64,000 nt of DNA from positions 105 through 64,104 of the forward strand of contig JACQEN010000188.1 of NCBI GenBank assembly GCA_016200585.1, given 5' to 3'. Position 1 is the first letter of the stretch, and each line of letters opens with the position of its first letter. The DNA comes from Deltaproteobacteria bacterium. GTDB taxonomy: Bacteria > Desulfobacterota > Binatia > HRBIN30. The notes beneath the pieces are model-generated. The model was not told where the DNA came from, ran no database searches, and saw nothing but the letters and a program-made list of their open reading frames with translations. Of the stretch, positions 1 through 64,000 are shown one piece after another. The translations under genes were made by a program, and so were the position numbers.

Positions 1-2073
1 GCGACCATTGTATCGATCGCTCCCGATTACAACGCCAGCTCGGTCCACGCCGACCTGTGGGTGAACCCGCGCATCGGCAGCGATGCGGCGCTCGGGCTGT
101 CGATGGCGCAGGTCATCATCAGCGAGAACCTGTTCAAGCCCGAGTACGTGCAGGAGCAAACCGATCTGCCGTTTCTGATCCGCGACGATACCAAGCGCTA
201 CCTGCGCCAGAGCGACATGCAAGCGAAGGGCAAAGACGACGTCTTCTACTTCTGGGACGAAGCCTCGAAGCAAGCGGTCGAGACGCCGGGCAGCGAAGGC
301 AGTCGGACGCAGGACCTGCATCTCGGCTCCATCAAGCCGGCGTTGCACGGAACCTTCACCGTGAAGTTGGCCGACGGCAAGCAAGTCGCCGTGCGGCCCT
401 TGCTCGACGTCCTTGCCGATCATCTGCAGCAGTACACACCGGAGCGTGCGGCGAAGATCACCACCGTCGACGCGGCGACGATCCGCCGTATGGCGCGCGA
501 TATGGCGAAGGCGAAAACGGCGATGATCTTCGCGTCGTGGGGCTCGTGCAAACACTACCACTCGGATCTGATGCAACGCAGCATGTGTCTGCTGATGGCG
601 CTCACCGGCAACCAGGGCAAACGCGGCGGCGGCATCCGTCCGGGGGCGTGGTACAGCATCGATGCGTTGAGCGAGATCTCCAGCGAGGTCGAGGTGCCGT
701 TCTACCAGAAGTTGCTGTTGAAGGTGATGTCGCCGAAGACGCGCGACTTCGAAAACTTCATGACCAAACACAGCTGGGAACGGCCGTTCACGCCGACTCT
801 GCCGTTTCTCTACGTACACGCCGGCATGAACGAGGTGTGCGACCGCAAGGACTTCAACGACCCGGCGTTGCCGCGCGGCGTCGCCGAGTACGTGAAGGAA
901 GCGATGGAGAAGAAGTGGCTGCGCGTTTCGCCGCCGCCCGAGCGTCCCCCGAAGGTGTACTTCTACACCGGAGCCAATCCGTTGCGCCGCTGGCCGGTGC
1001 CGCAGTTGGCGCGCAAGCATCTGTGGCCCAAGCTCGACATGATCGTCAACGTCAACTTCCGCATGTCATCGACCGGACTCGAGTCGGACGTGTTGCTGCC
1101 GGCCGCCGCCTACTACGAGAAGATCGGTCTGAAGTATCCGCAGAGTCTGGTGCCGTACGTCATCTTTGCCGACCAGGCGGTCAAGCCGATGGAAGACGCC
1201 AAAGCCGAGTTCGCCATCTTTGCTCTGCTGGCGCAAAAACTTCAGGAGCGGGCGCGGGCGCGCGACATCAAACCGTTCACGGACCACTACGGCATCGAAC
1301 GCGACTACGCCAACTTCTTCGAGAAATACCGCATGGACGGGTTGATGGAGGTCGGCAACGAAGAAAAGGCGATGGACTTCATGATCCAGAATTCGGCGGT
1401 GACCAAGGGTTTCACCTGGAACGACGCCAAAGCCAAAGGTGCGTTGCCGGTGCAGGCCATCGGCCGTTACGGGCCGCACAACGCGATCTGCAGCGACTTC
1501 GAACCTGGCGACACCGTCTATCCGCAGCGTTGGTTCGTCGAGAAGAAGGAGCCGTGGCCGACGCTTACGGGACGGCAGCAATTCCTTCTCGATCATCCAT
1601 GGTATGTCGAAACCGGCGAGGCTCTACCGGTGCACAAGGACGCGCCGATGGCCGGCGGCAACTATCCGTTGCGTCTCACCGGCGGGCACACGCGCTGGTC
1701 GATCCACGGCATCTGGCGTGATCAGCGGCACCTCCTGCGTCTGCAACGCGGCGAGCCGGTGATGTACATGAACGTCGACGACGCCGAGCACCGCGGCTTG
1801 AAGGATCACGACATGGCGCGGGTGTTCAACGACGTCGGAGCGTTTCACATTCACGTCAAACCCTCGCGTCAGCTGCAGCCCGGCCAAGTGGTCGTGTACC
1901 ACGCCTGGGAGAACCACCAGTTCAAGAACTGGATACAGAGCCAGGAAGCGGTGCCGTCGCCGTGGAAGCCGCAGCACGTCGCCGGCGGCTACGGACACAT
2001 CCACTACCGCATGTTCTCGTACGCGCCGAGCCACGGACCGCGCGGTACGACCGTGGATGTGGAGCGGGCGTAG
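1..2073 (+). CDS. NarG-like (type II DMSO-reductase family) molybdopterin oxidoreductase catalytic subunit, paralog 1; 5' end cut by window edge
   Basis: Frame 1 is open from base 1 (ATIVSIAPDYNASSVHADLWVNPRIG...) into track ORF 61..2073. Collinear with the complete paralogs at 11118 and 17170 (blocks EQTDLPFL, WPTLTGRQQF, GGHTRWSIH, LRLQRGEP, VYHAWE). Confidence 0.85.
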   Translation, partial: ATIVSIAPDYNASSVHADLWVNPRIGSDAALGLSMAQVIISENLFKPEYVQEQTDLPFLIRDDTKRYLRQSDMQAKGKDDVFYFWDEASKQAVETPGSEGSRTQDLHLGSIKPALHGTFTVKLADGKQVAVRPLLDVLADHLQQYTPERAAKITTVDAATIRRMARDMAKAKTAMIFASWGSCKHYHSDLMQRSMCLLMALTGNQGKRGGGIRPGAWYSIDALSEISSEVEVPFYQKLLLKVMSPKTRDFENFMTKHSWERPFTPTLPFLYVHAGMNEVCDRKDFNDPALPRGVAEYVKEAMEKKWLRVSPPPERPPKVYFYTGANPLRRWPVPQLARKHLWPKLDMIVNVNFRMSSTGLESDVLLPAAAYYEKIGLKYPQSLVPYVIFADQAVKPMEDAKAEFAIFALLAQKLQERARARDIKPFTDHYGIERDYANFFEKYRMDGLMEVGNEEKAMDFMIQNSAVTKGFTWNDAKAKGALPVQAIGRYGPHNAICSDFEPGDTVYPQRWFVEKKEPWPTLTGRQQFLLDHPWYVETGEALPVHKDAPMAGGNYPLRLTGGHTRWSIHGIWRDQRHLLRLQRGEPVMYMNVDDAEHRGLKDHDMARVFNDVGAFHIHVKPSRQLQPGQVVVYHAWENHQFKNWIQSQEAVPSPWKPQHVAGGYGHIHYRMFSYAPSHGPRGTTVDVERA

Positions 2074-2169
2074 AGCGGCTTGCGTAGGGCGTCAGGAACC
2101 TGCCGGGTGTGACGCGCTCGGGCTGTGAAAATGAAACTGCAGCGGGTCGTAGCGAACGCCGTCGATCAC

Positions 2170-3582
2170 TCAGGCCGCGGCAACGCGCCGTGCCGGGGCC
2201 TCGCGCCTATCGGCGCTCGACGTCTGTACGGCGAGATGGCGTGCCAGGCGTTTGCCTAGCGCTACCAGCGTAAGCACCGGTGGCAGTCCCCAAGCCTCGG
2301 GGATCACCGAGCAGTCGCAGACGTACAGATTTCGGTAGGCCGTTTGCAGGTTGGCATCGACCAACTGGCCGATCTTTACCGTGCCACCCGGATGCGCCGC
2401 CATGTAGCCGGTCTTGTAGATGTCTGTAGCGCCGGCCTGCCGCAGAATGCGTTTGGCGTTTTCGAAACCGTGTTGCAGCTTCGCGTGGTCGTCTGCACTC
2501 AGCTTCTTGCGCACTCCGCCGTGGTCGGTAAGACGGCCGCCGAGGGTATCCTTCACCTTCACCATGATGCGTGCGGTGCTGCGGAAGTTGAAAAGCTTTG
2601 TCAGGCGTCCAACCTGTGCGCTGAAAGCGAAGTGGGTCGCCGGCGGGATCGCCATGTCGGTCATGATGTATCCCTCATCCTGCAAGTGGATGCCGGCGGA
2701 CATCGGGATCTCGTTGTGACGTAACCTTACATCCTTCATCGTCCCGCAGACCGTGATCAGCGGGTCGAAAAAGAATTCGTTTCCAGCCTCACGGATGCCA
2801 CTGTGGCGCAGGATAACCGGCGAGCCGATCCCGCCGGCGGCCACTACGATGGTCGGCGCACCGATCTTTCGATGTTCCCCGTTCTGAATGAGCTCCACGC
2901 CGGTTGCCGTGTTGTTCTCGACGATCACGCGCGTGACCTTTGCGCCGTTCAGCAACGTCGCTCCTTGAGCCAGTGCCTCCTGCACGTACATCCGCGCGCT
3001 CCACTTCACGCCGTGTGGGTCGCCGTAGTACCCGAACCGGAATTCCGGCTTCCACCGGGCCTGGTCCATGAACTTGTCCAGTCGCCGCCAGTGGAAGCCG
3101 AGCTGTTGCGCGCTCTCCATCAGGCGGTTCGCCATCGGGGTCATCATCTCGTCCTTGAGTGGCCCGATGGGCAGTTCCTTCCAAACCTGTGCGACATCGT
3201 CCGCAAGGTCCACTCCGTAGGATCGCAACATTTCAAGCGGCACGGGAAAGCACGTGGCATAGTAGAAGAGCGAGCTGCCGCCGGTGGTGATGCCGCGCAC
3301 CATGCCCAACATATCAGTTGTCAGCAGCAGGCTCCTTCCGGGAGCCAACAGCTCGCGGCCGTATTGGCCGAGCGTTCCGCGGACCGGCCCTCCGGCGCCC
3401 CACTCCAGGATCAGCACCTTCTTGCCGCGGCTGGACAGTTCCTTTGCGACCGTCGCCCCGCCAGGGCCCGATCCAACTACAATGACGTCGACCGCTGCTG
3501 TACCAGCGCCGTTTATTGAGTGTACCTCCAGGCGAGAAATACACCCAAGGGAGCCTTCGCGCAGCCCCCCCAATGAAGGCAA
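2170..3582 (-). CDS. GMC-family FAD-dependent oxidoreductase
   Basis: Rossmann motif VDVIVVGSGPGGATVAKELSSRGKKVLILEWG and GMC-like C-terminus (HPGGTVKIG, YVCDCSVIP). Start uncertain: TTG at 3582 chosen. Alternatives are GTG 3672 (GTGA overlap with the vapC stop) or the ORF maximum 3792 (would overlap vapC by 124 nt). Confidence 0.8.
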   Translation of the reverse strand: MPSLGGLREGSLGCISRLEVHSINGAGTAAVDVIVVGSGPGGATVAKELSSRGKKVLILEWGAGGPVRGTLGQYGRELLAPGRSLLLTTDMLGMVRGITTGGSSLFYYATCFPVPLEMLRSYGVDLADDVAQVWKELPIGPLKDEMMTPMANRLMESAQQLGFHWRRLDKFMDQARWKPEFRFGYYGDPHGVKWSARMYVQEALAQGATLLNGAKVTRVIVENNTATGVELIQNGEHRKIGAPTIVVAAGGIGSPVILRHSGIREAGNEFFFDPLITVCGTMKDVRLRHNEIPMSAGIHLQDEGYIMTDMAIPPATHFAFSAQVGRLTKLFNFRSTARIMVKVKDTLGGRLTDHGGVRKKLSADDHAKLQHGFENAKRILRQAGATDIYKTGYMAAHPGGTVKIGQLVDANLQTAYRNLYVCDCSVIPEAWGLPPVLTLVALGKRLARHLAVQTSSADRREAPARRVAAA

Positions 3583-3668
3583 CCCGATTCGGGCGGGGAT
3601 TGCATCGACGTTGAATCGCCAGGTTGAAATCAGGCGCCCGTGTACGAGACGGTCCCGTGATCCCGAGA

Positions 3669-4040
3669 TCACAGTTCCAGGGCGAGGTGTGCCGGAAGGT
3701 TGTCGAGCATGGTGCCGTGCGACGTGGCGAGCCGCCAGCCGCGATGGACGGCGTGCGCCGCAATCAGGCGGTCGAATGGATCGCGTGTCCATGTCAGCTC
3801 CAATGCGTGGCCAACTAACGAGGACAGTGTCAGGTCATCAACGGTCCAGCGTGGATCTCCCGCAACCGCGTCGACCGGGTGTGCCGTCGTAAACGTCCCC
3901 CGACCAACTTCTTGGAGAAACTGCAACTCCAATAGGGCGACTGGAGTGAACCGAAGCTTGCCAGCGTACGGACGGAGTGGGCGCGCGCGCCGGTGGCCGG
4001 CGAGCAGAAACAATACGGCGCTGGTATCGAGCAGGATCAT
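3669..4040 (-). CDS. vapC: PIN-domain toxin (VapC-type ribonuclease)
   Basis: 123 aa, MILLDTSAV start with an early acidic residue, LLELQ, and the DPFDRLIAAHA motif typical of PIN toxins. Its ATG overlaps the upstream antitoxin stop (ATGA, 4037-4040). Confidence 0.8.
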   Translation of the reverse strand: MILLDTSAVLFLLAGHRRARPLRPYAGKLRFTPVALLELQFLQEVGRGTFTTAHPVDAVAGDPRWTVDDLTLSSLVGHALELTWTRDPFDRLIAAHAVHRGWRLATSHGTMLDNLPAHLALEL

Positions 4041-4303
4041 CGGGCGCGCTTAGCGCCCCGTGACGTCCGCAAGCGCATGGGCCGGCCTGGCGCGGTCCAC
4101 TCCCAGGTCCAACCGGACTCGAGCAACTGCGGGTCCGTGACCTGGAAGAATGCTTTGACGCGCGCTCTTGGGCTGCGGGGCGTATCCGCCACAAGGCGAA
4201 AGCGCCGACCGCGGCGAGCAATCACAACCGGCTCTCCGCGCTCCGCATGATCAAGGGCACCCGCCAGATGCTCGCGCAACTCGGAGACCGTGTACTGTTT
4301 CAT
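4037..4303 (-). CDS. Phd/YefM-type antitoxin partner of VapC
   Basis: MKQYTVSELREHLAGALDHAERGEPVVIARRGRRFRLV resembles Phd/YefM N-termini. 4-nt overlap with the toxin gene. ATG at 4303 chosen; the track ORF starts at TTG 4321. Confidence 0.7.
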   Translation of the reverse strand: MKQYTVSELREHLAGALDHAERGEPVVIARRGRRFRLVADTPRSPRARVKAFFQVTDPQLLESGWTWEWTAPGRPMRLRTSRGAKRAR

Positions 4304-4306
4304 GCG

Positions 4307-4320
4307 TGTACAAATGTACA
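4307..4320 (-). promoter_or_regulatory. Two TGTACA palindromic hexamers (TGTACA-AA-TGTACA) abutting the antitoxin start; candidate TA autoregulatory operator
   Basis: Read directly at 4307-4320, 4 nt upstream of ATG 4303. TA operons are commonly autoregulated through palindromes at the promoter. Confidence 0.3.
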
Positions 4321-4405
4321 AGAATCAAAAAGCAAAGGCAACGGGATCGGCAGCTCGCGCTCAACGCCTACGTGATTCTACCCCACGACGCAGGACAGAT
4401 TTCCA

Positions 4406-4435
4406 TTGACAAGCGCGGTCGTGGTGTGCTATGCG
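4406..4435 (+). promoter_or_regulatory. Candidate sigma70-type promoter (TTGACA-N18-TATGCG) about 270 nt upstream of the 4709 CDS
   Basis: Perfect -35 hexamer at 4406-4411 and a weak -10 at 4430-4435. No experimental support. Confidence 0.25.
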
Positions 4436-4708
4436 CGGATGGGGCCAAGGGGGGGATCTTACGCGGGTGTTTCATCAAACCCGGTCCGCCTGACCTCTAT
4501 ACGAATGCGCCGGGGTGAACTGCACAACGCTACCAAGATGAGATGGTGATCAAGACGAGTCTGTAGCCGCCCGCAGATCCTCGATCGGTGGGACTGCGGA
4601 AGCGGCATGAGCCCTAGCCGTCTACGGACCACGGAAATTCCGAACGGTGCTACCGAACCCATTGGAGCGCGAAGCGCGCACGGGCAAGAGTTTCAAAGGG
4701 GGGGCAAG

Positions 4709-6574
4709 ATGGACCAGCGGGGAACTGCGCTACGACCTTCTTCGGGGATCTCGTCGACTCACGTGCGCAGTTGCGTCTGCGCAACCATCGGACTGCTAGC
4801 GACGCTATTCGCGGCGGCGGCCGCGCCGGCGCAATTGGCTATCGACGGTGGTCCGGTATACGCCGGCAGTGGTGGTGTGAGCGGCAGTTGTACAATTTCT
4901 GGCTCACCCTGCCTGACAGGCGGGGCGACGATGACCTGCAGTGGGCTCAATCCGGCGTCGTTCCAGAAGCTATATTTTGGCATCAAGAATAGTTCATTCG
5001 TGAACGGTGACAACGAAACGGGTAGCAGTGGCCCTGCCGCCGGGATTAATCAATTCCATTTTGCCAGCACCTCGAGCAACACGATCGTCTACACGGGCTC
5101 GACGACCGTGTTTGATGTTCCGACGGGAACCACGAAGGCGGTCAATACCAGATTGGTTCTCGCCGTCAGCGCCGGAACCGCATCGGTGGTGGCGACCAAT
5201 GGTAGTCCGGCCGGCAACAGCAACGGCGACATAACGGACGTCTTCCAAGTATCGAGCACCAACCTGACCGTGACGGTGAACTTACAGGCGGCGCTGGCTC
5301 CGACCACAGCGAGCGCCAACTCGTGTCCCACAGTGTTCAACCCGGCGGCGACGCGTGATGGTACCGACAAGGATGTCAGCCACGTGGACCTGGCCTTCTA
5401 CTTCCAGAACCTCCCGACGCCGACACCAACGCGAACGCCAACGTTGACTCCAACCCGGACTCCGACTCTTACCGCAACCCGGACGCCGACCAACACGCCG
5501 ACCTCGACGCCGAGCAGCACACCGACGAACACGCCGACCCGTACACCCACGAGCACGCCGTCCAGCACACCAACCAACACACCGAGCAACTCACCGACGC
5601 AGACACCAAGCGATACGCCAACCGAAACCCCGACCGCCTCGCCGACGGACACACCAACAAGCACGCCGACCGAGACGGAGACCGAAACCCCGACCGAAAC
5701 CCCGACAGAGACCCCAACTGACTCTCCGACCGTGACATCGACAAGTCTACCCACCGGCACACCGACAGGTACGCCAACCGCCACGTCCACCCCTACTGTG
5801 ACACGAACGCCGACACGGACGCCGCTCAATTTCACCCCCAACACCGCTACAGCGACGTCTGCGCCAACCGGAACGCCGACCGAGACGCCTACGGAAACGG
5901 TGACCCCGACGCCCAGTGAAACGTTGGCCCCTGGTGTCCCGACCTACACTCCGACGCAGACGCCGACCCAAACTGCGACGCCCGTATCGACACAAACGGC
6001 CACAGATACTCCGACCCCGCTGGGTCAGTGTGCTCTGGCTCCGGTCGCCGGGTGCAAGCTGCCGACGCCGGCGAAGGGCATCTTGTCGCTCAATAGGACC
6101 GCCCTGAATCCCGCCAAACACACAATGTCTTGGAGCTGGTTGAAGGGCGCGGATACGCAGCTCACGGAGCTCGGCGATCCCACCACGGCAACCAACTACA
6201 GGTTGTGTCTCTACGACGGGTCGAACACGTTGATCATGGACGTCTCGGTGCCCGCCGGCGGGCTTTGCGGAACCAACCCGAAGCCGTGCTGGAAATCGAC
6301 GCGCACCGGATTCAAGTACTCGAACCGGCTGGGCACCCCGAACGGAGTCACCAGCGTGCGTTTGCAGTATGGCCCGATCGGTAAGGCGAAGCTCACGATC
6401 AAGGGGAAGGGACTGAATCTCAATCTGCCGGCATTGCCGTTGGCACAATCTCCCAATCCGGTGCGTGTCCAGCTGGTCAACAGCTCGACGACCGCTTGTT
6501 GGGAGGCGAGCTACAGTTCGCCTGCGACCAGCGCGGCTGGTAGCACCTTGAAGTGGAAGGATCGCAATGACTGA
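4709..6574 (+). CDS. Secreted modular protein P1: unassigned N-terminal domain, about 200-aa Pro/Thr linker, Cys-bearing C-terminal module
   Basis: ATG 4709 preceded by AAAGGGGGGG. Signal-like [21 protein letters not shown] linker aa 270-471 of the track ORF. C-terminal module (6029-6571) alignable with the C-terminus of the 40371 protein. Confidence 0.7.
5414..6019 (+). repeat. In-frame Pro/Thr-rich low-complexity linker coding region (xTPT units)
   Basis: Translation is [40 protein letters not shown]... The antisense strand yields the spurious VGV-rich ORFs listed in the track. Confidence 0.9.
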
Positions 6575-6759
6575 GTGGCAGGAGAAGCTGCGGCCGGGTC
6601 GCGCGGCTTTGCCGTCGCCGGCCGGCAACCGGGGCCAAAAGGGGAGAGGTCGAAGGCGCGTCGCATTTGACCTAACACGGTAACGATCAAGGCGTCGCGG
6701 TGGTTTCGCGTTTCGGCTTGGTATAGCCTCGGCGCGCCGAAACGATGCATCTGTAGACC

Positions 6760-9528
6760 ATGATACGTCTTCTGCTGATCGAAGATGACGACAGCGACGC
6801 GCTCCTCATCACCAACGAGCTGCGACGCTGCGGCTATGAGGTGATGTGGGAGCGAGTAGACAGCGCCGCAGCCCTTGAGGCAGCCCTCGCCGGCCAGCGC
6901 TGGGATGCGATTACCTGCGATTGGGTCATACCGAGCTTCAGCGCTTCCGCGGCGCTCGAGATTCTGTGCCGATGCGGTGTTGATGTGCCGATCATTGTCG
7001 TGACGGGCGAGGTCGGAGAAGAAGTCGCCGTTTCTGCCATGCGGGCCGGAGCGCACGACGTCGTCAGCAAACGCCACCTGGCGCGCCTCGTTCCCGCGAT
7101 CGAGCGCGAGCTGCGCGAAACGGAAGTGCGCCGGGCACGCAAACGTGCCGAGGATGCTCTCAAGGAAAGCGAGCGGCGATTCCGCTCACTCATCGAGAAG
7201 GCACTGGATTTGGTGGGGATCGTCGAAGCGGACGGTACGATCCGCTATGCCAGCCCGTCGCACGAAGAGGCAACGGGCTACAAGCCCGAAGAGTTGGTGG
7301 GGAAGAACGCCTTCGACTTCGTGCATCCCGACGATCGTGCGCGGGTGCTCCGCGGCTACGCCTCAGGGCTGAGGTTCCAGGAGCAGCGAGGCTCTACCGA
7401 ATATCGTTTTCGTCGCAAGGACGGTTCGTGGTGCGTGATCGAAGGGGTTGCCAGAGACCTGACCAATGATCCTCTGGTGCGAGGAGTCCTGGTCAACTCG
7501 CGCGACATCAGCAAACGCAAACAAGCCGAACACATTCTGCGCGAGCGCACCCGCTTGGTCGATGCGGTGTTCGAGCACAGCGTCAGCTGCCTGGTTCTGC
7601 TCGATCGGCACTTCAATTTCGTGCGCGTCAACCCCGCCTATGCTCGTGCTTGTCGGCGCGAGGTCGACGATTTCGTCGGCCGCAATCACTTTGATCTCTA
7701 CCCTTCCGATGCACGGGCGATCTTCGAGCAAGTCGTCGAGACCAAACAGCCGTTCTGCACGATCGCCAGGCCGTTCTCGTTTCCCGACCAACCCGAGCGC
7801 GGGGTGACGTATTGGGATTGGACGCTGGTGCCGTTGCTCGACGAACACGGCGAGGTGGAGTTCTTGCTCTTCTCCTTGCACGACGTTACCGAACACGTTC
7901 GGGCGCTCGACGTCGTGCGCGCCAACGAGGAACGACTGCAGGTTGCGCTGCAGGTTGCCGACATTGCCGCGTTCAACCAGGACCGCGACTTGCGCTACAC
8001 GTGGATGGACAATCCGCAGCTGGGATACTCTCTCGAACAGGTCCTCGGCCGGACCGACGCTGATTTGCTTCCATCCGGCGTCGCCGAGCGCATCATGGAA
8101 ATCAAACGCGGCGTGATCGAAACGAACGTCGGCGCTCGCGAGGAGGTCCGCGTCGACAGTGACGATGGCCGAACCCGGTACTATGATCTTGCCGTCAAGC
8201 CTTTGTGTGACGCGGCCGGGAAGGTTGTCGGCTTGACGGGCGCGTCTTTCGACATCACCGAACGCAAGCGAGCAGAAGAAGCTCTGAGGGCGGACGCCGT
8301 CCGTCTCGAGACGTTGCAGGAGATCTATCGCGCTATCCTCGAAGCTCGTTCCATTCCCGCGCTTGCCGCGGCGGCGCTACGGCGTATCCGTCAGTTGATT
8401 CCCTGCGATCTGGCGATTCTGCTCTTGTTCGATGTCGAGACGCAGGTCGCGCGCGTCGTTGCGGTCGAGGCGATCGATCCGGAACGGGTTCGTGACATAG
8501 TGGAGTTTCCCTTGGGTGATTTTTCCGCTCTTTCTGCGCTTGCCGAGCATCCCGAGATATCCTTGGACGACATTGCCGGGTTGGTCATACGTTCCCCGAT
8601 GATCGAACGCCTGGCCAGCCCGGGCCTCCACTCGGTGCTGATCGAAGCGCTGATCGTCGAGGGGAAGATTCTCGGCACTCTGAATCTCGCCGCGGTTCGT
8701 CGCGCGGCGTTTACAGCTGATCATTGCAAGATTGCGCGCGAAGTCGCGGATCAACTGTCCATCGCCATCCACCAGACGCACCTGCACGAGCAACTGCAAC
8801 GGCATGCCGCGGAACTGGAGCAGAGGGTGCGTGAACGTACGGCACAGCACGAAGCCGCCAATCGTGAGCTGGCGGCGTTCAGCTATTCCGTCTCCCACGA
8901 TTTGCGCGTGCCGCTTCGTTTGATCGGCAGCTTCGGTGAAATCCTCCAGGAAGAATACGCCACGACATTGCCGGCCCAAGGCCGAGAGTACATCGAGCGC
9001 ATCGTCGCTGCAGCGACGCGCATGGGGCAGCTCATCCAAGACCTCCTCACTCTGTCGCACGTCGTCCAACGAGAGATGACCTCGGTGCCGGTCAACCTCA
9101 GCGAGCTGGCGCAGCTCATCGTGGAGGATCTGCGCCGAGCCGCACCGCAGCGGCGCGTTGAATTCGTTACCGCGCCCGACCTTGTCGCAACCGGAGATCC
9201 TGGTCTGTTGCGCATTGTCCTCGAAAATCTCCTCGGCAACGCCTGGAAGTACACCAGCAAGCATTCGAGTGCACGGATCGAGTTCGGCAGATTCGAACGA
9301 GACGGCGTTGCGACATACTTCGTTCGCGACGATGGCGCCGGCTTCGATATGAAGTCCGGGGAGAAGCTTTTCGGCGCCTTCCAGCGTCTCCACAGTGCAT
9401 CGGAATTCGAGGGGACGGGCATCGGCCTGGCGACGGTGCAACGCATCATTCAGCGCCATGGCGGCCGCGTTTGGGCCGAAAGCGCCGTTGGCGAGGGAGC
9501 GACCTTCTATTTCACGCTAGGTTCCTGA
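6760..9528 (+). CDS. Hybrid sensor: N-terminal receiver, PAS repeats, GAF, HisKA and HATPase histidine kinase
   Basis: REC (LLLIEDDDSDALLI...AITCDWVIP), PAS-like segments (RYASPSHEEATGYKPEELVGKNAFDFVHPDD), H-box FSYSVSHDLRVPLR, G-boxes DDGAGFD and GTGIGLATVQRII. Confidence 0.9.
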   Translation: MIRLLLIEDDDSDALLITNELRRCGYEVMWERVDSAAALEAALAGQRWDAITCDWVIPSFSASAALEILCRCGVDVPIIVVTGEVGEEVAVSAMRAGAHDVVSKRHLARLVPAIERELRETEVRRARKRAEDALKESERRFRSLIEKALDLVGIVEADGTIRYASPSHEEATGYKPEELVGKNAFDFVHPDDRARVLRGYASGLRFQEQRGSTEYRFRRKDGSWCVIEGVARDLTNDPLVRGVLVNSRDISKRKQAEHILRERTRLVDAVFEHSVSCLVLLDRHFNFVRVNPAYARACRREVDDFVGRNHFDLYPSDARAIFEQVVETKQPFCTIARPFSFPDQPERGVTYWDWTLVPLLDEHGEVEFLLFSLHDVTEHVRALDVVRANEERLQVALQVADIAAFNQDRDLRYTWMDNPQLGYSLEQVLGRTDADLLPSGVAERIMEIKRGVIETNVGAREEVRVDSDDGRTRYYDLAVKPLCDAAGKVVGLTGASFDITERKRAEEALRADAVRLETLQEIYRAILEARSIPALAAAALRRIRQLIPCDLAILLLFDVETQVARVVAVEAIDPERVRDIVEFPLGDFSALSALAEHPEISLDDIAGLVIRSPMIERLASPGLHSVLIEALIVEGKILGTLNLAAVRRAAFTADHCKIAREVADQLSIAIHQTHLHEQLQRHAAELEQRVRERTAQHEAANRELAAFSYSVSHDLRVPLRLIGSFGEILQEEYATTLPAQGREYIERIVAAATRMGQLIQDLLTLSHVVQREMTSVPVNLSELAQLIVEDLRRAAPQRRVEFVTAPDLVATGDPGLLRIVLENLLGNAWKYTSKHSSARIEFGRFERDGVATYFVRDDGAGFDMKSGEKLFGAFQRLHSASEFEGTGIGLATVQRIIQRHGGRVWAESAVGEGATFYFTLGS

Positions 9529-9556
9529 AGACGCATCTGCGACGTCGATTACAAGC

Positions 9557-11029
9557 ATGATATGCCGGTGTGCCATACAGCTCTCAAGCGATGCCAGGGT
9601 CTCACGACGCGTATTCCCGTCACGGCACCTTCTCCTCCCGTTTGTACTGTCGGCTCTTTTCTTTGCCGGGTGCGGCTCCGAAGCGCCGGTCGAATCTTCG
9701 ACGTCTCGGTCGCCCGGCTATCACACCGACGGCCACATTTTGCGCGACGGACAAGGGCGCGCGATCATCTTGCGCGGCGTCAACCTGCCCAATGATTACG
9801 ATCAGCGCGGACCCGACAAGCAAGTGCGGCCGCCGGCCGAGGTCTTTCACCACATCGCCGACTCGGGCTTCAACGCCGTGCGCTTGGTCATCGAATGGTA
9901 TCAGATCGAAGCGCAGCAGGGAGTCTACAACCAGGCCTACCTGGAGCTGGTGCGACAGCATGTCCAGTGGGCACAGGAAGCTGGGCTGTTTGTCTTCGTC
10001 GACATGCACCAGGACCTCTTCGGCCGTGGCTTTGGCGGCGACGGTGCGCCGTATTGGGCTTGCGATCAATCGTACTACGACAGCTACAAACCCGGCCCGG
10101 TGTTCATTCTTAACTACCTGTCGAGCCAGGTGCGGGCGTGCTTCCAAAAATTCTGGAGTACTCCGGCGCTGCGCCACAGTCACCAGTCGGCGGCGCGCGC
10201 TGCCGCCGAGCTCATCGCCGGCTACGATCATGTACTCGGCTTCGATACGTTCAACGAACCCTCTCTCGGTACGGCCGCAATTCCTGTCTTCGAGCCGTCG
10301 TTGCTGTTGCCGTTTGACGAAGAGTTTGCCGCCTTCGTCGGCGAAGCGATTCCCGGACGCGCCTACTTCTTCGAGCCGACGTTCAGCTTCACCGTGTCGC
10401 GGCAGTGCTTCTTTGAAGGTCCGGTGACCGCCTTCACCGGCGTGTTTGCGCCGCACTACTACAACCCCAGCGTCGAGGGCATGCAGCTGTGGGACGGCGA
10501 CGCAAGCGCCGTGCACGACGTCGTCGCCCTCGCGGCGGACACGGCGCAGCGGCTGCAGGTGCCGTGGATTCTGGGTGAAATGGGCGGCTCGAAATTTACT
10601 CCGAACCTCTCGGAGTATCTGTTCACGTTGTATGGGGAGCTGGACCGGCAGATGGCCGGCGCTTTTCTGTGGCTGTACGAGAAGGGCGACAACGGCTTTC
10701 ACTTGATCGACCAGGCGACCAACGACTGGACCCCGCACGCGCGCGCCTTCCTGCGACCCGTGCCGTCCTTGGTCGCCGGCACACCAACCGCCTTCACGTG
10801 GGACTACGCCGGCGGCGTTTTCCGATTTTCATGGGATGCCGATCCGACTGCCGGGCAGACCGAAATCATTCTGCCTGCGTGGATCGTCCACGTCGGTTTC
10901 GAGGTCAGCGTGAACGGTGCGCCTGTCACTCCTCAGCTCAACGCACGCGGCAACCGCTTGATCCTCCCCGCCGGCCGGCGCGGCTCGACGACGCTCGAGA
11001 TGCACGTCGACGGTCCGTACCCGGGCTAA
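9557..11029 (+). CDS. Glycoside hydrolase family 5 lipoprotein (endoglycoceramidase/cellulase-like)
   Basis: Lipobox LSALFFAGC, ILRGVNL, FNAVRLVIEW, VFVDMHQDLFG...GDGAPYWAC, catalytic-type FNEP and GEMGG motifs. Confidence 0.8.
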   Translation: MICRCAIQLSSDARVSRRVFPSRHLLLPFVLSALFFAGCGSEAPVESSTSRSPGYHTDGHILRDGQGRAIILRGVNLPNDYDQRGPDKQVRPPAEVFHHIADSGFNAVRLVIEWYQIEAQQGVYNQAYLELVRQHVQWAQEAGLFVFVDMHQDLFGRGFGGDGAPYWACDQSYYDSYKPGPVFILNYLSSQVRACFQKFWSTPALRHSHQSAARAAAELIAGYDHVLGFDTFNEPSLGTAAIPVFEPSLLLPFDEEFAAFVGEAIPGRAYFFEPTFSFTVSRQCFFEGPVTAFTGVFAPHYYNPSVEGMQLWDGDASAVHDVVALAADTAQRLQVPWILGEMGGSKFTPNLSEYLFTLYGELDRQMAGAFLWLYEKGDNGFHLIDQATNDWTPHARAFLRPVPSLVAGTPTAFTWDYAGGVFRFSWDADPTAGQTEIILPAWIVHVGFEVSVNGAPVTPQLNARGNRLILPAGRRGSTTLEMHVDGPYPG

Positions 11030-11101
11030 GTCCTTTCGCTTTGCGTTCTCGGAGCCGTGCCTCGCATCACCAAAACATCTGACCTGCGTCATACAGATCA
11101 T

Positions 11102-11124
11102 CCGACCGGTCGGTAGGATGGCGG
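11102..11124 (+). promoter_or_regulatory. Conserved 23-nt element, copy 1 (CCGACCGGTCGGTAGGATGGCGG), upstream of and into the start of NarG-like paralog 2
   Basis: 20/23 identical, ungapped, to 17105-17127. The 5' half is the perfect palindrome CCGACCGGTCGG. Confidence 0.4.
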
Positions 11125-13967
11125 CTGCGATGGCTCGCGGATTCACACGGCGTGACTTCCTACGCGCAACTGGTGCAGCAACCGTAGCGCTCGGACTGAC
11201 GCGTCTGCAGTTCGTCGGCATGGCGCAAGGACAAGTTGCCGGACAGGCGGTGCCGGGTGCGCTTCCAGAATATCGCGCTTGGGAAGATCTGTACCGCCAG
11301 CGCTGGGTCTGGGATCGTGTCGCTCGCGGCACGCACACGATGACCAATTGCGTTTCCGGCTGCGCCTGGGATCTCTACGTCAAGGACGACATGGTGTGGC
11401 GCGAGGAACAGAAGTCGCCGTACACCGCTTCGTCTCCCGGCTTGCCCGACTTCAACCCGCGCGGCTGCCAGAAGGGTGCGTGCGGTTCAAGCTTGATGTA
11501 CTCGCCGTCACGCGTGCGCTATCCGCTGCGGCGCGTCGGCGAACGCGGCGAGGGACGCTGGCAGCGCATATCGTGGGACGAGGCGTTGGCGGCGGTAGCG
11601 AAAGACATGGTCGATGCGATCGACAAGGAAGGTCCGGCCTCGGTGCTCTGCGAGCTCGGACCGAACATTGGTGCCGGACCGAACAGCGCCGCACCGATTC
11701 GCTTCTTCCGCATGCTCGGCTCGCCGGCGACCGATTCGATGGCGCAGATCGGCGACCTTTCCGTCGGCGCGACCATTACGCTCGGCAACGGGCACCCGTG
11801 CGGCTCTTCCGACGACTGGTGGCGCTCGTCGTATCTCGTGCTGTGGGCCTTCAATCCGTCGGCAACGCGCATTCCCGACGCGCACTTTCTCTACGAAGCA
11901 CGCTACCGCGGCGCTAAGCTGGTGACGATTTGTCCCGATCTCAACAACAGCAGCATCCACGCCGATCTGTGGCTCAACCCGCGTCCGGGAACCGATGCGG
12001 CGCTCGCACTCGGCGCCGCACAGGTGATTGTTTCGGAGAACCTCTACAACACCGCGTACGTCGCCGAGCAAACGGATCTGCCGCTGTTGGTGCGCAGTGA
12101 CAACAACCGCTTCGTGCGTGAGTCCGACCTGAAGAAGGGCGGTTCCGACAGCGCCTTCTACGTGTGGGACGCGGCGCGGAAGCAGGTCGTGCCGGCTCCG
12201 GGCAGCGGCAATCTCCAAAGCTTGGACAGCACCGGCATCAAGCCCGACGTGACCTTCAACGGAACGATGAGCATCGGCGGCAAGTCGGTCGCCGTGCGCA
12301 CCGTGTTCTCATTGTTGCGCGAGCGCCTCGACCGCGACTACCGGCCGCAGCAGGTGGCCGAGATCACCGGCGTGTCGGCGGCGGCGGTACAGCAGTTCGC
12401 GCGCGAGTTTGCCCACGCTCCGGCCGCCCTCATCCTGTCGCAGTGGGGTCAGTGCAAGTTCCTCCATGGGGATCTGGCGCAGCGCGCGCAGATTCTTCTG
12501 GCGTCGCTGACCGGAAATCTCGGCCGTGCCGGCGGCGGCTGGCGTGCCGGCGGTTTTTTTGCACCGGAAGGTTTTGCGTTGCTGGGCATGCAGGAGCAGC
12601 TCGGCTTGATGAACCTGGCGACGTTCGCGGCGAAGAACTATCTCGATCCGGCCAAGAGCGAGCAGTCGTTTTCGAGTTACTTCGTGCCCGGTTCGGTGTG
12701 GCACCAGGTGCACGGCGGCCTGGAGGATATCTCCGGCGACGCGCGCCACGGCGACCGAAGCTCGCCCCGTTCGCCAAAGGAATATCTGCACGAAGCGATC
12801 GACAAGAAGTGGTTTCCGGTGTTTCCAGCACCGGGCAAAGCGCCGCACGTCATCCTTTCGATCTTCGGCAATGTCCTGCGCCACTCGCGCAACAACACCA
12901 AGCTGCTCGAGACGTTGTGGCCGAAGGTGAAGCTGGTCGTCGATGTGAACTTCCGCCTGAGCGAGACCAGCCGCTGGTCGGACATCGTGCTGCCCGCTGC
13001 CTTTTGGTACGAGAAGGCCGACCTAAAATACCTGGCGTCGTTCATTCCCTACGTGCACCTCGGCGACCGCGCCGTTGCGCCGCTCGGCGAAGCCAAGCCG
13101 GAGTGGGAGATCTTCGCGTTGCTGGCCGAGGCCGTCGCCAAGGAAGCGCGCCAGCGCGATCTCAAACCGTACACCGACATCGCCGAGGCGCAGCGCGATG
13201 CACGGCGGCTCGACGAGGCGTTCACCGACAGCGGCCGGTTCGGTCCTAAAGACGAAGACAAAGCGCTCGAATTCGTGCTGACGTATTCGAGCCCGACCAA
13301 GAAAGTCTCGCTCGAGGATATGCGTACGGCCGGAGCCGTGCGCTTCCGCAGCACCGGTGCGCCGGGCGGCGCTGCCGGGTTCTACAGCGACTACTCGATG
13401 GACGAGCCGCTGGTGCCGCAGCGCTGGTTCGTCGAGAAGAAGCAACGCTGGCCGACACTTACCGGGCGGCAGCAGTTCTACGTCGACCATCCGTGGTTCC
13501 TGGAATGCGGCGAAGCACTGCCGGTCTACAAACCGCCGCCGCCGGCGGGCGGCGACTATCCGTTGACGCTCAGCGGCGGCCACACGCGCTGGAGCATTCA
13601 CTCACAGTGGCGCGATCACCGTCCGTTGTTGCGCCTGCAGCGCGGCGAGCCGGTGGTCTACATCAGCGAACGCGATGCCGCGGCACGCAACATCAACGAC
13701 AACGATCTGGTGCGTGTGCGCAACGACCTCGGTGCCTTTGTGCTGCGCGCCAAGATTGCGCGCTACGCCCAACCCGGCCAGGTGCTCGTCTACCACGCCT
13801 GGGAGCCGTACCAGTTCCGCGACGGACGCAGCGACCATGCGATCATCCCCAGCCCTTTCAAGCCGACGGCGTTGGTAGGCGACTACGGCCACCTGCACTG
13901 GGGGTACGCCCACTGGGAACCGAACCAGGTCGACCGCGACACAAAGGTCGAGATCGAACGGGTTTGA
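11118..13967 (+). CDS. NarG-like (type II DMSO-reductase family) molybdopterin oxidoreductase catalytic subunit, paralog 2, Tat-exported
   Basis: Twin-arginine signal MARGFTRRDFLRATGAATVALG. H73-x4-C78-x3-C82-x34-C117 FS0-like motif. NarG-like WEDLYRQRWVWDRV. C-terminal GGHTRWSIHSQWRD and YGHLHWGYAHWEPNQVDRD. ATG 11130 is an alternative start. Confidence 0.9.
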   Translation: MAAAMARGFTRRDFLRATGAATVALGLTRLQFVGMAQGQVAGQAVPGALPEYRAWEDLYRQRWVWDRVARGTHTMTNCVSGCAWDLYVKDDMVWREEQKSPYTASSPGLPDFNPRGCQKGACGSSLMYSPSRVRYPLRRVGERGEGRWQRISWDEALAAVAKDMVDAIDKEGPASVLCELGPNIGAGPNSAAPIRFFRMLGSPATDSMAQIGDLSVGATITLGNGHPCGSSDDWWRSSYLVLWAFNPSATRIPDAHFLYEARYRGAKLVTICPDLNNSSIHADLWLNPRPGTDAALALGAAQVIVSENLYNTAYVAEQTDLPLLVRSDNNRFVRESDLKKGGSDSAFYVWDAARKQVVPAPGSGNLQSLDSTGIKPDVTFNGTMSIGGKSVAVRTVFSLLRERLDRDYRPQQVAEITGVSAAAVQQFAREFAHAPAALILSQWGQCKFLHGDLAQRAQILLASLTGNLGRAGGGWRAGGFFAPEGFALLGMQEQLGLMNLATFAAKNYLDPAKSEQSFSSYFVPGSVWHQVHGGLEDISGDARHGDRSSPRSPKEYLHEAIDKKWFPVFPAPGKAPHVILSIFGNVLRHSRNNTKLLETLWPKVKLVVDVNFRLSETSRWSDIVLPAAFWYEKADLKYLASFIPYVHLGDRAVAPLGEAKPEWEIFALLAEAVAKEARQRDLKPYTDIAEAQRDARRLDEAFTDSGRFGPKDEDKALEFVLTYSSPTKKVSLEDMRTAGAVRFRSTGAPGGAAGFYSDYSMDEPLVPQRWFVEKKQRWPTLTGRQQFYVDHPWFLECGEALPVYKPPPPAGGDYPLTLSGGHTRWSIHSQWRDHRPLLRLQRGEPVVYISERDAAARNINDNDLVRVRNDLGAFVLRAKIARYAQPGQVLVYHAWEPYQFRDGRSDHAIIPSPFKPTALVGDYGHLHWGYAHWEPNQVDRDTKVEIERV

Positions 13968-14018
13968 GATCGCATTCTCAGCTGCTGCGGTTGGGGGGCT
14001 GGCGACCGCGACGATTGC

Positions 14019-16838
14019 TCACGGCAAGCAAACCAAGTCGATCAAATCGCCATCGTAGTGACCGGCGCTTGGGTAGAACCGCATGCGCAAACGCTGGCGC
14101 GTCTTCACCAGGTGCCCGCGACTCTTCCTCAACGGCACTTGGATCAAGGCTGGCTGCGAGCAAGTCGTGGTGGTGAGGGCTGGCGAGAACGGGAACTCCT
14201 TGATGGGACAATAGCCGTCGCCACTGCCGATTGTGGTGTCGCAATCGCTCGACAGGGAGCACAATTGCCCGCCGTTCGCGCCGATGCACGTCCCTTGGGA
14301 GGCGGCCCCAACGCTCAGGAGGGAGCTCACGAGTGCATCGCGGTTCCTCTTGTTGAGCTTTTTGTCTTGGGTCGACGGGCCTACGATCATCGCCTTCACG
14401 ACGTTGTTCTGTGAAGCGCAGGCAAAGCGCGTCTCGTGCACGTTGAAGCACATCGACAGCTGGAAGGTGCACGTGTTGTCACCAAGAGAATGGTCGCAAG
14501 ACGGGTCGTTGTTCTTGCACTCCAGGCGTTTGCCAGGCAGCCCTTTCGAATTCAGCGCCGCCGGCGCTTGGGTACACCACTCTTGCAGGCAATCGTTGAC
14601 CTCGGAGTTGCAATAGCCGGGATTGAGATCCGGCGAGTTGCCGGAGCAAAGCGTCGGCGTAGGACTTTGCGCCGGTGTATCTGTGGGTGTCGGCGTTGGC
14701 GTTGGCGAGGTGGAAGCGGTCGGCGACGGTGGACTGGTCGCTGTGTCCGTCGGTGTCGGTGTGCCCGTCGGTGTTGGTGTGTCACTTGCAAGAGGGGTGT
14801 TACTCGGCGTCGGCGTTTCGGTCTGCGTCGGCGAAGACGTATCGGTCGGCGTGACCGTAGGTGTGAACGTTGGCGTTGCCGTCGGTGTGTCGGTCGGCGT
14901 GTTGGTCGGTGTTGGGGGCAGGTACTCGTAGGTGACGCAGATCGTCGCGTTGGCCTGCGTCGAGGCCTGTGTGACGATATTCCCCGCACCTGTGGCCGAG
15001 AAGCTTGCGGTTGCCGTCACCGGGAGCGTGATGACTCCGGGGCCGACGAAATCGCTGACCGGCAGATACGGTGAGCGGACCGCGGTGTTCGACGCCGTCA
15101 CTCCGAGCTGCGTGGCTCCCGAAGTTCCTCCGAAATCGAGGTTGCCGTCGTAGGCGGAGAAATTGAAGTTGAGGTTGTTCGCCGGTAGGGCCACGACCAG
15201 GGGTAAGGTGGGCGGCGTCAGCGAGATCGTCCCTTGGCCGATTGCCGTGACGTTGGCCGGCGACGCATCGAGACTCTCGAGCTTGACGTCCTGAACGATG
15301 GTTGCCGAAACGGAGAGGTCGACGTGGTTCAGCGTGCCCAGCGACGGGTCGAACAAATTCAGATGAACGATATTACTCCAGTTGGTCGTGGTCAGCGAGA
15401 TGCTGTCACACGACACCTGCGTCGTGAACGGCGTGTTGGTTACCGTCGCCGTCTGCGTCGGTGTACCGCTTTGCGTCGGGGTCGAGGTGAAGGTGTTGGT
15501 CGCCGTGCGCGACGGTGTGGCGGTGCGCGTCGGGGTCTGCGTTGCCGTTTGGGTGATGGTCGGTGTGTTCGTCGGCGTATTCGTTAGCGTCGGCGTGTTG
15601 GTAATCGTCGGCGTGTTGGTGATGGTCGGTGTGTTGGTAATCGTCGGTGTGTTGGTGATCGTCGGCGTTTCGGTGATCGTCGGCGTAATCGTCGGCGTGT
15701 TGGTGTTCAATGGCGTATTGGTTGGCGTGCGTGTCCGCGTCGGCGTGCGCGTCGGCGTCTGCGTGCGCGTCGGGGTCTGTGTCGACGTATCGGTGGGCGT
15801 ACCTGTTTGAGTCGGGGTGCCGGTAATCGTTGGCGTGTTGGTGATCGTCGGCGTGTTGGTGATGGTCGGTGTCAGGGTGACGGTCGGCGTATCGGTAACC
15901 GAGGGTGTATTGGTCGGCGTGTTGGTGATCGTCGGTGTGTTGGTAATGGTCGGCGTATTGGTCGGCGTACGCGTCGGCGTTTGTGTCGGCACCAGCGTGA
16001 TCGTCGGGGTATTCGTCGGCGTTCTGGTCGGCGTCTGCGTGCTGGTGACGGTCGGTGTATTGGTGATGGTCGGCGTGGAGCTCGGAGTGCGGGTTGGCGT
16101 TTGCGTCGGCGTGTTGCTCGGCGTGAAGGTCGGTGTCGCCGGCTGATAGGTGTAGTTGACACAAACGGTAACCCCGGCCTTCGTCGACGCCTGGCTGACG
16201 ACGTTGCCGGCGCCACTGGTGCTGAAGCTGGCGACCGACGTGACCGGCATCGTAACGTTGCCCACGCCGCTGAAGTCGCTCATCGGGAGATACGGGGAGC
16301 GTGCTGCACTGCTGCTCGTGCTCACACCCAAGTCGGTGCTTCCCGACGTGCCGCCGAAATCCAGTGTGCCGTCGTAGGCACTGAAGTTATGGGTGACGAT
16401 ATTCGTGGGCGACGTCGCCAGGGTCGGTACCGTCGGCGGCGTCAACGTGATCGTCGCAACTCCGGTGCCGGTGACCGTTGCCGGCTGGGAGTCGAGGCTT
16501 TCCATTTTTACGTCCTGCACCATGGTCGCGTTCATGGTGAGGTCGACGTTGGTCAGGGTACCCAAGGACGGGTCGAATTTGGCGACCGTGACCGACAGCG
16601 ACCAGTTCGTCGTGGTGGAAGGAATGGTGTCGCAACTGGACTGCGTTGCCGCTTCGGCGGAACCGGCGAGCACGAGCGATCCGGCTACGAGCATGAGCAC
16701 GGAAACGATGCTCCCGACTGCTCGCCGCTTGAGCTCACAGTCGACCGGTTTGTTTGCAAGGCGACGCACTGCTTCGTTGTCAACGCACCGTCGCGCTGCG
16801 TCGTCGGAGATACAAATCGTTTTCGCTTTTGCGCCCAT
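14019..16838 (-). CDS. Secreted modular protein P2: two copies of a 164-aa NW...FDPSLGTL...[14 protein letters not shown] domain, two PT linkers, Cys-rich C-terminal module
   Basis: ATG 16838 preceded by GGGGG. Signal-like [26 protein letters not shown]. The duplicated domain is reminiscent (from memory) of choice-of-anchor-type domains of PEP-CTERM proteins. 15 Cys in the last about 209 aa. Confidence 0.75.
14649..14921 (-). repeat. PT linker 2 of P2 (in-frame low complexity)
   Basis: Translation is [43 protein letters not shown]... Confidence 0.9.
14922..15413 (-). repeat. Intragenic domain duplication, copy 2 (aa 491-654 of track ORF)
   Basis: Gap-free alignment with copy 1 gives 103/164 identical residues (hand count). 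Confidence 0.85.
15423..16145 (-). repeat. PT linker 1 of P2 (about 240 aa), including tandem 18-bp units at 15589-15708
   Basis: [18 protein letters not shown]... Five consecutive 18-bp units GTCGGYGTGTTGGTRATS on the + strand at 15589-15678, then degenerate units. Confidence 0.9.
16146..16637 (-). repeat. Intragenic domain duplication, copy 1 (aa 83-246 of track ORF)
   Basis: [28 protein letters not shown]... aligns with [28 protein letters not shown]... over the same length of 164 aa. Confidence 0.85.
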
Positions 16839-17104
16839 GGCTCTACCCCCGATCGCCGTTTCGGCTCCCCCCTCCCACGGCAACTACACTGCCCGGGCGA
16901 GTATCAACGGTGGTGACACAGCGTGTTTCATGCCACCTGCAAGATTTCTGATTTTTCGGATGAAGCGGTGCTCAGCGACGATTCTTGGCCGCTTCAACAC
17001 GTTCGGCGCGTACGTCTCTGAACACCGGGGCAATGCTTCCGTCGTCAGAGGCGCTCGCTGACATCCGTCACATGCTTCTCTGCCCTGCCGCATTCCGGAA
17101 TCTA

Positions 17105-17127
17105 CCGACCGAACGGTAGGAAGGCGG
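17105..17127 (+). promoter_or_regulatory. Conserved 23-nt element, copy 2 (CCGACCGAACGGTAGGAAGGCGG), 42 nt upstream of NarG-like paralog 3
   Basis: 20/23 identical to 11102-11124. Lies in the divergent intergenic region between P2 and paralog 3. Confidence 0.4.
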
Positions 17128-17169
17128 GTAGTATCGCGCTCTCGATGGCGCGCTGCTGGAGGTGTGAGC

Positions 17170-20040
17170 ATGAATGTCACGCGTCGCAACTTCATCTGCT
17201 CGGCCGGAGCCGCAACGCTACTGTTGTCGCTTGATCAACTGACGTTCCAACGCTGCGGCGCAGGCGGAGCGGCGTTGGCCGAGTCGCCGCCGTTGCCGGA
17301 CTATCGCGGCTGGGAGGACGTTTACCGCCAGAAGTGGGCGTGGGACAAAGTCGTGCGCAGCTCGCACTTCGTCAACTGCTGGTACCAGGCGCACTGCGCG
17401 TGGGACGTCTACGTGAAAGACGGCCTGGTGTGGCGCGAAGAGCAAGCCGCCGATTACCCCAAGGTCCGCAGTGACACGCCGGATTTCAACCCACGCGGCT
17501 GTCAGAAGGGTGCTTGCTACAGCGCCCGCATGTACGACCCGACGCGTGTGAAGTATCCACTCAAGCGCGTCGGCGAACGCGGTTCGGGCCAGTGGCAGCG
17601 TTTGTCGTGGGAGCAGGCGCTTAACGAGATCGCCGACCTGATGATCGACACCGTTACCCAGGAGGGAACCGATCGCATCATTTGGTCGCTCGGGCCGCTG
17701 TACACGTTCGGCACACAGGCGGCAGGGCACAGCCGGCTGTCAATGCTGATGGACAGCTCGACGCTCGACATGAACACGGAGATCGGCGACGGCCATCCCG
17801 GCGCGGCCGTCACCTTCGGCAAAATCGTCGCCGAGCGCTCGCTCGATGACTACTTCTTTTCCGACGTGATTCTGATCTGGGGCTGCAACCCGTTGTACAC
17901 GCAGATACCCAACGCGCACTTCTGGACCGAAGCGCGCTACAAGGGCGCCTATATCGTTACCATCGCGCCCGACTTCAACGCTTCAGCCATTCACGCCGAC
18001 CAGTGGGTGCCGTTGAACGTCGGTACCGACGCGGCCTTTGCGCTGTCGCTGGCACAGGTCATCGTCAGCGAGAAGTTGCACAACGAGGCGTTCCTGCGCG
18101 AGCAGACCGACATGCCGTTCCTGGTGCGCAACGACAACGGTCGATTCCTGCGCCAGAGCGATATGGTGAAGGGCGGTTCGAAAGACATCCTCTACGTCTT
18201 CGACGAGAAGACGAAGCAGGTGGTCGAGGCGCCACGCGACACCCTCAATCTCGGGGCGTTGACGCCTGCACTCGAGGGCAGCTTCGATGCGAAGACGTTG
18301 AACGGTACGGTCAAAGTGCGTCCGGTGTTCGCCTTGCTGCGCGAACGGCTCGACCGCGACTACAAGCCGGAGCAGACCGCAGCGACGACGGGAGTCGGCG
18401 CCGCCGTCGTGCGCGACCTGGCACGCCGCATCGGCAAGGCCAAGGCGGTGTCCAACGTCACCTCCAGCAACATCGCCAAGTTCTATCACGGCAACCTGAT
18501 GGAGCGCTCGCAGATCCTGGTATTCGCGCTGTGCGGCCACATGGGCAAGAAGGGCAGCGGCTTCAGCGCCTTTCCGTTCCTGACGCAGGACGGCGTTGAG
18601 ATGTTCGCCATGCTCAAAAGCCCGGGCTGGATGGGCAAGCTCGGTTTGCTGGCGCGGATGTATCCGGTGATCAGTGAGCTCAAGAAGCCCGGCATGACCG
18701 ACGAAATGGTTCGCTACGAAGCCGGTAACTGGCAGTTCCGCGAGGGCGGCTTCGTGTCCGGCGTGATGTTCTGGAACATTCACGGCGGACTGATGGAGCT
18801 GAGCGGACGCTCGAAGGAGTGGGATCCCTATCTGAAGCGGCCGGTGTCGGAGTACATGCACGAGGCACTCGACAAGGGCTACCAGTACGTTTCACCCAAA
18901 CCAGGTACACCGCCGCGCATCATCTTCGAGCTCGGCAGCAACATCGTGCGGCGCTTGCGTGGCTATCCCGCTTTGTTCAAGACACTGTTCCCGAAGCTCA
19001 AGGCCTACGTTACCATCGACTGGCGCATGAGCTCTACCGCGATGGCTTCGGATTACGTGCTACCTGCTGCCGGCTGGTACGAGAAGGCCGAGCACAAGTG
19101 GGGCACGCCGCTGATGCCCTACATTCATGCCGGCACGAAAATCGCCACCTTTCAGGAAGCAAAGCCCGATTGGGAGGTGTGTGCGCTGGTGGCGAAGGCA
19201 GTGCAGGAGCGCGCCAAGGCGCGCGGCATCACGACGTTCAAAGACCGGCACGGCAACGAACGACCGTTGGACAGTTTGTACGACGACTTCACCATGGGCG
19301 GCACGTACACCGAGAACGACGACGAGAAGGTCGCCGCGGTGTTGGTGAAGGAGGCGAGCAACCTCACCGGCGTCGACTGGGAAGAGCTCAAGAAGAAAGG
19401 CTACGCGCGCTTCACCGGCGTGGGAAAAAGCGGTGTGTCGGTGGGCAATCAGTGCGACATCAAACCTGACGACACCGTCAGCCCCTTTCAGTATCACGTC
19501 GAGCAGAAGGCGCCGTACCCGACGCTGACGCGCCGCATCCAGTTCTACATCGACCATCCGTTCTACCTCGAGCTCGGTGAGACGCTGCCGACGCACAAGG
19601 ATCCGCCCAAGTCGGGCGGCGACTATCCGCTGACGTTGACCGGCGGGCACACCCGCTGGTCGATTCACGCCGCCTGGCGCGACGATGCGCGTATGCTGCG
19701 CCTGCAGCGCGGCGAGCCGTTGATGTACGTCAGCGTCGTCGACGCCCAGGCCCGTAACATTGCCGACGGTGATTTGGTCGAGGTGCGCAACGACATCGAC
19801 AGCTTCCACATCCGTGCCAAGACCTCGCCGTCGGTGCGCCCGGGGCAGGTGATCATCTACCACGCCTGGGAGAACTATCAGTTCCGCGACGGCAAGGGTT
19901 TCCAAAACCTCATCCCCAGCCCGATCAACCCCGTCGAGCTCGCCGGAGGCGAGGGACACTTGCGGCCGATTCAGATCTGTCTGCAGCCGAGCCAGAACGA
20001 TCGCGACACCAGAGTCGAGATACGTCGTGTAGCGGCTTGA
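17170..20040 (+). CDS. NarG-like (type II DMSO-reductase family) molybdopterin oxidoreductase catalytic subunit, paralog 3, Tat-exported
   Basis: GGAGG at 17158-17162, 7 nt before ATG 17170 (the track starts at GTG 17164). Tat signal MNVTRRNFICSAGAATLLLSL. H66-x3-C70-x5-C76-x34-C111. GGHTRWSIHAAWRD and LRLQRGEP. Confidence 0.9.
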   Translation: MNVTRRNFICSAGAATLLLSLDQLTFQRCGAGGAALAESPPLPDYRGWEDVYRQKWAWDKVVRSSHFVNCWYQAHCAWDVYVKDGLVWREEQAADYPKVRSDTPDFNPRGCQKGACYSARMYDPTRVKYPLKRVGERGSGQWQRLSWEQALNEIADLMIDTVTQEGTDRIIWSLGPLYTFGTQAAGHSRLSMLMDSSTLDMNTEIGDGHPGAAVTFGKIVAERSLDDYFFSDVILIWGCNPLYTQIPNAHFWTEARYKGAYIVTIAPDFNASAIHADQWVPLNVGTDAAFALSLAQVIVSEKLHNEAFLREQTDMPFLVRNDNGRFLRQSDMVKGGSKDILYVFDEKTKQVVEAPRDTLNLGALTPALEGSFDAKTLNGTVKVRPVFALLRERLDRDYKPEQTAATTGVGAAVVRDLARRIGKAKAVSNVTSSNIAKFYHGNLMERSQILVFALCGHMGKKGSGFSAFPFLTQDGVEMFAMLKSPGWMGKLGLLARMYPVISELKKPGMTDEMVRYEAGNWQFREGGFVSGVMFWNIHGGLMELSGRSKEWDPYLKRPVSEYMHEALDKGYQYVSPKPGTPPRIIFELGSNIVRRLRGYPALFKTLFPKLKAYVTIDWRMSSTAMASDYVLPAAGWYEKAEHKWGTPLMPYIHAGTKIATFQEAKPDWEVCALVAKAVQERAKARGITTFKDRHGNERPLDSLYDDFTMGGTYTENDDEKVAAVLVKEASNLTGVDWEELKKKGYARFTGVGKSGVSVGNQCDIKPDDTVSPFQYHVEQKAPYPTLTRRIQFYIDHPFYLELGETLPTHKDPPKSGGDYPLTLTGGHTRWSIHAAWRDDARMLRLQRGEPLMYVSVVDAQARNIADGDLVEVRNDIDSFHIRAKTSPSVRPGQVIIYHAWENYQFRDGKGFQNLIPSPINPVELAGGEGHLRPIQICLQPSQNDRDTRVEIRRVAA

Positions 20041-20112
20041 GGGTCGCCGCCAGACTGTCCGACCTGTGGCGCGAGTCGAAACTGGCTCAACCGCTGAACG
20101 GATGCAATCGCC

Positions 20113-21873
20113 TCAACTAGGCGCGGAATATTCCGCCGCCCGCGTCGCCGCGGCGTTGTGCTTGTTTTCTGGATGAGCGGCGCTCGAGCTCAGCAGGCGC
20201 GGTGCAAGGATGAGCGCAGCACCGAAAATACCTAATGAAGCGAAGAGGATCGATGGCTCGCCCGACGGCAGATCTTGTGCGACGAGCTTGGCGGCGCCGA
20301 GGAGAAGGAACGGTACGACCAGCCAACGGGCTTGCTTAAAGCGTGGATGACGGCTGAGCAGCGCCAGGAGAACGGCGCTCGATGAGATGACGGTGCTGCG
20401 TAGGACCGACGATCGTGCCAGCTCCGTCTCGCCCACTTCAGAACCGATTCCCAACGCCAGTGCGACGACGAGCGCGCCTGCACCGAGCACGGTCAGCGCC
20501 AGCACCGGAAGTCGTGCGTAAGCCATCCGCTGCTGCGACTGGGGAGATGCCGTCGGTGTGAGACAGATCAACAGCGAAACGAGCAAGACGATCCAGGGTG
20601 CCGGCCCCTGCAGTAGCTCGGGTAGCCGCCCGCTGCCCCACAGCGCGCGCAGGCTGGAGCCGAGGAGGCCCGAAACCAATGCGCCTGCCAGAATGTACAC
20701 CGCGGAGTGGATCGATAGGCTCAGCGAGTCGCGCCGGCGAGCGCTTACGGCGCAGAGCAATGCGCCCAGTGCCAGCGCCATCGCCAGCGACGGGCTTGCG
20801 AAACCCAGCCTGGTGGCGACGAGCGCCGTTGCCAGCGCGATCGTCGAATAGACGCCGAAGGTTCGACCGCTGTGTTTTGAATCGTCGATCCAGTAGTACG
20901 CTGCCACGTAACTGGACGCGGCCAACGCGAACGCCGTCATGCACAGAAACGGTTGCGCCGCCGGAAGTCTCAACGCTGTTCCAACGAAACCCCCGAGGGC
21001 AATGAGGAGGACGACGGCCACCTGTGCGATCTCCGCCAGTGCCAGGTTGCGTTTGCCTGGAAAGACCCGCAGCGAGAACGTGCCGAGATAGACTCCGCCG
21101 AGGGCCACCTGCGCCAGCGACAAACCGACGGCTCCAAGCGACGCAACGGCGCCGTCGTGCGGACGGTACAGCCACACCGTCGTCGCGAGCGCGATGGCAA
21201 AGTCGGCAACGATCGCTACGAATGCCCCGAGGACGTACCACTCGCGGCCGTAGGCTAATGCGAGCGAGACCTGGGCCAATACGAGCAGCGCGCCGAGAAA
21301 GGGCGGCAAAGTACTGGTGGCAAAACCGAGCGCCAACATGGTGATCGCTGCTGGCGCCGCAATCACCACGGCAAAGCTGCGCATCTCGCGACGCCAGGCG
21401 ACTGCCAGCGGCAGGGCGGTGAAGACGGTCACCGCGGCAGCGCTCTGCAGCGGCGTGAGATACTTGAACGTGAGCGTCGTCTCCCACAGCAGTGGGAAGC
21501 CGATCGCCGCTGCCGATACGCCGTGAAAGGTGGCACTCTCGTAGGCGTTGCGGCGCGCCGCACGATCGGCAAACGCGACCCAGACAAGCGCGTACGCAAT
21601 CCCCGCCAACGTGCCCGCCATCTGCGGCAGCAGCGTCGACTCGGTCATGAAGCGGATCAGAAACGCTCCGCCGAGAACCATGAGCGTGCGCCCGACCTGG
21701 CCGGCGATGGAAACCAGAGAGCTCGTGCCGATCAACGAGTCGCGGGTATCGATCTCGGTGGCGGAATGCGCCGCTGACAACCCCGGCACACCCGCCGCCA
21801 GCAGCCGTTCGAGCGTTTCGAGCCTGCGCTCGAGCGCGTGCAATCGCTCTTCCAGGGGCTGCTGGTCGATCAT
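20113..21873 (-). CDS. Polytopic membrane protein, DUF2339-like (tentative)
   Basis: N-terminal coiled-coil-like LEERLHALERRLETLERLL followed by more than 12 hydrophobic segments. Family name from memory of this architecture only. Confidence 0.55.
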   Translation of the reverse strand: MIDQQPLEERLHALERRLETLERLLAAGVPGLSAAHSATEIDTRDSLIGTSSLVSIAGQVGRTLMVLGGAFLIRFMTESTLLPQMAGTLAGIAYALVWVAFADRAARRNAYESATFHGVSAAAIGFPLLWETTLTFKYLTPLQSAAAVTVFTALPLAVAWRREMRSFAVVIAAPAAITMLALGFATSTLPPFLGALLVLAQVSLALAYGREWYVLGAFVAIVADFAIALATTVWLYRPHDGAVASLGAVGLSLAQVALGGVYLGTFSLRVFPGKRNLALAEIAQVAVVLLIALGGFVGTALRLPAAQPFLCMTAFALAASSYVAAYYWIDDSKHSGRTFGVYSTIALATALVATRLGFASPSLAMALALGALLCAVSARRRDSLSLSIHSAVYILAGALVSGLLGSSLRALWGSGRLPELLQGPAPWIVLLVSLLICLTPTASPQSQQRMAYARLPVLALTVLGAGALVVALALGIGSEVGETELARSSVLRSTVISSSAVLLALLSRHPRFKQARWLVVPFLLLGAAKLVAQDLPSGEPSILFASLGIFGAALILAPRLLSSSAAHPENKHNAAATRAAEYSAPS

Positions 21874-21942
21874 ACGGGAATTCCCCTGGGTATGTCCCTA
21901 GCACTTCGGTCAGATTACCGAAAGCAAAGGTCAGGTGATTTA

Positions 21943-21956
21943 ATGATCTAGATCAT
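21943..21956. promoter_or_regulatory. Perfect 14-bp palindrome ATGATCTAGATCAT in an AT-rich patch 70 nt upstream of the DUF2339-like gene
   Basis: Read directly. The self-complementarity was checked by hand. Confidence 0.3.
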
Positions 21957-22062
21957 GTGGAAACGTCAAACCCCAGAACGGACGACAGACGGATCTTCAA
22001 ACGTGGCGAAGGTACCCTTCTGCAGTCCGTAGTCTGTCGTCTTCAGCGGACTGGAACGGCCG

Positions 22063-22785
22063 TCATCCCAGGTTGTGAAACACCTTCTGCACGTCGTCGT
22101 CTTGCTCGACGGAATCGACGAGCTTCAGAGCTTCTTTGGCTCGCTCTTCGGGAAGCTCGACCGGCGTCAGTGGGATGTACTCCGACTCGGCGGAGATCGG
22201 CTTGATCCCACGATCTTCGAGTGCCTTTTGCAGCCGACCAAAGTCGGCGAAGGCACAACGGATCAACACCTGCGGTTCGCCCTTTTCGCCGCTGGTCTCG
22301 CCCAATTCTTCGAGGCCGTGATCGATCAGGTCGAGCTCCAGCTCTTCTTGGTTGAGCCCGGTCGCATCGAGCCGGAACGTGCCCATGCGTTTGAACAGGA
22401 AGCTGACGCTGCCGCTGCTGCCGAGGTTGCCGCCACCTTTGCTGAAGATGGAGCGCAGGTTGGAAACGGTACGGGTCGGATTGTCGGTTGCGGTTTCGAC
22501 CAGCACCGCGACGCCGTGTGCCGCATATCCTTCGTAGAGAATTTCGTCGTAGCTGGAAGTGTCCTTGCCGGCGGCGCGTTTGATCGCTGCCTCGACCTTG
22601 TCCTTCGGCATGTTGACGGCGCGGGCGTTCTGAATGACGCGCCGCAACTGCGGGTTGTGTTCCGGATCGGGCCCGGCGGCTTTCACCGCGATGACGATTT
22701 CCTTGCCGATGCGCGTGAACTGCTTGGCCATGCGGTCCCAGCGCGCGAACATCGTGTGCTTGCGGGTCTCAAAAATGCGTCCCAT
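22063..22785 (-). CDS. YebC/PmpR-family transcriptional regulator
   Basis: [62 protein letters not shown] is the hallmark YebC N-terminus. ATG 22785 chosen; the track ORF extends 74 codons further upstream. Confidence 0.9.
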
Positions 22786-22969
22786 CGGAAGCTCGTTTCT
22801 ATCGAAGTTTTTCTGCAGCCGGCGGGCGAAGCCGACGGGCGGGTATAGCCGGAGCGGCTGGGTGGGTAAAGGACGGGGCGGGCGGGCGATCGGCGATCGG
22901 AGCGCAGATTGACGATTGGATTGATGACGACTCCCGGCTCTCAATCGTCGATGATCCAATCGCCGATCA

Positions 22970-24247
22970 TCAGTTCTGCAGTGCCCCCAAAAATCGCTGC
23001 GCCTCATCGGCAGCTCGCAGGCCGCTCGTGTACGCGGCCTGTACGGTGTCGGCGATGGTTGATGTCGCAGTTGCCGACCCAGCCCAGAGCAAGGCCCCGG
23101 TGTCGGCGGCGGCCAACTGCGTACGGGCGCCGCAACCGCCGGGTCGCAGAAATGTGTAACCGCCGTGCGCCAAGGGATCGTTGCCCCAGTCGATACGTCG
23201 TGCCCGGATCAATGCCTGGCGCGGGTTGGATTTCGGAAACAAGCGCTGCAGGTCGGCGAGCACGACGTCGACTGCTTCGCCTTCGCTCAATTTCGACAAG
23301 CGTAGCGCACGAGGTCCGGTGCAGTACGCCGTGAGCGCGGCCGGCTGGTCTTCGGCGCCGTAGAACACCGGCCAGTAGAGCGTCGCGGGACCGGTTCCGC
23401 ACCCCAGGTTGGAAAGCCAGCGCGGCCAGAACGGCTCGGCAAATTGCAGCAGCACCTTGGAGACCGGACCGGCTTCGATGCGTGTGAAGGCGGCGCGCTT
23501 CGATTCCGGCAGCTCGGGCGTGAACTGTACGCGGCCGGCCTTGAGCACGCCGAACGGCAAGGTCGAAATGGCGGCGCGTGCGGAGAGCCCGCGTCCGTCG
23601 TTGGCGCTCACATGCACCCCGTCCGCCGCCCAACGGATGGTTTCAACCGTGAAGCCGAAGCGGATGTCGAGTCCACGACTCATGTGCGCGATCAGCGTGT
23701 CGTAGCCGCTCGCGAGGCGATGATAGGAGCCGGTTTCGAGGTTGAGGACGCGATCTTCGATCAAGCCGCGGACGCCGACCTCATCGATGCTGCCGGGGAG
23801 ATGGGCGGTGAGGGTCATTTCGGCCATCACGCGTGCACGGCCGCGGAAGCCGTGACGCTCGATGAACGTCCGTGCCGACATGTCGTCCGGTCCGACTCGA
23901 CGGATCTGCCGGAGAATCGCGAACGACGGCCACACTGCCGGGTGCAGGAGAATCCACGGCAACCACAAAGTGCGGCCGCCGAGGTTGAACATGCTGTTGC
24001 GGGTCAGCGGGCAGGCACGCACTGCCAAGTGCGCGTCACGAATCTCCGGCCAGATCTCGGCATCGTTGGTATGAACGAACTCGGCGCCGCCTTCGACGGG
24101 CGCGCCGCAGAAGTCGCGTACGGAGTAGACACGCCCGCCGACCCGGTCGCGCCCCTCGACGATCGCCACGCTGAGCCCGCTGCGGCTCAGCGCACGTGCC
24201 GCTGCAACCCCAGCCATACCGGCGCCTATGACAAGCGCGTCAAGCAC
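22970..24247 (-). CDS. Flavin-containing amine oxidase family oxidoreductase
   Basis: [42 protein letters not shown] dinucleotide-binding motif. C-terminal LLWAGSATA...[13 protein letters not shown] is typical of amine oxidases. Confidence 0.8.
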
Positions 24248-24325
24248 GCCTCTTCGTACGCCGTTTCGGTATGGCAGTCGACAATGGCCCGTCGAACCGG
24301 CTGCCGATGCTTCTCTGGTAGCCTG

Positions 24326-24826
24326 TCAGCGCACGGCGCGTGTCAAGAACAGGCGGGTGGCTTCATTGCCCGGGTCGACGACGAGTGCACGCTGCAAGAG
24401 GCGAGCCCCTTCATCGGAGTCGCCACCGAGAATTCCAGGCAGCTCGAGCAGCAGCTCTCCTTTGGCCGTCAGCGCGTCCGGGTCCTCCGGTGCCAGCTCG
24501 AGGGTGCGGTCGATTTCGTTGCGCAGCTGACGGATGTGCCGCAGGCTCGACCAACTGAGGCCGGAGAAACGGACCTGCTTCCCGAGGTTACAGAAGATGG
24601 CGAAGTGAGCAGCTGCGTCGCGTTCGTCGAGCACCAGCACACGTTCGGCGAGTTGCAGGCCACTGGCGAGGAGTTGGGTGCGCTCGCTGCCGATGGCTGC
24701 GTCGGCTTGGTGGCAGAACGCGAGTGCCTTGTACGCGTCGGCCGAGCCACGCGGCATTGCCGTCGCCGCCGACGGCCAATAATTCACCGCAATAAAAACG
24801 ATGCCGATCGTAATCAAGCGGTTCAT
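24326..24826 (-). CDS. Small exported helical (TPR-like?) hypothetical protein
   Basis: Signal-like MNRLITIGIVFIAVNYWPSAATA and a helix-rich remainder. No family recognised. Confidence 0.45.
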   Translation of the reverse strand: MNRLITIGIVFIAVNYWPSAATAMPRGSADAYKALAFCHQADAAIGSERTQLLASGLQLAERVLVLDERDAAAHFAIFCNLGKQVRFSGLSWSSLRHIRQLRNEIDRTLELAPEDPDALTAKGELLLELPGILGGDSDEGARLLQRALVVDPGNEATRLFLTRAVR

Positions 24827-25049
24827 TCAAAGCCCCCGCATAGTCAAACGACATTACGAGGGGCGTTGTCAAACGGATTCTTCGATCGGAGATTTTGGCG
24901 CAGCCGTTGTGGCCAGCCACTTGGAACCGGTCCACCAAGCTTCTTGACGCAAGCATGCGCCCGGTCCACTCTACGACTCGGCGGCGGTTGTTGCCGTGGG
25001 TACGAGCCCGCGGGGGTCGCCGCCGACATCAAAAAAACGGGAGGCTGCA

Positions 25050-26477
25050 ATGAAGGAATGCCTGAAGTTCTACATCAATGGCGAATGGGTCGCGCCGGTC
25101 ACTGCGAAGACGATGGACGTCATCAACCCGGCAACCGAGGAAGTCGTGGGCCGCATCAGTCTCGGTAGCGCCGCCGATGTCGATAAAGCCGTTGCTGCCG
25201 CACGTGCGGCGTTCGAGACGTTCAGTCAGACCTCGCGCGAAGAACGCGTCGCATTGATGGAGCGCATCATCGCTGCCTATGGGGCGCGGATGGGCGACAT
25301 TGCCGCAACCATCTCGCAGGAGATGGGCGCGCCGATGTGGTTGGCCAACGCGGCGCAGGCGCCTTCTGGTTTCGCCCACTTCATGCAGACCATGGAAGTG
25401 TTGAAGTCGTACGAGTTCGTGAAGAACAAAGGTGGCACGCGTATCATTAAAGAGCCGGTCGGGGTGTGCGGTTTCATCACGCCGTGGAACTGGCCGATCA
25501 ACCAGATCGCTTGCAAGGTCGCACCGGCTCTGGCGGCCGGGTGCACGATGGTGCTGAAGCCGTCCGAGATCGCGCCGCTCAATGCAATCATTTTTGCAGA
25601 AATCCTGCACGAGGCCGGAGTGCCGAAGGGCGTGTTCAACCTGGTGAACGGCGACGGCCCGACCGTCGGTGCGGCGTTGTCGTCGCATCCCGGAATCGAC
25701 ATGATGTCGTTCACCGGGTCGACTCGCGCCGGAGTTCAGGTGGCGAAAGCCGCGGCCGATACCGTCAAGCGCGTGGCACAAGAGCTTGGCGGCAAATCAG
25801 CCAACATCATTCTCGACGACGCCGATCTCAAGGCTGCCGTCGAAGGCGGAGTCCGCGCGTGCTTCACCAACAGCGGCCAGTCGTGCAACGCACCGACGCG
25901 CATGTTGGTGCCACGGGCTCGTCTGAAGGAAGCAGCGGCAATTGCCAAAGCGGCGGCGGAGACGGTGAAGGTCGGCGATCCGAATACCGAGGGAACGACC
26001 ATCGGTCCGGTCGTCAGCAAGACCCAGTTCGACAAGATCCAAGGGCTCATCAAGAAGGGCATCGACGAAGGCGCCGAGGTCGTAACCGGCGGTCCCGGCC
26101 TGCCGTCCGGTCTGTCGAAGGGCTACTACATAAAGCCGACGGTGTTCTCCAACGTGCGCAACGAAATGACAATCGCTCGCGAAGAGATCTTCGGGCCGGT
26201 TCTTTCGATCCTGCCGTACGACAGCGAGGCGGAAGCGGTGAAGATCGCCAACGACACGGTGTACGGTCTGTCGGGGTATGTGTCTTCCGGCAGCCCCGAC
26301 CACGCCATGAAAGTCGCCGCCCGGCTGCGCACCGGCAACGTGCATTTGAACGGTGCCGGCCCCGACTTCGCGGCACCGTTCGGAGGCTACAAGCAATCCG
26401 GCAACGGCCGCGAATGGGGCGAGTTCGGTTTTGAGGAGTTCCTCGAGACCAAGGCCGTCATGGGTTGTCCAGACTAA
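25050..26477 (+). CDS. NAD(P)-dependent aldehyde dehydrogenase
   Basis: GGGAGG before ATG 25050. FYINGEWV, ITPWNWP, VLKPSE, ELGGKS and FTNSGQSCNA (catalytic Cys) motifs. Confidence 0.9.
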   Translation: MKECLKFYINGEWVAPVTAKTMDVINPATEEVVGRISLGSAADVDKAVAAARAAFETFSQTSREERVALMERIIAAYGARMGDIAATISQEMGAPMWLANAAQAPSGFAHFMQTMEVLKSYEFVKNKGGTRIIKEPVGVCGFITPWNWPINQIACKVAPALAAGCTMVLKPSEIAPLNAIIFAEILHEAGVPKGVFNLVNGDGPTVGAALSSHPGIDMMSFTGSTRAGVQVAKAAADTVKRVAQELGGKSANIILDDADLKAAVEGGVRACFTNSGQSCNAPTRMLVPRARLKEAAAIAKAAAETVKVGDPNTEGTTIGPVVSKTQFDKIQGLIKKGIDEGAEVVTGGPGLPSGLSKGYYIKPTVFSNVRNEMTIAREEIFGPVLSILPYDSEAEAVKIANDTVYGLSGYVSSGSPDHAMKVAARLRTGNVHLNGAGPDFAAPFGGYKQSGNGREWGEFGFEEFLETKAVMGCPD

Positions 26478-26521
26478 ACCGGGTCAAGAAAAGGCCAACA
26501 CCGGAAGGCTTCTTTGAATAC

Positions 26522-26554
26522 GGGCTGCGGCTGGTTGTAGGGCAGCCGCAACCC
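26522..26554 (+). terminator. Hairpin 45 nt after the aldehyde dehydrogenase stop (8+3 bp stem, 9-nt loop); no U-tract
   Basis: GGGcTGCGGCTG-gttgtaggg-CAGCCGCAaCCC read directly. Lacks a T-run, so a weak terminator call. Confidence 0.3.
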
Positions 26555-26739
26555 GTGTCTCACGGGATCAATCGCGATCGGCGATTCCCTCCCTCGCGAA
26601 AGAAACTAGGACATTCCTGCTTCGAGGAATGCCGTCGGCGTAGCGCGTACCTGCTAATGCGTCGAATACGCCGGCACGTGCGTTGCTGATCTTTGTCGTG
26701 GGCAGGGGAGACCCTCCTGCGATCGAGGATCAGGAGCGA

Positions 26740-28530
26740 ATGAATAGCGACTTAGTTGTTGGGATGGCGGGATCTGGTGGTGACGGGATCGTGTCTGCCG
26801 GCGAGGCTTTGACCGCGTCGGCGGCCAGCGAAGGCTACCACGTCATCATGACGAAGAGTTTCGGTTCGCAGATTCGTGGCGGCGAATCATCGTGCCGGGT
26901 GCGGCTGGCGACCGGTCCGATCTTCAATTCCGGCGGCACGCTCGACGTGGCCGTGGCGTTGAATTGGGACGACTTCATGAAGTTCGGCGGTGAGCTGCCG
27001 GTCGGTGGCAAGACGGTCGTCATCTACGACGCTGCCACCGGGGTGGAACCGAATGCGCTGCCGCTCGTCGGGGTAGCGCCGAATGAAGTCTTCAGCGTAC
27101 CGATCGGCGACATGGCGAAGCGTGCCTCGGGCAGCGATCGCGGCAAGAATACCGTCGTTCTTGGCTTGCTTGCCGGTTGGTTCGGTATCGCGCAGGAGGC
27201 GCTGCTCAAGGGGATTCGCAAACGCTTCGCGAAAAAGGCGGCGGCCGTTCTCGCCGGTGCCGAGCAATCGTTCAACGCCGGGATGGCGTATGCTGCCGAG
27301 CATCCGTTGCGCCATTCGCGCGCGATCGGCAGACCCGACGGTGGCGTCGCGTCGCGTCGCATTACCGACGGCAACGAGATCTGTGCCGCCGCCGCCATCT
27401 ACTCCGGCTGCGAGTTCTTCGGCGGCTATCCGATCACGCCGTCGACTGAGATCATGCAGTTCCTCAGTCGCGAGATTTGGAAGTACGGTGGTACGCTGCT
27501 GCAGGCCGAAGACGAAATCGCCGGCATCGGTGCGGCCGTGGGAGCCTCGTTCGCCGGCAAAAAGTCGATGACCGCGACGTCGGGTCCGGGGATGTCATTG
27601 AAGACGGAGATCATCGGCCTTGCCAGCATCGCCGAGTTGCCGTTGGTGATCGTCAACGTCCAGCGTGGCGGACCATCCACCGGTATGCCGACCAAAACCG
27701 AACAATCCGATCTGTATCAAGCGGTGTTTTCCGCGCATGGCGACGTCGTGCGGCCGGTGCTGGCGCCGACCAACGTTGCCGACACGTTTGCGGTGACCGT
27801 CCACGCTTTCAATATCGCCGAGCGCTTTCAAACTCCGGTTGTTGTTTTGTCGGATCAGGAAATCGCCCAACGCAAGGAGTCGTTCGACCCGATCGATACG
27901 TCGCGCCTGCCGTGTGTTCAGCGCCGCATACCGACGGCGGCGGAGTTACAGGAATACCAACGCTTCCGGCTCACCGACGACGGCATCAGCCCGATTAGCT
28001 GCCCGGGCATGGCTGGAGGCGGGTACCAAGGGGCCGGCATCGAGCACAATGAGGCCGGGTCACCGACGGCCAGCGGTACGATGCATTTGCGTATGACCGA
28101 GAAGCGGTTCCACAAGTTCGACGCGCTGCGCGAATACACCGACCTCTTTCAGGTCGAGGGGGATCCGCTTGCCGACCTGGCGTTGATCAGCTGGGGCAGC
28201 ACCGCGGGTATCTGCCGCGAGGCGCTGCACATGGCGCGTGAGGAAGGTTTGCGCGTCAAGCTGCTCGTCCCCTACCTGCTCTATCCGGTGATGGAAGAGA
28301 CCTACCGTGAATTCCTGGTCAACGTGCGCGCCGGCTTCGTCGTCGAGCAGTCGTATCAGGGGCAACTATACCGCATCCTTCGCATGTACGTGGACCTGCC
28401 TGCCGAAGTCCAATCGTGTGCCCGCGCCGGCGCCAATCCATTCCAGCCGATCGAGGTGGTCGAGCGCTTGCGCGACGCCTCGTTGCGCCTGCAGCGCCTC
28501 TACGGCGAGACGTTGCAGCCGCGTGAGTGA
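26740..28530 (+). CDS. 2-oxoacid:ferredoxin (acceptor) oxidoreductase alpha subunit (fused gamma-alpha type)
   Basis: AGGAGCG before ATG 26740. GSGGDGIVSAGEAL...SFGSQIRGGES (gamma-like) followed by GYPITPSTEI and GPGMSLK (alpha-like). Confidence 0.85.
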   Translation: MNSDLVVGMAGSGGDGIVSAGEALTASAASEGYHVIMTKSFGSQIRGGESSCRVRLATGPIFNSGGTLDVAVALNWDDFMKFGGELPVGGKTVVIYDAATGVEPNALPLVGVAPNEVFSVPIGDMAKRASGSDRGKNTVVLGLLAGWFGIAQEALLKGIRKRFAKKAAAVLAGAEQSFNAGMAYAAEHPLRHSRAIGRPDGGVASRRITDGNEICAAAAIYSGCEFFGGYPITPSTEIMQFLSREIWKYGGTLLQAEDEIAGIGAAVGASFAGKKSMTATSGPGMSLKTEIIGLASIAELPLVIVNVQRGGPSTGMPTKTEQSDLYQAVFSAHGDVVRPVLAPTNVADTFAVTVHAFNIAERFQTPVVVLSDQEIAQRKESFDPIDTSRLPCVQRRIPTAAELQEYQRFRLTDDGISPISCPGMAGGGYQGAGIEHNEAGSPTASGTMHLRMTEKRFHKFDALREYTDLFQVEGDPLADLALISWGSTAGICREALHMAREEGLRVKLLVPYLLYPVMEETYREFLVNVRAGFVVEQSYQGQLYRILRMYVDLPAEVQSCARAGANPFQPIEVVERLRDASLRLQRLYGETLQPRE

Positions 28531-28587
28531 GCCGTGGCCCGGGGCCAAGTCGAGATCGCACGAAGATTGAAGAGTGAGGAAACGTCG

Positions 28588-29463
28588 ATGCACGCGAGCG
28601 GGGCTTTGGAAGCAAAGGACTACAAGAGCGATTTGAAACCGATCTGGTGTCCGGGTTGCGGCGACTTCGGTGTGCTCAGCGCCTTGTATCGGGCGCTCGC
28701 AAACATCGGGCGGTCACCGCACGAGATCGCTTTTGTTTCGGGGATCGGCTGTTCGAGCCGGATTCCCGGCTACACGACGGCGTACGGTTTCAACAGCGTG
28801 CATGGCCGCGCCCTGCCGATTGCCCAGGGGATCAAGCTGGCCAATCCCGACCTGCTGGTGCTGGTTGCCGGCGGCGACGGCGACGGCTTTTCGATCGGCG
28901 GCGGACATGTGCCGCACGCCATCCGCCGCAACATCGATATTACCTACATCGTCATGGACAACCAGATCTACGGCCTCACCAAAGGCCAGCTGTCGCCGAC
29001 CTCACCACGCGGCACTCATACGGTGACGTCGCCCGAGGGCAGCCTCGAAGATCCGGTGAACCCGCTGCTGTACGTCCTCGGGTATGGAGCTCACTTCGTT
29101 GCCCAATCGACGCCGGCAGATCAGATCGGTCTGACGGCCGTCATCGAGGAGGCAATTCGCTTTCCTGGCTTTGCTTTCGTCAACGTGCAGTCGCCGTGTG
29201 TCACCTTCGGCGATCCGAACCAGCAGCTGAAAGCGCACAAGGAAGGGCTGAAGTCGCTGGCCAAGATCAACTACGATCCGAGCCATCGCGTCAAAGCGAT
29301 GGCCCTGGCGCAGACCTACGGCAAGGATCTCTACACCGGAGTCTTCTACCGCAACCCGAATCCGCCACCGACCTTCGACAGCCTGGTGCGCGAACGGCAG
29401 CGACACATGGCGCCGCAGGCCATGCCGCGGGAAAAGATCCTCGACACCTTCCTGCCGCACTGA
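28588..29463 (+). CDS. 2-oxoacid:ferredoxin oxidoreductase beta subunit (TPP-binding)
   Basis: WCPGCGDFGVL and GGDGDGFSIGGGH...MDNQIYGLTKGQ motifs. GTGAGGA before ATG 28588. Confidence 0.85.
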   Translation: MHASGALEAKDYKSDLKPIWCPGCGDFGVLSALYRALANIGRSPHEIAFVSGIGCSSRIPGYTTAYGFNSVHGRALPIAQGIKLANPDLLVLVAGGDGDGFSIGGGHVPHAIRRNIDITYIVMDNQIYGLTKGQLSPTSPRGTHTVTSPEGSLEDPVNPLLYVLGYGAHFVAQSTPADQIGLTAVIEEAIRFPGFAFVNVQSPCVTFGDPNQQLKAHKEGLKSLAKINYDPSHRVKAMALAQTYGKDLYTGVFYRNPNPPPTFDSLVRERQRHMAPQAMPREKILDTFLPH

Positions 29464-29528
29464 GCCGAGCGGTTGCAAGGACGCGACCCGTGAGCACTGA
29501 GCGCGGGCTCGGAGCCGCAGCCAGCACT

Positions 29529-30839
29529 TCACGAACCGAGTCGAAGAATCGATTCCTTGGTCGGTAGCGGAGGTGCAAAGGGCCAGAACGCGGTCACCAG
29601 GCGCAGCGTTCCGGCCCACGTCTTTTCGGTTTCGTTGCTCACTCCCTCGTGATTCTCTCCGTAGGTGAGCTCGGCGACGAGCTTCAGATCCTGGAGGAGC
29701 GAAAGCTGCATGCCGCCGGTGATCTCCCACAGCCGTCGTCGTTGACGCGTGTCGCCGCCGGCTTGCCGATCGTCGAACTGCGGCATCCAAGCCATATCGC
29801 AGCGCAGCAACGTCAGGAGGGCCGTGGTGAGTCGGAAGTCTCCTTCGACAAAACCGCCGTAGTAGAGCAACGACTGGTGATATCCGGTTGGATTGGAGTC
29901 GTATCCGGCAAGGAACTGCCCGAGCAGCCGAAAGCGCCGACTGTAGAAGTCGATGTCGGGGCCAATCCGCAGCGCCCGATCATTTGTCCCCGCGCCGATG
30001 ATGTCGGGGCTGTAGAAGACGAAAAGTCCGACGTGCTCGCTCCCGAACGCACGACTGACATGAGCATAGAAATCCTTGCTGGCGGTATTGTCGAGCCGGT
30101 TGTTGCTGCCGTTGGTGAAACCGGTGGCGATGTTCAGTCCGGTTTTCGGATGAACCGCGTTGAGCTCGAGGCCGATTTGGGATTCGGAGAGCGCCGAAAC
30201 GTATTCGCACTCGCCGTGCGGAGGATCCTTGCTCAACAGGCCGCAGGAATTGAGGCCGTAGATCAAGTACGGGCGCGCCGAGAGTCGATGGATCGCCGGC
30301 GACACTCCCAGCGGCAGCTCGTACCAGCCGGCTCTGATGTTACCGAGCCAGCCGCCGCCCTCAACATGGCCTACGACGTAGGCTTGATACGGCACCGTGT
30401 AGGTTTCGGTCTTTCCGGAATCGGCTTCCATCTCGATCGGCCGGTAGTCGACGAGGAAGGACAGGTGCTGCCCGATCTCGCCGCCGGCCAGAACGCTGAG
30501 AGAATTGAGATTGAAATGCGTGCGGATCGGACTGTGCCCGGCGGCAACTTCTCGAGAGAGGTCTTCACCCGTCGTGAAATACAGCGCGATCGGCAGCGTC
30601 CCGGGCAAATCGACCGCCGAGCCGGCGTTGATCGGTTTGATTGCCGGCTGCAGTCCGTGAAAACCGTGGGTGCGAAAGTTTTCGCCTTCGGGGTTGAGCT
30701 GCGGAAAGGTCGAGTGGCAGGCTCCGCATGGTTTGTCGTAGATGCGGGCAAAAACGGGAATCGCTGCCGCCCGCGATGCAACCAGCCCGCATGCGAGTCC
30801 GACGCTGACCACCACAACCCTGACGAGACCGCTCCTCAT
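29529..30839 (-). CDS. Exported protein with an N-terminal CxxCH motif and a beta-rich (outer-membrane-like?) body
   Basis: Signal MRSGLVRVVVVSVGLACGLVASRAAA, then IPVFARIYDKPCGACHSTFPQLNPEGENFR (CGACH at 30714-30728). Alternating hydrophobic pattern thereafter. No family assigned. Confidence 0.6.
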   Translation of the reverse strand: MRSGLVRVVVVSVGLACGLVASRAAAIPVFARIYDKPCGACHSTFPQLNPEGENFRTHGFHGLQPAIKPINAGSAVDLPGTLPIALYFTTGEDLSREVAAGHSPIRTHFNLNSLSVLAGGEIGQHLSFLVDYRPIEMEADSGKTETYTVPYQAYVVGHVEGGGWLGNIRAGWYELPLGVSPAIHRLSARPYLIYGLNSCGLLSKDPPHGECEYVSALSESQIGLELNAVHPKTGLNIATGFTNGSNNRLDNTASKDFYAHVSRAFGSEHVGLFVFYSPDIIGAGTNDRALRIGPDIDFYSRRFRLLGQFLAGYDSNPTGYHQSLLYYGGFVEGDFRLTTALLTLLRCDMAWMPQFDDRQAGGDTRQRRRLWEITGGMQLSLLQDLKLVAELTYGENHEGVSNETEKTWAGTLRLVTAFWPFAPPLPTKESILRLGS

Positions 30840-31080
30840 CGCGCCCACCGACCTCAACCCTATAGTACGACTCGGCAGCCGCCGAAATCGTGATTTGCGA
30901 CGTCGCCCATTTTTTCCGTTTCGGCGCCGACCGAGCTTCGGGCTTGCGCTCGGTTTTCGGTGTTCGGAGAAAGATTGTCCCCTACGGTGGCGCCCCCACC
31001 TATGGCAGCGGTTCGCGGCCTGTTAACCTAGCGGAGCGGCCCGCTGTTTCCTCGTCGTCGCCGGGTGCGCGGAGGATAAG

Positions 31081-32022
31081 ATGAAGCTCGAGCATCTGTC
31101 GATCCATGGTCATAGAGTCGCGTGCCAGATCGGTGGCGAAGGACCGGTGCTTCTCCTGGTCCACGGTATGGCCGGAAGCTCGGCAACCTGGAACCACGTC
31201 GTCGATGGCCTGGCGCAGCACTTCACGGTTCTGGCTCCCGATCTGCTCGGGCACGGCGAATCCGGCAAGCCACGGCGCGGCGAATACTCGCTGAGCGCGC
31301 ACGCCAACATGTTGCGCGATCTGCTGCATGTCCTCGGTCATGAACGTGTGACGCTCGTCGGCCAGTCTCTCGGCGGCGGCGTGGTCATGCAGCTCGCCTA
31401 CCAGTTCCCCGAGCGCTGCGAGCGTCTGGTGCTGGTGAACAGCGGTGGTCTGGGTCGCGAGGTTAACCTGCTGCTCCGGGCGTTGACCTTTCCCGGGGCG
31501 GAGTTCGTCTTCCCGCTCGTTTGCGCGCCGCTCCTGCGCGACGCGGGCAACCGGCTGGCGGGGTGGTTGCACAGCGCCGGTGTACGTGCCGTTCCCGCAG
31601 TCGAGGAGATCTGGCGCAGCTACAGCTCGCTGGCCGACGCGGATACGCGGCGCGCCTTCTTCCGCACCCTGCACAGTGTCATCGATCTCGGCGGGCAAGC
31701 GGTGAGCGCCGCCAATCGCCTGTATCTGACCGCGCAGGTGCCGACGTTGATCGTTTGGGGTGCGCAGGACCAGATTATCCCCGTGAGTCACGCCGAGACG
31801 GCCGCCGAGCTCATGCCGGGCAGCCGTCTGGTCATCTTCGACGGCGTCGGCCATTTCCCGCATTGCGAGAACCCGGAACGCTTCGTCGAGGTCCTGTGCG
31901 ATTTCATGGCCTCGACTCAGCCGGCGTGTCTCTCCGAAGCGCGCTGGCGTGAGCTTATGCGCTCCGGCGAACCGACACGCATCCACGTCGCACCGACGGA
32001 AGAGGCACGCGCTGCCGGCTAG
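31081..32022 (+). CDS. Alpha/beta-fold hydrolase
   Basis: GPVLLLVHGMAGSS, nucleophile elbow GQSLGGG, C-terminal GHFPHCENPERF. Confidence 0.85.
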   Translation: MKLEHLSIHGHRVACQIGGEGPVLLLVHGMAGSSATWNHVVDGLAQHFTVLAPDLLGHGESGKPRRGEYSLSAHANMLRDLLHVLGHERVTLVGQSLGGGVVMQLAYQFPERCERLVLVNSGGLGREVNLLLRALTFPGAEFVFPLVCAPLLRDAGNRLAGWLHSAGVRAVPAVEEIWRSYSSLADADTRRAFFRTLHSVIDLGGQAVSAANRLYLTAQVPTLIVWGAQDQIIPVSHAETAAELMPGSRLVIFDGVGHFPHCENPERFVEVLCDFMASTQPACLSEARWRELMRSGEPTRIHVAPTEEARAAG

Positions 32023-33344
32023 GCCGCATCTGCCACCCGCAGTAGTGTGCGCACGTCGACGCGGGCTCGCATCCGGGCGCACAGCAGGAACATGCCGGCG
32101 AGCTTGCGGTGCAGGAACACGGTAGCGGGTGGCGGTGGTCGCAGCAGTCCCTTCGCTGCGAGCTGTAGGCCCAGCTCTCTGGCGCGTGCCGGTATATCCG
32201 AAGCGCCGAAGTCGTATGCACCACGATGACGGAACGGTTCGCAACCGATCAAGAACAGCTCTGCCAACGCGTCGGCCCGTTCGGAGTCTCCCTGCGTGCG
32301 AGCGAAGCCGATGTCGCACAGCGCCTGACGCACGGTGGTGCGATCATTCGCCGCGGCTGCGCCGAGCAGCCGGCGATACTGAGCCGAAAGCTCGATCGGG
32401 ACGTCACGACTGCCGCCGAAGTCGAGCAGGCCGAGCTGCTCGGTGGCGGGCAGATAGACGTAGTTGGCGAAGTTGGGGTCGCTCTGCAGAAAATGGAACT
32501 CGAACAGCTCGCGCAACATGAGCCGGTAGAGAAGCAACCCGAGGTGATCGCGTAGCGTCTGCGCTGCGCCGTCCTCGCACAGCTCCTCGAGCGGTGTGCC
32601 GTCGAGGAAATCCATTGCCAAAATGCGCGTGGTTGTGAGCTCGTCGTGCACCGCCGGAACCAGCAGCTGCGGGTCGCCAGCCACCAGAACGGCGTAGCGG
32701 TTTTGCAAACCCGCTTCGATCTTGTAGTCGGTCTCACGGCGTAGTTGGCGTTTGACCTCGGCGAGCAGAGCGGCAGGATCGAAGTCGCCGGGCAGCAGTC
32801 GAGCGAGCCGCAGGACCGCGGCGACGTTTTCGACATCGGCATCGATGCTGCGGGCGATCCCGGGATACTGGACCTTTAGTGCGACATCGCGGCCGTCGGC
32901 GGTCAGAGCGCGGTGCACTTGACCGATCGAGGCGGCAGCAACCGGCGTTTCGTCGAACCGACGGAAGAGCGCCTCCCAGCCGCTGCCGTAGGCGCGCTTC
33001 AAGGCGCGGTGCAATTGCGCCGGAGGCATGGTGTTGGCGTCGGCGCGAAGAATGGCGAGGGCGCGAGTCAGCTCCGCCGGCAGGATGTCTTCGCCCTGCA
33101 GCGACAGCATCTGCCCGATCTTCATCGCCGCGCCACGTAAGCTCGCCAACCGCTTGGCGAGCCGTTCGGCATTTGCTTCACTGAACACCAGACCGCCATG
33201 CACCGTGGCGCCGACCATGCGGCGCATCCCCTCGGTGAGTGCGCCCAGGGCGAGCTCACCCGACATCCAGCCAAAGCGCGCCAGCCGTTCGATTCGACCG
33301 GCAGGTACGCGCGACTGTCGCAGCGGCTTCGAAGAGCGGGGCAT
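32019..33344 (-). CDS. ABC1/UbiB-family atypical kinase
   Basis: AAASIGQVHRALTADGRDVALKVQYPG, DYKIEA, MDFLDG, HFLQSDPNFANY motifs. ATG 33344 chosen (the track ORF extends 158 codons upstream). Confidence 0.8.
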   Translation of the reverse strand: MPRSSKPLRQSRVPAGRIERLARFGWMSGELALGALTEGMRRMVGATVHGGLVFSEANAERLAKRLASLRGAAMKIGQMLSLQGEDILPAELTRALAILRADANTMPPAQLHRALKRAYGSGWEALFRRFDETPVAAASIGQVHRALTADGRDVALKVQYPGIARSIDADVENVAAVLRLARLLPGDFDPAALLAEVKRQLRRETDYKIEAGLQNRYAVLVAGDPQLLVPAVHDELTTTRILAMDFLDGTPLEELCEDGAAQTLRDHLGLLLYRLMLRELFEFHFLQSDPNFANYVYLPATEQLGLLDFGGSRDVPIELSAQYRRLLGAAAANDRTTVRQALCDIGFARTQGDSERADALAELFLIGCEPFRHRGAYDFGASDIPARARELGLQLAAKGLLRPPPPATVFLHRKLAGMFLLCARMRARVDVRTLLRVADAA

Positions 33345-33552
33345 GGTGACATCCGTTGCCGTCGTCGCCAGCCAAGCGGCGCAAAGGCAATTCCAAGCAC
33401 AATAGAGCAACAACGCTGCCGACAAAAGGCGGGAGCACTCGCGACTGTCTACAGGCCGCAAAGGACGAGCTGCGCCGGCTGTACGGCCAACCGCGCAGTC
33501 GCCAAGGTTGAGGCGATTTTCCTTCCTCTGCTTCCACGTGCCGAAATCTTGC

Positions 33553-33580
33553 TTGACATATGCATCAATGTGCATATATG
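33553..33580 (+). promoter_or_regulatory. Candidate arsR promoter (TTGACA-N16-TATATG) overlapped by inverted repeat ATATGCA-N6-TGCATAT (candidate ArsR operator)
   Basis: -35 at 33553-33558, IR arms at 33558-33564 and 33571-33577, -10 at 33575-33580. The arsR start codons GTG 33588 / ATG 33591 follow within about 10 nt. Confidence 0.5.
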
Positions 33581-33587
33581 CCTGTGA

Positions 33588-33977
33588 GTGATGAAAGCTT
33601 GCGGTGCAATGTCGCCACCGACTCGACGCAGTCGCGAACGTGCCGCCCACGAGCTGGCGACGATTGTCGACTCGGAGCTGTTCCGCGCCTTGTGCGAGCC
33701 GGCGCGCATCGAGATCGTAAAGCTGCTGACGGCCCGCGGCCGGTCGGACGTGCAGACGATCACCGCGCAAGTGCCGCAAGATCAATCGGTGATCTCGCGC
33801 CATCTTGCGGTCTTGCATCGCGCCGGTGTGGTGCGACGCGAGAAGATCGGGCGGCAGGTGTTCTTCGAGCTCGATGGGACGAACGTCGTGACCCGCATGC
33901 AGCGCATGATCGAGCAGTTTCGGTCGATCATCCCCCTATGCTGCCCGCCGGCAGCGCAAGCCAAACAGCGAAAATAG
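33588..33977 (+). CDS. arsR: ArsR/SmtB-family metalloregulator
   Basis: LFRALCEPARIEIVKLL...QSVISRHLAVLHRAGVVRREKIGRQVFFEL winged-helix signature. Confidence 0.85.
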   Translation: MMKACGAMSPPTRRSRERAAHELATIVDSELFRALCEPARIEIVKLLTARGRSDVQTITAQVPQDQSVISRHLAVLHRAGVVRREKIGRQVFFELDGTNVVTRMQRMIEQFRSIIPLCCPPAAQAKQRK

Positions 33978-33998
33978 GCGAGAGGAAGGGAGAACCGT

Positions 33999-34832
33999 AT
34001 GACCACGACGCAGGGAAATAAGCCAGAACAGGTTCGCGAGCTGGTGCGACAGCGTTACGCCGAAATCGCCCGCGACGGCAGCGTCAATCCCGCCGGATGC
34101 TGCGGTCCGCAGCCGGCGCAAATCGCCGAGCGCCTTGGCTACTCGTCACAGGAGACCACGGCCGTTCCGGAAGGGGCGAATCTGGGTCTCGGATGCGGAG
34201 CACCCCTGGCTGCTGCCGCGTTGCGCGAGGGCGAGACCGTACTCGACCTCGGATCGGGTGCCGGCTTCGACGCCTTCCTGGCGGCTCGTGTCGTCGGTTC
34301 TACGGGAAAGGTCATCGGCGTCGACATGACCGATGAAATGCTCGCCAAGGCGCGTGCGAACGCCCAGCAGGCCGGCTTCGGCAATGTCGAGTTTCGCAAG
34401 GGTTACATCGAAGCCTTGCCGGTGGACGACGCGAGCGTCGACGTCGTGCTGTCCAACTGCGTGATCAACCTGGTTCCTGACAAAGCGGCGGTGTATCGCG
34501 AAATCGTTCGCGTGCTGCGCCCCGGCGGCCGCATGGTGATCAGTGACGTCGTGCTCAATCAGAAATTGCCCGAAGTGGTCGCCGCGAATGTGGCGGCGTT
34601 GACCGGTTGCGTTGCCGGCGCCGCGCTGCGCGAGCACTATCTGGCGACGATCACCGCGGCTGGTCTCGGCGAGATCGAAATCGTCAGCGACAAGGGTTTC
34701 GGAGCGATGGCTCTCACCATGGTGCCGCCGGAGATGTTGCGCCAGGCGGAAGCCGCCGGGATCAACGTCGAGCAGGTCGCCGATACGGTCCGCTCGCTGA
34801 CGATTCGGGCGCACAAGCCGCAGCGCTCCTGA
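33999..34832 (+). CDS. arsM: Arsenite S-adenosylmethionine methyltransferase
   Basis: [44 protein letters not shown] and LTGCVAGA. The conserved ArsM Cys positions are present. Confidence 0.85.
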
Positions 34833-34855
34833 TCGCGTCGCGACCAACTCGGCGC

Positions 34856-35509
34856 ATGACCCAGCCACGCGACGTGCCGCAACTCTTCACGCAACGAGTC
34901 GCAAGCTACGTACGCTTCGTTCGCTTCGTCTTCTATCCGCAGGCGCTGCGTGCCTACTTCTTGGAGTCCCCACTCCTACGTTCCGGCTTGCGGGTTCTTG
35001 ATGCGGGTTGTGGAACCGGCGTCGTGACTCTGGCGCTGCGCCAGGCGCTGCTGCGCCGGGGGTTCTCTCCGGCAACGTTGCATGGGTTCGATCTGACTCC
35101 GGCGATGCTGGAGCACTTCCGCGCAACGTTACAGCGGCGCGCGATCGAAGGCGTCGAGCTGGCAACGGCCGATGTCCTGCAGCTCGACACGCTTCAGGCG
35201 ACGTGGGGAGGTTACGATCTGATCGTCTCGGCCTCCATGATGGAGTACCTGCCGCGCGAACGGTTGGCTGACGCACTTGCCGGCCTGCGCAGGTTGTTGA
35301 ACGGCAACGGCAGCCTGCTGCTGTTCATCACGCGTCGCAATTGGCTGATGCGACCGTTGATCGGCCGGTGGTGGGAGTCCAACCTCTACACCGCCCCAGA
35401 GTTGCAGGAAGCCTTTGCTCGCGCCGGCTTCTCGAACATCAAGTTTGGGGCGTTTCCACGGCGCTATCGCTACTTCACGCTCTGGGGCCATATCGTCGAA
35501 GCGACATAG
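34856..35509 (+). CDS. Class I SAM-dependent methyltransferase (unknown substrate)
   Basis: ATG 34856. RVLDAGCGTGVVTLAL motif I and a DLIVSASMMEYL motif II-like segment. Confidence 0.75.
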   Translation: MTQPRDVPQLFTQRVASYVRFVRFVFYPQALRAYFLESPLLRSGLRVLDAGCGTGVVTLALRQALLRRGFSPATLHGFDLTPAMLEHFRATLQRRAIEGVELATADVLQLDTLQATWGGYDLIVSASMMEYLPRERLADALAGLRRLLNGNGSLLLFITRRNWLMRPLIGRWWESNLYTAPELQEAFARAGFSNIKFGAFPRRYRYFTLWGHIVEAT

Positions 35510-35614
35510 GTCCCGCACCGGTTCTACGGTTCGCGCGATCGGATTGCAGTAACTGCCCTTGCGGGGTAGCAAGCGCGTAGTTCCATTGCGCTTCGATTCG
35601 AGCAAGGAGTTTCG

Positions 35615-37219
35615 ATGTCAGAGGAAGCCGTAGACGTTCTGATCATCGGCGCCGGTGCGTCGGGTGCGGCGTTGGCGTGGAGTCTCGCCGACACGCGCAT
35701 GAACATCCTCTGCATGGAGCAGGGTGACTGGATGGACCCGGCGAAGTACCCGGGCATGTCGAACGACTGGGAGGCGCGCCAACTCGGCGACTTCGGGCTC
35801 AGTCCGAATACCCGCGGGCGGCGCGAAGACTATCCGGTGAACGACAGCGGCTCGCCGATTGCCGTGTCGATGTTCAACGCCGTCGGCGGCAGCACGATCC
35901 TCTACGCCGCACACTTTCCGCGTTTTCATCCCGGCGACTTCAAAGTGAAGACACTCGACGGTGTCGCCGACGATTGGCCGATCGACTACGACCTGCTGGC
36001 GCCGTACTACAATGCCAACGCTCGCATGATGGGTGTATCGGGATTGGCCGGTGATCCGGCCTACCCCGCGAAGGAAGTGCCGCTGCCGCCGGTGACGCTC
36101 GGCAAGGTCGGCGAGACGTTGGCCCGTGGCTTCAATCGACTGGGCTGGCACTGGTGGCCGTCGGACAGCGCCATCACCACGCAGGAGTACGAAGGCCGCG
36201 CCCCGTGCATCAATGCCGGCACGTGTCTGCTCGGTTGCGGGCAAGGAGCAAAGGCCAGTACCGATATCACCTACTGGCCGGAGGCTGTACGCCGCGGCGT
36301 CCGCGTCAAGACGCGTTGCCGTGTACGTGAGATCACCGTTCGCGAGAACGGCATGGCCGACGGCGTCATCTACTACGACGCCGATGGCGTCGAGCGGAAG
36401 CAGAAGGCCGAAGTGGTGGTCCTTGCTTGTAACGGCATCGGCACGCCGCGCTTGTTGCTGAACTCGCGTTCAAAACAATTTCCCGACGGGCTCGCCAATC
36501 GCAGCGGCCTGGTCGGGAAGAATCTGATGTTTCATCCGTACGCGATGGTCACCGGCGTCTTCGACGAGCCGCTCGACAGTTACAAGGGTCCGACCGGTTG
36601 CTGCATCATGAGCCAGGAGTTCTACGAAACCGATCGCTCGCGCGGCTTCGTGCGCGGCTACTCGTTCGAGATTCTACGCGGCTTTGGCCCGGTGTCGACG
36701 GCGCTGTGGGGCATGCAGCAAGGCCGCATGCCGTGGGGTGCCGATCATCACCGGGCGCACTCCGAGTTGTTCAATCACACCGCCGGCATGGTGGTGATTT
36801 GCGAAGATCTTCCCGAGCCCGGCAACAGCGTGACTCTCGATCCGGAGCTGGTCGACTCCGACGGCATTCCGGCGCCGAAAATCAACTACCGGCTGAGCGA
36901 CAACAGCAGCAAGATGCTCGAGCACAGCGTCGCCCGCGCCAGAGAGGTGCTGGTCGCGTCGGGGGCCAACGACACCATCGCCGAGGCGCCGCTGCCGTTT
37001 GCCGGCTGGCATTTGATGGGGACGGCGCGCATGGGGGCCGATCCCAACACGTCGGTAGTGAACGAGTGGGGCCGCTGTCACGACGTGAAGAATCTCTTCG
37101 TCATCGATGGCAGCGTCTTCGTAACCTCCGCGGCGGTCAATCCGACCAATACCATTCAAGCCCTGGCTCTCTATGTCGGTGACCGGATGAAAAAGAATCT
37201 GGCCAACTTGTTCGATTGA
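35615..37219 (+). CDS. GMC-family FAD oxidoreductase (gluconate 2-dehydrogenase flavoprotein-like)
   Basis: VDVLIIGAGASGAALAWSLA, HLMGTARMG, NLFVIDGSVFVTS. Confidence 0.85.
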   Translation: MSEEAVDVLIIGAGASGAALAWSLADTRMNILCMEQGDWMDPAKYPGMSNDWEARQLGDFGLSPNTRGRREDYPVNDSGSPIAVSMFNAVGGSTILYAAHFPRFHPGDFKVKTLDGVADDWPIDYDLLAPYYNANARMMGVSGLAGDPAYPAKEVPLPPVTLGKVGETLARGFNRLGWHWWPSDSAITTQEYEGRAPCINAGTCLLGCGQGAKASTDITYWPEAVRRGVRVKTRCRVREITVRENGMADGVIYYDADGVERKQKAEVVVLACNGIGTPRLLLNSRSKQFPDGLANRSGLVGKNLMFHPYAMVTGVFDEPLDSYKGPTGCCIMSQEFYETDRSRGFVRGYSFEILRGFGPVSTALWGMQQGRMPWGADHHRAHSELFNHTAGMVVICEDLPEPGNSVTLDPELVDSDGIPAPKINYRLSDNSSKMLEHSVARAREVLVASGANDTIAEAPLPFAGWHLMGTARMGADPNTSVVNEWGRCHDVKNLFVIDGSVFVTSAAVNPTNTIQALALYVGDRMKKNLANLFD

Positions 37220-37235
37220 TGGAGCGGCCCGCACG

Positions 37236-37703
37236 ATGAGCGAAGAGAACTTTGAGCGTCCGTTTTCGGCGGATGAGCTACGTACATTGACCAGCGTCCT
37301 CGACGAAATCATTCCGCCAAGCGTCGAGCGCAACCTTCCGGGAGCCGGCGAGGCCGGCGTCGCCGCGTACGTCGACGCGGCATTGCGCAAGGCGGTCGAG
37401 TTGCGGCCGGTGATCGTACAGGGGTTGGCGGATCTCGAGGCTCAGGCGCGCAGCCGCTTCGGCCAGAGCTTTGCGGCGCTTTCCAAAACCGAAAAAGGTG
37501 CTTTGCTCAACGAACAGGGATTCATCTTCCCGCTCATGCTGCACGCCTACATCGGCTACTACCAGAATGAGCGCGTCGTCTCGGCTCTCGGCCTGCCGCT
37601 GCGCCCGCCTCATCCGCAAGGCTACGAGATGGAGCGCAGCGATTTGTCGCTGCTCGACGTTGTCCGCCGGCGGCCGAAGATGTTCCGCACGCTGCCGGAA
37701 TAG
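37236..37703 (+). CDS. Gluconate 2-dehydrogenase subunit 3-like small protein
   Basis: FSADELRTLTSVLDEIIPPS...PGAGEAGVAAYVDAAL resembles the small subunit family. No twin-arginine signal visible. Confidence 0.55.
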   Translation: MSEENFERPFSADELRTLTSVLDEIIPPSVERNLPGAGEAGVAAYVDAALRKAVELRPVIVQGLADLEAQARSRFGQSFAALSKTEKGALLNEQGFIFPLMLHAYIGYYQNERVVSALGLPLRPPHPQGYEMERSDLSLLDVVRRRPKMFRTLPE

Positions 37704-38113
37704 CTAGCGAGCCCTGTGCTGGCGGCGCCCTCATGTGTCCGCGGCGCGACGATGCAGTCCCTGAGCACCACGTCGAGCGCTCACCCAACCTCCTCCTGCG
37801 GCCAATCCATCGTCGCAGCGCCGCGCCAACGTCACCGCCCGGCGTAGCAAGTAGGGCGCGGTGTGCGGATCGTGAGCAGTGGAGCTGACTTCGTTTCCAA
37901 CAGCGGCGTCAGATGCGGTCTGCACCAAACACTTATCGAGGCTCATGAGAGCGCCGGCCACCGCCACTCCTTGCGATATGGCGCGATAGCGCGCAGGAAG
38001 TGCTGGGGGTTGGCGTTGCCGTTTTGGTGGTGGACGCTGAATAAGCCCACGTCAACCTTTCACGCAGGTTGGATCTCGCCATAAATCGGAATTGGGTGCA
38101 GCATGGAAGCATT

Positions 38114-40213
38114 ATGGTGCCTTCGACTCTCTTGGGTCTATCTCGACGCAGTTGGCGCTCAGTCGTGATCGTTGCTTCGATCCTCGCCGTCACGTCTCGA
38201 CTGCAAGCACAGGAACCCCCACCCACCCAGGGCCACCAAACGACTCCGCCGCGCTTGAGCTTTACTCAGGGTGAGGTGTCGTTTTGGCGACCCGGCGCGG
38301 AGGACTGGACCGCGGCGCAGGTCAATACGCCCTTGGCTTCCGGCGATTCGCTGTACTCAGGCGACGCATCCAATCTCGAAGTCCAAATCGGGCCGCGGGC
38401 GTTCTTGCGTAGTGCCGCCAACACGCAGGTGGCGCTGGACAACGAGGAACCCGACTTTCTGCAGTTCCGAGTCACCGGCGGGACCGTGGCGTTGGACCTG
38501 CGCAGCCTCAAGGCAGGACAGACGATCGAGTTGGATACACCGCACGCGACCTTCTCGATCGAGGCCACGGGCTACTATCGGGCAGACGTCAGTGGCAGTC
38601 AGACGACGTTGATTGCGCGTCGCGGCGGGCACGCGATCGTTACGCCCGCGGGCGGCCAGCCATCCACTGTCGGCCCGAGCGAAGAGGTCGTTCTCGAAGG
38701 TGCCGAGCAAGCGACGATCGAGGGTTATGCGGCGCCGGAAGTCGACGCCTGGGACCGCTGGAACTACGACCGCACCGATCATCTGATCGACTCCGTCAGC
38801 GCGCGCTACGTTCCACCCGGAGTCTATGGCGTAGATGCGCTCGACCACTACGGGACGTGGAGAGTGACACCGGACTACGGTTCGGTATGGGTACCGACCG
38901 GCATCGGCGCCGACTGGGCGCCCTACAGCGACGGCAACTGGGTTTGGGACCCCTACTATGGTTGGACGTGGGTGGATCGTGCGCCGTGGGGTTGGGCGCC
39001 GTTTCATTACGGCCGCTGGGTTCACTTCAGCGAGCATTGGTGCTGGGCCCCGGGACCCCTGCTTGCGACGCCGATCTACGCGCCGGCCCTGGTTGCTTTC
39101 TTCGGTGGCGCTCATTTTGGGGTCAGCGTCGGAATCGGCGGTGCGGCGCTTGGATGGGTCAGTCTCGGGTGGGGCGAGCCGATCGTACCGTGGTGGGGCC
39201 CTGCCGGCTTCATCGGCATTCCGTCGTGGCACGGCTGGGGCGGCCCGCGCGTCGTCAACAACACGGTGATCGAACGCAACACCGTCATCAACGTGACCAA
39301 CATCAACATCTATCAGAACGCTCGTGTGCGCGATGCGGTGATTGCGGTTCGCGAAGATCGATTTGGACGCGGAGCTGCGGATCATGTGCGCGTCCGACAG
39401 GTCGATCCACAGCAGCTCGAACCATTGCACGGCAAGATCCCGATTCAGCCGGTTGCCGCCAGCTTGAGTCCGAGGACCGAGCCGGCCCGACGACCACCGG
39501 CAGCCCTCGAAAGACGGGGGGTCGTGGCGACACGCAACCCGCACGACGTGTCGGCGCCGCTGCGAGCCGAAGGGCTCAAAGTGCCCGACCAGCCAGTGGC
39601 TGCGCCGCGGATCGTCGCTAGCCCGCGCGCACCGCGCTCGGCGCTGTCGGTGCCACGAGCTCCGTATGGAGAAAAGGGAACAGCGGAGCGCACTCTTCCT
39701 GCGCCGCCGCCGCAGTTCGGCTCGGATCGAGGATCGCCGCGCCAGCCGGTCGAGCGGATTCCACGACAACCTCGGCCCGTACCGAATCAGCCGGACCTAT
39801 CAACTCAGCCGGCGCCGCAGCGTGAAGCCGCGCCGCCACCCGTCCTGGATCACCAGCAGCGGCTTTCGCCGCACGCAGCGCCACCCCCGGCGCCGGCCCC
39901 GCGACTGGAACGGCGCCAGCAAGAGCCGCCGCCGCGCCTTGCACCGCATGAGGAGAATGTTCCCGTCCGTCCGGCTCCCAACCCCCAACCCATGCGTGAG
40001 CAAGAACGCGCGCCCGCGCCGCTTGCTCCGGCCGAGCCGGCAGAACGGCGCGAACGCATTCAGCCTCATCCTGAAATGCGCGGCCTGCCCGGAGAGCCGG
40101 CCAATCGCCTGTATCGGGAAGCACCGGCTGCCCCGATGAGGGTTCCGCACGATATGCCCGCAGCGCGGCCCGCCCCGGACGATCGACGTGATTCGCGCAA
40201 GCGCCAGCAGTGA
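38114..40213 (+). CDS. Exported FecR-like plus Trp-rich (DUF6600-like, tentative) protein with a long Pro-rich tail
   Basis: Signal RRSWRSVVIVASILAVTSRLQAQ. FecR-like beta region. YGTWRVTPDYGSVWVPTG...WAPYSDGNWVWDPYYGWTWVDRAPWGWAPFHYGRW. The C-terminal 250 aa is rich in P/A/R. Confidence 0.65.
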   Translation: MVPSTLLGLSRRSWRSVVIVASILAVTSRLQAQEPPPTQGHQTTPPRLSFTQGEVSFWRPGAEDWTAAQVNTPLASGDSLYSGDASNLEVQIGPRAFLRSAANTQVALDNEEPDFLQFRVTGGTVALDLRSLKAGQTIELDTPHATFSIEATGYYRADVSGSQTTLIARRGGHAIVTPAGGQPSTVGPSEEVVLEGAEQATIEGYAAPEVDAWDRWNYDRTDHLIDSVSARYVPPGVYGVDALDHYGTWRVTPDYGSVWVPTGIGADWAPYSDGNWVWDPYYGWTWVDRAPWGWAPFHYGRWVHFSEHWCWAPGPLLATPIYAPALVAFFGGAHFGVSVGIGGAALGWVSLGWGEPIVPWWGPAGFIGIPSWHGWGGPRVVNNTVIERNTVINVTNINIYQNARVRDAVIAVREDRFGRGAADHVRVRQVDPQQLEPLHGKIPIQPVAASLSPRTEPARRPPAALERRGVVATRNPHDVSAPLRAEGLKVPDQPVAAPRIVASPRAPRSALSVPRAPYGEKGTAERTLPAPPPQFGSDRGSPRQPVERIPRQPRPVPNQPDLSTQPAPQREAAPPPVLDHQQRLSPHAAPPPAPAPRLERRQQEPPPRLAPHEENVPVRPAPNPQPMREQERAPAPLAPAEPAERRERIQPHPEMRGLPGEPANRLYREAPAAPMRVPHDMPAARPAPDDRRDSRKRQQ

Positions 40214-40324
40214 ACCCGCCATCGCCGACGGATACCGGTGCGAGTGGCAGGTGAAAAAAGTGATTCGCGCTAGCTCCAATGCCCGTGATAGATTGCGGCT
40301 TGGTGCGGTATGGATGCTGCCGAC

Positions 40325-40344
40325 GCTCTGAAGCGGTTCAGAGC
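40325..40344 (+). terminator. 8-bp stem / GCGG tetraloop hairpin between the FecR-like gene and P3 (terminator or 5'-UTR structure)
   Basis: GCTCTGAA-GCGG-TTCAGAGC read directly. No U-tract. Confidence 0.25.
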
Positions 40345-40370
40345 ACTTGGGGCACCGCAAGGAGAGAGTC

Positions 40371-42098
40371 ATGGTGCGTAAAAGGATGATCACGGCGATC
40401 GCGATGGCGTCAGTGCTCGCCACGGTGGGCGTCGAAAGCGCTGCCTTGGGCGCCTCGAGCACGTCTCTCTTGCTGCCCCAGTCGACAGCCTTCTCCGTTC
40501 TCGGACACTCATGCGGCGGCATCCAGGAGCAGGCGTTGGCGACGGGATTCGATGCGGCGAGCGGTTATCCCACTGGGAACGTGTACCTGCAGACCCGTTG
40601 TGGCGGAAGTGGGAGAGGAGGGGGATACCACAGCAACACCTACTCCGCATGGGTCGATGTAACGTGGGACTACACTGGAACGGTGGTCTCTTACATTCCT
40701 GCCGGTGCACCGACAAGTATCGACCCGACCTTCTCTGCTTTCGACTCCTTCGGCAACGAGATCCATAACCAGCTGAACGCCGTCAACGTGCTTCCGGCCA
40801 ACTGCACGGTCGGCGATACCACTTATTGCTCGTATCGTGCCTATCTCAGCCTGTCGTCCACCTTCGTTCCCCCGCCGCGGGTAACGAGCGTGTCCGTGAC
40901 GTTTGGGCCGGCTGCGGGTGGTACGGGTGTGACTGTCACCGGGACAGGATTTACCGGCGCCACGGCGGTCACCTTCGGCGCTACCGCCGCGCCGAGCTTC
41001 ACGGTGAACGGGGACACGTCGATTACGGCTGTCTCACCAGCGGCGAGTGCGGGCACGGTCGACGTCACGGTCACTACGCCGGGCGGTACGAGCTCCGCGA
41101 GCGCAACGGATCAATTCACATTCGTCGCTGCCCCCGCAGTATCGGGCCTGAGCCCGGACGGTGGTACGGTCGACGGCGGGACCCTGGTGGCGATCAGCGG
41201 CAGGAGCTTCATCGAGGTCAGCGCCGTCAACTTCGGAGACACCCCGGCCGGATTCACGGTGAACGACGATTCGTCGATTACGGCTGTGTCACCCGCGGCA
41301 GAGGCGGTCGACACGGTCCACGTTACCGTTGTTACGGTGGGTGGAATGAGCGCCACGACCGCCGCGGACGAATTCACCTACACGCCATCGACCGCGACGT
41401 CGGCCTGCGGTGACGGGAAGCTCGATCCGGGCGAGCAGTGCGATGACGGCGCGGCCAACGGCACGCCGGGCGATTGCTGCACAGTTACTTGTACGTTTCA
41501 GCCGGCGGGGACGGCTTGTACGGATGATGGCAGCCTGTGCACCTCGGATGTGTGCGACGCGGCGGGCATGTGCACCCATCCGATTTCCCCGTGGCCTGCG
41601 TGCACACCGCCGGATGTGGCTGCGGGGGCGTCGTTGATCATGCGAACGCGGACATCTGGAGGAAACGAGGCGCAGTTCCAGTGGGGCGAGGGGCCGGTGG
41701 TGTCACTGGCGGACTTCGGCAACCCCAGCGGGAGCGACCTTCTTCAGCTTTGCGTCTATGACCAGACCGGGCCAGACACGTATGTGCTTGCCCTGACCGG
41801 CTCGCCGTCGTTGAGCGGTGGTGGAGCATGGACCGCAGGACCGGCGGGGTGGAGATTCAGGAGTAAGACTGGGGCACCCGACGGCATCACTGGCGTGACG
41901 CTGAAGGCCGCGACGATGCCGCTCAAGGCCAAGGTGCGGGTGAAGGCGATGAACAGCCCGGGATTTGCACTGCTCCCGTTGCAGTCGGCTCCGAGTGTCG
42001 TAGCGCAGGTCAAGACCTCGCTCGGCACCTGCTGGGGCGCAACCTTCTCGACGCCTACGGTGAACACCGCGAAGGAGTTCAAGGCGAAGTCGGACTAG
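40371..42098 (+). CDS. Secreted modular protein P3: unassigned N-domain, two IPT/TIG-like repeats, Myxococcus-type Cys-rich repeat, C-terminal module shared with P1
   Basis: GGAGAGAG before ATG 40371. Signal MVRKRMITAIAMASVLATVGVESAALGA. TVTGTGFTGATAVTFG and AISGRSFIEVSAVNFG. CGDGKLDPGEQCDDG. C-terminal module at 41598-42095. Confidence 0.75.
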   Translation: MVRKRMITAIAMASVLATVGVESAALGASSTSLLLPQSTAFSVLGHSCGGIQEQALATGFDAASGYPTGNVYLQTRCGGSGRGGGYHSNTYSAWVDVTWDYTGTVVSYIPAGAPTSIDPTFSAFDSFGNEIHNQLNAVNVLPANCTVGDTTYCSYRAYLSLSSTFVPPPRVTSVSVTFGPAAGGTGVTVTGTGFTGATAVTFGATAAPSFTVNGDTSITAVSPAASAGTVDVTVTTPGGTSSASATDQFTFVAAPAVSGLSPDGGTVDGGTLVAISGRSFIEVSAVNFGDTPAGFTVNDDSSITAVSPAAEAVDTVHVTVVTVGGMSATTAADEFTYTPSTATSACGDGKLDPGEQCDDGAANGTPGDCCTVTCTFQPAGTACTDDGSLCTSDVCDAAGMCTHPISPWPACTPPDVAAGASLIMRTRTSGGNEAQFQWGEGPVVSLADFGNPSGSDLLQLCVYDQTGPDTYVLALTGSPSLSGGGAWTAGPAGWRFRSKTGAPDGITGVTLKAATMPLKAKVRVKAMNSPGFALLPLQSAPSVVAQVKTSLGTCWGATFSTPTVNTAKEFKAKSD

Positions 42099-42168
42099 CG
42101 TACTCCGGCGAATGCTGCGGTGAGACGGGTGAGACGTAGTTGCTCACACGCCTGCTGAACTTCTGCTC

Positions 42169-42483
42169 TCAGCTTGGTGGGACGAGCAGGTGTGCCGGGC
42201 CGGTATCGGTCCGTTTGTACGGCATGATCACCCAGAGAACGGCATAGACGATCACTCCCCAACCGAAACCGAGCAGGGTCAACACTACGACAGCCAGACG
42301 CAAGGCGGTGACGGAAATTCCAAAGCGCTCGGCGAGGCCGGCGCAGACGCCGGCAATCATCTTGCCGCGCCGCAAGCGATACCACGGCGTCGACAGCGCC
42401 GAGCCGCCGAGCATGCTGCCGCAGTAGCGGCACTTCACCGCTTCGTCGCGAATCTCCTCGGCACAATACGGGCACAGTTTCAT
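42169..42483 (-). CDS. Zinc-ribbon plus PspC-domain membrane protein, paralog 1
   Basis: [23 protein letters not shown], then [33 protein letters not shown] (PspC-like). ATG 42483. Confidence 0.75.
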
Positions 42484-42490
42484 TGCAATC

Positions 42491-42934
42491 TCACTCGCCG
42501 GAGGCTGCTGCCGCGGTTGCGCGACGTGCGACAAGCAGCGGAATCGCGGCATAGGTGCCGCCGAACAGTAAACCCAGGAACGCCACGTAGGTCGCGACCA
42601 GGTACGTAGCAATTGCGGCCGGCAAGAGCAGCCGGGCGATCTGGTAGAACGCGTCGAGCAGGTAGGCGTCGTAAATCAGGACCAACGGCAACGGTAGCAG
42701 TGCCAGCAGTGTTGCCGTCAGCACGCGGCGCACCAGAAGACTGCGGGCGCGCCGTGAAAGTTCCGGCCGCAGCAGGGTCATGGTGTGCTGTGACAAAGCC
42801 GCAACATCGACGCGTACGACGCTGCTCTGCAGCAGCCGACCGATCCGATCGAGCGCCGCGGCGTCGTTGCGACATTCGGCGCATTCGCCGGCGTGCGCTT
42901 CGAGGACGCTGTGTCGGTCGGTGGCTTCGGTCAT
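42491..42934 (-). CDS. Membrane anti-sigma factor (ZAS-type HxxxCxxC)
   Basis: HAGECAEC motif, then TM segments. Its ATG overlaps the sigma gene stop (ATGA, 42931-42934). Confidence 0.7.
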
Positions 42935-43449
42935 GGCTTGTCTTCTTTCGTCAAAGCGAGCAGTCGCGCAAGTGCGTTGTGCAGCCGGCTCTTCACCGTT
43001 CCCTTCGGGCAGTCGAGCAGCTCCGCAACCTGGTCTTCGCTGAGGTCGTGATAGTAACGCAAGATTACCACCTCGCGTTGCGGCTCGGGCAAACGGGCGA
43101 GCAGAGCATCGGCGTCGAGTCTCGCTTCGGCGCGATCGATCGGGCGAGAGGCGTCGGCGGACTCTTTCGGATCGGCGCTCGCTTCTTCCGGGGCGCGACG
43201 ATGCCAATCGCGGCAGAGGTTGATGGCGATCTGGAAAAGCCAGGTCGAGAATCGCTTGTTGCGATCGAAGCGCTTGGCTTGTCGTACGACGCGCAGCCAC
43301 GTCTCTTGAAAGATGTCCTCGACGTCGCGGCCGGCGGTGTGGCGATAGATGAAGTTGGACAGCGGCCGCTCGTACCGTCGTAACAGCTCGCACAACGCCG
43401 GCTCATTGCCGGTTGCGAGCTCGACGACGAGGGCCTCGTCCGTTGCCAT
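42931..43449 (-). CDS. ECF (sigma-70 group IV) RNA polymerase sigma factor
   Basis: Region 2 (DVEDIFQETWLRVV, FSTWLFQIAINLCRDWHRR) and region 4 (REVVILRYYHDLSEDQVAELLDCPKGTVKSRLHNA). Confidence 0.9.
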   Translation of the reverse strand: MATDEALVVELATGNEPALCELLRRYERPLSNFIYRHTAGRDVEDIFQETWLRVVRQAKRFDRNKRFSTWLFQIAINLCRDWHRRAPEEASADPKESADASRPIDRAEARLDADALLARLPEPQREVVILRYYHDLSEDQVAELLDCPKGTVKSRLHNALARLLALTKEDKP

Positions 43450-43507
43450 AGTGTGGGCATAGCACGTTCATCCTGGGCCTTTGCCTGTGAGTCGATCGGC
43501 GACAGTC

Positions 43508-43530
43508 GACGGCTGAGAGCTCATGGGTTC
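43508..43530 (-). promoter_or_regulatory. Weak candidate ECF-type promoter (GAAC-N15-CGTC) upstream of the sigma gene
   Basis: Minus-strand tcGAACccatgagctctcagcCGTCgac, about 58 nt before ATG 43449. The spacing is 1 nt shorter than the usual 16-17. Confidence 0.2.
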
Positions 43531-43558
43531 GACCATTTCCGACCGACGATCGGCAGCA

Positions 43559-43948
43559 CTACAGCTTATCCGGAACAACCGGTGGTTGTGGTGGACCGTC
43601 ATGATGCCGCCCGCTCAAGCCGGCGACGAGATCCAATACCTTTTGCATCAGGATCTCGAGTTGCGATTCTCCACCTGGCTGCCGCGGGATGACCGCCCAC
43701 AGGGCCACGTACATGATCGCTCCGAGAAGATGGAAAAAGGTCAGCACGATGAACCCCAATCGTACTGCCGCTACGGGCAGCGCCAACATCTGCGCCACCG
43801 CCGTGCACACGCCGCCGAGGCGCGCCCCGGGGTAGCTGCGATGCCAGCGCTCGGCATCAAATGAGATCAAACGCGTCCGACAGTAGCGGCAACGCACCGC
43901 CTCATCCTGGATCTCCTCAGCGCAATACGGACATCGTTTCATGTTCAC
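43559..43948 (-). CDS. Zinc-ribbon plus PspC-domain membrane protein, paralog 2
   Basis: [25 protein letters not shown] (16/18 identical to paralog 1 across the CPYC...CRYC span), then [31 protein letters not shown]. Confidence 0.75.
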
Positions 43949-44009
43949 GAGCCTCCTTGTGCTCGCCCCGTAATACGCCGGAGAGACGAAAAAGGTTCAT
44001 TTCATAGTT

Positions 44010-44032
44010 CATCCGGCTGCAGCAGCCGGATG
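44010..44032 (-). terminator. Perfect 10-bp stem / 3-nt loop hairpin downstream of the GGFFN-repeat gene
   Basis: CATCCGGCTG-CAG-CAGCCGGATG. On the minus strand a TTTTT run follows 16 nt later. Confidence 0.4.
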
Positions 44033-44121
44033 TCGCCGCACACGCGGAAGCGATTCCAAATGACGCAGGATGCCGCTTTGGCGAAGATCAGGTCGATAGG
44101 CAGCGGCTCGCTGGGCAATTC

Positions 44122-44970
44122 TCACGCCCGGCGGATTGCACGTCGGCCAGCCAGCAGCAGGAGACCGGACAGGACGGCAAAGAATCCCGCACCTGAGCGA
44201 TGCAAGGGTGAGAGCGCCGGCGCCAACCTGCAGATCTCCAAGACAGGGTTTCCACTGGTCGGAGCTTCGCTGACGGTTCCGTTGCATGCATCGATGAAGG
44301 TGCCGGAATTAGCAAACCTGAACTCGGGGCCCAGGATATTGACCATCCCGTGGTTCGTGAAGTTGTCTGAATTGTAAAATCCACCTGACGACCCGGGAGC
44401 GCCGATTCCGACGCTCACAGTGCCGAAGTTGGAGAAAGGGCCATCATTGAAGAATCCGCCAGAGCTGGAGGCTCCAGCGGTGACGCTGAGCATCCCACGG
44501 TTCAATACCGTGCCGGAATTGAAGAAACCGCCCGAGGAAGCGGCACCCATGGTGATCGTGAAGGTCCCGTCGTTTTCAAAGGTGCTTCCCGAGTTGCTGA
44601 AGAATCCGCCTGCGGCGGTAGAGATGTTCACCGTACCGAAGTTGGAGAACGAGCCTTGATTGGAAATGTTACTTCCGACGGTGGACAGCGTCAGGGTACA
44701 ACCAATGGCGCAAGTGAGGTGGTCGCCGACACCAATGGAAACGGCGCCGGTCAGTGATTGAGGCGTGCTGATGGTGATCACAAAACTGTCGTCAGGGATG
44801 GTGGCATCGTGGTTCGGTACACAGTTGCCCGACCAGTTGCTTGCGGTTTCCCATTTCTTGTCGCCGGCATTGCCGGTCCACGTGCCATTGCAAACTGCGT
44901 ACGCCTTCGAGGCGGAAACCACCGCACCCAATGGCAACAATGCCGCGAGCAAAGCGGCGAGTCGGATCAT
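44122..44970 (-). CDS. Secreted GGFFN-repeat (beta-helix-like?) protein with a C-terminal hydrophobic segment plus Arg cluster
   Basis: Signal MIRLAALLAALLPLGAVVSASKAYA. Repeats AAGGFFSNSG / ASSGGFFNSG / SSSGGFFNDG / GSSGGFYNSD. Tail SGAGFFAVLSGLLLLAGRRAIRRA. Confidence 0.6.
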   Translation of the reverse strand: MIRLAALLAALLPLGAVVSASKAYAVCNGTWTGNAGDKKWETASNWSGNCVPNHDATIPDDSFVITISTPQSLTGAVSIGVGDHLTCAIGCTLTLSTVGSNISNQGSFSNFGTVNISTAAGGFFSNSGSTFENDGTFTITMGAASSGGFFNSGTVLNRGMLSVTAGASSSGGFFNDGPFSNFGTVSVGIGAPGSSGGFYNSDNFTNHGMVNILGPEFRFANSGTFIDACNGTVSEAPTSGNPVLEICRLAPALSPLHRSGAGFFAVLSGLLLLAGRRAIRRA

Positions 44971-45213
44971 TCGAATCGCGGCCGAATCCCAGGTGTTCAA
45001 CACTGCCTCCCCCCGAAAATCATCTTCGGCATCAACGGCCCTTTTCTCCACAACGCCAGCGCTGTTTACCTGACATTTTCACGCTCCGCAAATGGAGCTT
45101 CCAATCCCCGCCCAGCTTTGCGATCAATCAATGCTGATAGTAGATCGATTCATCGATTAGCATAGCTGGCACTAGCCATGATCCTCGGGCACCATAGGGA
45201 AAGAGGTGTTCGA

Positions 45214-48200
45214 ATGGCATTGAAGCATCTTCCCGAAAACGCCCGCCAAGAAGCGCGGGCCTGGAACCTCCAGCTCGGCGTCGCTGGTTTCAAGTACGCC
45301 GATCTCAATCGCGTCCGTCGTTTGGAGGCTTTGGACCGGGCGTTTCTGTCCGACCTGCGCGAGTGCGACAGCAGTCTCGCAGACAACCTTGTGCGCTATC
45401 GGCGCGACGTGGGCGAAGGCTGGTCGCGCTTGCAGGCTGCCGAGTTGCTCATCCGCGTCGCCCCACACCTGGGTGCGTTCGTTGCCCGTCTGTTCCGCAT
45501 CGACGAAGAATACGCGGCCCTGTGTGAACGGGTTCGCGGCGATACGGTGGTATTCCAGTGGAAACGCCAATTCATCGAACGCAACATCCTGAAGACGCCG
45601 CCATCGCAGGACGAGGTGGTGCGCATGGATCCGGTTGAGCTCGAGTTCAGCTACCGCGAAGTTGTCGCGGCGTTGTTGCCCGACGCCGAACTGACGGCGG
45701 ACCCCGAACGCGAGCTGGCATCGGTGACTACGACACTGCAGGAGCTGGTGAAGACAAGCCAAGACGCCGCGTCGCTGGCGGCCGCCAAGAGCCGCTTGGC
45801 GACCGTCGAGTCGTGGGCCCGCGCCCTGGCCTTCCACCCTGCCCTGGCGCAACGCCGCAAGCAGTTCACCTGCTTTCATGTGCCGCAGAAAGTCGACCAC
45901 GACAACCTCGTGCCGCGTGTCTGGCCGCGCCACGATCTATCCGAGTTCTTCATGGGCCCCGCCGACCAGCGCCGGCATCGCGACGGTTTCGATCTCACCG
46001 ACCAGCGCTTCAGCTGCCGCGAAAATCTGCGTGAAGCGCACTATTGCATGACCTGTCACGAACGCGACAAAGACTCCTGCGCCATCGGGCTACGCACGAA
46101 GACCGGCGAAGTGCAGTGCAATCCTCTCGGCATCGAGCTCGCGGGTTGTCCGCTTGAGGAGCGCATTTCGGAAATGATCCAACTGTTCCGCGACGGGCAT
46201 GCGATCGGCGCGCTGGCGGTGATCATGATCGACAACCCGATGTTGGCGGGGACCGGTCATCGCATCTGCAACGACTGTATGAAGGCGTGTATCTTTCAAA
46301 AGCAGGATCCGGTGAACATTCCGCAGATCGAGACCGGGGTGCTTACGGAAGTCTTGCGACTACCGTACGGCTTCGAAATCGCCTCCCTGCTGACGCGCTG
46401 GAATCCGATCAACGCGCGCCGGCCGTACCCGTTGGGCTACAACGGCAAGAATGTGCTCGTGGTCGGAATGGGTCCCGCCGGCTACACGCTGGCGCATCAC
46501 CTGCTCAACGAAGGTTTTGGCGTGGTCGGGATCGAAGGACTCAAAGTGGAACCTTTGGCCCAACAGCTGCGCGGTGCCAAACGGCGCGTGCCACGGCCGA
46601 TTCGCGACCTTGATGAGGTTGTCGGTCCGTTATCGGAGCGCCCGACGTTGGGTTTCGGCGGCGTCGCCGAGTACGGCATCACCGTGCGCTGGGACAAGAA
46701 CTTCCTCGACATCAACTACATCATTCTGATGCGTAGAAAGAAGTTCCGCTTGCTCGACGGCGTCCGCTTCGGCGGCACGCTCACCATCGAGGATGCGTGG
46801 AATCTCGGCTTCGATCACCTCGCCATCGCCGCCGGCGCCGGCAGCCCGACGATCGTCGCGATGGAAAACAATCTTGCCCGCGGCGTACGCATGGCATCGG
46901 ATTTCTTGATGGGACTGCAAGGGCAGGGGGCATGCCGCAAGAACTCGCTGACCAATCTGCAGATCGAGTTACCGGCGGTGGTGATCGGTGGTGGGCTGAC
47001 GGCCATCGACACGGCCACGGAGCTGCAAGCCTACTACGTCACCGAAGTCGAAAAGACGCTGGAGCGCTTCGAACGACTCAAGCGACGCATCGGCGAGCCG
47101 GCGATTTGGACGCGGCTCGACAGCGAGGAAGCAAAGACGGTCCGCACCTGGCTCGAGCACGGACGCATGGTCCAGGCAGAACGCGCCGCCGCACAAGCCG
47201 CCGGGCGCTTGCCGGATTTTGCGCGGCTCGTTCGCTCGTGGGGCGGCGTGACGATTGCCTACCGCAAACGCCTGCAGGATTCGCCGGCGTATCGGCTGAA
47301 TCACGAGGAAGTGATCAAGTCGCTGGAGGAGGGGATCGGTTTTGCCGAGTGCATGAACCCGAAGGCCTGCGTGCTCGACGGCTCGGGTCACGTCGACGCC
47401 TTGCAGTGTACGCGCATGGTGTTCGAGGATGGCAAGTGGCGCGATAGCGGCGAGGTCGTTTCATTTCCCGCCCGTGCCGTGATGGTCGCGGCCGGCACGA
47501 GCCCCAACATCGTCTACGAAAAGGAGCACCCGGGAGCCTTCCGCATCGACGAACGCAAGGCCTGCTTCGCGATGCATACGTTGGAGACGACAGCCGACGG
47601 CCAGCGTCGTCTGCAGCCTGTGTCCGGCGCCGGCATCGGCTTTTTCACTTCGTACGAGAATGACGGCCGCTACATCACCTACTACGGCGATGCCCATCCG
47701 GCGTTCGCCGGCAACGTCGTCAAGGCGATGGCCTCGGCGCGGCATGGCTACCGCCACATTGCGCAACTGTTCGAAGCGGAGGTCGCGACGCAGGATCTCG
47801 CCGAACAAGCGGAACGTGAGAACGCCTGGGTACGCTTCGCCGAAATCCTCGACGACGGTCTGCGCGCCGTGGTCGTCGACGCCATCCGCCTCGCCGACCG
47901 TATCGTCGAAGTGATCGTGCGCGCGCCGATGGCGGCGCGGAATTTTCGCCCGGGTCAGTTCTATCGTGTGCAAAACTACGAAGGCTCGGCCGACGTCGTC
48001 GAGGGCATCCGTTTGACGATGGAAGGTTTGGCGTTGACCGGCGCGTGGACCGATCCGGCCCGCGGCTTGATCTCGCTCATCGTGTTGGAAATGGGTGGAT
48101 CGTCACGCCTGTGCGCCATGCTCGAACCGGGTGAAGAAATCGTTCTCATGGGTCCGACCGGTACGCCCACGGAGATTCCCGAAGGCGAAACCGTGCTGCT

Positions 48201-48834
48201 CGTCGGCGGCGGACTCGGCAACGCCGTGCTGTTCTCCATCGCCGCTGCCATGAAGGCGAGCAACAACCGCGTCGTCTACTTCGCCGGTTACAAACGTGCC
48301 GGCGACCTGGTGAAACGCCGCGCCATCGAGGGCAGTTGCGATATCGTCGTCTGGAGCGTCGACGAGGGCGCGCCGATCGAAGTCCATCGCCCTCAGGATC
48401 GTTCCGTCGTCGGCAACATTGTGCAGGCCATGGAAGCCTATGGCCGCCGCAAGCTCGGCGAGCCGGCCGTGCCGCTCTCCGACGTGCAACGCATGATTTG
48501 CATCGGCTCCGACCGGATGATGGACGCCGTGCGCCAGGCGCGCCACACCACCCTGCGCGAGTTTCTGCGTGCCGACCATCTGGCGATCGGCTCGATCAAC
48601 TCGCCCATGCAATGCATGCTCAAACGCGTTTGCTCGCAATGTCTACAACGCCAGACCGATCCGCAGAGCGGGCGCGAAAAGTTGGTGTTCAGCTGCGAGA
48701 ACCAAGATCAGTCGCTGGACTGCGTCGACTTCCACTTCTTGCATCAACGCCTGAGCCAGAACTCGGCTTCCGAAAAGCTGACATCGCTGTGGCTCGATCA
48801 TCTTTTCGAGCAGCGCGAGGTGCAGGTGGTGTGA
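45214..48834 (+). CDS. Large multidomain FAD/NAD(P) oxidoreductase (unique N-domain, GltD/DPD-like FeS plus flavin module, PyrK-like reductase module)
   Basis: GAAAGAGG before ATG 45214. Cys clusters CMTCHERDKDSC...CPLEE and ICNDCMKACIF. VLVVGMGPAGYTLAHHL. C-terminal MQCMLKRVCSQC...FSCENQDQSLDCV. Confidence 0.8.
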   Translation: MALKHLPENARQEARAWNLQLGVAGFKYADLNRVRRLEALDRAFLSDLRECDSSLADNLVRYRRDVGEGWSRLQAAELLIRVAPHLGAFVARLFRIDEEYAALCERVRGDTVVFQWKRQFIERNILKTPPSQDEVVRMDPVELEFSYREVVAALLPDAELTADPERELASVTTTLQELVKTSQDAASLAAAKSRLATVESWARALAFHPALAQRRKQFTCFHVPQKVDHDNLVPRVWPRHDLSEFFMGPADQRRHRDGFDLTDQRFSCRENLREAHYCMTCHERDKDSCAIGLRTKTGEVQCNPLGIELAGCPLEERISEMIQLFRDGHAIGALAVIMIDNPMLAGTGHRICNDCMKACIFQKQDPVNIPQIETGVLTEVLRLPYGFEIASLLTRWNPINARRPYPLGYNGKNVLVVGMGPAGYTLAHHLLNEGFGVVGIEGLKVEPLAQQLRGAKRRVPRPIRDLDEVVGPLSERPTLGFGGVAEYGITVRWDKNFLDINYIILMRRKKFRLLDGVRFGGTLTIEDAWNLGFDHLAIAAGAGSPTIVAMENNLARGVRMASDFLMGLQGQGACRKNSLTNLQIELPAVVIGGGLTAIDTATELQAYYVTEVEKTLERFERLKRRIGEPAIWTRLDSEEAKTVRTWLEHGRMVQAERAAAQAAGRLPDFARLVRSWGGVTIAYRKRLQDSPAYRLNHEEVIKSLEEGIGFAECMNPKACVLDGSGHVDALQCTRMVFEDGKWRDSGEVVSFPARAVMVAAGTSPNIVYEKEHPGAFRIDERKACFAMHTLETTADGQRRLQPVSGAGIGFFTSYENDGRYITYYGDAHPAFAGNVVKAMASARHGYRHIAQLFEAEVATQDLAEQAERENAWVRFAEILDDGLRAVVVDAIRLADRIVEVIVRAPMAARNFRPGQFYRVQNYEGSADVVEGIRLTMEGLALTGAWTDPARGLISLIVLEMGGSSRLCAMLEPGEEIVLMGPTGTPTEIPEGETVLLVGGGLGNAVLFSIAAAMKASNNRVVYFAGYKRAGDLVKRRAIEGSCDIVVWSVDEGAPIEVHRPQDRSVVGNIVQAMEAYGRRKLGEPAVPLSDVQRMICIGSDRMMDAVRQARHTTLREFLRADHLAIGSINSPMQCMLKRVCSQCLQRQTDPQSGREKLVFSCENQDQSLDCVDFHFLHQRLSQNSASEKLTSLWLDHLFEQREVQVV

Positions 48835-48881
48835 TCGGTCCGGCGTCAGGTTCAGGGGAAGCCGCCGCGACCTGGACGCTG

Positions 48882-50606
48882 ATGGTCAAGGTCTGGTACG
48901 CCAACCGCGTGCGCTCAGGAACAGAGATCAGTTTCCCTGCGGACTCCGCTGCCGAACGCGGCTACGTCCGCTGGGGTTATCCCGTTGTACTGACCGTGCT
49001 GTGGGTGGCGATGGTCGTCGCCGTCAACCCGATCGGTGATTTCCCGCTGAACGACGATTGGGCGTGGGGATCGTCGGTCAAGAAGCTCTGCGAAGAGCAT
49101 GTGCTGACGATTCACGGCTGGGCCGACGCCGCGGTCGTGGCGCAAATCCTGTGGGGCGCGCTCTTTTGCTTGCCTTTCGGATTCTCGTTCACCGTGCTGC
49201 GGTTCTCGACCGAAGTTCTCGGCCTGGCCACGGTTCTGGCGACTTACGGCTTGGGGCGCGAAGTCGCTGCCAGTCGCTGGCTCGCCTTCCTCTGTGCCTT
49301 GGCGGTTGCCACCAACCCCCTGATCTTCGAGTCGTCGAACACGTTCATGACCGACGTTCCATTCTTGGCGTTCCTCTTGTTGGCGGTGCTCTGCTTCGTA
49401 CACTCGGTTCGAACGCGCTCCTGGGTGACGAGTGTGCTTACCATTCCGTTGGTTTTGATGGCGACGATGACGCGTCAGCTCGGGCTGGTCATCCCGCTGC
49501 TCTTCGCGGTTGGCTGCATCCTCAGCCGCACGCTCGGCATCCGCAGTGCGTTGGTCATTCTTGCCGCCGGCGGGCTGGCGTACTTCACCTCGCAGCGTTT
49601 TGAGGCCTGGCTGGCAGCCACGGGGCAGCTCAGTCCCAACTACGGCCGCTTGATGAAGTTAGTGTTGATGCGCTTGCGCGATCCGAGCGCCTATCAATCC
49701 GCCCTCACCGTGGCCGACGGCCTGCACATCGTCATGATCTACATCGGCTTCTTCTGCCTGCCCTTGCTGATCGCGCTTCTGCCGCTGCGTTTGCGGACGA
49801 ACCTGTTCTTCACCTTGCTTGGCCTACTAGCGGCTGCGGCGATGGCATGGATCGCGTGGGGGGCGACGCACGGCGGACAAAACATGCCCTTCGCTCCGGG
49901 GTTCAATCTGACCGACCTGGGTCTCGGGCCGATGACGCTGCCCGATCTGCAGTTCCGCCACCTCGACAATTGGCCGCGCGCTCCGTTTGGCATTTGGGAC
50001 CAGGTGACGCGTGCGGGAATGGCCGGTGGCGTACTGGTTGTCCTGATTGCTGTGATGAGCGCGTTTGAGCTGTTGCTGCGCAAGACCGTACCGACGGCCA
50101 AGCTGACCGCCGCGGTGGCGCTTGGATTCGTCGCCGGTTACGGCGTCGTGCTGCTCATCATGCCGTTCGATCGCTACTTCGTTCCGATGTTTCCAATGAT
50201 TTTGCTCTACTCGGCGTGGGGTGCACAAGCACCGAAGATGGCGTTGTTCAGGTGGGCCTGGCGACTGCTGTCACTGGTTGCGTTGCTTGGCATCGTCGCG
50301 CAAGGCGTCTTCGCCGTGGTTGCAACGCACGACTATCTGGCGTGGAATCGTGCTCGCTGGGTGGCGTTGCGCGAGCTAACCGATGTCGATGGGATCAGCC
50401 CCGACAAAATCGACGGCGGCTTCGAGTTCAATGCCTCGCACCACTACGGCACGCTCGGTCATCCCGACAAGAACCCTTGGGTCGAGGACGACGAGTACAT
50501 GATCACCCTCGGTTCGGTACGAGGTTACCGCACACTGCGAACCTATCCGTTTCAGCGCTGGCTCGCGCCGCCGAGCGGTCAGATCCACGTCCTGGTGCGC
50601 GAGTAG
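48882..50606 (+). CDS. GT-C fold glycosyltransferase (ArnT/PMT, GT39/GT83-like) membrane protein
   Basis: More than 10 hydrophobic segments. First-loop acidic motif NPIGDFPLNDDWAWG. C-terminal soluble domain. An alternative GTG 48831 forms a GTGA overlap with the upstream stop. Confidence 0.6.
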   Translation: MVKVWYANRVRSGTEISFPADSAAERGYVRWGYPVVLTVLWVAMVVAVNPIGDFPLNDDWAWGSSVKKLCEEHVLTIHGWADAAVVAQILWGALFCLPFGFSFTVLRFSTEVLGLATVLATYGLGREVAASRWLAFLCALAVATNPLIFESSNTFMTDVPFLAFLLLAVLCFVHSVRTRSWVTSVLTIPLVLMATMTRQLGLVIPLLFAVGCILSRTLGIRSALVILAAGGLAYFTSQRFEAWLAATGQLSPNYGRLMKLVLMRLRDPSAYQSALTVADGLHIVMIYIGFFCLPLLIALLPLRLRTNLFFTLLGLLAAAAMAWIAWGATHGGQNMPFAPGFNLTDLGLGPMTLPDLQFRHLDNWPRAPFGIWDQVTRAGMAGGVLVVLIAVMSAFELLLRKTVPTAKLTAAVALGFVAGYGVVLLIMPFDRYFVPMFPMILLYSAWGAQAPKMALFRWAWRLLSLVALLGIVAQGVFAVVATHDYLAWNRARWVALRELTDVDGISPDKIDGGFEFNASHHYGTLGHPDKNPWVEDDEYMITLGSVRGYRTLRTYPFQRWLAPPSGQIHVLVRE

Positions 50607-50608
50607 CT

Positions 50609-51754
50609 TCACACTCCTGCAAGCGACTGCGGCAGACGAACCGTGAACGTCGTCCCTTCGGCTGGCGTCGACGAGAAGGTTACCTTGCCGCCGAGATAGT
50701 GCTCGACCAGCAATTTGACGCTGTACGTTCCGATTCCTCGTCCTCTGCCGCCTTTGGTGCTGAACGATCGCTGAAACATCTGTTCCTGGATCTCATCGGG
50801 CATTACCGATTGATTGTGTACGGTGAACGTAGGCCCGTTGTTGTCGCGGAAGCAGACGGTCACCGTTTGCCCGGGCGCTGATGCCTCGAGGGCGTTGACG
50901 ATCAAGTTGCTGAGCACACGAATGAGCAGCGTCTTGTCCGATCGGACCGTGTCCTGTGTCGCCTCCGAAGAGACGATGATCTGCTTGCCCTCGGCGATTG
51001 AATGGCAGGAATAGATCATCCGCAGCCGGGTGATGATATCAGCGGCGCGGATCGTTTCGGGATGCACGAGCAGGTCGCCGCGTTCGGCTGCCGCCAGGTC
51101 GCGCTGCGACTGGATGGCTTCCCCGAGATCCTGCGCGTACTCGCGCGCCATTCGGCCGAGCTCGGGCGACTCGTCGCTGTCAGGCGCCGGTTGCATTTCC
51201 AGAATTGCGCTGAGCCCGGCCACGGCATTGAGAGCGTCGTGAAAGAAGAGGCGTTCGAGCACTTGCCGGCGCTTTTCGTCGGTCGTGTCATGAATGGCGA
51301 AAACCATTAGCGGCTCGCCATCGACGGCCACCGGCGTCGTCCACACGCGTAGATCCAAGGCGGTTGTTTCATCGTCGACGCGGCGCTGAATTCGACACTC
51401 CTGCACATCCGGCTGGGTCGTCTGTTGGCTGTTGAGGATCGATCTCGCGGCACCGCAGTGACGGCAGAATCGTGTGGTGCCGCAACCGCCGGGACGCTTT
51501 CGCGCGTGAATGCATTCGAACGCTTCGCCGTGCCGAAGGCCGATCAAGGCCTCCTGACGCTTTCCCAACAGACCGGCAAGCTTGTCGTTGGCGAAGATGA
51601 TTTGGCGCTGCTGGTTGAGGATGACCGCCGGCTCGGGGAAGCTGTCGAGCAACGCTCCGACGAGTGGATTTGCCGCTAGCTTTTGTCTTCTGGCAAACAC
51701 CTCGTCCGGCGCTTCGCGTTCAGCTGGCGCGAACTCCGTCGCCAAATGTTCCAC
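50609..51754 (-). CDS. Cytoplasmic PAS-type sensor histidine kinase with a Cys/His cluster
   Basis: H-box LFFHDALNAV, N/G boxes LSNLIVNALEA and GRGIGTYSVKLLVE. C81-x-H83-x7-C91-x5-C97-x2-C100 in the sensor domain. Confidence 0.85.
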   Translation of the reverse strand: MEHLATEFAPAEREAPDEVFARRQKLAANPLVGALLDSFPEPAVILNQQRQIIFANDKLAGLLGKRQEALIGLRHGEAFECIHARKRPGGCGTTRFCRHCGAARSILNSQQTTQPDVQECRIQRRVDDETTALDLRVWTTPVAVDGEPLMVFAIHDTTDEKRRQVLERLFFHDALNAVAGLSAILEMQPAPDSDESPELGRMAREYAQDLGEAIQSQRDLAAAERGDLLVHPETIRAADIITRLRMIYSCHSIAEGKQIIVSSEATQDTVRSDKTLLIRVLSNLIVNALEASAPGQTVTVCFRDNNGPTFTVHNQSVMPDEIQEQMFQRSFSTKGGRGRGIGTYSVKLLVEHYLGGKVTFSSTPAEGTTFTVRLPQSLAGV

Positions 51755-52036
51755 ATCTTTGTGGTTAGCCGAGCATTCAACCGAGCGTCATGATCGATCC
51801 CGGCCAAGCCGCCTGACCTTTGTCACATCGGTCGCGTTTTCGTTTCCTGCAAGCCTCTGCGCTGGATGCTTTGGAGCGTGAAGAGACTTGCGTGGCCAGG
51901 TGCGGATGCCTGTGCCGGCGCAGCAAATGGCCGACACTCGACGTTGGCCGAGTGTTGGCGCGAATCCTGCGTTGCCACCTTTTGTCGGCGCCAAGGTGTT
52001 TCGCGACGCTCCGGCGAAGAAATCGAGGAGGACGTA

Positions 52037-54400
52037 ATGAAGAAAAGTATGATCGGCATGATTGCGGCGACATTCGCGCTCGTCGCTTGTCGTGCCTCAG
52101 CAGGTACAATGTTCGGTGCGTTGAGCAACTTCGACGCCGTCAATGATACCGGTACTCCGTGCAATGGGTTCGAGATCGAGCTCGACGATATCCAGTCGCG
52201 CGACGTCACCTACACCTTCCAGTACCAGCGCTACGGCGCTCCGAAGATTACCGAGGATTCCTTTGTTGTCGGAGGCGTGTCGCATCCACGAACCTTTGTG
52301 CGCTGGATGAGCTCGTACGACCAGACCAATCACGTGTTTACGCAGACGACGCCGGTTGCACCACTCGGCTTCAAAGATACCGGCGGTCATCTCTGCTTCA
52401 AGAACATGACCGTCAACGGCCAGCCGTACGATACCAGCGGCTGCGAGCACTTCGGTGTCGGCACTCTGAAGAATCCGTCGAACACGGTGTACCGGTGGAT
52501 GAAGGAAGATCCGGCTACCCCCGGCAGTCTGATCGCGCAAGGAAATCCGGTGACCATTCCGGCGCCGGTGTGGAGTGTGAATCCGGCTCCGAATCCTGCC
52601 GTCAATCCTGCTCCGGTGGTTGCGGCGGTGATTCCGGTTCCGCCGCCGCCAGCCGTCGTTCCGGTTCTCTATCTGCCCAACGCCGAGTTCGGTGTGGCCG
52701 TGTGGGCCAAGGTTTTCGAAACCGAATCACCGAACAAGGCCGAGCTGCACCGCCTGGTGTCCGACGACGAGGCCGTTCCAGGCAACCTTGGTCCGGTCCC
52801 AAATGCGAACGCGGTGACCGAGATCGCCTGGCAGATCCTGCAGACGGATACGATGAACCCCACCGCCAACGAGCTTACCTCTTCGAAGCAGATGGGCAAC
52901 GGCAACGAATCGGTGACCCGACGTTACGAGTTCTACAAGTACGTCGGTCCGTACGACGTGAACTCCTCCAATGGTCCCAACACCGGCACCAACGAAGCGA
53001 TTTGCGCCAGTGTCGCGGCGGACGGCCTACACGGGGTCGGCTTCAACGCCGGGTTCAACGTCGATTGCAGCTCGCTGGTCGTCGTCGGCGAGTACATCGG
53101 CGCGCAAATGGCCGCCGCCGATGTCGCCACGCCGCTCTCCGCGAACGATGCGAACCTCGTCGACGGCGAGGTTGGTGTTCCGTATCCGGACCGTCCGCTG
53201 ATCTTCGGCGGCAGCGGCGGACCATACGCCATCGCCTTCTCCGGCGCAGGGACGCTACCGGCGACCGACCTCGGCAATGAGTTTACCCTCGATTCGCTTA
53301 CCGGCGTGCTCAAAGGTGGCATCCCGAAAGGCACAGGCACGTCGACCTTCACCGTTCACGCCACCGACCTGGTCGAGCCGGCGCAGCCGGCCGTCGACGC
53401 AACATTCAATCTTACCGTCGTCGATGCCGTCGCCGTCGACAACATCGCGATTCCGGATGGCGTCAAAAACGTCGCGACGTTGGCCAACCTCACTGCATCG
53501 GGTGGTGCGACGCCTTTTCGTTGGAGCGCCGTGTCCGCCAGCGTTGGACTCAACGCGTCGCTCGTCGGCAATACGCTGTCGCTGACTGCCAACAGCGCTG
53601 GGACGTTCAACGTGCAAGTAACGGTAGACGACAGCCTCCGTGGCACGAGCACGAAGACCCTCACCTACAACGTTCCGGTCGTTGGTGCGGCGACCGCTAC
53701 GCCGACCAACTCGCCGTTGCCGACCAGTACGCCAACCAACTCGCCGCAGCCAACCAACACCCCGACGTCCACTCCAGTGCCGACGGATACGCCGACGAAT
53801 ACGCCGCCGCCGACCAACACGCCAACCGATACGCCGCTCCCGACGAGTACACCCACCAACTCGCCGCCGCCGACAAATTCGCTGACGAACACCCCCTTGC
53901 CGACCGACACGCCGACCAACATTCCAGTGTCGACGAGTACGCCGACGAATACCGTGGTGCCTACCAACACTCCAAGCGCTGGAAGCTTGACTCTTTCCCT
54001 GGTTGGGATTCGTCCGGCTGCTTCTGCCAGCGCGAGCAACGGTACCGTTGCGCTTGCCGGTAGCCTGGCGAATGCCGCTGCCATCGACACATCGGGCGGC
54101 CTGGTTATCCGCGTTCAAGCCGGCGGCCTCGATCAAATTCGGATGTTTACGGCGCAGGATTGCAGGGCGCTCGGCCCGATCATTGAATGTGTCAGTGCCG
54201 GCCGAACGGCGACTGCACGATTCGGCCCCACACGAACGAACCGCAGCCGGGCGTTCACGGCTTCGCTCGACAAGCTGTCGATTACCGGACCGTTCTCCGG
54301 GCCGGTCACGATGACGTTGACGGAGCTTCAATCGGGCATGTCTCGCAGCGGTGCGATTGCGACCTGTCACACCATGGGTCGCGGCCTCGTGTGCAGGTAA
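52037..54400 (+). CDS. Secreted modular protein P4: unassigned N-domain, Pro-rich spacer, Ig-like repeats, PT linker, 4-Cys C-terminal module
   Basis: GAGGAGGA before ATG 52037. Signal MKKSMIGMIAATFALVACRASA. Putative Ig-type segments (LTGVLKGGIPKGTGTSTFTVHATD). PT linker at 53693-53974. Confidence 0.75.
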   Translation: MKKSMIGMIAATFALVACRASAGTMFGALSNFDAVNDTGTPCNGFEIELDDIQSRDVTYTFQYQRYGAPKITEDSFVVGGVSHPRTFVRWMSSYDQTNHVFTQTTPVAPLGFKDTGGHLCFKNMTVNGQPYDTSGCEHFGVGTLKNPSNTVYRWMKEDPATPGSLIAQGNPVTIPAPVWSVNPAPNPAVNPAPVVAAVIPVPPPPAVVPVLYLPNAEFGVAVWAKVFETESPNKAELHRLVSDDEAVPGNLGPVPNANAVTEIAWQILQTDTMNPTANELTSSKQMGNGNESVTRRYEFYKYVGPYDVNSSNGPNTGTNEAICASVAADGLHGVGFNAGFNVDCSSLVVVGEYIGAQMAAADVATPLSANDANLVDGEVGVPYPDRPLIFGGSGGPYAIAFSGAGTLPATDLGNEFTLDSLTGVLKGGIPKGTGTSTFTVHATDLVEPAQPAVDATFNLTVVDAVAVDNIAIPDGVKNVATLANLTASGGATPFRWSAVSASVGLNASLVGNTLSLTANSAGTFNVQVTVDDSLRGTSTKTLTYNVPVVGAATATPTNSPLPTSTPTNSPQPTNTPTSTPVPTDTPTNTPPPTNTPTDTPLPTSTPTNSPPPTNSLTNTPLPTDTPTNIPVSTSTPTNTVVPTNTPSAGSLTLSLVGIRPAASASASNGTVALAGSLANAAAIDTSGGLVIRVQAGGLDQIRMFTAQDCRALGPIIECVSAGRTATARFGPTRTNRSRAFTASLDKLSITGPFSGPVTMTLTELQSGMSRSGAIATCHTMGRGLVCR
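53693..53974 (+). repeat. PT linker of P4 (in-frame low complexity)
   Basis: [48 protein letters not shown]... Confidence 0.9.
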
Positions 54401-54455
54401 CCGCGCTCAACAACGAGTGTTCAAGAGAAGTCTCAAGACAACAGGAGAAAAAATA

Positions 54456-54983
54456 ATGAAGAAGATTGCCAGTGCCATCACCTTGCTGCTCGCCGCCGTG
54501 AGCAGCGCTTACGCAACCCAGGAGACCTTCACGACAGCCGGTGCCCTGGACTGTACATCCGTCGCGTTCTGCGTGCAGAAGACCAGCGATAACTTGTTCA
54601 CGCTGCAGTTTATCCCGACCTACCCGACCTCGGCGCCGTCGGCGACGGGGTTCAACGTCAACGAGCCGGCGATTGAAGTCTACAACGCCAACGGCGGTCT
54701 GCTCGATCTCAACAGCATGCAGATCGCGCTGACCGGCTCGGATTTCTACAACGGCATGAACTTCCTGGGCGCCGTGCAGCTCGAGGTGCAGGATGGCGCC
54801 GGCAACTGGTCGTACCTGACGCAGTGGAGCACGTACATCGGATCCGCAAAGGGGATCTACGTCACGTTCAACGGTCGCAATTTGGCGTCGCCGTTGGTGC
54901 GCAACGTCAAGGGCGTGCGCTTCACGGGCATCAACGGCGCGACGGCGTTCAGGCTGGGAATGGTCAACCTGACGGCCCACTGA
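54456..54983 (+). CDS. Small secreted hypothetical protein (P5)
   Basis: AGGAGAAAAAATA before ATG 54456. Signal MKKIASAITLLLAAVSSAYA. Beta-rich body. No family recognised. Confidence 0.5.
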   Translation: MKKIASAITLLLAAVSSAYATQETFTTAGALDCTSVAFCVQKTSDNLFTLQFIPTYPTSAPSATGFNVNEPAIEVYNANGGLLDLNSMQIALTGSDFYNGMNFLGAVQLEVQDGAGNWSYLTQWSTYIGSAKGIYVTFNGRNLASPLVRNVKGVRFTGINGATAFRLGMVNLTAH

Positions 54984-55017
54984 AGCGGCGCGACGGCTGG
55001 AAGCGCAAGCGTGTGGT

Positions 55018-56094
55018 TCAAAAGCGGTGGATGAAGCTTGCCATGACCAAGAAGTCTGCGAACGTGCCGTCGCCGCCGGGGTATCCCGCGGCCTCTTCGG
55101 CGGCGCTGCGTTCGCGGTTGCGATAGACCGCGACCGGGGCTGTGATCGAAATGGCGTTACGCTCGTGCGACCAGGTCGACCCCGGTTCGAGAGAAACGAC
55201 GTAGCCGGGGCGGCGGAAACCAAGGCTGCCGCCGATAGCGTCGTGCACCGGAATGCCCTCGTCGCGCACGCCCAGTGACAAAGCCAATCCTTGCTCCGGC
55301 CAGACGCTGTAGTTCACGCCGGCCCTGCCCAGGTACTGATCGGCAATCGAGTTGTGCTTTAGAGCGCTGGGAACCTCGAACTGGTCGGCATAGGGTACTT
55401 CGACGCCGTTTTGCTCCTGAGGCGTCATCAAGTACGAACCCGACACGTACCCCGACAAACCGCGGTAGATTTTCTGATACGCCTGCACCTCGAGAATGAC
55501 TCCCCAGCCGCCGTCGCCCGGCTGAATTGCCAGATCCACCGGACGAACGACCGGGCCGGTGTCGCGGTGCGCAACATCGGACGCCTTGTCATCCCCGGTG
55601 GGTGCTTTGAGCCCAATGCCCAGGGCAATGTTGCCGTCCATGAATTCGTGGGGATTCAGCAGCCAGAAGTCGGTCACCAGACGGACATCCGCCAAGCCGC
55701 CGGCGTGCATCGTGTGCTGGTGAATTCCGTCGTGTTCGTATTTCGTAGTTCGGTCGCCGGAAACAAACGGCAGAGAGAATGTAGCGCTCCAACGATCGGT
55801 GATTCCGTACGCGACGGACAGGTCGATGGAGTGGATTTCGTTGCTCACCGGATCTTCGGCTTCGACCCGATGCTGTTCCTGATCGCCTCGGAAATCGGAG
55901 TCGGAGTGCAACCAGCGGTACGACACCGATGCCAACCACTCATTGGCCATGAGCGTACAGTTCGCACAGCCCTCCAACAGCGGCGAGGTGGGATTGTAGC
56001 GGGCCGCGACACATCCCTGCGCCAGAACCCGAGACGGTAGTGCGCTGAACAGCAACAGCGCTGCGGTTGCGCACCATCTCAATACCGACTTCAT
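55018..56094 (-). CDS. Outer-membrane transporter-type beta-barrel (MetA-pathway/phenol-degradation-like, tentative)
   Basis: Signal MKSVLRWCATAALLLFSALPSRVLA. GIGLKAPTGD motif. Alternating strands. C-terminal ...ASFIHRF ending in Phe. Confidence 0.7.
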   Translation of the reverse strand: MKSVLRWCATAALLLFSALPSRVLAQGCVAARYNPTSPLLEGCANCTLMANEWLASVSYRWLHSDSDFRGDQEQHRVEAEDPVSNEIHSIDLSVAYGITDRWSATFSLPFVSGDRTTKYEHDGIHQHTMHAGGLADVRLVTDFWLLNPHEFMDGNIALGIGLKAPTGDDKASDVAHRDTGPVVRPVDLAIQPGDGGWGVILEVQAYQKIYRGLSGYVSGSYLMTPQEQNGVEVPYADQFEVPSALKHNSIADQYLGRAGVNYSVWPEQGLALSLGVRDEGIPVHDAIGGSLGFRRPGYVVSLEPGSTWSHERNAISITAPVAVYRNRERSAAEEAAGYPGGDGTFADFLVMASFIHRF

Positions 56095-56216
56095 CGTCCG
56101 AGCCCCCGGATCATAAGGACGCCACGACATACTCTTCGTCGGATTGCGGCTCAAGGGACGGCATCGGACGATGCGCACGTCGAGCCTGACGCAGATCGAC
56201 CGCGATGTGCCTGCAC

Positions 56217-56981
56217 CTAAACTCTGCGCTCGACGCCCAGGGCGGCGAACAGGCGCTTCCGGAGAAGGCGCAGCTCGCTGCCGTCCGGATCGCGCGGATG
56301 CGGCAGCGGATTAACGACGACGTCGACAAAGGTCGCCGGGCAGCGGGTCATCACCGCGATGCGGTCGGCGAGCTCGCAGGCTTCTTCGACGTCGTGCGTC
56401 ACCAGCACGCAGGTCTTTCGCGTCTGTTGCCAGATCTTCACGATCTCGCGGCGCATCTCGAGTCGCGTCAACGCATCGAGCGCGCCAAACGGCTCGTCGA
56501 GATAGAGTACGTCGGGCTCCACCGCCAAGGCGCGGGCGTATTCGACGCGTTGTTTCATGCCGCCAGAGAGCTGATTCGGATAGACGTGCTCGAAGCCTCG
56601 GAGGCCGACGAGGTCGACGTAGCGCTGCACCGTGCGGCGGATCTGCTCGGGCGGCGTCGCGCTCGAAACGCCGAACGCAATGTTCTCGGCGACGTTGAGC
56701 CACGGGAAGATCGCGGATTCCTGGAATACCAGGACGCGACGTGGCGACGGACTGCGGACCGGTTCGCCGTCCACTTCGATCGTTCCACCATCGATGCGCT
56801 CGAATCCGGCAAGGCAGTTGAGCAGCGTCGTCTTGCCGCAACCCGAGGGGCCGACAATGGCGACGAACTCGCCATCGCGGACTTCGAGATCGATGCCGTC
56901 CAGAACACGCACTTCACCCTTGCGGTCGCGGAAACTCTTGCGTACCCCGCGGGCGCAAATGCGAATGGCGCGCTCATCCAT
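56217..56981 (-). CDS. ABC transporter ATP-binding protein (NitT/TauT family)
   Basis: Walker A GPSGCGKTT, signature LSGGMKQRV, Walker B VLYLDEPFGALD. Confidence 0.9.
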   Translation of the reverse strand: MDERAIRICARGVRKSFRDRKGEVRVLDGIDLEVRDGEFVAIVGPSGCGKTTLLNCLAGFERIDGGTIEVDGEPVRSPSPRRVLVFQESAIFPWLNVAENIAFGVSSATPPEQIRRTVQRYVDLVGLRGFEHVYPNQLSGGMKQRVEYARALAVEPDVLYLDEPFGALDALTRLEMRREIVKIWQQTRKTCVLVTHDVEEACELADRIAVMTRCPATFVDVVVNPLPHPRDPDGSELRLLRKRLFAALGVERRV

Positions 56982-58098
56982 GGCCGGCCAGCCCCCGGCG
57001 CTCGAGCTCGATGCGCTCGACGTAGCGCACCGCGGCGTCGATCAGAAAGCCGATGGCGCCGATGGTCATCATCGCGGCGACGACGCGGTCGTAACGCAGT
57101 TGGTTACGAGCGTCGAGCACGAGGTAACCAAGACCCGACTCGACTCCCAGCATTTCGGCGGCAACCACGACAACCCAGGCGATTCCGACCGAGATCCGCA
57201 CCGCCGTGAGGATGCTGGGCAGCGCCGCCGGCAGGATCACGCGGCGCGCCAGGTCGATTCCACGCACGCCGAAGTTGATGGCCGTGCGGCGATACTTGAG
57301 ATCGACGCTGGTGACCGCGGCGGCCGTCGAGACCGTAACCGGGAAGAACGCCGCAAGAAAGATCAAGAACACCGCCGCGAGATCGCCGCCGCCAAAGGCC
57401 AGTGTGGCAACCGGCAACCAGGCGATCGGCGAAATCGGTCGCAGCACTTGAATCACGGCGTTGGCCGGTGCGCTCAGCCACGCGAAGCTCCCGAAGGCCA
57501 GCCCGAATGGGATTCCGAGCGCCAGCGCCAAGCCGACGCCGGCGGCGACGCGAAACACCGACGCGACGATGTGGCGCAACAGTTCGCCGTTCGCGGCCAT
57601 CTCGATGAGCGCGCGGCTGGCCTCCCATGGGTCCGGTAGCCAGGCGGCACGGATGGCCCTGGCGCTCTGCGTCATGGCGGCCCGCCGCCGCGCTTCGGCG
57701 CAAGAGTCGGTGCCGGATGGCAGCGACACTTCAACCGGTTCGAGGCCGCCGCCGAACTCCTGGCGCACGGTCTGCAGCATCGATTTCAGGGTGTCACCAC
57801 CGGGCGCTTCGGGCGGCATGCCGACAACAGTCGGTTGCGACGCCTTGATCCAAGCGCGCAGTCGCAGGCCTTCCGATTCTGCCGCCGGGATTTCCAGCGA
57901 CAGCGGCTCTTGCAACATCATCTCGCCAACGGTGCCGAGCACGACGACACACACCGAGCCGTCGCGCGGCGTCGAGAAGGCGAGCGCGACTCGTTGCAGC
58001 GCAGCCGGGCGCGTCAGCGAGACGATGACCTGCCACAACAACAACAGCAGTGCCCAGCCTGCCAGTGTCAAAAAAGCGCGTGTTCTCGGCTTCACCAC
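56974..58098 (-). CDS. ABC transporter permease (NitT/TauT family) with an about 130-aa insertion after TM1
   Basis: C-terminal 240 aa is permease-like (EAA-type loop region VDLKYRRTAINFGVRGIDLARRVILPAALP). 8-nt overlap with the ATPase gene. Confidence 0.85.
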   Translation of the reverse strand: MVKPRTRAFLTLAGWALLLLLWQVIVSLTRPAALQRVALAFSTPRDGSVCVVVLGTVGEMMLQEPLSLEIPAAESEGLRLRAWIKASQPTVVGMPPEAPGGDTLKSMLQTVRQEFGGGLEPVEVSLPSGTDSCAEARRRAAMTQSARAIRAAWLPDPWEASRALIEMAANGELLRHIVASVFRVAAGVGLALALGIPFGLAFGSFAWLSAPANAVIQVLRPISPIAWLPVATLAFGGGDLAAVFLIFLAAFFPVTVSTAAAVTSVDLKYRRTAINFGVRGIDLARRVILPAALPSILTAVRISVGIAWVVVVAAEMLGVESGLGYLVLDARNQLRYDRVVAAMMTIGAIGFLIDAAVRYVERIELERRGLAGHG

Positions 58099-58130
58099 AT
58101 TCTACCTGAAGGCATGCAGCTTCCCACGGT

Positions 58131-59261
58131 TCAACGCGTTGCGTGGGCGGCGAAGGTCGTGTCGCAGTAGTCGTCGAAGCCGAACGGATCGTCCGTGGAC
58201 GACGGTCGGAAGTAACCGAGCCGTTCGGCGTAGCGCTGGATCTCTTCGAAATCCCGCCGGGCAGGGACGAGATCCGTATAGCGAACCCGGTCGGGTGGCT
58301 TCGACAAGACGAAACGCAGCAGCTCCGGATCCTGGTGGTAGTACTCCTCGCGGGCCGCAATCGCCGCCGCCTGCATACGATGCGAGCTACTCCAGTCCTC
58401 GGGCAGAACCGCCACCTTGGAGTCATCGGAACCTTGTGCGCCGGCGCGGTACACGCCGGCCGTCAGATCTTCACCCGGTGCGTCGATCCATTTGCCTGAT
58501 GCGGCGATTCCGTCGACCAACTCCTGTACCAGGGCACGATCGTCGCGGATGAGGTCTTCGCGTACGACGAGGACACAGGAGATGAAGTTCGGCCACAGGT
58601 CCTTGGTGAAGGCCAGCACGCGCCCGAAACCGTCGATCTCCGCTTTCGCGGCCATCGGTTCGCCGACGATGTACGCGTCGACGGCGCGCTTCTGCAGCGC
58701 CGACGGCATTTCGGGCGGCGGATAGACGACGAGCTTGAGATCGTCCGGCTGCATGCCGCGCTTCTCCAACTCGCGCGCCAAGAGGATGCGCTGATTCGAA
58801 TAATTGTGCGGGATGGCAACGGTGCGCCCCTTCAGGTCTTCGAAGCGCCGAATGTCCGAGTCGCGATGGACGACGAGTGTCGTGCCGTCGCGATGACCGA
58901 GGTAGACGATCTTGATCGGTGTTCCCTCGCGCCGCAGTGTCATCGCCAGCGGCGCCAGGATGAAGCTTGCCTGCAACTGTCCTTGCCGTAGCTCTTCGGC
59001 CATCGTCGCGAACTCGGTGAACTTCTTGGAGCGGAACAACGAACCGCGCTGGCTGTGTGTGCTGACCCAGTTGGTGACGGGGCAGGTCAAGTGACAGGTC
59101 ACCGGCAGAAACCCGACAACCAACTCATCGCGTCGCGATCCTTGCTGGCCGAAGCGCTTCAAGAAGGCCTGCCAGCCGCCCAGGTTGAGTTGCACGTGCA
59201 GCGCGAACAGGGCGACCACAATGGCCACCGTGGCCGACACGAGCTTCGAGAAGCGGGGCAT
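58131..59261 (-). CDS. ABC transporter substrate-binding protein (NrtA/SsuA/NMT1-like), membrane-anchored
   Basis: ATG 59261. N-terminal anchor LVSATVAIVVALFAL. LVVGFLPVTCHLTCPV resembles the NrtA-type GFxPLTD start. Confidence 0.8.
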   Translation of the reverse strand: MPRFSKLVSATVAIVVALFALHVQLNLGGWQAFLKRFGQQGSRRDELVVGFLPVTCHLTCPVTNWVSTHSQRGSLFRSKKFTEFATMAEELRQGQLQASFILAPLAMTLRREGTPIKIVYLGHRDGTTLVVHRDSDIRRFEDLKGRTVAIPHNYSNQRILLARELEKRGMQPDDLKLVVYPPPEMPSALQKRAVDAYIVGEPMAAKAEIDGFGRVLAFTKDLWPNFISCVLVVREDLIRDDRALVQELVDGIAASGKWIDAPGEDLTAGVYRAGAQGSDDSKVAVLPEDWSSSHRMQAAAIAAREEYYHQDPELLRFVLSKPPDRVRYTDLVPARRDFEEIQRYAERLGYFRPSSTDDPFGFDDYCDTTFAAHATR

Positions 59262-59363
59262 GGACGAACAGCTATCCTTGCGCCGCAGTCTAGAGCAAGC
59301 ACAACCGCTGTGGGAGCAAAGGCCCAACGCGAGCCAGCGTGCCGCGTTTTTCGAGCAGCCTCA

Positions 59364-60866
59364 TCATTTCTCTGAAAACCGACCGTTGCGGCTGACCTCG
59401 ATCTTCCGGCCGCAGAATTCTTCTTGGGTCATCGCCACGAGCAGCGCCTTGTCCTCTGTCCGTGCGACCGTGCGCTTTCCTTCCGGCGTGTCGCAGATGG
59501 CGATGGCGTGCGACGGGTCGTCGCGGTTGAACATCACGGTGTAGCCGGCGATGGTTGCCGGACCGGCGTACTCGCCGTCGAGCGGTACCGGCAAATCGAT
59601 TTTGGCAGCGGCCGCTGTAACGTCTTCGTAGCCGTACCCGGCTTCACCGAACTGGTTCGAAAGCACTACGCAGGCTTGCTTGCCGAAGATGCCGCTAAGG
59701 TTGGAAACCAGACCGAAGCGCCGCGCCGGTGATTGTTCCGGCTCGTTCTCGCGCAACACTTCGACCATGCGTGCAACACCTTCCAGGCTGAAGTGATTGA
59801 AGGGCCCGCCGGCGAACGCCATGGATCCAGTCACCGTCAGCGGGCACACTCCGTCGACCTTCAAGTCCAACGCGAACGATTGAATGGCCGCCGGGAAGCA
59901 GCTGTAGAGCTCGACGGCTTTGAGATCTTTGGGGGCGATGCCGGCCAGGGCCAGCGCCCTCTCGCCGCACAACTCCGTGCCCGGATGGCTGTACAGTTGC
60001 CGCTGCTGCGCCAACACGACGACATGCTTCGACTCCGCCGCCGATACCGGGTAGATCCAGCCGCTCGGATCCAATCCCAATTGCTGCGCCCGTGCCGCCG
60101 AGCAGACGAGAATGGCGACCGCCTGGTTGACGTTCCACTGCGTGCAGTGGCGCTTGGTGTAGGGGAACGCCAGCATCGAGTTTTTCGGCGTGGCGTTACG
60201 GATCTCCTCGGCGCGCACCGGTTCACGACGCCAAGCGTGCGGATTGGCTGCGGCGACCTCGCTGAACGAGCTGTAGAGTCGGGCGAGCGTATCGCGGTGC
60301 GCGTCGACGCTCAGACCTTGGTGGTGACGCAGCGCCGACTCGATGATGGCGAACAACTCGGCCGGCAGGTGAAGGCCGCGCTGGCCCTCGAGGTCGCTGC
60401 AAAACGGATCTTTCGACGTGTGGTGTACGTCGGGCTCCGGCGTGTCTTCGGGTTGTGGCGTGTCGTGCACCGGTTGCTGCGTGATCATGCTGCGCAGCTC
60501 GCGGAACTGCGCTTCACCGCCGGTGACCACGCCGATCTGCTGCTCGCCGGCTGCAATGGCGCGACACAAGTCGCTGAGCAGGGTGAGCTGCAAGACGCCG
60601 AGGTCGGAGATGATGCTCTTTGCCGACGGACAGCCGATGGCTTCGGCGATCAACTTGCCGGGGTTGCGATACTGCCACATCCCCTGCGGTACGGAGATCG
60701 ACTCGAGCTGCCGCAGCAGAGCGTTTGACCCGGCGTCGCCGGCGGCGTTGCGCACCGCGCGCACCATCAACTGGTACGGCTCGGCACACTGGGTCGGGTC
60801 GTCGATGCGTTCTTGATGAAAACCGATTCCGACGATGATCGGAGTGTTGGGCGCGAGCTTGGGCAT
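59364..60866 (-). CDS. Thiolase-fold protein (non-canonical) with a C-terminal OB/DUF35-like extension
   Basis: Thiolase-like GVVTGGEAQF and FAGGPFNHFSLEG segments, but no Cys where the nucleophile is expected by eye. The last about 110 aa (PATIAGYTVMFNRD...AICDTPEGKR) is DUF35-like. Confidence 0.7.
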   Translation of the reverse strand: MPKLAPNTPIIVGIGFHQERIDDPTQCAEPYQLMVRAVRNAAGDAGSNALLRQLESISVPQGMWQYRNPGKLIAEAIGCPSAKSIISDLGVLQLTLLSDLCRAIAAGEQQIGVVTGGEAQFRELRSMITQQPVHDTPQPEDTPEPDVHHTSKDPFCSDLEGQRGLHLPAELFAIIESALRHHQGLSVDAHRDTLARLYSSFSEVAAANPHAWRREPVRAEEIRNATPKNSMLAFPYTKRHCTQWNVNQAVAILVCSAARAQQLGLDPSGWIYPVSAAESKHVVVLAQQRQLYSHPGTELCGERALALAGIAPKDLKAVELYSCFPAAIQSFALDLKVDGVCPLTVTGSMAFAGGPFNHFSLEGVARMVEVLRENEPEQSPARRFGLVSNLSGIFGKQACVVLSNQFGEAGYGYEDVTAAAAKIDLPVPLDGEYAGPATIAGYTVMFNRDDPSHAIAICDTPEGKRTVARTEDKALLVAMTQEEFCGRKIEVSRNGRFSEK

Positions 60867-60869
60867 CGA

Positions 60870-61667
60870 TCACTCGCCTGTGTAGACCGGCTTGCGCTTC
60901 TCGGCGAAGGCCTTCATCCCTTCGCGCGCGTCGCGCGTGCCGAAGATGGGGCTGCCGACTTCGAGCTCCTTGGCCAGGGCGTCGACCTCGCTGTAGCTTT
61001 CGTCGACTTCGCGCAGCATCTGCATGAGGGCGCGGATCGACAGCGGGCCGTTCTCGCAAATTTGAGCGGCAATCTTCTTGGCCTCGGCCAGCGCCTGGCC
61101 TTTGGGGGCGAGCCGCCCCACCAATCCGAAACGCAGCGCCTCCTGTGCGCTGACGTGCCGGCCGGTGAGCAGGATCTCCGCCGCGAGTGTGTAGGGGATC
61201 TGTCGTCGCAATCGCACGCTCGAGCCACCGAGCGGGAAGAGTCCGCGACGTGCCTCGGTGACGCCGAAGACCGCGTCTTCGGCGGCGACACGAATGTCGG
61301 TGCCTTGCAGAATCTCGGTGCCGCCCGCCACCGCATAGCCTTCGACCGCGGTGATGATCGGTTTCAACGGTCGGTTGTGCCGCAGCAGCGCTTGCCAGTG
61401 GATGTCGGGTACCTCCGACATCAGCTGCATGAACTCGTCGTCGGTCTCGCCGGCACCCATCGACTTGAGGTCGGCGCCGGCACAAAAGACGTCGCCGCGC
61501 CCGGTGAGAATGGCGACACGTAACTCCGGGTCGTTGTCGAGCATGCGCCAGGCACGATACATGCCGGCGAGCATTCCGGAGCTCAGCGCATTCTTCGCCT
61601 CCGGACGATTCAGGGTCACGATCAGGATGTGGCCCTCGCGTTCGATCAAACAATGGTCACGGTTCAT
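60870..61667 (-). CDS. Enoyl-CoA hydratase/isomerase (crotonase) family
   Basis: ILIVTLNRPEAKNAL, FCAGADLK, AVEGYAVAGGTEIL. Confidence 0.9.
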   Translation of the reverse strand: MNRDHCLIEREGHILIVTLNRPEAKNALSSGMLAGMYRAWRMLDNDPELRVAILTGRGDVFCAGADLKSMGAGETDDEFMQLMSEVPDIHWQALLRHNRPLKPIITAVEGYAVAGGTEILQGTDIRVAAEDAVFGVTEARRGLFPLGGSSVRLRRQIPYTLAAEILLTGRHVSAQEALRFGLVGRLAPKGQALAEAKKIAAQICENGPLSIRALMQMLREVDESYSEVDALAKELEVGSPIFGTRDAREGMKAFAEKRKPVYTGE

Positions 61668-61695
61668 ACGGTCTCCTTGGTCGATTGCGGTCGAA

Positions 61696-63159
61696 TCATT
61701 TCGTTTCGAAGTCGTCGAGGCGCGGCCGGCTCATTTCTTCGCGGAAACGATCGAAGGTCCACGGCCACGCCGTCGGCAAACCACCGTCGTCGAGGTACCA
61801 GCTCTTGCAGCCGCTGTTCCAGATGGTGTTCTTGGCGGCTTCGCGACGCTCGCGATCGAAACGTTCCATCGCCGCGCGCGAGGGGCTGAGCTCTTTGCAC
61901 TTGCTGCGGACCTGTTCGACGAGCTGCAAGATGTACGAGAACTGCAGCTCGGCGACCTCGATCAGCGAGAAGTTGCCGACCGGCCCGTTCGGTCCGTTGA
62001 GCATGAACAGATTCGGAAAGTCGGGAAGGGCGATCGCCATGTAGGCGTACGGGCCGTTTCTCCAAACCTCTTCCAGACGAGTACCGTTGCGGCCGACGAC
62101 ATCCATCGGGCGCATGAATCGATCGACGCGAAACCCGGTGGCCAGAACCAACACGTCGAGTGCGTGCAGCGTGCCGTCGCGCGTGCGCACGCCGGCCTCC
62201 TCGATCCGTTCGATGCTCTCGGTGACGAGCCTGGCATTCGGCCGCTGGATCGCGTCGTAGAAGTTCTCCGACATGATCAGGCGTTTGCACCCGGCTCGAT
62301 AGTTGGGGCGGAGCTTCTCGCGCAGCACCGGGTCCTTCACGTTGTTTTCGAGATTGGCGACGCAGAAAGCATGCAGCGCCTGCAGCTGAATCGAGTTTAC
62401 GTCGGCGAGGTGGTTGGCGAACCCTTCGACGAACATATGGGAGATTTCGGCGCGTAGCTGCGTGATCGCTTCCGTGTGTTCACGAAAGTTCGCCTTCTCC
62501 GTTTCGCTGTAGGCCGGGTTGAGCGCCGGTGCGATCCATTGCGGCGTGCGCTGGAAGAGCGACAGCTCGGCTGCTTGATCGACCAGCGCCCCGACGATCT
62601 GGATGGCGCTCGAGCCGGTGCCGATGACGCCGATGCGTTTGCCGGCCAACGGTACGTCGTGGTTCCAGCGGGCGCTGTGAAACATGGCGCCGGCGAAACG
62701 GTCGAGCCCGGCGATGTCGGGATAACTGGGGTGATGCAGGACACCGGTGGCGGCAATCACGAAGTCGCCGGCGTCGGTCGATCCATCGGCCATGGTGATT
62801 TTCCAACGGCCGTCGTTGCGCTCGCAACGGGTGATTTCCTTGCCGTAGCGAATCAGCGCGTCGACTCCGTAGCGCCGCGCGACATCTTCGAAGTAGGCCT
62901 GGATTTCGGAGCCCGCGGAGAAACGGTGGCTCCAGTCGGGATTGAAGGCGAAGGAGTAGCTGTACAGATGCGAAGGAACATCGCAGGCGATTCCCGGGTA
63001 GGTGTTTTCGCGCCAGGTTCCGCCGAGGCGATCGGCTTTCTCGTAGATGGCGAAGTTGTGCAGCCCGGCTTCCTGCAGCCGAATGGCACTGAGGATGCCC
63101 GACATGCCTGCTCCGATGATGAGGAAGCGTGGGTTGGAGGAAGTTGAACTGGTGGTCAT
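61696..63159 (-). CDS. Baeyer-Villiger/flavin-containing monooxygenase
   Basis: RFLIIGAGMSGI, LGGTWRENTYPGIACD, BVMO fingerprint FAGAMFHSARW, second Rossmann VIGTGSSA. ATG 63159 preceded by GAGGAT (alternative ATG 63180). Confidence 0.85.
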   Translation of the reverse strand: MTTSSTSSNPRFLIIGAGMSGILSAIRLQEAGLHNFAIYEKADRLGGTWRENTYPGIACDVPSHLYSYSFAFNPDWSHRFSAGSEIQAYFEDVARRYGVDALIRYGKEITRCERNDGRWKITMADGSTDAGDFVIAATGVLHHPSYPDIAGLDRFAGAMFHSARWNHDVPLAGKRIGVIGTGSSAIQIVGALVDQAAELSLFQRTPQWIAPALNPAYSETEKANFREHTEAITQLRAEISHMFVEGFANHLADVNSIQLQALHAFCVANLENNVKDPVLREKLRPNYRAGCKRLIMSENFYDAIQRPNARLVTESIERIEEAGVRTRDGTLHALDVLVLATGFRVDRFMRPMDVVGRNGTRLEEVWRNGPYAYMAIALPDFPNLFMLNGPNGPVGNFSLIEVAELQFSYILQLVEQVRSKCKELSPSRAAMERFDRERREAAKNTIWNSGCKSWYLDDGGLPTAWPWTFDRFREEMSRPRLDDFETK

Positions 63160-63374
63160 CGAATGATCCTCGGTGGTCATCTCTGCGCTATTGCGACCCG
63201 TTTCGCTATCGTCCCTACCTATCTTAGGCGCCGTGCGTCGGTCCATGAGATCCACTGGCTCGATCGATTGCAAGCGTGGTGATGCCATCACTTCCGCCTT
63301 GACCGCATCTTCCGGCCTGTCCTAAGAGCACAGGACTCATTCGAAGTTAAAAAGCCCGGGGGGAGTCATCGCCG

Positions 63375-64000
63375 ATGTTGTCTGTCAGAACCGCAAGGAT
63401 CCGTGCGCGTCGCTTGCTTTTCCTTGTCCTGCCGTTTCTCCTCGTTGCCTGTGGCGACGACGGCGAGGGCAACAGCGCGAATGTCGTGGCCGGGCCGCGT
63501 GCCGGGATGGCCGAAGGGTATGCCGACTTTCCGGTCGGTACACCGCTCGGCGGCTACACGGCGCGTTGTCGCTGCTTCGGCAATCACGGCAAGACCGACG
63601 GCCGCCGCACGGCGTACAACGACTCGTTCAATCCCTCGGTCGGTGTGCAGACGCAGCCGAAGATCGTCGTCTTGTGGTTGGAGACCGGTGGCCAGGACCT
63701 GGTGCTCGTCAAGACCGATGCGATCTACACGTTCGAAGGGATGGTCGATATTCTCGAACAGCGGCTGAGCGCGGCGACGGGCCGCGACCTTGCCGGCAAG
63801 GTCATCATCGCTTCCAGCCACAGTCACAGCGCTCCGGCGAACTTCGACCAGGGACTGACGTGGTATCTCGGCGGCGACAAGTTCAACCGCGAGGTGTTCG
63901 AGCGCGTCGTGAAGAGCATGACCGGCGTGGCGCTCGACGCGTGGCACAAGCGTGAGGCGGCGGCAATTGGCATCGGGCAACTCAAGAACTGGGACCCCAA
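63375..64000 (+). CDS. Neutral/alkaline ceramidase-like lipoprotein; 3' end cut by window edge (not in the ORF track)
   Basis: GGGGGGAG before ATG 63375. My translation MLSVRTARIRARRLLFLVLPFLLVACGDDG (lipobox LVAC) ...PVGTPLGGY...LVKTDAIY...VIIASSHSHSAP is open to base 64000. It resembles the ceramidase N-domain HTHSGP region. Confidence 0.65.
   Translation, partial: MLSVRTARIRARRLLFLVLPFLLVACGDDGEGNSANVVAGPRAGMAEGYADFPVGTPLGGYTARCRCFGNHGKTDGRRTAYNDSFNPSVGVQTQPKIVVLWLETGGQDLVLVKTDAIYTFEGMVDILEQRLSAATGRDLAGKVIIASSHSHSAPANFDQGLTWYLGGDKFNREVFERVVKSMTGVALDAWHKREAAAIGIGQLKNWDP

Follow-up and report, generated by a model that had tools for sequence, protein, structure and literature searches.

Enzymes of the ethylbenzene dehydrogenase/steroid C25 dehydrogenase (EBDH/S25DH) type hydroxylate unactivated C-H bonds with oxygen taken from water and not from O2, and they are wanted as biocatalysts, for example for the synthesis of 25-hydroxyvitamin D3. 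The genes ebdABCD form one operon with one alpha gene, unlike the scattered alpha genes described here. Sterolibacterium denitrificans carries eight alpha paralogues and fewer beta and gamma genes; its S25DH1 is composed of alpha1-beta3-gamma3, and SdhD, a chaperone that was cloned separately, is indispensable (PMC6016249; PMC7411048). Several alphas of the steroid C25 dehydrogenases of this organism share beta and gamma subunits encoded at another locus (PMC6016249).

The DNA analysed here (the window) is a 64-kb stretch comprising nearly all of a 64,149-bp contig, and it contains three genes, p1, p2 and p3, for alpha subunits of the type II DMSO reductase (DMSOR) family. The window reveals no new kind of enzyme system, and p1-p3 are uncharacterised members of a known enzyme type. 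In the literature searched, no account of a conserved p1/p2/p3 trio was found, nor anything relevant on Binatia or Binatota together with EBDH/S25DH-type enzymes.

Results

Three diverged alpha subunits of the type II DMSO reductase family

The three open reading frames claimed in an earlier reading made from the letters alone (the sequence-only reading) were all present at the positions given in Table 1. The p1 gene lacks about 265 N-terminal residues, and its Tat signal, FS0 motif and Mo-Asp region lie beyond the contig start. Pairwise identity across the full overlap was 45% for p2/p3, 44% for p1/p2 and 42% for p1/p3, which agrees with the proposal that they are old paralogues rather than recent copies. 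Among the matches listed, the p3 orthologues were 77-82% identical. Three orthologue groups were supported in a midpoint-rooted neighbour-joining tree, in which EbdA was the sole characterised reference and which does not position the groups among the Ser, Clr, Ddh, Pcr and Cmd enzymes.

Table 1. Alpha subunit genes of the window and their predicted functional motifs
Feature	Coordinates	Strand	Basis or remark
p1, type II DMSOR alpha subunit, C-terminal 690 aa	1..2073	+	open from base 1; orthologues 85-89% identical
p1 Lys equivalent to EbdA K450	547..567	+	alignment
p2, complete alpha subunit, 949 aa	11118..13967	+	orthologues: L030 81%, L087 77% identical
p2 twin-arginine motif TRRDFL	11145..11162	+	TIGR01409 TAT_signal, 19.9 bits (cut-off 16.7)
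p2 FS0 [4Fe-4S] ligands H73, C78, C82, C117 (last in NPRGCQKGAC)	11334..11483	+	alignment with EbdA H82/C86/C92/C127
p2 QIGD, Mo-ligating Asp = D213	11745..11756	+	aligned with EbdA D223
p3, complete alpha subunit, 956 aa	17170..20040	+	identical to NCBI MAG protein P0001
p3 twin-arginine motif TRRNFI	17179..17196	+	by eye; hydrophobic stretch after the motif
p3 FS0 ligands H66, C70, C76, C111	17365..17517	+	alignment with EbdA H82/C86/C92/C127
p3 EIGD, Mo-ligating Asp = D207	17779..17790	+	aligned with EbdA D223

All three alphas matched PF00384 and PF01568 in the Pfam scan, and their best NCBIfam match, by far, was TIGR03479 (type II DMSO reductase alpha subunit). The scores were 927.1 bits for p2, 966.6 bits for p3 and 668.2 bits for the partial p1, all below the curated cut-off of 984.75; the complete p2 and p3 fell only just under it, with alignments spanning model positions 1-913 of 913. 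Together with the TRRDFL and TRRNFI motifs of p2 and p3, this match supported the view that the proteins are Tat-exported type II DMSOR alphas, although the Tat signal of p3 had no Pfam or TIGR match at E<=0.01. The other motifs quoted in the sequence-only reading were found as well: H-x3/4-C-x3/5-C followed by NPRGCQKGAC, and an IGD that lines up with Asp223, the Mo ligand in EbdA. In the alignment, the His and three Cys residues at FS0, the Mo-ligating Asp and the residue corresponding to Lys450 were invariant across 134-138 family members, p2 and p3 included.

Comparison with characterised enzymes

EbdA of Aromatoleum aromaticum EbdABC (PDB 2ivf) was the best solved-structure match of p3 (703 bits, 41% identity, full length), and its identity to p1-p3 was 33-41%. 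Judged from these alignments, the homology of p1-p3 to 2ivf is unambiguous. The FS0 ligands, Asp223 and Lys450 of EbdA are conserved, and the gamma subunits encoded in relatives belong to the EB_dh family. In contrast, p2 and p3 have Pro in place of His192 of EbdA, and p1-p3 stayed well short of the EbdA equivalog NF042978, scoring 487-765 bits where the cut-off is 2000. Identity of the window alphas to any characterised enzyme was at most 41%, in keeping with the earlier decision to leave the substrate unassigned.

The steroid dehydrogenases S25DH1-4 and S26DH1 resemble the window alphas in being of the type II DMSOR alpha-beta-gamma kind with a Tat signal on the alpha subunit, in having many alpha paralogues per genome, and in having a separate NarJ-like chaperone, which for the window alphas is predicted (PMC6016249, PMC7411048). 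Furthermore, the beta subunits adjoining orthologues of the window genes were 65-67% identical to annotated (putative) S25DH or S25DH-like betas of Sterolibacterium and Steroidobacter denitrificans. On the other hand, a Steroidobacter denitrificans alpha used as a proxy (its adjacent beta is annotated S25dB4) was only 39-41% identical to p1-p3, p1-p3 belong to an uncultured, Binatia-like host, and the window showed no genes of a steroid pathway.

PcrA of the perchlorate reductase PcrAB (PDB 4ydd, 5e7o), a type II DMSOR likewise having the Asp ligand and FS0, was the best solved-structure match of p2 (about 40% identity), with a pairwise score of 594 bits versus 541 bits for EbdA. This score, the identity of at most 41% between p1-p3 and either EbdA or the S25dB4-linked Steroidobacter alpha, and the lack of conservation of EbdA His192 would fit an enzyme of canonical alpha-beta-gamma make-up in which at least one alpha, p2 especially, is an oxyanion reductase akin to the perchlorate, chlorate, selenate and nitrate reductases. 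We consider this unlikely. The p2 protein is nearer to p1 and p3 (44-45%) than to PcrA, and p2-type alphas occur in operons together with p1- and p3-type alphas; their operon partners include alphas that look hydroxylase-like as well as a gamma of the EB_dh family. The islands of relatives are bordered by genes for TetR, acyl-CoA dehydrogenase, thiolase, CoA ligase and SnoaL proteins, a setting typical of the catabolism of hydrophobic substrates, and a pcrC- or pcrD-like context was not found. The aromatic gate of PcrA, which we take to be F164/Y165, seems absent from p2, where the matching positions read S/M in the alignment.

NarGHI shares with the window alphas the superfamily, the His/Cys3 FS0 and the Asp Mo ligand, as well as a NarH-like beta and a NarJ-like chaperone, but NarG reached only 250-300 bits against p2 and p3. 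NarG is a cytoplasmic protein of about 1,250 aa that pairs with the membrane di-haem NarI and not with an EB_dh gamma.

Partner genes in the window and in relatives

Pfam scans of every large open reading frame in the 64 kb, and tblastn with the partner proteins of relatives, detected no beta, gamma or delta gene, so the window is without a partner gene; the sequence-only reading had reported none in 20 kb. The further claim of a partnerless system with an unexplained electron route was not supported, since orthologues of all three alphas are linked to gamma, beta and delta in islands or operons of relatives. The finding named in advance as speaking against that claim was a gene resembling narH or narJ, either on the upstream side of paralogue 1 or in conserved linkage elsewhere, and relatives do carry such genes. 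Their gammas belong to EB_dh, their betas to Fer4_11, and their deltas are NarJ-like.

The arrangement was clearest in a 26-kb relative (L087), which holds orthologues of p1, p2 and p3 in the same order, 72-78% identical, in a single island. This island starts with TetR-gamma-beta-delta, followed by two alphas and a second beta (<-alpha<-alpha<-beta2) and then by the divergent p1 orthologue (72%); beyond it, a Rieske/cytochrome b/cytochrome c set precedes the orthologues of p2 (77%) and p3 (78%). Judged by identity and gene order, p1-p2-p3 are the orthologues of a conserved ordered trio.

A divergent beta gene lay directly upstream of the p1 orthologue in 7-8 of the 12 loci with at least 72% identity and readable upstream DNA. 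In L084, L090, L092, L094, L095, L097 and L098 this beta adjoins p1 orthologues 75-86% identical, while four of the 12 informative orthologues (L085, L086, L091 and L096) were without it. The position of the upstream beta in the relatives is exactly the point where the window contig stops.

Operons containing both alphas and partners were also observed. In L010 the order is gamma-beta-delta-alpha-alpha-alpha-alpha, and its alphas reach 65% identity with p3 and 70% with p1, while L011 reads gamma-beta-alpha-delta, its alpha being 64% identical to p3. The operons of L022, L023, L025, L016 and L027 combine a single alpha of each type (p3-like, p1-like and p2-like) with delta; gamma-beta is also present wherever the contig extends far enough. 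Myxococcota-type genomes have gamma-beta-alpha-alpha-alpha-delta operons with each alpha type once. In L082/L083, a gamma-beta-delta set has no adjoining alpha, and two alphas, including a 77% p3 orthologue, lie 8.5 kb away.

The linkage was not universal. Of 19 alpha loci whose flanks reached 8 kb or more on both sides, 13 had no beta, gamma or delta gene. The alpha search of genome contigs covered the 80 top-scoring matches out of at least 598, and the 13 loci include every alpha locus sampled from the Binatia MAGs JBIOJG01 (GCA_044450645.1) and JAXLXM01. The p3 orthologues L004, L005 and L006 (79-82%, the closest among the matches listed) had no beta, gamma or delta within 10 kb.

Together with the 64 kb free of partner genes, these three loci and several Binatia loci might suggest stand-alone periplasmic alphas, in which FS0 passes electrons straight to another acceptor without a beta/gamma module. 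Such an arrangement appears very improbable, given that orthologues of all three alphas are co-located or co-operonic with gamma-beta-delta, that L082/L083 holds a gamma-beta-delta set without an alpha of its own, and that conservation along the protein is highest at FS0 and in the domain around it (90% for the N-terminal FS0 domain versus 83% overall). The contig breaks off at the relatives' beta position, and the precedent of S. denitrificans accounts for unlinked alphas (PMC6016249). It is very doubtful that at least some of the unlinked alphas in this Binatia-like lineage (p2 and p3, whose nearest orthologues among the matches listed lack beta, gamma and delta within 10 kb) do without the canonical beta-gamma module and hand FS0 electrons to a different periplasmic partner. 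The milder proposal, in which three distinct alphas would plug interchangeably into one gamma-beta-delta module to give a combinatorial Mo hydroxylase system, is better supported, and such a system, acting on hydrophobic substrates, would be widespread in uncultured Binatia and Myxococcota.

Neighbouring genes and selection

The genes around the alphas encode a GMC oxidoreductase, a GH5 enzyme, two Pro-Thr-linker proteins and a DUF2339 protein, and these neighbours are unrelated to the alphas, as had been described. None of the non-alpha neighbours (GMC, histidine kinase, GH5, PT proteins, DUF2339, YebC) was syntenic in 130 related loci, so they are lineage-specific and uninformative on function.

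Purifying selection acts on all three alphas, with dN/dS versus orthologues of 0.13-0.15 for p1, 0.12-0.17 for p2 and 0.09-0.15 for p3. Decaying or non-functional duplicates left by operon break-up, which the scattering of three copies among unrelated genes unshared with any relative's locus might suggest, have a negligible likelihood in view of the long intact open reading frames (GC3 0.80-0.85), the dN/dS of 0.09-0.17 and the retention of every cofactor ligand. By the same dN/dS and intact ligands, a pseudogene reading of p1-p3 is rejected.

Discussion

Our results indicate that p1-p3 probably represent the catalytic Mo-bisPGD/FS0 alphas of three EBDH/S25DH-type isoenzymes, which would share beta, gamma and delta subunits encoded outside the window. 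Their partnerless look probably results only from the truncated contig and the scattering of the gene island, since close relatives encode the partners nearby. Orphan subunits can thus be mimicked by contig truncation together with gene scattering. We infer that the host genome encodes the partners and that they are shared among the alphas; their genes would most likely adjoin the truncated p1 on its upstream side, lie at another place in the genome, or both.

In the proposed mechanism, each alpha would be matured in the cytoplasm by the NarJ-like delta chaperone and would then dock on the four-cluster FeS beta subunit, and the alpha-beta complex would leave via Tat by means of the signal peptide of the alpha. 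In the periplasm, electrons would pass from FS0 to beta and then to the haem-b gamma of the EB_dh family, with c-type cytochromes as the next carriers. One common supply of beta, gamma and delta genes would serve all three alphas.

Several observations count against this reading: the contig ends inside p1, no partner gene was seen in 64 kb, an upstream beta was lacking at 4 of 12 p1 orthologues, and beta, gamma and delta were all lacking at 13 of 19 well-flanked alpha loci.

The reaction catalysed by these isoenzymes can be suggested only tentatively as a water-dependent hydroxylation or dehydrogenation at a C-H bond of a hydrophobic compound, whether alkyl, isoprenoid or steroid-like. This chemistry stays provisional because the TIGR03479 and EbdA scores lie below their cut-offs, His192 is replaced by Pro, and p2 is nearer to PcrA than to EbdA by score.

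Together with its relatives, the window reveals a large uncharacterised radiation of EBDH/S25DH-type enzymes among uncultured bacteria of soils and sediments (Binatia, Myxococcota), holding three conserved alpha subfamilies with, apparently, one common electron-transfer module. This three-subfamily radiation therefore offers concrete candidates for new oxygen-independent hydroxylases. Some relatives at 62-77% identity are called "steroid C-25 hydroxylase alpha subunit" in the automatic annotation of JGI.

Three alpha subunit genes

ORF listing, translation and pairwise alignment (42-45% identity over the full overlap) confirmed the three paralogous alpha ORFs recognized in the sequence-only reading, here called p1, p2 and p3 in order. 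p3 matches exactly an NCBI MAG protein encoded on a 64,149-bp contig, so the window spans nearly all of that contig; p1 runs off its start and lacks approximately 265 N-terminal residues. PF00384 and PF01568 were detected in each protein by domain search, and TIGR03479 (type II DMSO reductase alpha subunit) was the top NCBIfam model for all three, with p2 (927 bits) and p3 (967 bits) slightly below the cut-off of 984.75. The equivalog model of ethylbenzene dehydrogenase alpha (EbdA) ranked second, well short of its own cut-off. The nearest PDB structure to p3 was EbdA itself (2ivf_A; 703 bits, 41% identity). For p2, perchlorate reductase alpha (PcrA, 594 bits) narrowly outscored EbdA (541 bits) in the PDB comparison; oxyanion reductase chemistry for p2 is considered improbable. 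None of the three exceeded 41% identity to EbdA, PcrA, or a Steroidobacter alpha whose neighbouring beta is annotated S25dB4.

In the alignment of 138 family members plus EbdA, the ligands of the alpha FeS cluster FS0 (EbdA H82, C86, C92, C127) and the Mo ligand Asp223 were invariant, including in p2 and p3; Lys450 was also invariant and present in p1, p2 and p3, and the position of EbdA His192 was occupied by Pro. The N-terminal FS0 domain was the most conserved alpha region (90% vs 83% overall against L004, one of the alpha-bearing loci from relatives, labelled L; 79% vs 65% for the whole protein against an operon-linked orthologue). p2 passed the TIGR Tat-signal model, and the N-terminus of p3 contained TRRNFI followed by a hydrophobic stretch. 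The dN/dS values against orthologues (Nei-Gojobori) were 0.09-0.17 across the three. Judged from these results, p1-p3 are functional genes retaining the electron exit cluster FS0.

Features in the window and in related loci
Feature	Location	Strand	Remarks
p1	1-2073	+	ORF listing, translation; in frame from base 1
p2	11118-13967	+	949 aa; ORF listing, translation
p3	17170-20040	+	956 aa; ORF listing, translation; alternative GTG start at 17164
GMC-family flavoprotein oxidoreductases	2170-3792; 35570-37219	-; +	
Gluconate 2-dehydrogenase subunit-3-like small subunit	37191-37703	+	after second GMC oxidoreductase
Predicted secreted Pro-Thr-linker proteins	14019-16883; 4607-6574	-; +	very long repeat linkers
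Stop-to-stop ORF, Fer4_20 and Pyr_redox_2	45166-48834	+	1,222 aa; putative gene boundaries
PMT-like glycosyltransferase ORF	48135-50606	+	~700-nt overlap with preceding ORF
Alpha-less gamma-beta-delta set	L082 9307-11783		GCA_975963745.1, contig CDLTKI010000115.1
Second beta with one or two alphas	L087 2871-9680; L084 1-3816	-; -	divergent upstream of p1 orthologue
Rieske, small Fer4, cytochrome b, unidentified gene, multihaem cytochrome c	L010 21810-22762; L082 3732-8459; L087 13066-17811		
Rieske, small Fer4, cytochrome b, unidentified gene, multihaem cytochrome c	L006 2672-5900; L085 2556-6314		

Partner genes and neighbours in the window

No FeS beta (Fer4_11), haem-b gamma (EB_dh) or NarJ-like chaperone delta gene turned up when all large ORFs of the 64 kb were scanned with Pfam, and tblastn of the window with the relatives' beta, gamma, delta, TetR, Rieske, cytochrome b and cytochrome c gave no match; the lack of partner subunits first noticed over 20 kb thus holds across the whole window. 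The neighbours also agreed with those previously listed (GMC oxidoreductase, GH5, a DUF2339 protein and two secreted Pro-Thr-linker proteins); a response-regulator/PAS/GAF histidine kinase and YebC were among them as well. The two linker proteins had no Pfam match; in the 954-aa one, whose C-terminus is rich in Cys, the linker separates two copies of a domain of ~230 aa. The Pro-Thr repeats explain the spike in GC/AT skew between 14 and 16 kb. Both GMC oxidoreductases and the small subunit were periplasmic-type dehydrogenases with no kinship to the alphas. The sole catabolic-type candidates were distant thiolase-like, enoyl-CoA hydratase and flavin monooxygenase genes at 59-63 kb.

Partner-linked orthologues in relatives

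Scanning one genome per species gave 598 or more alpha loci. Gene maps were drawn for 78 of these, and many had the layout gamma-beta-alpha(x1-5)-delta. The synteny comparison that had been proposed found orthologues linked to gamma-beta-delta in L010 and L087. In L010 (the same as L002), an operon comprised, in this order, gamma (EB_dh), beta (Fer4_11), delta (Nitrate_red_del) and four alphas, two 65% identical to p3, one 70% to p1 and one 44% to p2; genes for Rieske, cytochrome b and cytochrome c proteins came next. A Myxococcota-type operon with a single alpha of each kind, p3-like (~57%), p1-like (~52%) and p2-like (~55%), then delta, recurred in L022, L023, L025, L016 and L027. The NJ tree resolved three orthologue groups with one window gene in each, and the three-alpha module is conserved in uncultured Binatia and Myxococcota.

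The closest counterpart of the window was L087, a 26-kb metagenome contig, which carried TetR-gamma-beta1-delta, continued on the opposite strand with beta2-alpha(943)-alpha(927), and then carried the p1 orthologue (72%), the Rieske/Fer4/cytochrome b/cytochrome c set, and the p2 (77%) and p3 (78%) orthologues, in the same order and orientation as in the window. The p1 ... p2-p3 order was also found in L006 (1.19-Mb contig). The second beta was shorter (337 aa, 58% identical to beta1), its 943-aa alpha clustered with EbdA in the NJ tree, and L094, L095 and L098 likewise carried this unit divergent to the p1 orthologue. The Rieske/cytochrome set, absent from the window, stood repeatedly beside the alpha island and may provide a dedicated electron route.

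Upstream of p1 orthologues with at least 72% identity and readable upstream DNA (n=12), a divergent beta lay within a few hundred bases in L084, L087, L090, L092, L094, L095, L097 and L098 (8 of 12, or 7 if L084 and L092, possibly one population, are the same), usually followed by one or two further alphas; L085, L086, L091 and L096 had none. Among orthologues at least 85% identical, three of four had the beta. Just this stretch upstream of p1 is cut off at the start of the window contig.

Scattered alphas and probable sharing of partners

A partner gene was present in 42 of 85 distinct alpha loci. Where the alpha block had 8 kb or more of flank on each side (19 loci), 13 loci had no partner gene, among them every sampled locus of two Binatia MAGs; scattering of alpha genes is therefore a real and frequent trait of the lineage. 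Its mirror image was the alpha-less set of L082: on this 76-kb contig (L082/L083), two alphas, one 77% identical to p3, lay 8.5 kb and six unrelated genes downstream of gamma-beta-delta. Direct evidence that alphas and partners co-occur in one genome came from single contigs (L082/83, L087 and L094) and from MAGs holding both linked and unlinked alpha loci, most clearly Maj_2_bin.28 (L021 vs L043); in OFTM73 (L049 vs L024 and L028) and Dive96 (L016 vs L037 and L041), delta was the sole partner gene of the linked locus.

The relatives' betas were 65-67% identical to Steroidobacter and Sterolibacterium denitrificans proteins annotated as (putative) steroid C25 dehydrogenase (S25DH)(-like) beta. 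The S. denitrificans genome encodes eight alpha paralogues and fewer beta and gamma genes, and common beta/gamma subunits for different alphas have been suggested; native S25DH1 is alpha1-beta3-gamma3, and the separately encoded chaperone SdhD is essential to the active enzyme (PMC6016249). Lone alpha genes with partners encoded elsewhere are therefore established in this enzyme group. With this precedent and the gamma-beta-delta linkage of the relatives' orthologues, the earlier proposal of an undescribed partnerless system was not supported, and truly stand-alone alphas are very improbable. Most probably, p1-p3 follow the canonical mechanism with partners shared outside the contig: delta would help to insert the cofactor into alpha, alpha would be exported through Tat together with beta, and electrons would pass from FS0 through beta and haem-b gamma to cytochrome c, the three old isoforms using common partner genes beyond the truncated contig.

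Other S. denitrificans paralogues differ in substrate, e.g. S26DH1 (PMC7411048). TetR, acyl-CoA dehydrogenase, thiolase, CoA ligase, SnoaL and nitroreductase genes flanked the relatives' islands, which hints at the breakdown of a hydrophobic compound.

In L006 (3-10659, long-read MAG), the p1-like and p2-like genes were split into several frames, probably through sequencing error and not pseudogenisation. The contigs of L008/L062, L030, L038 and L040, with Binatia- or Myxococcota-like alphas, bore implausible taxon labels in their record titles (Enterobacteriaceae, Margulisiibacteriota, Geobacter, Spirochaetales), which suggests mis-binning or mislabelling.

Follow-up and report, generated by a model that had tools for sequence, protein, structure and literature searches.

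Two genes in the window, by which we mean the whole 64-kb stretch of DNA analysed here, encode the proteins P1 and P3, whose C-terminal modules are the subject of this work (Table 1). The mechanically called open reading frame of P1 begins at position 4607; the ATG of the likely true frame is preceded by a GGGGG-rich stretch resembling a ribosome-binding site and followed by the h-region of a signal peptide-like sequence. P3 also begins with a signal peptide, MVRKRMITAIAMASVLATVGVESAA. The N-terminal part of P1, hereafter its passenger, matched no Pfam or NCBIfam model at E≤1, and weakly resembles the N-terminal parts of three other module proteins (L018, L012 and L015; E 1e-9 to 7e-11, with high compositional bias). 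The TIG region of P3 is also recognised as choice-of-anchor Z repeats (NCBIfam NF058597, CoaZ_rpt_PGGG; 6.5e-15, 55 bits with a cut-off of 30), and its Cys-rich repeat corresponds to TIGR02232 (6e-5, 22.8 bits with a cut-off of 20.8) and, weakly, to DUF4215. The TIGR02232 match covers residues 352-385, upstream of the module, and no match to this Myxococcus cysteine-rich acidic repeat (TIGR02232/DUF4215) was obtained inside the P3 module. An exosortase-related NCBIfam line at the P3 N-terminus was discarded as spurious (E-value 0.6). The window originates from a groundwater metagenome, and no RNA run contains the locus.

Table 1. Positions of the P1 and P3 genes and of their constituent parts in the window
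Feature	Position	Strand	Remarks
P1 gene	4709..6574	+	Likely true frame; 621 aa plus stop, ATG at 4709
P1 N-terminal passenger domain	4838..5416	+	Acidic, Lys-poor; no family assigned
P1 Pro/Thr-rich linker	5417..6028	+	About 200 aa between passenger and module; from the translation
P1 module	6029..6571	+	181 aa; ends ...LKWKDRND-stop; 199 bits with the family HMM
P3 gene	40371..42098	+	Likely true frame; ATG at 40371, AGGAG ribosome-binding site upstream
P3 IPT/TIG domain pair	40875..41381	+	Pfam TIG 1.5e-21, two stretches
P3 Cys-rich acidic repeat region	41400..41570	+	Myxococcus-type, CGDGKLDPGEQCDDG...; stalk ahead of the module
P3 module	41571..42095	+	175 aa, divergent; ends ...KEFKAKSD-stop; 108 bits with the family HMM

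An earlier note on this DNA had claimed that the tails of P1 and P3 are related whereas the parts upstream differ, and our analysis supports both statements. BLASTP aligns the two tails over their full length with about 27% identity (24-27%), 49% positives and an E-value of 1e-14, and when the complete proteins are compared, the tails are the only alignable part. Upstream, P1 carries a region without family match and its Pro/Thr linker, whereas P3 carries TIG and TIGR02232. A family HMM was built from 155 database modules, leaving out P1 and P3, and in a six-frame scan of the window with filters off it gave 199 bits for P1 (E 1.7e-60), 108 bits for P3 (E 1.3e-32) and only noise-level scores for all remaining ORFs; tblastn also located module copies in P1 and P3 only. 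The anchors that had been picked out at first are conserved columns of the family, namely W-x2-G, G[DN]P, LC[LV]YD, GF.Y, G.AK, LP, VQL, CW.A.YS and the FK.K tail. Concerning the bounds of the P3 module, the end at 42095 stands and the start does not, as the first conserved Cys is at 41571, about 9 residues before the position given originally (41598). The proposal that the tail of P4 (53975-54397) is a distant relative had to be abandoned: BLASTP gave E 0.14, the family HMM gave no signal with filters off, and among all fetched proteins and loci this tail matches only itself.

The modules constitute an unannotated domain family that is without a Pfam or NCBIfam model. As the earlier note had surmised in calling them unassigned, neither the P1 nor the P3 module matches any model of these databases at E≤1, and a search of PDB sequences at E≤10 returned just two chance matches. 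The family is large: clustered at 50% identity, it comprises 7,671 clusters at E≤1e-3, and 2,723 remain when the threshold is tightened to E≤1e-30. MAGs that carry the label Candidatus Binatia or "Deltaproteobacteria" supply almost all of its matches, and all members come from uncultured organisms. There are several copies per genome; by rough inference their number is of the order of 100, the sensitivity of the genome scan with the HMM consensus being only ~3%. No Pfam or NCBIfam family is common to all 74 full-length members, and the main genomic survey of the Binatota contains no text on secretion, the outer membrane or module proteins.

Structure prediction and Foldseek searches gave confident models and no significant structural neighbour. 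AlphaFold predicts the isolated P1 module to be all-beta with a pLDDT of 91.5, and the isolated P3 module was modelled with a pLDDT of 85; the predicted modules have 11-13 strands. According to these models, the module, of about 175 residues, is an independently folding beta-sandwich unit. When the models were compared with the PDB and BFVD, no match reached E≤1e-3 (best TM 0.31-0.36, E≥0.014). The best match of the P3 model was an archaellin (TM 0.36, E 0.014), and the weak top matches of the P1 model were to the GH2 sugar-binding jelly-roll (TM 0.24-0.31, E≥0.026).

Six Cys residues are conserved in the family as three covarying pairs (alignment columns 13/24, 90/239 and 116/129), whose motifs are a C-x10-C hairpin, LC.YD...CW and GG.C...PCW. 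All six are found in the P1 module. Both Cys of the GG.C/PCW pair (columns 116/129), the middle one, are lost together in 4 of the 155 copies, and the P3 module also lacks this pair. The three pairs probably form disulfides, and the module is probably extracytoplasmic. The modules are basic and rich in lysine (median pI 8.9, K 7.7%, R 4.0%), those of P1 and P3 having pI values of 9.7 (net charge +12) and 9.1, whereas the passengers are acidic and contain hardly any lysine (pI 4.1, K 0.8%, R 3.2%); the remaining ORFs of the window have 3.0% K and 7.8% R. At 18 columns, K or R is kept in at least 60% of the members, and these positions often alternate along strands, as in KAKI.VKGKG and FKYKDK. 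Conserved aromatic residues are W, W, Y, Y, F, Y, W, Y and F.

Collection of the homologues and a survey of what they carry N-terminally agree with the initial idea of a portable module that is exchanged between proteins that are secreted or surface-bound, since there are thousands of homologues, their passengers differ widely and 94% of the copies are C-terminal, after Pro/Thr- or Cys-rich linkers. More precisely, the module ends at most 2 residues from the C-terminus in 142 of 153 proteins and in 239 of 254 copies. Terminal modules finish in the nearly invariant motif FK[DA]K[SA]D, with Asp as the last residue in 206 of the 239. Segments rich in Pro and Thr precede the module in 37, and Cys-rich segments in 40, of 127 family members. 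Signal peptides, as called by a crude hydrophobicity test, are present in 63 of 92 full-length relatives, and in P1 and P3 as well. The passengers include propellers, subtilases, metalloproteases, GH8, CBM96/DNRLRE, beta-helix, delta-60 and Cys-rich repeats, and the TIGR02232/DUF4215 repeat serves as passenger or stalk in 12 (Pfam) or 18 (NCBIfam) of 74 members. Because the passengers also include choice-of-anchor families (Q, and Z in P3) and homologues of proteins that depend on T9SS, PEP-CTERM or MYXO-CTERM, the module appears to sit where other phyla put their anchor or sorting signals. Other arrangements do occur: four proteins have the order signal peptide, module, linker, further region (P0011, P0017, P0085 and P0144), in three the module is internal between two Pro/Thr linkers (P0048, P0049 and P0130), and two contain tandem modules (P0007 and P0008). 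Stand-alone proteins of signal peptide plus module are P0022, P0160, P0168 and P0174, as well as the P0218 cluster (27 members of 187-200 aa). P0238, considered at first as another stand-alone module, looks like the final piece of a frameshift-split gene.

As to function, the shortlist put forward in the earlier note, anchoring, sorting or ligand binding, is still right, and the data narrow it somewhat: the existence of N-terminal, internal, tandem and stand-alone forms favours an autonomous binding or anchoring domain over a strict C-terminal sorting signal. The reading that we prefer, with a probability of roughly 40%, is that the module is an autonomous, non-covalent binding "foot" that keeps secreted proteins on an anionic polymer of the envelope or matrix; binding as such, the nature of the ligand and the retention of module proteins at the surface are what we infer here. 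According to this model, proteins bearing the module would be exported via their Sec signal peptide, after which the module would fold and oxidise outside the cytoplasm, acquiring three disulfides and displaying a conserved Lys-rich surface. It would then attach to an anionic polymer, most likely one belonging to the envelope or matrix of the producing cell itself (LPS, capsule or exopolysaccharide), and the Pro/Thr- or Cys-rich stalk would keep the acidic, nearly Lys-free passenger, which may be an enzyme, a propeller or adhesin-like repeats, off that surface. In the Binatia, the module would thus fill the C-terminal slot that is held elsewhere by PEP-CTERM, MYXO-CTERM or T9SS C-terminal domains (CTDs).

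The domain family is new and the role proposed for it is familiar. The SLH, GW, LysM and CWB2 anchors are likewise autonomous, found at either protein end, sometimes repeated and often basic, and they carry diverse passengers on an anionic polymer, as proposed here for the module. However, no similarity of sequence or fold to them was detected, and these families are mainly known from Gram-positive envelopes. As in PEP-CTERM/exosortase, MYXO-CTERM and LPXTG systems, the module takes the C-terminal slot after choice-of-anchor and Cys-rich repeat passengers, but those signals consist of a motif, a transmembrane helix and a basic tail, whereas the module is globular, has 175 aa and ends in FKDKSD, and a terminal hydrophobic helix is absent from the C-termini of P1 and P3. 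It should be noted that structural analogy gives binding no support, since no structural neighbour of the fold is informative. In addition, the very strong preference for the C-terminal position and the almost constant last residues would also be expected of a signal that is recognised at a free C-terminus, and the basic charge could have another purpose, namely to keep the protein soluble or to offset the acidic passengers.

The next reading is one that we regard as possible, albeit doubtful: the folded module would be a C-terminal secretion or attachment signal, read in a T9SS-like manner by a lineage-specific outer-membrane translocon or enzyme, such that the periplasmic cargo is exported and the module possibly cleaved or coupled. 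This reading would explain why 94% of the copies stand at the very C-terminal end and share a conserved motif ending in Asp, and why the passengers are extremely diverse, some belonging to families that are T9SS-, PEP-CTERM- or MYXO-CTERM-dependent elsewhere; the putative disulfides would imply periplasmic folding ahead of any outer-membrane step. The T9SS CTDs of Bacteroidota (Por_Secre_tail, type A/B) are indeed similar in that a predicted beta-sandwich ends diverse Sec-exported proteins, in being lineage-restricted and massively paralogous, as the module family is, and in sharing some passenger families, e.g. the M6-like metalloprotease. On the other hand, T9SS CTDs have roughly 70-100 aa, and the module is about twice this size (~175 aa, 11-13 strands, three putative disulfides). 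Moreover, the P1 and P3 modules do not match TIGR04183/Por_Secre_tail, the type B CTD model or any other Pfam or NCBIfam model at E≤1, and the 25 NCBIfam families listed as most frequent in the 74 members include no sorting-domain model that lies over the module. The position of T9SS CTDs is obligatorily C-terminal, and in this respect the module is ambiguous: 239 of the 254 copies are terminal, but the N-terminal, internal, tandem and lone forms described above occur as well. Paralogues within a genome are also very divergent, as exemplified by P1 and P3, and a single machinery would have to tolerate all of them.

The genomic context argues in the same direction, though weakly. All ORFs from 63 related loci (~12 kb each) and from the window were clustered, and no universal neighbour gene emerged. 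A dedicated sortase- or secretion-type partner, whose co-occurrence the earlier note had contemplated, does not adjoin the module genes in the 63 loci, in which T9SS machinery genes (SprA/Sov, PorV, PorU, etc.) are not recurrent either. The argument is weak because sorting machineries are often unlinked to their cargo genes. The one recurrent block, present in about nine genomes, consists of a module protein, a DUF7450 protein and a DUF4215/Glucodextran_B protein; considered as candidate machinery, it turned out to be a set of orthologous genes for additional secreted proteins rich in Cys. A more far-reaching form of this reading, which we consider unlikely, is that the module labels cargo for an undescribed pathway of export or surface attachment peculiar to the Binatia, which would have its own outer-membrane machinery or coupling enzyme and serve of the order of a hundred proteins per genome. 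Such a pathway would do the work of the T9SS CTD system but have arisen independently of it, and the conserved lysines or the invariant ...K-x-D-COOH end could be where recognition or covalent attachment takes place.

Still less probable, in our opinion, is that the module is a carbohydrate- or substrate-binding module that aims secreted enzymes at an environmental polymer or mineral surface and not at the cell. The order passenger, Pro/Thr linker, module in P1 is that of secreted glycoside hydrolases, and the disulfide-bearing beta-sandwich, the conserved aromatic residues, and the varied position and tandem copies are reminiscent of PT-linked CBMs such as CBM2. Several passengers are CAZyme-like (GH8, DUF4185, beta-helix, CBM96/DNRLRE, F510_1955 glycosylhydrolase and endoglycoceramidase), and the top Foldseek matches of P1 are to a sugar-binding fold. 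That similarity is not significant, however (TM ≤0.31, E≥0.026), most passengers are propellers, proteases, Cys-rich repeats or TIG instead of glycoside hydrolases, and no CBM Pfam model matches the module, which is larger than these CBMs and rich in lysine. A copy number of the order of 100 per genome, if this rough estimate is correct, would also be far above that of a usual CBM family.

Finally, a structural or assembly part without external ligand, i.e. a domain for oligomerisation or capping, or one that assists, within the same molecule, the folding or solubility of the acidic, repeat-rich passengers, would agree with the opposite charges of module and passenger, the compact fold modelled with high confidence and the stand-alone copies, which could work in trans, but it is very improbable, since passengers that are structurally unrelated make a common folding aid unlikely, the long flexible Pro/Thr linkers part the module from the passenger and so speak against intramolecular packing, and there is no sign of oligomerisation.

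The Binatia (Binatota) are a globally distributed, uncultured lineage which, to our knowledge, is known only through its genome-inferred metabolism. A single unannotated domain, two copies of which lie in 64 kb of the window, seems to be present on much of their secreted proteome. A family definition would annotate thousands of 'hypothetical' proteins and would help to predict from sequence which proteins make up the surface proteome of the Binatia. As a compact, confidently modelled beta-sandwich without a close solved relative, it is also a target for structural and binding studies, and if its function proved to be sorting, a new pathway of export or attachment would be indicated. Module genes form tandem arrays at some loci (L022, L027 and L039), and the paralogues are old, as for 30 of 37 the best match sits in another genome.

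The C-terminal tails of P1 and P3, two putative secreted proteins encoded in the window, are related: the last 181 residues of P1 and the last 166-175 residues of P3 align end to end with 27% identity and 49% positives (E 1e-14), and this is the sole significant segment when the full-length proteins are compared. Upstream, P1 has an N-domain of ~195 aa, which has no family match in Pfam or NCBIfam, and a Pro/Thr-rich (PT) linker of ~200 aa. The upstream part of P3, unrelated to that of P1, has a TIGR02232 Cys-rich acidic repeat in addition to two TIG domains (Pfam 1.5e-21); NCBIfam assigns the TIG domains to the choice-of-anchor Z repeats as well (6.5e-15). The view of the earlier note that the two tails represent an unassigned, portable module with swapped N-terminal partners is borne out, as neither module has a Pfam-A or NCBIfam match at E<=1, and 74 full-length members scanned with Pfam and NCBIfam carry very diverse passengers (the parts other than the module) and no family common to all; the most frequent families were passenger repeats (DUF4215 in 12, TIGR02232 in 18). 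The start proposed for the P1 module is exactly its first conserved Cys, but that of P3 had to be moved ~9 residues upstream, to Cys409. A family HMM of 155 database modules, from which P1 and P3 were left out, gives 199 bits for P1 and 108 bits for P3, and therefore confirms their membership independently of the pairwise alignment. A tblastn search of the whole window with either tail returned just these two copies. The tail of the 844-aa putative secreted protein P4, suggested previously as a distant relative, does not belong here (pairwise E 0.14; HMM signal absent). P4 has a PKD-like segment (weak match), a linker rich in Pro and Thr, and a tail of ~140 aa with four Cys. This tail matched no family and nothing else among the fetched proteins and loci; it is a separate, unassigned C-terminal region that is no kin of the module.

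Coordinates of the features discussed in the window
Feature	Position	Strand	Remark
Molybdopterin oxidoreductase gene	61-2070	+	
P1 ORF	4607-6574	+	likely true start ATG 4709, after a G-rich ribosome-binding-like stretch and before a signal-peptide-like segment
P1 module	6029-6571	+	
GH5 cellulase gene	9557-11026		
Molybdopterin oxidoreductase gene	11118-13964	+	
Family-less ORF	14022-16883	-	954 aa
Molybdopterin oxidoreductase gene	17164-20037	+	
P3 ORF	40347-42098	+	likely start ATG 40371, after AGGAG and before a signal peptide
P3 module	41571-42095	+	
PMT/PMT_2-type glycosyltransferase	48336-50603	+	weak matches
P4	51866-54400	+	

The module consensus reads C-x3-P-x2-GC[RK]-x-P ... K-A-x-L-x-L-K-D ... 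D-x-L-x-W-K-W-x-K-G ... DFGDP in the N-terminal part, Y-x-LC[VL]YD ... PAGG-x-C-x-G-KPCWK ... GF-x-Y-x-D ... G-x-AKI-x-VKGKG in the middle, and LPL ... V-x-VQL ... CWEA-x-YS ... FK[DA]K[SA]D in the C-terminal part. Six Cys, each conserved in at least 150 of the 155 copies, behave in pairs. Two of the three pairs (columns 13/24 and 90/239) are almost invariant; the third (columns 116/129) has both Cys in 150 copies and neither in 4 (P3 and the database protein P0005 are among the copies lacking both). Since such pairing indicates disulfides, the module is predicted to reside in an oxidising, extracytoplasmic location. AlphaFold2 confidently modelled the isolated P1 and P3 modules (mean pLDDT 91.5 and 85.2, pTM 0.89 and 0.83, respectively) as all-beta structures of 11-13 strands plus a single short helix. 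The predicted fold is a beta-sandwich for which Foldseek detected no close solved relative, with no match at E<=1e-3 in PDB (both models) or BFVD; the top-ranking entries came from sugar-binding domains of GH2 enzymes (TM 0.24-0.31) and from archaellins (TM 0.31-0.36).

The modules are basic (median pI 8.9, 79% above 8; mean net charge +4.9 per module; K 7.7%, R 4.0%) and the passengers acidic (median pI 4.1; net charge -7.4 per 100 aa; K 0.8%, R 3.2%). Lys makes up 7.2% of the P1 and 5.1% of the P3 module, and 1.0% and 0.3% of their respective passengers; the remaining window ORFs have 3.0% K and 7.8% R. K or R is kept in at least 60% of members at 18 columns, frequently alternating along strands. 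The module K:R ratio of about 2:1 stands against a strongly Arg-favouring genome background, and because Lys is favoured over Arg in a genome of 63% G+C, selection appears to act on lysine itself and not on positive charge.

Of 153 proteins, 142 carry the module at their C-terminus, and 239 of the 254 copies reaching the profile end stop 0-2 residues from the protein end, 206 of these 239 with a final Asp. The 40 residues preceding it are enriched in T, G, P and A, and are PT-rich (at least 40% P+T) in 37/127 cases and contain at least four Cys in 40/127. Passengers include beta-propellers (DUF5122/delta-60, PD40, NHL, FG-GAP, BNR/sortilin), proteases (subtilases, M6/LGF metalloproteases), CAZyme-like domains (GH8, DUF4185, F510_1955 glycosylhydrolase, endoglycoceramidase), CBM96/DNRLRE, beta-helix, Vgb-lyase-like and lactonase domains, and Lcl_C, PPC, disintegrin-like, DUF4215 Cys-rich repeats and choice-of-anchor Q. 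Models named after proteins that depend on T9SS, PEP-CTERM or MYXO-CTERM match some of the passengers, and P3 has choice-of-anchor Z; the module thus occupies the slot taken elsewhere by sorting or anchoring signals. Other arrangements exist. The order signal peptide, module, linker, other domains is found in P0011, P0017, P0085 and P0144; two PT linkers flank the module in P0048, P0049 and P0130; P0007 and P0008 have two copies each. A signal peptide plus the module alone constitutes P0022, P0160 (MEO6026568.1, Candidatus Binatia), P0168, P0174 and the P0218 cluster (27 members, 187-200 aa), and of these, P0022 and P0160 were called as genes in their own right, within unremarkable chromosomal surroundings. 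P0238 (listed with 203 aa; locus L064, 5951-8612) was discarded, since it appears to be the end fragment of a longer gene with a module that was broken into three neighbouring calls, probably by frameshifts in a long-read assembly. Several relatives have a second recurrent Cys-containing C-terminal domain after the module and a PT linker (P0011 ~250-405, P0048 ~505-663, P0049 ~515-671; CGNGF[LI]EPGE.C..CP.DC......, ending ...C.C.V..P), which looks like another portable tail module.

Together, these data show an autonomous, disulfide-bonded, basic beta-sandwich domain that is overwhelmingly, though not obligatorily, last in secreted proteins and is set apart from acidic passengers by extended linkers. 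The reading that we favour, with a probability of roughly 40%, is that of a binding foot that would hold the passenger non-covalently on an anionic polymer, most plausibly one in the envelope or matrix of the producing cell. It is favoured because the module changes position between proteins and also occurs in tandem and on its own, as is typical of binding domains such as SLH, LysM, GW and CBMs and atypical of terminal sorting signals. The main rival, rated as less likely, is a tag for secretion or attachment that would act in folded form, like the T9SS C-terminal domains; the bias towards the terminus, the invariant motif at the C-terminal end and the apparent number of copies speak for it. 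A substrate-directed CBM is less likely still, and a purely structural role is improbable.

Clustering of all ORFs from 63 related loci and the window revealed no gene family generally accompanying the module, and the window neighbours gave no sign of linked machinery next to P1 (flanked by a GMC-type oxidoreductase and a PAS/histidine-kinase hybrid) or P3 (flanked by a DUF6600 protein and a PspC/ECF-sigma pair). One gene block recurs in about nine genomes (L010, L021, L023, L024, L026, L028, L029 and L034, about 6000-12000 in each), consisting, in order, of a disintegrin-like/Cys-rich module protein, a ~650-aa DUF7450 protein and a protein of ~1,250-1,350 aa that carries seven DUF4215 repeats plus a Glucodextran_B domain; it is a conserved group of additional secreted proteins.

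Exact peptides from the HMM consensus were scanned against GTDB, with one genome for each species, and yielded 63 loci in 36 MAGs. This is a gross undercount, since just 5 of 155 representative modules contain any of these peptides (sensitivity ~3%). None of the 36 is a cultured organism; their record labels are Candidatus Binatia (14), uncultured delta proteobacterium (9), Deltaproteobacteria bacterium (5), Polyangiaceae including UTPRO1 (3), unclassified bacterium (2), and Thermodesulfobacteriota, Candidatus Margulisiibacteriota and Terriglobales (1 each). In GTDB, UTPRO1 and many such 'Deltaproteobacteria' MAGs fall within Binatia. The window is present in groundwater metagenomes, and its YebC is 80-93% identical to its closest proteins, which come from MAGs of mixed labels ('Candidatus Binatia' commonest, 'Deltaproteobacteria' also present); the window thus probably derives from a Binatia genome. 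The module or a near-identical YebC also occurs in MAGs labelled Margulisiibacteriota, Terriglobales, Acidoferrales or Limnocylindrales (L050, DATKMS010000298.1; L059, DASPMH010000555.1; P0288, P0304, P0353), probably reflecting inconsistent taxonomy or mis-binning of Binatia-like contigs, not a wide distribution. One MAG has as many as 7 pattern-positive loci, the 63 loci contain 76 modules, with tandem arrays of three module-bearing genes among them (L022, L027, L039), and the 64-kb window has two copies; these rough pointers suggest copies per genome of the order of 10^2, a figure that is extrapolated and not counted. The closest relative of 30 of 37 module copies lies in another genome, so the modules of one genome are old paralogues; the P1 module has just 24-27% identity to that of P3 vs up to 50-60% to database proteins.

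A word-indexed search returned six metagenomic relatives at 38-50% identity, and when an HMM from an 8-sequence module alignment (A1) was run exhaustively against 1.84 billion cluster representatives, 7,671 proteins scored E<=1e-3, of which 6,528 reached E<=1e-10 and 2,723 reached E<=1e-30. The 243 further relatives listed by a second indexed search carry no precomputed Pfam domain on the module, and are named solely 'hypothetical protein' or 'cysteine-rich repeat protein', the latter name coming from the passenger. A module profile search of PDB sequences found nothing, and the literature searched does not mention the family. Thus, the family is new, with neither a Pfam/NCBIfam model nor a solved or detectably similar structure, although elements of this kind, portable domains accessory to secreted proteins, are already familiar. 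It is very large and appears to dominate the secretome predicted for an uncultured lineage that is found worldwide, and it could be the hallmark of a new route for export or surface display.

Two other features of the window deserve mention. Three paralogous molybdopterin oxidoreductase genes lie within 20 kb, with the GH5 cellulase gene and the 954-aa ORF amid them. The putative PMT-type glycosyltransferase belongs, by weak matches, to the dolichyl-phosphate-mannose protein mannosyltransferase family, and as it shares the window with P1 and P4, it is conceivable that it O-glycosylates their long Pro/Thr linkers.
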